A stretch of DNA of 20,891 nt from Deinococcales bacterium (GCA_043778225.1 JAYWGM010000057.1:1-20891), one strand, 5' to 3'. Shown: positions 1 through 20,891, counted from the first letter of the stretch. Notes: generated by a model from the letters alone, not told the origin. Program-made: numbers and translations.

Positions 1-168
1 CCGTGCTTTATCCTCGAGCAGCACAAAACGCCACGGTTGCGAATTAAAATGACTCGGCGCTCGAGAAGCCGCTTCCATCAGGGTTTTTTGGTGTTCACGA
101 CTGACTGGACGCGGGTCAAATGGTCCATTGGTGGTTTTGCGGTTCTGTAAAACTTCAAAAAAGTCCAT
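1..168 (-). CDS. Nitroreductase family protein (5' part; runs off window)
   Basis: Not in ORF track. The minus strand reads [56 protein letters not shown], with the nitroreductase APS-x-x-N-x-QPWRF motif. RBS AGGAG at 180..176. Confidence 0.9.
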
Positions 169-222
169 GGCAATGCTCCTGATGACATTCTACTTGTTTC
201 AGGTGCTTTGTCATGTCCCTGT

Positions 223-522
223 TCAACTTGGAATCAGCAAGCCAACATAGCCAAAAAGACCAGTCAAGGTTAAAACCGCATGGATTCTCGTGCCACCCTT
301 AAAACGTGGCAACACAGCCAAACAAAGCAAAGTCGGAATCAGAGACCACCAGCGCGAACTCGAGAGGGCGCTGGCAATTGCACTGACAAAAACACAAAAA
401 TACAGTGCATGATGCAGCCACTTGGCACGCCGCAAATGGTACAAACGCAACTGCAAACCTAGTCCAAAGCCCAGATTAACCAAGTACAAGCCCATACCCA
501 GCCACGGTGTCCAAATCGGCAT
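223..522 (-). CDS. Small hydrophobic membrane protein (99 aa), unknown function
   Basis: 3-4 hydrophobic segments (LGMGLYLVNLGFGLGL; HHALYFCVFVSAIA; LTLTGLFGYVGLLI). Start moved from 651 to ATG 522 because TATAGT lies 7 nt upstream. Confidence 0.7.
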   Translation of the reverse strand: MPIWTPWLGMGLYLVNLGFGLGLQLRLYHLRRAKWLHHALYFCVFVSAIASALSSSRWWSLIPTLLCLAVLPRFKGGTRIHAVLTLTGLFGYVGLLIPS

Positions 523-680
523 ACCATAAACTATACTGTGCAAGTGTGATGGATGACCAAACCACCTCAATTTATGGTGTACAATTCTTAAAGCACTGCT
601 GTCCCCTCCCAGATAGCAGTGCCTTTTTTTGGATGAACTTTTGTCAGACAAAAATCAGGTTCTTGGCATAAAATAAAGTT

Positions 681-1340
681 ATGAAGGCTCGAGTTTTACT
701 GATTGAAGATGATGCGGCTGTTCGGGCATCTCTGGCTCTGGGTTTACGGCTTGAAGGCTTAGAAGTGCTTGAAGCCGAGCGCGGTGTGTCGGGTTTAGCC
801 CTGCTCGAGAGGTTGCCCGATGTGGTGTTGCTCGATATTGTACTGCCTGGAATGGATGGCTTTGGGGTGCTCGAGCAAATCAGGGCGCGTTCGGTCGTGC
901 CAATTATCATGCTGACCGCTCTGGATGAAGTCAGTGCCAAAGTGCGCGGCTTAAAAGCTGGGGCAGACGATTATGTGGTCAAGCCCTACAGTTTGTCCGA
1001 AATTCTGGCTCGAATCGAAGCACTGTTGCGGCGCAGCAAAACCGAAGTTGTCCGCAGTCATTTTGCCGATGTGGTTTTGGATTTTATCACGCTCGAGGCA
1101 CGGCGCAGTGGGCGTTTACTCGAGGTCACACCCAAGGGTTTTAGCTTGCTGCAAGTGCTGTTTGAGCATCCACAACGGGTTTTGGCTCGAGAATCTTTAA
1201 TGCGCTCAGTCTGGGGACAAGAAGTAGACCCCAATACTCTGGATGCTTTAATTGCCAGTTTACGGCGCAGTCTTGGCAGCCCGAATTTAATCCAGACCGT
1301 GCGCGGCGTTGGCTATGCTTTGCGAGTTAGCCCAACATGA
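681..1340 (+). CDS. OmpR/PhoB family response regulator
   Basis: REC motifs LLIEDD, LLDIVLPGMDG, IIMLTA, GADDYVVKP; winged-helix end IQTVRGVGY; TAAAAT 6 nt before ATG. Confidence 0.95.
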   Translation: MKARVLLIEDDAAVRASLALGLRLEGLEVLEAERGVSGLALLERLPDVVLLDIVLPGMDGFGVLEQIRARSVVPIIMLTALDEVSAKVRGLKAGADDYVVKPYSLSEILARIEALLRRSKTEVVRSHFADVVLDFITLEARRSGRLLEVTPKGFSLLQVLFEHPQRVLARESLMRSVWGQEVDPNTLDALIASLRRSLGSPNLIQTVRGVGYALRVSPT

Positions 1341-1388
1341 CCCATGACGTGGCTGGTTCAGCATCCCATGACGTGGCTGGTTCAGCAT
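1341..1388. repeat. 24-bp perfect tandem duplication between response regulator and kinase
   Basis: CCCATGACGTGGCTGGTTCAGCAT at 1341-1364 and 1365-1388; CATGACCC at both 1336-1343 and 1386-1393. Confidence 0.95.
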
Positions 1389-2643
1389 GACCCTGCGTCT
1401 GCGCTTGCTGTTTTGGCTTGCACCATTAGCAGGTATTTTGGTTGGCATGATGGTTTGGTTTGCTTTACACCAAACCACTTCATTGGAATTTGTAAAACTC
1501 AGGGATACCCCACAAATACAAAACTCGATGGAAGCCCCTACGACTACAAAACCAGCCGAAGATTTAGCCAGTCCTGCAACTTCGAGCAGCCTTAATCCAT
1601 TTTGGGTCACCAAACCAGTCACACCGTCAAGCCCAACACCCCAAATCAATGCCGAGCCAGTGATTCCAACACCAAAAAGTACCACTGTTCAACCATTAAC
1701 TCGAGCAATTACCTTAGCGCAATTACAGACTCGACGTGAACCTACTTTGTTGCGTTTTAGTGCAGGACAACTCGAGGAGGTTCGAGCAGGTGACAGTTTT
1801 ACATTTTCCAACCAATCCACCATTTGGCTTGGCGGATTGCTGCTTTTATCAGTGGCGCTGCTGTTTGGTTCGGTTGGGGTACGGCGTTCGCTTGTGCCGC
1901 TCGAGCGTTTTGCTGCTGATATTGCCAGTCGCAATGCCAATCGGCTCGAGGCAATCGCCAGCCCGCCGTTGCCGGAATTAAAACCAGCCGTTCATGCCTT
2001 CAATGGCTTACTCGATGATTTACGCAGCAGCTTATCGCGGGCGCGGCTACAAGAACAAAGCGCTAAACGTTTTGCTTACAATGCCTCGCACGAACTGCGT
2101 AATCCACTGACCGCCGCCCGCAATTATCTCGAGGTTTTAGAGCGCCACCCAAGCGAACCCTTGGCAGCCCAACAAGCCCTTGAAGCGGTGCGTCGTACCG
2201 AACGTGTTTTGGGCAGTTTATTGACCTTGGCGCGGCTCGAGGGGCGCGGACAAGTGACTGGGCAAACGGTGCTGCTGCGCGACTTTTTAGAAGCCAATTT
2301 TGAATTGCCAGTGGTCGGCGAGGCAACCATTCTAGCCGAGCGCGATTTACTCGAGTTAGCAATCGAAAACTTAGTCAAAAATGCCAATGATCATGGGAGC
2401 GGTGCAACTCGTTTTGTGCTGGAAAATAACCGCCAACAAACATGGATTTGGCTCGAGGACGCGGGAATTGGTTTTGCCCCAGAGATACTGCCAACCGTGT
2501 TTGAGCCATTTGTTAAACTTGGCAACGGCACTGGTTTAGGGTTAGCAATTGTGGCAGCGATTGCCCAAGTGCATGGCGGCGAAACTCGAGCCGAAAATCT
2601 TGAAAAAGGCGCACGGGTTGGGATTGGCTTTACTCGTGTCTGA
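1387..2643 (+). CDS. Sensor histidine kinase (2 TM, HAMP, HisKA, HATPase_c)
   Basis: H-box ASHELRNPL, N-box IENLVKNA, DAGIG, F-box FEPF, G2 box GTGLGLAIV; two TM segments flanking a P/T/S-rich extracytoplasmic region. Confidence 0.95.
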   Translation: MTLRLRLLFWLAPLAGILVGMMVWFALHQTTSLEFVKLRDTPQIQNSMEAPTTTKPAEDLASPATSSSLNPFWVTKPVTPSSPTPQINAEPVIPTPKSTTVQPLTRAITLAQLQTRREPTLLRFSAGQLEEVRAGDSFTFSNQSTIWLGGLLLLSVALLFGSVGVRRSLVPLERFAADIASRNANRLEAIASPPLPELKPAVHAFNGLLDDLRSSLSRARLQEQSAKRFAYNASHELRNPLTAARNYLEVLERHPSEPLAAQQALEAVRRTERVLGSLLTLARLEGRGQVTGQTVLLRDFLEANFELPVVGEATILAERDLLELAIENLVKNANDHGSGATRFVLENNRQQTWIWLEDAGIGFAPEILPTVFEPFVKLGNGTGLGLAIVAAIAQVHGGETRAENLEKGARVGIGFTRV

Positions 2644-2674
2644 CTTTGCGGGCAATGCCCTTTTTGACCTCGCC

Positions 2675-2697
2675 GTGACTCGAGCCGCCCGAGTCAC
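2675..2697 (+). terminator. Hairpin after kinase (possible terminator)
   Basis: GTGACTCG-N7-CGAGTCAC perfect 8-bp stem; only a weak T-tract follows. Confidence 0.4.
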
Positions 2698-2710
2698 AAC
2701 ACTTTTAGGC

Positions 2711-2869
2711 ATGACGCACCTAGAAATTTGGCACAGCAAAACCAGATTTGTAATTCGTGTCCCGATTGAAAAAATTCGAGCTGCACTCGAGTCTCGCCCG
2801 AATGGCGAATGGCATTGGCTGGGTGGCGAAAATGGCAGCTGGTGGGCTGGTAAAGAGAAAATTCCATAG
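2711..2869 (+). CDS. Putative small protein (52 aa, Trp-rich)
   Basis: MTHLEIWHSKTRFVIRVPIEKIRAALESRPNGEWHWLGGENGSWWAGKEKIP fills the gap between genes. An AACACT -10-like box lies 7 nt upstream, and the ORF has an in-frame CTCGAG (LE). Confidence 0.45.
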   Translation: MTHLEIWHSKTRFVIRVPIEKIRAALESRPNGEWHWLGGENGSWWAGKEKIP

Positions 2870-2959
2870 TCAAATAAAGTTTTACCAGACAGCTTTTTTT
2901 CTGGGTTTTGGCTTTTTTCTGGTTTGGTCATGTAAAGTAAAGCGGCACAAGGAGGCATT

Positions 2960-3418
2960 ATGAAAAAGTGGTTACTGATTTTTGTGGCGATACTTGGTTT
3001 CTCGAGTCTGGCTGGAGCGCAGAGTTTTTCGATTGGTGGTGGCATTAGTGGTTCGGCAGGTAGCGACATCACCAGCACCCTGACCTTTAACATCATTTTA
3101 GGGATTCAGGATTTAGCGCGAATCGGACCAATTGGCGTGGATGGACGGGTTGAACTCGAGGGACAATTTTTTGGTAGCAGCATTGCTATTGGGGCTGGTG
3201 CAGCCGCATTAGCCACCTTTCAGGTCTCGACCGTGGTGATTTACGGTGGTCCTTCGGTGTTTTTGCCGATTACACCATCTGGAGCATTGCAAATCGGTGC
3301 GATTGCTGGTGTGCGTTACCAAATTGCTTTGGGTTTATCGGCATACGGCGAACTCAAATTGCGCTTTGTCAACCCAATTTTTTGGCGACTTGGTTTTGGC
3401 GTGAGTTACAGCTTCTAA
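2960..3418 (+). CDS. Small outer-membrane beta-barrel protein
   Basis: RBS AAGGAGG; signal peptide ending AGA/Q; alternating amphipathic beta strands; C-terminal GVSYSF aromatic beta-signal. Confidence 0.8.
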   Translation: MKKWLLIFVAILGFSSLAGAQSFSIGGGISGSAGSDITSTLTFNIILGIQDLARIGPIGVDGRVELEGQFFGSSIAIGAGAAALATFQVSTVVIYGGPSVFLPITPSGALQIGAIAGVRYQIALGLSAYGELKLRFVNPIFWRLGFGVSYSF

Positions 3419-3506
3419 ACCTTTAGCTCGAGTTACAGCTTCTAAACCTTTAGCTCGAGTTACAGTTTCTGAACCTTTAGCTCGATTTACAGCTTCTAAA
3501 CCTTTA
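3403..3506. repeat. 27-bp tandem repeat (3 full copies + 1 partial) spanning the junction of two convergent genes
   Basis: GAGTTACAGCTTCTAAACCTTTAGCTC at 3403, 3430, 3457 (2 mismatches) and 3484 (partial); no spacers. Confidence 0.95.
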
Positions 3507-4659
3507 ATCGCTCAAGGCGCGTGGCGGCAGCAGCTATCGTCTCGAGCGATTTACAAGCCGCAAATCGCAAGGCGTTGGGGGCTTTGGCTCTGGTGCTGGG
3601 GTCATAAAAAATCGGTACTGGCATGGCTGCGACACCAATTTCAGAAACCAAATAACGTACAAATTCTTGGCTATTGCTCGAGAAGTTATTGATGCCAGCC
3701 ACAATAAAATAGCCGCCTTGGGGCAGCATCGGGTCAAAGCCAGCTTGCTCGAGACACAAATATAGGGCGTTGCGCTGTGCCAGAAAACGGGCTTGCAGAG
3801 CCGCATAATAGCCATTTTGGGCGGCGGTCTCGAGACAAATCGCAATCGCTTCTTGGACAAAACCAGTCACATGAAACGGTATCCATTGGTGTGCGCCACG
3901 GATTGCATGGCTGATACTTTCGGGAGCAACTGCCCAACCAACCCGCCAACCAGTAACCGAAAAGATTTTGCCAGCACTGCCAACCGTAATCGTGCGCTCA
4001 CGCATTTCGGGTAAGGAAGCAAAACTGATGTGTGGTGCATCGAAGGTAATTCGGTCGTAGACCTCATCAGCAATCACCCAGAGGTCAAATTGGCGCACCA
4101 ACGCCGCAATGCCCTCGAGTTCGGCACGGCTAAAAACCTTACCAGTTGGGTTGTGTGGAGAATTGAGCAGAATCCCTTTGGTGCGTGGTGTAATTGCAGC
4201 TTGTAGTTGCTCGAGGTCAAGCACCCAAGCGCCGTCTTGGGGCAGGAGTTGCACAAAAACTGGAATCCCATCACAAAGCCGAACTTGTGGTGCATACGAG
4301 TCAAACTTTGGCTCGAGTAAAATCACTTCGTCGTTTGGATTGACCAGTGCCACCAGCGCTGCATGAATGGCTTGGGTTGCGCCAACTGTAATCGTAATTT
4401 CGGTCTGCGGATTGACTGCTCCGATTTGTGGCTCAAGCAGGGCAGCCACCGCCTCAAGCAGCCGATTGACTCCTCGCGGGGCGCTGTACTGATGCGAAGC
4501 ACTTTTGAGCGATTCCTCGGCAGCAGCCAGCACAAAATCGGGTGGTGACCAATCTGGGAAGCCTTGCCCCAGATTGACTGCCTGATGTTTTTGCGCCAAC
4601 GCGGTCAGTTCGGTAAATGGATTAGGGCTAAAACCCAAGACTCGAGAAGCAAGCTGCAT
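3496..4659 (-). CDS. PLP-dependent aminotransferase class I/II (YbdL / glutamine-phenylpyruvate / kynurenine aminotransferase-like)
   Basis: NLGQGFPD, NSPHNPTGKVF, ADEVY, PLP lysine motif SAGKIFSVTGWRVGW. Confidence 0.93.
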   Translation of the reverse strand: MQLASRVLGFSPNPFTELTALAQKHQAVNLGQGFPDWSPPDFVLAAAEESLKSASHQYSAPRGVNRLLEAVAALLEPQIGAVNPQTEITITVGATQAIHAALVALVNPNDEVILLEPKFDSYAPQVRLCDGIPVFVQLLPQDGAWVLDLEQLQAAITPRTKGILLNSPHNPTGKVFSRAELEGIAALVRQFDLWVIADEVYDRITFDAPHISFASLPEMRERTITVGSAGKIFSVTGWRVGWAVAPESISHAIRGAHQWIPFHVTGFVQEAIAICLETAAQNGYYAALQARFLAQRNALYLCLEQAGFDPMLPQGGYFIVAGINNFSSNSQEFVRYLVSEIGVAAMPVPIFYDPSTRAKAPNALRFAACKSLETIAAAATRLERLKV

Positions 4660-4664
4660 AAGTT

Positions 4665-4699
4665 TAGTTTAACCGTTCTCGCGCCAAACGGTTAAACTA
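4665..4699. promoter_or_regulatory. Symmetric divergent promoter: 13-bp perfect inverted repeat containing both -10 boxes
   Basis: TAGTTTAACCGTT-N9-AACGGTTAAACTA; each arm contains TAAACT exactly 6 nt before its ATG (4659 and 4705). Confidence 0.75.
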
Positions 4700-4704
4700 C
4701 TCGG

Positions 4705-5310
4705 ATGTTGACCCTTGAAAACAGCCTTGTTCGGCTTGAGCCTATCGCCGAAGCTCATATCCCCCAATTACTGGTAATTGCTCAAGCGACCCCAGAAGTG
4801 TACCGCCTGACCAACGCCCCGAGTACCTTGGCGGGCATGACCACTTATGTAGAAAGTGCCATCCAAGCTCGAGACCAGCGCCAAGCCGTGCCATTTGCGA
4901 CCATCAATGCCAAGACTGGCGAAGTTGTGGGCAGTACCCGCTTTGGCAACCTCGAGTATTGGGCTTGGGCAAACGGCAAGAAAGACATTCCAGATGCCGC
5001 CGAGATTGGCTGGACTTGGTTAGCACCCGCCGCCCAGCGCAGTGGTATCAATACCAACGCCAAATTGCTGATGCTCGAGTATGCCTTTGAAACGTGGCGG
5101 GTGCGGCGCATGACCTTAAAAACCGACGCTCGCAATCAACAATCCAGAAATGCCATTTTACGGATTGGCGCAACTTTTGAGGGTGTGCTTCGCAGCCATA
5201 TGCCAGCCACCGATGGGGGAGTGCGCGACACCGCAATGTTTAGCATTCTCGAGTCTGAGTGGCTGGGGGTCAAAAAGCATTTACTGGCTTTGGCGGCTCG
5301 AACAATGTGA
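4705..5310 (+). CDS. GNAT N-acetyltransferase, RimJ/RimL-like
   Basis: VVGSTRF, EIGWTWL, QRSGINT, DARNQQSRNAILRIGATFEGVLR, RDTAMFSIL motifs. Confidence 0.92.
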   Translation: MLTLENSLVRLEPIAEAHIPQLLVIAQATPEVYRLTNAPSTLAGMTTYVESAIQARDQRQAVPFATINAKTGEVVGSTRFGNLEYWAWANGKKDIPDAAEIGWTWLAPAAQRSGINTNAKLLMLEYAFETWRVRRMTLKTDARNQQSRNAILRIGATFEGVLRSHMPATDGGVRDTAMFSILESEWLGVKKHLLALAARTM

Positions 5311-5320
5311 CCGATTGTCC

Positions 5321-5337
5321 GTAGACTCTTCGTCTAC
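5321..5337. promoter_or_regulatory. Palindromic operator (C-box-like) upstream of XRE gene
   Basis: GTAGAC-N5-GTCTAC, followed by TACGTT 6 nt before GTG 5357. Confidence 0.6.
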
Positions 5338-5356
5338 AAAATTTTACGTTCAGGTT

Positions 5357-5584
5357 GTGAAACCAAAAAATAAAAACTTACTCAAAGATTTTGGGACTCG
5401 AGTTCGGATGTATCGCAAGGCACTTGGGTACTCGCAAGAAGAATTGGGGTTTGAGGCTGGCTTTGACCGCACGTATATTTCTGGGATTGAACAAGGCAAA
5501 CGCAACCTGTCTTTGGTTGCAATTGTGACTTTAGCTACAGGCTTACAAATCACTTCTTCTGAACTCATGGCTGGATTATCCTGA
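5357..5584 (+). CDS. XRE/HTH_3 regulator resembling restriction-modification controller (C) proteins
   Basis: FGTRVRMYRKALGYSQEELGFEAGFDRTYISGIEQGKRNLSL; start placed at GTG 5357 (75 aa) rather than the track's 5150, which overlaps the GNAT. Confidence 0.88.
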   Translation: MKPKNKNLLKDFGTRVRMYRKALGYSQEELGFEAGFDRTYISGIEQGKRNLSLVAIVTLATGLQITSSELMAGLS

Positions 5585-5689
5585 ACATCGAGAAACTTTG
5601 CGCTGTGCCTAGAAAATGTGACATATCGTCAACATAAAGTCAATTTGTCTTATTTCACCCATCTTTATTTACTGTACAATACTCCACTT

Positions 5690-6616
5690 GTGTTGGTCGT
5701 TAAGAATCTGCAAAAACGCTATGAGAAATTCATCGCCGTCCATGATGTCAGTTTTCATGTGCAACGCGGTGAAGTCTACGGTTTACTGGGTCCTAATGGG
5801 GCTGGCAAATCGAGTACTATTCGGGTTTTATCCTGTCTTGCTAAACCCGATTCGGGTTCGGTCCAAATAGATGGCTTTGATGTGGTGCGCGACCAAGCCA
5901 AAGTCAAGCGCTCGATTGGTATTGTGCCACAAGAATTTGCGCTCTACGATGATTTCTCGGCGCTCGAGAACCTGATCTTCTTTGGGCGGCTGTACGGTAT
6001 GGCTGGGCGTGAACTTAAAGACCGTGCCAACGAATTGCTCGAGGCGGTTGGCTTGCTCGAGCGTGGGCGTGAGGCAATTGGCACGTTTTCGGGAGGCATG
6101 AAGCGCCGCATCAACATCGCGGCTGGCTTAATGCACCGACCAAAAATGCTCTATTTGGATGAACCAACGGTTGGCATAGACCCACAATCGCGGCGAAAAA
6201 TCCTTGATTTGGTCAAAACCCTGAATGCTGGCGGTCTGACTGTTTTGTACACCACCCACTATATGGAAGAAGCCGAAGAACTATGCCACCGCATTGGAGT
6301 GATTGACCAAGGCAAAATCATTGCCGAAGGAACGCTGCCACAGATGCGGAATTTGGCTGGCGAAACTGCGCCGATTCATCTCGAGTTGCGCGAACCCTTA
6401 TCGGCTAAGCACCTCGAGCAACTCAAAACCTTGGTGGATGAAGTAGTGAGCCAAGACAACACCGTCACGCTTTTTACTCGAGACCCCAAGGATGCCTTAT
6501 CAAGTATTTTGCAAATGTTGTCTGGTTTTGGGGCGCACGTCCATCATTTAGAACTCGATGAACCAGACCTCGAGACGGTTTTTTTGAAATTAACTGGGCG
6601 GAGATTACGTGATTAA
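5690..6616 (+). CDS. ABC-2 type exporter ATP-binding protein (DrrA/LnrL-like)
   Basis: Walker A GPNGAGKS, signature FSGGM, Walker B LYLDEPT, TTHYMEE; start likely GTG 5690 after TACAAT. Confidence 0.95.
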   Translation: MLVVKNLQKRYEKFIAVHDVSFHVQRGEVYGLLGPNGAGKSSTIRVLSCLAKPDSGSVQIDGFDVVRDQAKVKRSIGIVPQEFALYDDFSALENLIFFGRLYGMAGRELKDRANELLEAVGLLERGREAIGTFSGGMKRRINIAAGLMHRPKMLYLDEPTVGIDPQSRRKILDLVKTLNAGGLTVLYTTHYMEEAEELCHRIGVIDQGKIIAEGTLPQMRNLAGETAPIHLELREPLSAKHLEQLKTLVDEVVSQDNTVTLFTRDPKDALSSILQMLSGFGAHVHHLELDEPDLETVFLKLTGRRLRD

Positions 6617-7790
6617 CGTTTTATGGGTGATTGCCTCGCACGACCTTTTAAGCCAATTGCGTTCGCGCAGTTTTTTGGTGCAGACTTTATTGTTGCCCTT
6701 TATTTTAACGCTGCTGATTGGTAACGCCATCGGAGGGACGCGCAAAGTTGAGCCGTTGCCAGTGGGCTTGGTTGGCAACGGCGAAATTGCCAAAAGCATT
6801 GGTGCTTTGCTCGAGCAATCCAACCTCGCCAAAGTTTTTACATTGCCCGACAGCCCCAGTGCTGAAAATGCAGTCCGCCTTGGCGAAGCCACCATTGCCG
6901 TGATTTTACCAGAGCGGCTCGAGGTCAAGTTGTTGCGGAACGATAAACTCGAGGTTCGTTTGCTGATAGACCCAACCAGTCATCAGCGTGGCGAAGTCGT
7001 CAAGCAGTTGGTGCTTGGTTATATGCAGCAACTCGAGGCGGCTCGAGCCGCAATTCTTGGCGGGGTGCGAGCCATTGCCCCAAGCAGCGCCCAAGAACTG
7101 CAAAAGACCCTGACAATGGTGCGGCAAAAAGTTGAGAAACAGTACCAAACTGCCAGTATCGAATTACAAACCAAAGAAGCGGCTGGGCGCAGCCAAGGTA
7201 TTTTTGCTTATTATGCAGTTGCCTTTGGCGTAATGTTCACTTTGCTTAGTGCCACCAATGGGGCTGGAGGGGTACTCGACGAACTCGAGCGCGGCACGAT
7301 TCACCGCTTATTGGCTGCACCAGTCACGCCAGTTTTATTGTTGGTCAGTAAATTTTTAGCCCTGTGGCTACTTGGGATTTGGCAATTGGTGGCTTTTGCG
7401 CTTTTCTCGAGCCTGATTTATGGGGTTTCTTGGGGCGCACCACTGGCAGTGCTGCCGATTATTTTGGCAACGGCGGCGGCGGCGGCTGGCTTTGGTGGGC
7501 TGATTATTGGGATTTCTCGCTCGAGGGAACAACTCAATACCCTGTCGTTGGTTTTTGTGCTGGTGATGAGTTTATTGGGTGGTTCGATGTGGCCTCTCGA
7601 GACCTTGCCGGGGGTTGCCCAAATGCTTTCAAGGTTTACTTATAACCGTTGGAGCATCGAAGCCTTTCAACTGACCGCAATTGGCTCGAGCGACCCACAT
7701 TTGTATCTATCGGTTGCGGTCTTGTGTTCAATGGCAGTGGTTGGAGTCGTTTTTGGTGCGTTTCAACTCTCGAGGCGTTTTTCTTCATGA
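6609..7790 (+). CDS. ABC-2 type exporter permease
   Basis: One N-terminal TM, a large extracytoplasmic loop, ELERGTIHRLLAAP and LGGSMWP motifs, multiple C-terminal TMs; overlaps the ATPase stop. Confidence 0.92.
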   Translation: MINVLWVIASHDLLSQLRSRSFLVQTLLLPFILTLLIGNAIGGTRKVEPLPVGLVGNGEIAKSIGALLEQSNLAKVFTLPDSPSAENAVRLGEATIAVILPERLEVKLLRNDKLEVRLLIDPTSHQRGEVVKQLVLGYMQQLEAARAAILGGVRAIAPSSAQELQKTLTMVRQKVEKQYQTASIELQTKEAAGRSQGIFAYYAVAFGVMFTLLSATNGAGGVLDELERGTIHRLLAAPVTPVLLLVSKFLALWLLGIWQLVAFALFSSLIYGVSWGAPLAVLPIILATAAAAAGFGGLIIGISRSREQLNTLSLVFVLVMSLLGGSMWPLETLPGVAQMLSRFTYNRWSIEAFQLTAIGSSDPHLYLSVAVLCSMAVVGVVFGAFQLSRRFSS

Positions 7791-8917
7791 GGACTATTTT
7801 GCACATTGCGATTGCCGAAGCGCGTCATGTTTGGAAGCAACCGCATTTACTGGCGATGCTGATTCTTTTGCCAATTATTTTCTCGAGTATTTTGTCGGTG
7901 CTGCAAAGCTCAGATGTTGGACCAGTCCGAATTTTAATCAGCCGCCCAAATACACCACAAGCACTGGCTTTTGAACGCGAACTGAGCAGCCTAGGCGCAG
8001 CCGTCGAGCTTGCGGGTTTACGCGCCCAGACTTTGGTCACCACTGCCGACCGCGATGCTTGGGTGAAGTTGCCAAACAGTTTTGACGCTGACCTGACGGG
8101 CTTAAAACCAATCAAGCTCGAGCTAATTACCAGCGCTGGCAACACCCGTGTCTGGGATGCGATTCAACGCATTCGAGCCGCCGTGGTGCGTTTACAAACC
8201 CCGTTTATCGCCGCCCAAGCCGCCCCAAATACCAATGCTGCCGAACGCGCCATAGAACTCTTAAAAACCAATATCGTGACCATCTCGAGCCAAAAAGTGA
8301 CCGTCAAAAACAGCAAAGTGGTCGAAATCGCTGGTTCAGAACAAATCGCTCCGGGCATGACCCTGATGTTTGCCTTGCTGTTTGGCGCACAGACTGGCTT
8401 GGCATTTTTGCGTGAGCGCACGGCTGGCACACTGACCCGTCTTTTTGCTGCCCCAGTCTCGAGGGTCAGCATGATTTTGGGCAAGTTACTTGGTAACACC
8501 TTGGTTTTGTGCATTCAACTTTTGATCATGGTGACCTTTTCTAATTTGGTTTTGGGAGTGCGTTGGGGTAATCCGCCAGCCTTAATTCTGCCCAGCTTTG
8601 CTTTTGCCTTTGCCTCGGCTGGTTTTGGAGCGCTCTGTGCTGCCCTAACCCGTACCCCCTCGCAACTTGGGGCATTTAGCGTGCTGAGTGTCAATATCCT
8701 TTCGGCATTGGGCGGCTTGTGGTGGCCACTCGAGGTCACACCCGAATGGATGCAACAACTGGCGCGTTTCCTACCGACCTATTGGGGCTTAAACGCGATG
8801 CAGGAAGTTATCCTCAAGCAGTCCAGTGTACTCGAGTTACTGCCTCATACCGCGATTTTATTAGGCTTTGCGGCTATTTTTATTGCGATTGGCTCGAGGG
8901 CGTTTAAGTACGAATAA
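7787..8917 (+). CDS. ABC-2 type exporter permease (second)
   Basis: ATGA overlap with the previous stop; ERTAGTLTRLFAAP, LGGLWWPLEVTPEWMQ and PTYW motifs. Confidence 0.92.
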   Translation: MRTILHIAIAEARHVWKQPHLLAMLILLPIIFSSILSVLQSSDVGPVRILISRPNTPQALAFERELSSLGAAVELAGLRAQTLVTTADRDAWVKLPNSFDADLTGLKPIKLELITSAGNTRVWDAIQRIRAAVVRLQTPFIAAQAAPNTNAAERAIELLKTNIVTISSQKVTVKNSKVVEIAGSEQIAPGMTLMFALLFGAQTGLAFLRERTAGTLTRLFAAPVSRVSMILGKLLGNTLVLCIQLLIMVTFSNLVLGVRWGNPPALILPSFAFAFASAGFGALCAALTRTPSQLGAFSVLSVNILSALGGLWWPLEVTPEWMQQLARFLPTYWGLNAMQEVILKQSSVLELLPHTAILLGFAAIFIAIGSRAFKYE

Positions 8918-8925
8918 TGGTCATC

Positions 8926-10788
8926 CTACGGCAGCACCGCCGTAACTCGAGTGCCGTTGCTGGGTTTGCTCGAGTATTCAAATTGCCCGCCTCGGGCTTC
9001 GACCCGTTCGCGCATTTGATTTAGCCCTAAGCCGCCAGCCGTGGTGACTTTGCCGGTCAAGGCATTGGGGTCAAAACCAATGCCATCGTCTTGAACCGTC
9101 AGTTGGCTGCTGTTGGGGTTGGTTTGTAAAGTCACCGAGACATTTTTAGCGCGGCTGTGCTTAGCGATGTTATTCAAGGCTTCTTGTAAAATCCGAAACA
9201 TCACGGCTTCATTGGTTGGGCTAAGGCGCGGTTCACCATGAATCTCGAGCATGGTTTTGAGGTTGTTTTGTTCGCCAAAATCTTTGGTGTATTGGCGCAC
9301 GGTTTCTAAAAATCCTAGCCGCTCGAGGTCGAGTGGACGAAGCGCAAAAATACTGCGGCGGACTTCTTTAATCTGTTCGCGCAGGGTGGTTTTTGCCAGT
9401 TCGATTTCGGACAGCACCCGCTTTGGGTCTTTCTCGAGTAAACGCCCCGCCAAATCGAGTTTCATGGCAGTAAACGCCAGACTCTGAGCAATGCCGTCGT
9501 GGATTTCTCGAGCGATACGGCTGCGCTCATCAAAAATTGCAATTTCTTCGCTGTACAAATATGCCTTGGCATTGCGAACCGCCAGCGTGACCTGACTTGC
9601 CAACAAATTCAAAAGTGGTAATTCACGGGTGTCAAAAGCATTTTCTTGGCTATGACCCAGCACAATCACACCAACCAATTCCGATTCGGTCAGCATCGGT
9701 AAGGCAATTGCGGCTCGAGCGCCACCCAATACAGGGTCGTCGGGTTGATGCAGCAAAACCAAGCCATTTTTGGTCTCGAGCATCGGCTGGGATTCCAGGT
9801 CGGGAACAGACAACGGTAAGCGCTGCAAGGCACTCTCGAGCGCCAGGTTGCCGACCATCCAACCGTGGTCGCCGCCCGAACGCACCACCCGCCCTTGGAC
9901 ATCCCGCCCCCATGTCAGTACCAAGCGTTCGTCTTCATCGGCAAGATAAACCGCACTGGCTTCAGCACGCACCCGTTCGCGGATTCGCGCCAGCACATTC
10001 TCAAGTAAACGCTCGAGGTTAATTTCGGCACGGATGCTGCGGTCTACCTCAAAAAGTGTCAGAAGGTCACGGGTACGGATACTGGCGGCATCCACCGCCA
10101 CTGCCACTTCGCCCACCAGAATCTCGAGCAATTCACGGCTCTCGCTGCGGGGCATTCCCGTAAAATACAAATGCAACGCCCCCAAAAAACGCTCCCCAAA
10201 GCGCAATGGGCTGGATAAACGGCTTTTGGCATTGCTGATGCTCGAAGGGCGGTCGAGCATCGTGGTCGCATAGCGCAGTGGCTCGAGGTCGGTCACTTCG
10301 AGCGGTAATTCCTCGAGGTTAAATGCCCTGACCACGCCGCTCTCGAGAATAATTGCCCCAGCACTAGCACCAACCGCTTCGGAAACACTGGCAATCGCGG
10401 TTTCAAGAACGCTTTCAAGGTCTCCGGCTTCAGAAACATTGCGGGTCACGCGCTGCACGGCGGCTAAACGAGCATGGGATTCGGAGAGTTCGGTGTACAA
10501 GCCACGCAATTCACTTTCGGCACGTTCGCGTTCGCGCACTTCGGCAGCAATCCAAGTTAAAACAAAAAAAGTCACCAGTGGTCCGATGATGCCGTAAAAC
10601 AGCAATTCTGCCCAAAAACCCGTGCGTCCTGGCTCGAGCCGCACCACCAAAAGCTGATACAGCACCACCACCAGCACAATCATTGGTGGCAAAACCACTT
10701 GGGCGGTGCGAACACGGCGGTACAATGCGCCTGGAATCCGAGAAGCCGCCAGACCGATGCGTTCAAACCAAGTGAGCGTTTGATTCAT
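8926..10788 (-). CDS. GAF-domain sensor histidine kinase, HisKA_3 (NarQ/DegS-type)
   Basis: ERSRIAREIHDGIAQSL, FRILQEALNNIAKHS, DDGIGFD, GLGLNQMRERV; two N-terminal TMs and GAF-like segments. Confidence 0.93.
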   Translation of the reverse strand: MNQTLTWFERIGLAASRIPGALYRRVRTAQVVLPPMIVLVVVLYQLLVVRLEPGRTGFWAELLFYGIIGPLVTFFVLTWIAAEVRERERAESELRGLYTELSESHARLAAVQRVTRNVSEAGDLESVLETAIASVSEAVGASAGAIILESGVVRAFNLEELPLEVTDLEPLRYATTMLDRPSSISNAKSRLSSPLRFGERFLGALHLYFTGMPRSESRELLEILVGEVAVAVDAASIRTRDLLTLFEVDRSIRAEINLERLLENVLARIRERVRAEASAVYLADEDERLVLTWGRDVQGRVVRSGGDHGWMVGNLALESALQRLPLSVPDLESQPMLETKNGLVLLHQPDDPVLGGARAAIALPMLTESELVGVIVLGHSQENAFDTRELPLLNLLASQVTLAVRNAKAYLYSEEIAIFDERSRIAREIHDGIAQSLAFTAMKLDLAGRLLEKDPKRVLSEIELAKTTLREQIKEVRRSIFALRPLDLERLGFLETVRQYTKDFGEQNNLKTMLEIHGEPRLSPTNEAVMFRILQEALNNIAKHSRAKNVSVTLQTNPNSSQLTVQDDGIGFDPNALTGKVTTAGGLGLNQMRERVEARGGQFEYSSKPSNGTRVTAVLP

Positions 10789-10970
10789 TAGTTTATATTT
10801 TCGGCTCGAGCTTGGGCGATGAAGGCATCAAGTTTCCCAGTCAAACTATCATTTGCCATTTGCTGTTCCCAAGCATCCAATTCAAAATTATTTAACCAAA
10901 GACGCAACTGTGCCAAATCGTTTTGTGATAACTGAACAATCTCTCTTTTGGCTATTTCAAGCTGACTCAT
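10788..10970 (-). CDS. Small helical protein resembling putative type II antitoxins
   Basis: IVQLSQNDLAQLRLWL...AWEQQMANDSLTGKLDAFIAQA resembles, from recall, the WDRQIEAD..AGKLD family. TAATG overlap with the kinase start. Confidence 0.65.
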   Translation of the reverse strand: MSQLEIAKREIVQLSQNDLAQLRLWLNNFELDAWEQQMANDSLTGKLDAFIAQARAENIN

Positions 10971-10974
10971 GGCA

Positions 10975-11742
10975 CTAATCTAGCACTTCTTGCACCAACG
11001 GATAAGGCACTGTGCCGGGGGTATCTAAGCCTCGAGCCTTACGTGCCGACCACAAGCCTTGGCTGAGTAAACCGCGAATAAAGGCGACATCGTGGTTATT
11101 CAGGTCTGCCCGATTAAAAATACTGCGAAAGCGCCGCAGGGCATGGTCTTGGCGGTGTTGGTCGGTATAGCCAACCTCGAGCATAAACTCGAGCAAATGG
11201 GCGTACATCCCTTCAAGCGCATGGCGTGGCGCAAGTTTTTGACGTTCGGTTAAAATTTCTGCCGTGTGGTCTTCTCGAGCCAGCAGCAATTCGTAAACCA
11301 CGACTTGAACCGCTTGGGCGAGGTTTAAGACTGGATATTCGCCTTGGGTCGGAATACGAATTAAAGCATGGCACAAATCGAGTTCATCGTTAAAAAGCCC
11401 ATGTTCCTCGCGTCCAAAAACCACGGCACTCGAGATTGGGGTTAAAAACTTTGGCGCGACTTCTCGAGGTGTGGTGACTTGCGTAAAATCTTTGCGTTCT
11501 CGAGCCGTCGTGCCGACCACAAATTCTAAATTCTCGACCGCCTCGAGTAACGTATTGTGCAGAGTGGCATTTTCGATGACTTCAAAAGCATGAACCGCCA
11601 TTTTTTTAGCATCCACAAGTTTGCAGCGCGGCGCAACAATGCGTAAATCCGACAAGCCAAAGTTTTTCATGGCTCGAGCCACACTGCCAATGTTATCTGG
11701 ACCTTTGGGCGAGACAAGCACAATTGCGGGTAGACCGTTCAC
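10975..11742 (-). CDS. trmJ: TrmJ/LasT family SPOUT RNA methyltransferase
   Basis: NIGSVARAMKNFG, VVGTTAR, VFGREEHGL, YPVLNLAQAVQVVVYE; TAGACT 6 nt before GTG. Confidence 0.9.
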   Translation of the reverse strand: MNGLPAIVLVSPKGPDNIGSVARAMKNFGLSDLRIVAPRCKLVDAKKMAVHAFEVIENATLHNTLLEAVENLEFVVGTTARERKDFTQVTTPREVAPKFLTPISSAVVFGREEHGLFNDELDLCHALIRIPTQGEYPVLNLAQAVQVVVYELLLAREDHTAEILTERQKLAPRHALEGMYAHLLEFMLEVGYTDQHRQDHALRRFRSIFNRADLNNHDVAFIRGLLSQGLWSARKARGLDTPGTVPYPLVQEVLD

Positions 11743-11807
11743 GGCATTAGTCTAACCTTTCACGGCTCGAGGTCAATCCAGATGGCGTTACCTTAAATGA
11801 ATTTGGT

Positions 11808-13022
11808 ATGCTATGTGGGCAAATGAAACCCGCTCTTGAGTTGTGGCATGAAGCCTGTTTTTATCTAAAATTTTATTATTTTGGGCATTCAACCCTGAGG
11901 TTAGCGCCCAAAATTAGGCGAATGACAGCAACCCTAATCCAAGACTTGCGTGGAAAAAGAGGTGAATTCAAAGATGCCCATCGGTATATTGAAGAATTAA
12001 GAGGTGCAATCGCCGATTCACATACACTCTTTCACAACGCCGATGAATATTCCAAACTGGTACGAATCTACAGTGGCAAAATTCAGTATGATTCAGGTTT
12101 TGGTTTGGATTTTCTGACCTCAAATGATTCTGGGACTGAAATTTTAATCAACGAAGTTCTGGCAGATTCTCCCGCCGCCATGCTAGGGATACAACCATTT
12201 GATCGGGTGGTTAGGGTCAACAAAAAACGCCTTTCAAGCAAAGAAAACTTGAATTGGTATTTATCACAAGTCAGTTTTGTCGAGCTTTTGATCGCTCGAG
12301 GTTCGGTCAACAATCCAATCGAATTCCAAGTCAGCCTGCAAAAAACCAGATTGCCAGACCTTAAATTACCTTATGTATACAGATATTCGCCGCCCAGTCA
12401 GACAACTCCTATTTTTGTTCTGAGAATTCCAAGTTTTCGTGGTAACAAAAGTATTGCCCCTCGAGTCCACCAACTTGTTCGTCAAATCCAAGAAATCGGC
12501 GCAAAGTCTTTAATTCTAGATTTGCGAGGCAATGATGGCGGTGCGGTCTCAGAATGTTATGGGGCGGCAAGCGCCTTTGTGCTTGAGGCAAAAAATTTAA
12601 GTCAAACACGTTTACAATCCTATACTGTTGGTTACGACGGTTGGCGCTGTATGACCAACGACCCTCGAGACCAAAAAAATTATGACATTCCAGAACCAGC
12701 CTTCTGGCAAGGTAAAACCGTTGTGCTGGTCAATTTGGTAACCTCAAGTTGTGGCGAGGTCATGGCAAATTTATTGCAACGTCATCAAATACTGGTTTTA
12801 GGTGAAACAACCGATGGGCGATTAAACACAACTGCTGAATTTTGGCAGTTATCGGATGGAAGTGCTTTGCAAATTACCAATGCCCGTACCCTTGATTTAA
12901 CCAAAAAGCCTTTGCCTGAGTTTGTCACGCCAAACGAAAAAATGGCAGATGACCAGGCTAAAACAGTCAATACAGGAAATGACGCTCTGCTCGAGCGTGC
13001 CTATCATCTGCTGAAAATGTAA
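11808..13022 (+). CDS. S41 family peptidase with PDZ domain
   Basis: DSHT; PDZ (GFGL..VLADSPAAMLGIQPFDRVVRVN); LILDLRGNDGG; TSSCGE; GETTDG. Start may be ATG 11823. Confidence 0.88.
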   Translation: MLCGQMKPALELWHEACFYLKFYYFGHSTLRLAPKIRRMTATLIQDLRGKRGEFKDAHRYIEELRGAIADSHTLFHNADEYSKLVRIYSGKIQYDSGFGLDFLTSNDSGTEILINEVLADSPAAMLGIQPFDRVVRVNKKRLSSKENLNWYLSQVSFVELLIARGSVNNPIEFQVSLQKTRLPDLKLPYVYRYSPPSQTTPIFVLRIPSFRGNKSIAPRVHQLVRQIQEIGAKSLILDLRGNDGGAVSECYGAASAFVLEAKNLSQTRLQSYTVGYDGWRCMTNDPRDQKNYDIPEPAFWQGKTVVLVNLVTSSCGEVMANLLQRHQILVLGETTDGRLNTTAEFWQLSDGSALQITNARTLDLTKKPLPEFVTPNEKMADDQAKTVNTGNDALLERAYHLLKM

Positions 13023-13070
13023 CCATGCTTTCTAAAGTCCCTCGTCATGAAACAACCCACCACCCGAATG

Positions 13071-13105
13071 TGTTTACGGTTTGTTTACGCCAGATGCGCT
13101 AGGCT
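13071..13105 (+). promoter_or_regulatory. Direct-repeat activator box plus -10 (copy 1)
   Basis: TGTTTACG at 13071 and 13082 (11-bp period); TAGGCT at 13100, 10 nt after the second repeat. Confidence 0.7.
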
Positions 13106-13145
13106 GTTGGCACACTGCTCGAGAGTGGTGAAATAAGGAGGGGTT

Positions 13146-13628
13146 ATGCCACGATATACAATCATTGTTGAAGGTAGCCATCTTGCGGTTCAGTCTGGCA
13201 GCTATAAAGCCTATGTTTATCGCTGTATGCTGCATCAAGACACCGCAAGAGCCAAAGCCATACCAAGTCGTTACACCATCAGCCAAGACGAAAGTATCGT
13301 CAATTTGGTCTGTCCGTGGATTCCAATTTTAATCAGTAATTGGGATGGCGATAAAAGTAAAATTAGCAAAGGTAAACTGGACAGCAAGGAGCGCAGCGAT
13401 ATTAGAGTCCACGCTGAACGAGAAAAAAAATGGGAGCATCTGCGTTACCAAGACTGGCAGTTGTATGTCTATTTGGGTGATGATGATTTAAGCTCAGACC
13501 ATACAATTTCTGGCGTTTGGGAAAAAGTCCCATTGGGCATACCCGAAATAGAACCAGACCCATCAGGCGGAGTCAAGATTCTCACAGCCGTTGGTCCCGG
13601 TGGTCCTCCGCCAAATGTTGGTCCTTAA
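13146..13628 (+). CDS. Hypothetical protein (160 aa), G/P-rich C-terminal tail
   Basis: Strong RBS AAGGAGG; 4-nt stop overlap with the convergent STAND gene; no family recognised. Confidence 0.75.
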   Translation: MPRYTIIVEGSHLAVQSGSYKAYVYRCMLHQDTARAKAIPSRYTISQDESIVNLVCPWIPILISNWDGDKSKISKGKLDSKERSDIRVHAEREKKWEHLRYQDWQLYVYLGDDDLSSDHTISGVWEKVPLGIPEIEPDPSGGVKILTAVGPGGPPPNVGP

Positions 13629-16420
13629 TATTCCCAAAAAAGCTGCTCAGGCGGCTGCGGTAACTGCTCGAGCAAAATACTTTTTTGCTCGAGCAGTCCA
13701 TGGAATTCTTTTTTTATCCAGTGTTTTAATTCGAGTCGTGACGATAAATAAGCGGCTGCCTGCCTAGCTCGCGTGGTGTTATTTTCTTCTAACTGCATCT
13801 GAAAAAAATACCAAACAGCATGGTCGGTCAAAGAATCAATCTGATTTGTCTGGGCAATACGAATAGCATCGAGTAAGTATTGTTGGGCTTGTTGCCTATT
13901 TTGACCTTGCAAATAGAAATAGGCGTTGGCAAGTAGACCAAAAGCCTCGAGCATTTTGCTTTGCGATTCTGGGCGTTCTGACAATAATTTTTGTAAAATC
14001 TGAGCCTGACTTAAACAATGATGCTGACTATAAAAAAATATCGAATAGGTCAGCATCAGTTGAATAATAAATTCTTCTTGAATCTGTTCAGCCGATTTCA
14101 AAGTTTTGGCAATAAACAATTCAAGCTCGGCAAAAGCCTTTGGTAGACTAAAAACATATAAATCAACCAAAGCAACATTCAGATACAAGGCACTTTTGAT
14201 GTCTTTGCTGATTTCATAAATCTCTTGTACCCTCAAGTAACATCCGATTGCCTCTTCATACCGACCCTGACCAACATAGAGATTGGCTAAATTTTGCAGT
14301 GCCACAGCTTCTCGGGTATGTAATCCGAGGGCTGAAGCCAACTCGACTGATTTTTGAAAGTAAAAAAGTTGTTTTTCCCAGTGATTATAGGCACTACCCA
14401 AGACATTCCATACTTTTAATTTGTGCATCGCTGGCGAGTGGTCATCGAGTAATTGCTCGGCTCGAGTTGCCAGCATAAGGGCAGCTTGTCCTCGAGCAGT
14501 ACGATGCGCCAACCATGCGGCGTTGGCGTACAACAAAAGTAAAACGTGGGTTGTCGCTTCTTCTTTTTCGTATCCCAATGCCATGCTTGGCTCGAGAACC
14601 CGTATCGCTGCTTCAAAAAGCTGTATCCCTTCGGTAAATCTTGCCCGTGCATCAAACAGTAAAACCACATCTTGTAATCGTTTAAACCGTGTGTAATCTG
14701 GATTTTTACACAACCAAAGCCAAGCACTTTTACAATTCTCTAAATCGGTTTCAAAAGCAGCCAGAACACTCGCGGCGCGTTCACTGCGAACATCGGCAGC
14801 GTTTAATTCAAGCCAATCCAAAAAGAAATTGGCATGGTTGCTTCTGGCTTTTTGCTGCTCGAGTGGAATGGCTTCGAGCGCTTCGAGGCAATACTGAGCA
14901 ATCAATGGATGCAGTCGGTAACGTCCATGCTGCTGATTTTGCACCAAGGATTTTTGCAGTAAAGCAATCAGCATGATTAAGTTGCTGTCTATCATGTTTA
15001 AGGCAGCGACCCGAGAAAACCCATCCTTAAAAACGGCAAGTCGGGCTAATGCCATGCGTTGCGGATTACTCAGCAACGACCATGACCAGTTAAACACGGC
15101 TCTGATGCTGTTGTGTCTGCCGTTGTGTTGGGTTGTCAGAACATCCAAGTGTTGGTGCAAAGCACTTAAAATATCGGTCAGTGGTAAAACAGGTGTCAGT
15201 GCCGCCGCCAATTCGATGGCTAAGGGATAACGCTCGAGCAAATCACAAATTTTAAGCACAACTGGGTTATTCGGCTCGAGTTTTATACCAGAACGCAAAG
15301 CACAAATACTAAAAAACTCGAGGGCGGTGCTGTCAGATTCAAAGCCCGAGAGTGGCAGTACCACCTCGCCCAGCACATTCAGGCGTTCTCGGCTGGTGAC
15401 CAGTATTTGCAAAGCCGAACAAGCGGCGAGTATATCCAGTAAAGACGGCGTAAACTCGAGCAGATGCTCAAAATTATCTAAAACCAACAGTGTTTTAGAT
15501 TGCCCAATATGCTGCTTTAACTGCTCGAGTGCATCGGACTTTATTTCTGTTTCGCCCAACGCCCTAAGACAAGTAAAAGACACTTCAGAGCTATCCATAA
15601 CCGCTTCGAGCGCCACAAAACAGACCTGAAAACTTGTTTGTAATTCTAGGGCTACCTCGAGGGCTAACCGCGACTTACCCGCACCACCATAGCCAACGAT
15701 CGAAACCAAACGGTTATCTTGCAAGTATTCGGTCAGCACAGCTTGTTCTGGGCGTTCCACAAAGCGATTGAGCGGTATTGGCAAAGAACTGATTTGAGAT
15801 TGAAACTTAAAATCGGGGATACTCAAACCCAATTCAAGGGCTTCGCGCCGCACCAAGACGGCTAAATCATCCTGACCCCATTCAAGCACCCGCAAAACCC
15901 GCAGTAAGACATCGGGTTCTAAACTTGTATTGCCTTCGACACTGTAGGCAGCTTGGGCGGCTCGAGTTGCCACTTCAAGATTATTTTGTTTAAGCGCCGC
16001 TTCGGCAAGCCGCAAGTGTGCCAAAGAAACCCGAGCCGCAAGGTATTCGCTGGTGGTCAGCAGCCACTCTTCAAATTCGGCAACGCCCAAATCCAAACCA
16101 TGCAAAAACGCACCGGTGTACAAAGCCACTGCCTTTTGATCATCGCCAGCATCCAAAGCCTCGAGCAAACCCTGAGCATCCGAAGGCACAGCGCAACCCA
16201 GTAAATCCGCCTTCTCGAGCAAGACCCCCGCAGTTCTTAGTTGCTTCAGCGCCATTCGCAAACTCGCCGCAGCATCGGCAGCAGCACCCCACAGCAAATC
16301 ACGCACATGACCACGGGATTTAAGCCCCTCGAGTGCGAGGTATGCCAACAAGGACAACGGCTTAGGGCGGGTTAAAGCACTCCCCTCGAGCCGCAGTCCT
16401 CCCAGTGTTTTGAGTTGCAC
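13625..16420 (-). CDS. AfsR/SARP-like regulator: wHTH + short BTAD + STAND (NB-ARC-type) ATPase + TPR
   Basis: N-terminal QLKTLGGLRL..LLAYLALEG..LLW; BTAD-like AVALYTGAFL..FEEWL; Walker A GYGGAGKS; Walker B LLVLDNFE; VTSRE; YPLAIEL; HPLI; TPR helices. Start likely GTG 16420, with TATAAT 7 nt upstream overlapping ATG 16429. Confidence 0.9.
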   Translation of the reverse strand: MQLKTLGGLRLEGSALTRPKPLSLLAYLALEGLKSRGHVRDLLWGAAADAAASLRMALKQLRTAGVLLEKADLLGCAVPSDAQGLLEALDAGDDQKAVALYTGAFLHGLDLGVAEFEEWLLTTSEYLAARVSLAHLRLAEAALKQNNLEVATRAAQAAYSVEGNTSLEPDVLLRVLRVLEWGQDDLAVLVRREALELGLSIPDFKFQSQISSLPIPLNRFVERPEQAVLTEYLQDNRLVSIVGYGGAGKSRLALEVALELQTSFQVCFVALEAVMDSSEVSFTCLRALGETEIKSDALEQLKQHIGQSKTLLVLDNFEHLLEFTPSLLDILAACSALQILVTSRERLNVLGEVVLPLSGFESDSTALEFFSICALRSGIKLEPNNPVVLKICDLLERYPLAIELAAALTPVLPLTDILSALHQHLDVLTTQHNGRHNSIRAVFNWSWSLLSNPQRMALARLAVFKDGFSRVAALNMIDSNLIMLIALLQKSLVQNQQHGRYRLHPLIAQYCLEALEAIPLEQQKARSNHANFFLDWLELNAADVRSERAASVLAAFETDLENCKSAWLWLCKNPDYTRFKRLQDVVLLFDARARFTEGIQLFEAAIRVLEPSMALGYEKEEATTHVLLLLYANAAWLAHRTARGQAALMLATRAEQLLDDHSPAMHKLKVWNVLGSAYNHWEKQLFYFQKSVELASALGLHTREAVALQNLANLYVGQGRYEEAIGCYLRVQEIYEISKDIKSALYLNVALVDLYVFSLPKAFAELELFIAKTLKSAEQIQEEFIIQLMLTYSIFFYSQHHCLSQAQILQKLLSERPESQSKMLEAFGLLANAYFYLQGQNRQQAQQYLLDAIRIAQTNQIDSLTDHAVWYFFQMQLEENNTTRARQAAAYLSSRLELKHWIKKEFHGLLEQKSILLEQLPQPPEQLFWEY

Positions 16421-16443
16421 GCTTCTCATTATAACGTGTTTGG

Positions 16444-16465
16444 GCTTAGGCGCGTCTGGCTTGAG
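16444..16465. repeat. 22-bp imperfect direct repeat / palindrome, copy 1 (copy 2 at 18472-18493)
   Basis: GCTTAGGCGCGTCTGGCTTGAG vs GCCTAAGCGCGTCTGGCTCGAG, 3 mismatches. Confidence 0.6.
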
Positions 16466-16602
16466 TCAAAACAGTGTTTTCTCGAGCATCCACTGTGCTG
16501 CTTTGGCTGTTCGTGAAGGATTTTTTAATCGCGCTCGTGTGTTACCAAGCGCCATCAGTACCAAATCTTTATTTGTCCGAATCAGACTTAAAATAAATTT
16601 AT

Positions 16603-16648
16603 TAGGATGTATCGCTTCAAGTCCGTAGGATGTACCGCCTCAAGTCCG
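16603..16648. repeat. 23-bp tandem duplication
   Basis: TAGGATGTATCGCTTCAAGTCCG / TAGGATGTACCGCCTCAAGTCCG, 2 mismatches. Confidence 0.9.
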
Positions 16649-16797
16649 TGAGACTCGAGAATCATCGTTTGGAATACCAACCAGATCACCTCTTTGATGA
16701 ACTTCGGATTCTCGAGTTAGCTGAACGTATCCGCAACAGCACCGAACGTGATACATTTTTAGAAAATCTCGTACTGCTCGAGTTCTTCAGTGCTTAG
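16630..16797 (+). CDS. Putative small ORF (55 aa), probably interrupted by the Rpn cassette
   Basis: MYRLKSVRLENHRLEYQPDHLFDELRILELAERIRNSTER...; its middle recurs at 17766-17821 as ELWILELAERIRKKRQT*. Confidence 0.4.
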   Translation: MYRLKSVRLENHRLEYQPDHLFDELRILELAERIRNSTERDTFLENLVLLEFFSA

Positions 16798-17721
16798 TCC
16801 CGTAATAGCTTTTATTTGCGCTAACGTTAGCCCTGCGGCTTTTGAATTCCTTGCTATCTCAAGTTTAGCTTCTAATTTTCCTTCTTCACGCCCTCGAGCC
16901 TCCCCTCGAGCCTCCCCTCGAGCTTCCCCTCGAGCCTCCCCTCGAGCCTCCCCAATTGCCTCCGCTTCTTCCACTGCTGTTTTTAGCGTTGCATAATTAT
17001 CGCGCAGGATTTTAAGACTCTGCTGGTAGCTTTCTCGCTCTTTTGGCTCGAGATTGGCGAGTTTAGCTGTTTCAAACGCATTGGTAAACACTTCATCTTT
17101 AAGAAGTTCTGGAATACTTTGTAAATCCTCTAAATTCTTAATAAAATACAACCACTTATCAAGTCATGTTTCTAACTCCTCGAGACGCTTATTAAAATTT
17201 GGAATCTCGAGGTAAATCAGGCTTAACTTGTCACAGAAAACCAAGTTATTCTGGTCTTTAAGTTCAACCAAGTGAACCACTTGTTTAGCACCCACTTTAT
17301 CATCATCAAAAGTAAATCCCAGAACACCAATGCAGTAAACTGGCTCGAGACGATAATCCCAATCCCCTTTCTTAGCCTGCTCCTGAATCGGAAACGTAGC
17401 GTAAAAAAGAGTTCTGTCCTTAAAAAAGTTTTGCTTGAGTTTTTGCAATTCAACAATAAAGTATTCCCCATTCAAACCTTGACAGTAAATATCATAAATC
17501 GCTTTACGATCATTTTCGCCTTTTGGTAATTGCTCTGGGTTCTTAAAACTCAAATCTTTTATTTGGGCGACTGCTGGTAATAACGAATTCAGGAAGTCAA
17601 TTAAGTGTGGTTTACTGGCTTCTTGTCTTGACCCCAAAACGCCACCTGACGGGGCTGGGTCGCCACCAAAGATTTTTTTGAATCCAAAATCTGTGAATGG
17701 ATTAACGAAGGTGTTTGCCAT
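16759..17721 (-). pseudogene. Rpn family recombination-promoting nuclease / PD-(D/E)XK putative transposase with one in-frame TGA
   Basis: NPFTDFGFKKIFG, YDIYC, FIVELQK, DRTLFY, YLEIPNF, DKWLYFIKN, EIARN..I..ITGLS. The track ORFs 17164-17721 and 16759-17151 share one frame: ELET-TGA(17166..17164)-LDKWLYF. Confidence 0.9.
16891..16950. repeat. 12-bp coding tandem repeat x5 (EARG), each unit containing CTCGAG
   Basis: CCCTCGAGCCTC units at 16891, 16903, 16915, 16927 and 16939. Confidence 0.95.
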
Positions 17722-17965
17722 GATGCAAATAGTAGCAAAGCAAATCTTTTTTTCCTAGAGTAAAAATGAACTTTGGATTCTCGAGTTAGCCGAACGCATC
17801 CGCAAAAAACGCCAAACTTAACACAATCACACTCAAATTACATGACTAAACCACACGCCTAGTTTTCTTGGTGGGCTGTTGGTGGGTAGTGGTTTGCTAC
17901 TCTCATCATGCACATTAAAACAACACGGTAATTGAATCAAACCAAGCAGCAAAAGGAGCGCATAA

Positions 17966-18460
17966 ATGCCCAAATGGATAGCCCAAACCAATGTAGACGC
18001 ATTTTACGGCAACCCTCGCGGACGCAACGGAAGTGCCTCACCCACATGGGAACGCGAAAACCTAATCATCATCCCAGCCCCTTGGAAACTGGTTACATCA
18101 TAGGACGGAACACTGGTGCGTGGCATTCGGATTCACAAAAAATGCGCGGATAGCCTAAGCACTGTCCTCGAGAGCATCTGGCAAGCCTCAGGCAGAAAAG
18201 AACAACAAATCCGAGTTTGGGGAATGCACTTATTTGGCGGGGCTTACAACTATAGGTTAATGCGCGGGGTGAACCAATTATCCATGCATGCATGGGGTTG
18301 TGCGGTGGACTTTGACCCAGCCAAGAATGGTTTTGGGGATAGTACGCCAGCTTTTGAGCAGCATAAGCCTGTACTCGAGGTATTTGCCGATGAGGGTTGG
18401 ACATGGGGAGGGAAATGGAGCAACCTAGACGGAATGCACTGGCAAGCGGCGGATGTGTAA
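17966..18460 (+). pseudogene. M15 family metallopeptidase (D-Ala-D-Ala carboxypeptidase / L-Ala-D-Glu peptidase-like) with one in-frame TAG
   Basis: RBS AAAGGAG then ATG 17966: MPKWIAQTNVDAFYGNPRG...PWKLVTS-TAG(18101)-DGTLVRGIRIHKKC, in frame with track ORF 18116. Zn motifs SMHAWGCAVD and WGGKW...DGMHWQ are present. Confidence 0.88.
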
Positions 18461-18466
18461 AGCCGC

Positions 18467-18501
18467 CTCGAGCCTAAGCGCGTCTGGCTCGAGAAATTTT
18501 T
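18467..18501 (+). terminator. Hairpin built from two CTCGAG sites after the M15 gene
   Basis: CTCGAGCC-N11-GGCTCGAG, then AAATTTTT. Confidence 0.5.
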
Positions 18502-18503
18502 GG

Positions 18504-18538
18504 TGTTTACGGCTTGTTTACGGTCTGGTTTGTAAGCT
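18504..18538 (+). promoter_or_regulatory. Direct-repeat activator box plus -10 (copy 2)
   Basis: TGTTTACG at 18504 and 18515; TAAGCT at 18533, the same geometry as 13071-13105. Confidence 0.7.
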
Positions 18539-18567
18539 GTTCTGACTCGAGCAAAGGAGCGGCAAAC

Positions 18568-18648
18568 ATGAACGCGAATGAAGGGTTAAATCGGGTTTTG
18601 GTCATTAAACTGCTTTCTAAGGTACTAAGAAAATTATCTAAAATTTAA
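18568..18648 (+). CDS. Putative 26-aa cationic amphipathic peptide
   Basis: RBS AAAGGAG 8 nt before ATG; MNANEGLNRVLVIKLLSKVLRKLSKI*; downstream of promoter copy 2. Confidence 0.45.
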   Translation: MNANEGLNRVLVIKLLSKVLRKLSKI

Positions 18649-18685
18649 CTCAAATAAATTGTGTTCAAAAGCCCTTCATGTTCAC

Positions 18686-18742
18686 CTGAATTTTTTCAGC
18701 TTTTTTTCAAGGCAAATTCAACCCCGACCTGAAAAAATTCAG
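18686..18742. promoter_or_regulatory. Pair of CTGAA-N4-TTCAG palindromes (14-bp inverted repeat)
   Basis: CTGAATTTTTTCAG (18686-18699) and CTGAAAAAATTCAG (18729-18742) are exact reverse complements. Confidence 0.5.
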
Positions 18743-18834
18743 ACCATGGAAAATCTCGAGGGTCAAACGGTGTGGTCAGGGTTCACAAAAAATTAGGTAT
18801 TACGACTCGAGACAACTCGAGCAAAAGGGGAAGT

Positions 18835-19818
18835 ATGAAAAAAACATTTTGGAAATTCGGTATGGTCACAACAATTTTGGCAGGATTACTCACAGCTTGC
18901 CCAACACCAGTACCACCAGCACCAGTGGTCAGCAGCATAACCGTAACAGGCGCACCAAGCGACAACAATATCAAAATGAACGTACCAGTACCACTAACCG
19001 CAAGCGCCTTAGATTCAAGCGGCACAGCCATAGCAGGAGCAACCTTTACTTGGGTCTCGAGTAACCCCGATGCGGTCAGTGTAGACGCGGCAGGAGTGGT
19101 CACAGCTAAGAAATTTGGTGCCGCAATTATTACTGCGAGTTCGGGTGGTATTTCAGGAGCGACAGCCAGTCAAACAACCTATGGTCTCGAGGCAACTTTT
19201 GGGACTTGGGCAACTGGTACAAATTCTGCATATGGGACAAACCATCTTTATCGCTTTCGCCTAAAAACTGGACAAGCTATTCCAGTACAAACCAGTCTTA
19301 GCTTTAGTACAACTGGACCGACCGGGTGGAACAATAACATTGCAAGTGTGACAAGCTGTGAAACCGGGACTGTGACATTAAATAGCTTGGGCTGTACTCG
19401 AACACTGGCGATTGCTCCAGTGTCAGGTAACTATCAGATGAGTGTGACATATAATAATGAAACTTTTGTTAGTCAATCTGTAGCTGTAGACATCACCGCG
19501 CCAGCCCTGGATCGTTTGGTAATTACCATAACTCAAGCCTCGATAAATGCTGTTTCTGCGACTTGGACAAGCGTAGCAGGGGCGCAGGTTTACTATATGA
19601 GGGTTCTAAATAACACTGACCAAACTTCGGATAAATCATCGCCTTGGCTAACCACAACTGGTGCAACCATTTCTGGTTTAGCGCTGGATACGACAAAAAA
19701 TCCAAGTATTTTTGTATATGGGTACAATTTTGATGCTAGAAATATCGGTACTATCACGTTTCCTGCAAATTCGAGAATGGTAAATCAAGGCAAAGCAATC
19801 ACCATTCCCACACCATAA
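18835..19818 (+). CDS. Lipoprotein with Ig-like (Big_2) domain and FN3-like C-terminus
   Basis: MKK start, lipobox LTAC; Big_2 pattern FTWVSSNPDAVSVDAAGVVTAKKFGAAIITAS; FN3-like ATWTSVAGAQVYYMRV. Start moved to ATG 18835 (AGGGG RBS). Confidence 0.85.
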   Translation: MKKTFWKFGMVTTILAGLLTACPTPVPPAPVVSSITVTGAPSDNNIKMNVPVPLTASALDSSGTAIAGATFTWVSSNPDAVSVDAAGVVTAKKFGAAIITASSGGISGATASQTTYGLEATFGTWATGTNSAYGTNHLYRFRLKTGQAIPVQTSLSFSTTGPTGWNNNIASVTSCETGTVTLNSLGCTRTLAIAPVSGNYQMSVTYNNETFVSQSVAVDITAPALDRLVITITQASINAVSATWTSVAGAQVYYMRVLNNTDQTSDKSSPWLTTTGATISGLALDTTKNPSIFVYGYNFDARNIGTITFPANSRMVNQGKAITIPTP

Positions 19819-19920
19819 TTGTATGAAATGAGGTTTCACTTCTCTTACAAAATGCCTGAACTACTGTGGGCGTGAGTGTAATGACCTTGCGCCTTCCACA
19901 AACTCAATAAATTCTCGAGG

Positions 19921-19954
19921 CATTTAAGGCTTGTTTGCGACTAAGTTTTAGGCT
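19921..19954 (+). promoter_or_regulatory. Degenerate direct-repeat box plus -10 (copy 3)
   Basis: CATTTAAG-GCT-TGTTTGCG-N9-TAGGCT, then CTCGAG and AAAGGAG as in copy 2. Confidence 0.45.
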
Positions 19955-19982
19955 GCCTCGAGACACCCCAAAGGAGAAAATT

Positions 19983-20201
19983 ATGAAAATTCAATATGGT
20001 TTATTAAACGTAGTGGGTACAACTTGGGCTTTTACTTTCCATGCCAACGGCAAAGTCCTCAATCAGCCAATGCCAAATGGTTTGAGTACGCTTGATATTT
20101 TGGATCAACTCGGTAGTAACGGCTGGGAACTCTGCGACAAAAATAATTTTGTACCACCTATCACAAGTCCTGATGAATGGGTTTTCTTACGGCGTTTATA
20201 G
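19983..20201 (+). CDS. Small protein, DUF4177-like (72 aa)
   Basis: RBS AAGGAG; ILDQLGSNGWEL...WVFLRR resembles the LN.LG..GWELV...FKR pattern. Confidence 0.7.
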   Translation: MKIQYGLLNVVGTTWAFTFHANGKVLNQPMPNGLSTLDILDQLGSNGWELCDKNNFVPPITSPDEWVFLRRL

Positions 20202-20260
20202 CCAAGTTCTAAACGTTCTATGCGGCGTTACTCAAGAATGCTTCAAGCCCATCATCTCGA

Positions 20261-20288
20261 GCCACCCGCTTATGCTCTAGCGGGTGGC
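20261..20288. terminator. Strong 10-bp hairpin
   Basis: GCCACCCGCT-N8-AGCGGGTGGC perfect inverted repeat, no clean U-tract. Confidence 0.55.
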
Positions 20289-20316
20289 AAATTATTCAAC
20301 ACACAAGGCGGTTTTT

Positions 20317-20754
20317 ATGCAGCGTTTAACCCTGATGGCTTTACTCGGCTTTTTCGCCTATTTTTTGCTGGCGTGCGCTCCTGCCGCCACTTCCGACGAC
20401 AATGCAGACTTGAATAATCTCGAGAATTTAGTTTGGAAAACCACTCGTGTTGAAGCAAGCCGCGTGGTTTTAGCACAGGTTCGTTCTTTTGATCTGCTCT
20501 TTGCCAATGCTTCCGAACGAGAAATCAGTAAAACTCTACTCGAAATTGTGGCTCGAGCCGAGGCGTACAAGGATACAAACGGTAAACTCTACCAACCAAG
20601 TATTTTAATCTCGAGCCAAGGCAATAACGTGGTGCTTACTTTTGCAGATTTGGTCGCCGAAACACCAGATTTAGAACAGAATGTCTTATCCAGTCGGCTG
20701 TTCAAATCGGTTATCAAAGCAATGGATGCTGTGTTTACTCGAGGAAAATTATAA
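20317..20754 (+). CDS. Lipoprotein, unknown function
   Basis: MQRLTLMALLGFFAYFLLAC signal with lipobox LLAC; start at ATG 20317. Confidence 0.8.
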   Translation: MQRLTLMALLGFFAYFLLACAPAATSDDNADLNNLENLVWKTTRVEASRVVLAQVRSFDLLFANASEREISKTLLEIVARAEAYKDTNGKLYQPSILISSQGNNVVLTFADLVAETPDLEQNVLSSRLFKSVIKAMDAVFTRGKL

Positions 20755-20788
20755 ATCATCACTATTGGCTACTCTCGCGCTTATACTT

Positions 20789-20814
20789 AAAAACCCCACC
20801 TTTTCAAGTGGGGT
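20789..20814 (-). terminator. Hairpin with minus-strand U-tract (likely terminator of a gene beyond the window)
   Basis: AAAA-ACCCCAC-N8-GTGGGGT. Confidence 0.5.
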
Positions 20815-20891
20815 GTAGCCTCTCTAAAATTGCTTAATTTCCACTTTGTAACATCGCCCCTAAACTCGTTCCGCCATCTCGAGGAATTAAA

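What the first reader, a model, noticed from the sequence alone, without database searches (positions are those of the whole stretch)
1..20891. CTCGAG is a highly iterated palindrome (~140 copies vs ~5 expected)
Seen: a hand count gives about 140 CTCGAG in 20.9 kb (~7/kb), against roughly 1 per 4 kb by chance. It occurs in all three coding frames (LE at 804; GCT-CGA-GTT at 688; TTC-TCG-AGT at 3001), so dipeptide bias does not explain it. It also occurs intergenically: at tandem-repeat junctions (3427, 3454), in the Rpn-flanking repeats (16711, 17780), as hairpin arms (18467/18488) and just upstream of RBSs (13118, 18546, 18816, 19957). Established: cyanobacterial HIP1 (GCGATCGC) and Neisseria/Pasteurellaceae uptake sequences show similar frame-independent enrichment, whereas restriction sites are usually avoided. 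Inference: a HIP-like system, possibly tied to an orphan CTCGAG methyltransferase with biased repair, recombination, chromosome organisation or DNA uptake. I recall similar enrichment in Meiothermus but cannot verify it here.
Basis: partly seen in the sequence, partly recalled or inferred. Interest (0 to 1): 0.85.

Follow-up and report, generated by a model that had tools for sequence, protein, structure and literature searches.

The report
Hyper-abundant CTCGAG palindrome in Deinococcota
The six-letter palindrome CTCGAG occurs about every 160 bases throughout this uncultured relative of Deinococcus, and more weakly through much of its phylum; it is re-created wherever the DNA tolerates it and even reshapes proteins, much like the unexplained HIP1 word of cyanobacteria and the DNA-uptake words of Haemophilus.

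Summary
The window holds 143 CTCGAG against 2.5 expected. The whole 4.03-Mb genome holds 24,877, or 6.2/kb, at equal density in coding and non-coding DNA and in all three frames. It is not an artefact: 19 of 19 genomes of the family show it and two samples hold the window at 100% identity. This scan has already noted the same word at least 8 times on other DNA.

New results here:
- Enrichment is graded across the phylum (0.3x to 10x) and differs sharply within one genus.
- Individual sites persist no better than ordinary synonymous codon choices (phi 0.32 vs 0.29), so "conservation" reflects a ~70% stationary frequency.
- rRNA and tRNA resist the word, and weakly conserved proteins accumulate extra Leu-Glu.
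- No XhoI nuclease, Vsr, MutH or shared orthologous methyltransferase tracks the enrichment.

Best reading: a weak genome-wide fixation bias of the uptake-sequence or HIP type, with the enzyme unknown. The orphan-methylase idea is not supported.

The parts
1..20891 (.). Window-wide sample of the genome-wide word: 143 CTCGAG (6.85/kb). 117 lie in ORFs (73 as CTC|GAG, 30 as xCT|CGA|Gxx, 14 as xxC|TCG|AGx) and 26 lie in 3,510 non-coding bases.
804..809 (+). Example in frame CTC|GAG (Leu-Glu), in the response-regulator gene 681-1340.
688..693 (+). Example in frame xCT|CGA|Gxx (GCT CGA GTT), same gene.
3001..3006 (+). Example in frame xxC|TCG|AGx (TTC TCG AGT), in ORF 2960-3418.
3405..3500 (+). Intergenic 27-bp tandem repeat (3 full units plus a partial one). 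CTCGAG spans the unit junctions at 3427 and 3454; the third junction is degenerate (CTCGAT at 3481).
16890..16952 (.). 12-bp tandem array x5 (CCTCGAGCCTCC-like) with sites at 16893, 16905, 16917, 16929 and 16941, inside the C-terminal ORF piece (16759-17151, minus strand) of the split PDDEXK_2 gene.
16700..16736 (+). Left copy of a 37-bp direct repeat (3 mismatches to the right copy) carrying CTCGAG at 16711. It flanks the split Rpn/PDDEXK_2 gene.
17769..17805 (+). Right copy of the 37-bp direct repeat, carrying CTCGAG at 17780.
18467..18493 (+). Two copies 21 bp apart that pair as an 8-bp stem followed by AAAUUUUU (terminator-like). The fold is not significantly better than shuffles.
13118..13123 (+). 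Intergenic copy 12 bases upstream of AGGAGG and the ATG of ORF 13146-13628. Similar copies lie at 18546, 18816 and 19957.

Best explanation
CTCGAG is a real, lineage-wide 'highly iterated' word. It is kept at about 6 copies per kb by a weak, position-independent bias that favours fixation of any allele spelling CTCGAG. It is not maintained by function at particular sites.

Shown here:
- The word fills about two thirds of all places where it costs nothing (Leu-Glu spelled CTC GAG), whatever the gene's constraint.
- It sits at equal density in non-coding DNA.
- It is re-created between species as fast as ordinary synonymous sites turn over.
- It adds extra Leu-Glu pairs mainly to weakly conserved proteins.
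- It is kept out of rRNA and tRNA.

Inferred: the bias comes from a sequence-specific step in DNA traffic. I think the most likely source is preferential uptake or recombination of self DNA carrying the word during natural transformation, which is molecular drive as modelled for USS/DUS and now proposed for HIP1. The alternative is a biased repair step. Either would act with a strength comparable to codon-usage selection or biased gene conversion. The protein that reads the word is not identified, and it is not a methyltransferase conserved across the enriched genomes.
For: Reality and scale:
- 143 sites vs 2.46 expected in the window.
- 24,877 in 4.03 Mb, three times the next hexamer, with weak flank preference; all 98 contigs >5 kb carry 4.0-10.6/kb.
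- 6.17/kb in coding vs 6.19/kb in non-coding DNA; frames 13,037/4,484/4,668.
- 9.4x over synonymous-codon shuffles (2,364 +/- 44, 20 replicates) and 21x over codon permutation.

Global pressure rather than site function:
- 13,037 of 18,851 Leu-Glu pairs (69%) are CTCGAG, while CTC is 18% of Leu codons and GAG 38% of Glu codons.
- Against congener G003 (215 gene pairs, 71,725 codons), sites are shared at 61/52/64% by frame vs 27% for other hexamers.
- At conserved Leu-Glu positions the motif state has phi 0.32, inside the range for the modal codon pair of 123 other dipeptides (median 0.29, IQR 0.20-0.37). P(motif | partner lacks it) is 0.41.
- Between families, sharing at conserved Leu-Glu positions is 15 observed vs 13.1 expected by independence.

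Limited by constraint:
- tRNA genes hold 6 sites in 5.3 kb (33 expected at genome density).
- In enriched G013, 16S plus 23S hold 1 site in 4.4 kb while the flanks carry 4.7-7.3/kb.
- Over 166 genes, sites/kb and Leu-Glu/kb fall with protein conservation (rho -0.25 and -0.34). The fraction of Leu-Glu spelled CTCGAG does not (0.66 vs 0.64 in the extreme quartiles).

Proteome effect, as reported for uptake sequences (abstract of PMC2817400):
- Leu-Glu O/E is 2.33, vs 0.94-1.43 in non-enriched relatives.
- In the same aligned columns G000 has 105 Leu-Glu and non-enriched G158 has 56.
- At 57 of 75 CTCGAG-encoded Leu-Glu, G158 has another dipeptide.
- R-M islands of low GC carry 0-0.8 sites/kb.

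Other:
- One-mismatch neighbours form only a small halo (O/E 1.4-1.5). Two-mismatch words are at baseline.
- ComEC and DprA are present in 13 of 13 genomes tested.
- HIP1 raises transformation in a cyanobacterium (abstract of 10.1101/2024.09.10.611283).
Against: - No uptake or repair protein specific to enriched genomes was found. ComEC and DprA are equally present in non-enriched genomes, so they support nothing specific.
- Known uptake sequences are 9-12-bp non-palindromes. A 6-bp palindrome points instead to a two-fold symmetric reader such as a restriction or modification-type enzyme.
- A pure drive should give a higher density in less constrained non-coding DNA. G000 shows equality, and samples of other genomes go both ways.
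- In alignable non-coding DNA, sites are shared at 63% vs 30% for other hexamers. Xu et al. (PMC5861425, section read) would read that as selection against loss.
- Neighbours closer than ~30 bp are depleted (4.0% of gaps are <=20 bp vs 11.7% expected). This fits diminishing returns per site, a selection-type feature.
- Drive and weak selection make nearly the same predictions for every statistic I could compute.
Confidence: 0.5

Rival explanations
1. Direct selection on the sites themselves. A high, roughly even density of CTCGAG is useful to the cell, for example as a self-marker read by a defence or recombination nuclease (Chi-like), as a strand or identity signal for repair, or as a binding word for a nucleoid protein. 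Weak selection per site keeps the density up.
For: - Equal density in coding and non-coding DNA.
- Sites shared at twice the control rate in alignable non-coding DNA (102 of 161 vs 30%).
- Depletion of very close neighbours.
- Trait kept in 19 of 19 genomes of a family spanning 49-61% GC.
- Xu et al. argue the same for HIP1 from conservation and periodicity (PMC5861425: abstract and sections 18 and 25 read).
Against: - At conserved Leu-Glu positions, sites persist no better than neutral-like synonymous choices.
- Density falls by 29% from weakly to strongly conserved genes.
- rRNA operons of 4.4 kb do without the word, so no strict local requirement exists.
- Per-site benefit among 25,000 sites would be minute.
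- A congener (G158) lives with 0.3/kb.
- No candidate reader protein was found.
Confidence: 0.3
2. Methylation-directed repair ratchet (Elhai's HIP model). An orphan methyltransferase marks CTCGAG, or its TCGA core, and a strand-choosing nuclease makes mismatch repair keep new sites and restore damaged ones.
For: - One-mismatch variants are biased to the outer positions. Outer transversions have O/E 1.5-1.6 vs 0.6-1.2 for inner ones. Elhai reported the same pattern for HIP1 (abstract), and it suggests an inner TCGA core.
- 68% of all TCGA lie inside CTCGAG.
- The genome carries about 25 methylase-like genes and avoids some 35 other palindromic hexamers.
- The model can give large enrichment without selection (section 3.4 of PMC4390886).
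Against: - No orthologous methylase is shared by G000, G013, G042 and G157 in Pfam families PF00145, PF01555, PF02384, PF07669 and PF02086.
- G013 (one contig) has no N6/N4 enzyme and one unrelated m5C enzyme.
- G042's only m5C gene lies in a locus with 1 site in 4 kb.
- Enriched G156 has no hit in any of the five families, though it is only 58% complete.
- The only TaqI_C-type methylase of G000 is in 3 of 19 family genomes, and one of those copies has a stop.
- No Vsr. MutH-like genes in 3 of 41 genomes.
- No excess C-to-T decay at the central CpG (CTTGAG O/E 2.04 vs 1.9-2.5 for other transitions), so m5C there is unlikely.
Confidence: 0.12
3. Trivial causes: codon or dipeptide usage, a short mobile repeat, or an assembly or library artefact.
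For: 59% of coding sites are in the Leu-Glu frame. In a Thermus-like relative all 23 coding sites are in that frame and match the codon-usage product.
Against: - 9.4x excess over protein- and codon-preserving shuffles.
- Same density in non-coding DNA.
- Flanks are near random, so it is not a longer repeat.
- Seen in 19 of 19 family genomes and in other families.
- Contigs of two samples match the window at 100%.
Confidence: 0.01

Closest known systems
HIP1 (GCGATCGC) and the alternate HIPs of cyanobacteria (Elhai 2015, PMC4390886; Xu, Lawrence and Durand 2018, PMC5861425)
   Same: - A palindromic word far above expectation, in all frames and between genes.
- Shared between related genomes more than control words.
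- One-off variants biased to the outer positions.
- Clade-wide with exceptional members that lack it.
- Mechanism unknown.
   Different: - Different word, phylum and scale: about 6/kb here, against about 1/kb stated for HIPs.
- No cognate methyltransferase could be tied to it here, whereas Elhai reports one wherever a HIP is frequent.
- Here conservation is explained by a high stationary frequency rather than by persistence of sites.
- Periodicity was not testable in a 107-contig assembly.
DNA uptake sequences of Pasteurellaceae (USS) and Neisseriaceae (DUS) (Findlay and Redfield 2009, PMC2817400, abstract read)
   Same: - Thousands of copies.
- Encoded peptide roughly doubled in the proteome.
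- Preferentially in poorly conserved genes and residues.
- Scarce in recently acquired genes.
- Occasional pairs forming terminator-like hairpins.
- Transformation genes present.
   Different: - USS and DUS are 9-12-bp non-palindromes at about 1/kb, with experimentally shown uptake bias.
- Here the word is a 6-bp palindrome at 6/kb and no uptake data exist.
- By my recollection, which no call tested, Thermus and Deinococcus take up DNA without sequence preference. Both lack the enrichment.
Very-short-patch repair bias at CCWGG in E. coli (Dcm/Vsr), recalled from memory and not read here
   Same: A repair enzyme tied to a methylase site shifts word frequencies genome-wide without selection on the sites.
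   Different: - The effect in E. coli is small, by my recollection.
- No Vsr was found here.
- The transition neighbours that such a system should deplete are the most abundant ones.
XhoI / PaeR7I-type restriction-modification target
   Same: Same 6-bp recognition word. XhoI-family nucleases with adjacent methylases exist in sister families.
   Different: - Restriction targets are normally avoided, and here the word is enriched.
- No XhoI-family nuclease in 19 of 19 enriched-family genomes.
- No close homologue of the linked methylases.

Membership tests
Highly iterated palindromes (HIP1 and alternate HIPs) | Palindromic word many-fold above expectation genome-wide | tested here: met
   143 vs 2.46 in the window. 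24,877 copies, the top hexamer by 3x. 9.4x over synonymous shuffles.
Highly iterated palindromes (HIP1 and alternate HIPs) | Present in all reading frames and in non-coding DNA | tested here: met
   Frames 13,037/4,484/4,668; 6.17/kb coding vs 6.19/kb non-coding.
Highly iterated palindromes (HIP1 and alternate HIPs) | Sites shared between related genomes more than control words | tested here: met
   61/52/64% by frame vs 27%. Non-coding 63% vs 30%. Persistence at Leu-Glu positions equals the synonymous baseline.
Highly iterated palindromes (HIP1 and alternate HIPs) | A methyltransferase specific for the word (or its core) present where the word is frequent | tested here: inconclusive
   No orthologue shared among four enriched genomes in five Pfam methylase families. 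Specificity cannot be read from sequence, and no methylome data are available.
Highly iterated palindromes (HIP1 and alternate HIPs) | One-off variants biased to the first and last positions | tested here: met
   Outer transversion variants O/E 1.5-1.6; inner ones 0.6-1.2.
Highly iterated palindromes (HIP1 and alternate HIPs) | Periodic spacing at 10-90 kb | not testable with these tools
   The assembly has 107 contigs. Short-range spacing is near-exponential (CV 1.0) with depletion below 30 bp.
Highly iterated palindromes (HIP1 and alternate HIPs) | Cyanobacterial lineage and GC-rich octamer or related word | tested here: not met
   Different word. The phylum of Deinococcus and Thermus is inferred from kinship groups and earlier notes. 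This is an analogue, not a member in the strict sense.
DNA uptake sequences (USS/DUS) | Encoded peptides over-represented, sites at poorly conserved residues, scarce in acquired genes | tested here: met
   Leu-Glu O/E 2.33. Partner has Leu-Glu at 24% of motif positions vs 29% background dipeptide identity. Density falls with conservation. R-M islands carry 0-0.8/kb.
DNA uptake sequences (USS/DUS) | Competence machinery present | tested here: met
   ComEC and DprA in 13 of 13 genomes, but also in non-enriched ones.
DNA uptake sequences (USS/DUS) | Preferential uptake of DNA carrying the word | not testable with these tools
   Needs uptake or transformation assays.
DNA uptake sequences (USS/DUS) | Asymmetric 9-12-bp motif | tested here: not met
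   A sharply defined 6-bp palindrome; flanking positions reach at most 31% for any base.
Type II restriction target (XhoI type) | Cognate nuclease present and site avoided | tested here: not met
   PF04555 in 0 of 19 family genomes; the site is enriched, not avoided.

The most novel reading that the evidence does not exclude
CTCGAG is the self-recognition word of a DNA uptake or recombination step that is ancestral to much of Deinococcota and was lost in Deinococcus and Thermus, the two genera everyone studies. It would be the first palindromic, hexamer-sized uptake or recombination signal. Together with HIP1 it would show that 'highly iterated palindromes' are one general phenomenon of naturally transformable bacteria, driven by biased fixation rather than by function at each site.
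Probability: 0.3. Interest if true: 0.85.

Novelty: new variant of a known kind. Interest (0 to 1): 0.7.

Why it matters
HIP1 has been unexplained for thirty years and was known only from cyanobacteria. This is a second case: independent, six times denser, and in a phylum with easily transformed, well-studied relatives.

It comes with natural contrasts that make the question testable:
- Genomes of one genus at 7-8.6/kb versus 0.3/kb.
- A graded series from 0.3x to 10x.
- GC contents from 49% to 67%.

It also shows that the usual argument, that conserved sites imply selection, can fail when a word has saturated its free positions.

Practical consequences:
- The word flags foreign DNA in these genomes.
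- It doubles one dipeptide in the proteome.
- It makes XhoI cut this DNA about every 160 bp, unless the DNA is methylated.

Tried and rejected
Candidate genes:
- XhoI-family nuclease: 0 of 19 family genomes.
- Homologues of the two methylases adjacent to XhoI nucleases in G021/G033 and G031: best match 26% identity.
- Methylase orthology across G157, G156, G042, G013 and non-enriched G158 for PF00145, PF01555, PF02384, PF07669 and PF02086. Nothing is shared by all. Only G000-G157 pairs were found, at 49-67%.
- The one TaqI_C-type methylase of G000: present in 3 of 19 family genomes, one copy broken.
- Vsr: none.
- MutH-like: 3 of 41, sporadic.
- Rpn/PDDEXK_2 nucleases: only the window's genus (5 of 5 genomes tested) plus G157.
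- ComEC and DprA: in all 13 genomes, so not discriminating.
- Motif density inside methylase genes as a filter: not discriminating.

Statistics that did not decide:
- Regular spacing: CV 1.0, no regularity beyond short-range depletion.
- Deficit of one-mismatch partners at non-shared sites (14-24% vs 46-47%). I first read this as an attractor signal. It can also come from background AT-ending codon preference and from faster-evolving surroundings, and the genome-wide one-off words are not depleted, so I do not rely on it.

Data limits:
- Population variants: only assembled contigs were served, with no raw reads. The strain in the second sample is identical, so no recent substitutions could be scored.
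- rRNA of the window's own genome: not assembled, so relatives were used instead.

Literature: four full-text searches found no description of CTCGAG enrichment in any bacterium. The only methylome hit is an m5C CTCGAG methylase in an archaeon with 560 sites (passages of PMC8112702). Supplements of the HIP papers were not opened.

Full report
**1.

The window has 143 CTCGAG. Dinucleotide-preserving shuffles give 2.46 (largest 6), and 0 of 100 reach 143. Their frames and contexts are as described.

The window is a fair sample of its genome, G000 (4,029,277 bases, 107 contigs, 48.7% GC).
- CTCGAG occurs 24,877 times (6.2/kb).
- The next most frequent hexamers are its own overlaps. The first unrelated one has 5,347 copies, the median hexamer 796, and the next palindrome 2,854.
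- Flanking positions are close to random, with at most 31% for any base. The unit is therefore the bare hexamer, not a longer repeat.
- All 98 contigs above 5 kb carry 4.0-10.6 copies per kb.

**2. It is not codon usage, dipeptide usage or an artefact**

I called genes greedily as the longest non-overlapping ORFs of 90 codons or more (3,585 ORFs, 89% of the genome). This is an approximation.

| Measure | Result |
|---|---|
| Density in ORFs | 6.17/kb |
| Density outside ORFs | 6.19/kb |
| Frame CTC\|GAG | 13,037 |
| Frame xCT\|CGA\|Gxx | 4,484 |
| Frame xxC\|TCG\|AGx | 4,668 |
| Observed in ORFs | 22,189 |
| Synonymous-codon shuffle within genes (protein and codon usage kept, 20 replicates) | 2,364 +/- 44 |
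| Permuting whole codons | 1,030 |

As for artefact, 19 of 19 genomes of the family (five genera, separate assemblies) carry 4.3-6.8/kb. Contigs from two samples of one study also match the window at 100% identity over multi-kb pieces.

**3. Where it occurs**

A pattern count over 364 genomes of the phylum shows a wide range.
- The family f1 is uniformly extreme.
- In a second family (f3), G156 has 8.6/kb, G157 has 7.0/kb and G042 has 3.6/kb. G158, of the same genus as G156 and G157, has 0.3/kb.
- The 111 genomes of the large Deinococcus-like genus g7 mostly have 0.01-0.3/kb.

Raw counts mislead in GC-rich genomes, so I sampled 5-60 kb from 17 genomes and normalised by synonymous shuffles.

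| Genome | Observed / synonymous shuffle |
|---|---|
| G157 | 10x |
| G000 (whole genome) | 9.4x |
| G342 (family f2, 52% GC) | 8.6x |
| G013 | 5.0x |
| Sampled genera of f2, f4 and f5 | 2.1-4.4x |
| G031 | 1.5x |
| G158 | 1.3x |
| Thermus-like G022 | 0.7x |
| Deinococcus-like G020 and G152 | 0.3x |

- In the moderately enriched genomes, 52-75% of Leu-Glu pairs are already spelled CTCGAG, against 6-40% expected from codon frequencies.
- What sets the extreme genomes apart is the filling of the other two frames and of non-coding DNA, plus extra Leu-Glu.
- The trait spans 49-67% GC.
- These samples are small and the genomes are related, so the grading is descriptive, not a test.

**4. It has changed proteins**

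- Leu-Glu is 2.33 times its expectation from amino-acid frequencies; Glu-Leu is 0.97. In non-enriched relatives Leu-Glu is 0.94-1.43.
- In 19 orthologous gene pairs with non-enriched G158 (6,057 aligned codons, 50% identity), G000 has 105 Leu-Glu and G158 has 56.
- At the 75 CTCGAG-encoded pairs, G158 has Leu-Glu at 18 (24%; any dipeptide is identical at 29%). Elsewhere it often keeps either the Leu or the Glu (LT, LD, VE, AE, LK and so on).
- Among conserved dipeptides between G000 and G003, Leu-Glu is the commonest by far: 1,034 against 245 or fewer for the other types printed.

**5. Sites are re-created, not preserved**

I compared G000 with 400 kb of congener G003: 215 gene pairs, 71,725 codons, 77% nucleotide identity, 61% third-position identity at conserved residues.
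- By frame, 61%, 52% and 64% of sites are CTCGAG at the same position, against 27% for other hexamers.
- In alignable non-coding DNA, 102 of 161 sites are shared (63% vs 30%).

Taken alone, this is the argument Xu et al. used for selection on HIP1. But at positions where both species have Leu-Glu, the two-by-two table is [[165,115],[189,565]].
- A position lacking the word in one species has it in the other 41% of the time.
- The correlation is phi 0.32.
- The same statistic for the commonest codon pair of 123 other conserved dipeptides has median 0.29 (IQR 0.20-0.37).

So the state "CTCGAG here" is inherited no better than an ordinary synonymous choice. Its high co-occurrence comes from a stationary frequency near 70%. 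Between families, sharing at conserved Leu-Glu positions (15) equals the expectation from independence (13.1).

As a back-of-envelope inference, not a computed result: the stationary odds are shifted some 10-25-fold relative to neighbours. That corresponds to a scaled bias of roughly 2.5-3, the range of codon-usage selection or biased gene conversion.

**6. Constraint limits it**

- tRNA genes hold 6 sites in 5.3 kb, where 33 would be expected at genome density.
- In enriched G013, 16S has none and 23S has one (4.4 kb in all), while the 3-kb flanks hold 14-22 each.
- Over 166 genes, density falls with protein conservation: 7.33 vs 5.20 sites/kb in the extreme quartiles.
- That fall is entirely due to fewer Leu-Glu pairs (7.13 vs 4.20 per kb). 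The share of them spelled CTCGAG is constant at 0.66 vs 0.64.
- Low-GC restriction-modification islands have 0-0.8 sites/kb.

These are the properties Findlay and Redfield list for uptake sequences (abstract).

**7. Looking for the cause**

No gene tracks the trait.
- XhoI-family nucleases are absent from the 19 family genomes. Three genomes of sister families have them beside two kinds of methylase, neither of which has a close homologue in G000.
- G000 has about 25 methylase-like genes.
- I profiled five methylase families in enriched G157, G156, G042 and G013 and in non-enriched G158. No orthologue is common to the enriched genomes.
- G013, a single contig, has no N6/N4 enzyme. The lone m5C genes of G013 and G042 are unrelated.
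- The only TaqI_C-type enzyme of G000 occurs in 3 of 19 family genomes.
- Vsr is not found. MutH-like genes are in 3 of 41 genomes and Rpn nucleases in one genus plus G157.
- ComEC and DprA are everywhere.

Limits of this search: only Pfam-detectable families were covered, the genomes are incomplete MAGs, and target specificity cannot be read from sequence.

Two hints remain for a methylation link:
- 68% of all TCGA lie inside CTCGAG.
- One-off variants at the outer positions are enriched even for transversions.

Against m5C at the central CpG: its C-to-T products are no commoner than other transition neighbours.

**8. Reading**

A weak, genome-wide fixation bias toward CTCGAG explains all measured features. 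Whether it arises from biased uptake or recombination, from biased repair, or from weak selection on density cannot be settled with sequence alone. I put about 0.5 on drive, 0.3 on direct selection, and 0.12 on the specific methylase ratchet.

**9. Novelty**

Four full-text searches found no report of this enrichment. Elhai's survey mentions neither the word nor the phylum.

Within this scan it is not new. At least eight earlier notes describe it in this and related genomes, and one of them was later marked 'part of it fell'.

- The matched-baseline result that sites are re-created rather than preserved.
- The phylum-wide grading with codon normalisation.
- The within-genus contrast.
- The rRNA/tRNA and conservation gradients.
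- A broad negative result on methylases and repair nucleases.

Noticed in passing
whole genome G000: About 35 of the 64 palindromic hexamers are nearly absent, at fewer than 100 copies where ~1,000 would be average. Examples: GGCGCC 3, GACGTC 1, GGGCCC 1, AGGCCT 1, CTGCAG 13, GAGCTC 24. This fits a long history of many restriction systems. GAGCTC, the same half-sites in the opposite order, is near zero in every strongly CTCGAG-enriched genome. No two CTCGAG copies are directly adjacent.
   Followed up: partly
window 16759-17721 (minus strand), with repeats at 16700-16736 and 17769-17805: A PDDEXK_2/Rpn-type nuclease gene is split by an in-frame TGA and flanked by a 37-bp direct repeat. Contig depth roughly doubles to triples over 16.7-18.0 kb in both samples, so the element is multi-copy. 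The family is confined to this genus plus G157 among 41 genomes.
   Followed up: partly
window 16890-16952: A 12-bp unit repeated five times, each carrying CTCGAG, lies inside the C-terminal ORF piece of the Rpn-like gene. It would encode a 4-residue peptide repeat.
   Followed up: no
window 3405-3500: A 27-bp tandem repeat (three units and a part) sits between ORF 2960-3418 and the convergent aminotransferase gene. CTCGAG forms each unit junction.
   Followed up: no
window 18524-18795: Contigs in both samples join 18524 to 18795 with 10 other letters in between, at depths of 15 (X1) and 32.8 (X2), similar to the surrounding depth. Either a variant lacks these 270 bases or a second locus shares the flanking 58 bases.
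   Followed up: no
G158 (loci L113, L116, L117): The non-enriched congener has three 16S genes with very different model scores (1,526, 1,183 and 1,115 bits), which suggests divergent or damaged rRNA copies.
   Followed up: no
G021 (L002) and G033 (L001): An XhoI-family nuclease lies convergent with a 340-aa N6/N4 methylase. G021, sampled, is enriched 2.5x for CTCGAG; G033 was not sampled, but its raw count is not low (3,870 in 2.1 Mb). If these systems cut CTCGAG, the usual site avoidance is missing.
   Followed up: partly
G000 contig C40:7894-11011: Three adjacent ORFs, including an N6/N4 methylase, have 32% GC and no CTCGAG at all. This is a clear recent import.
   Followed up: no
window 13625-16429 (minus strand): A 934-aa STAND-type NTPase (AAA_22/NB-ARC) with TPR repeats, of the kind often found in defence or signalling loci.
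   Followed up: no
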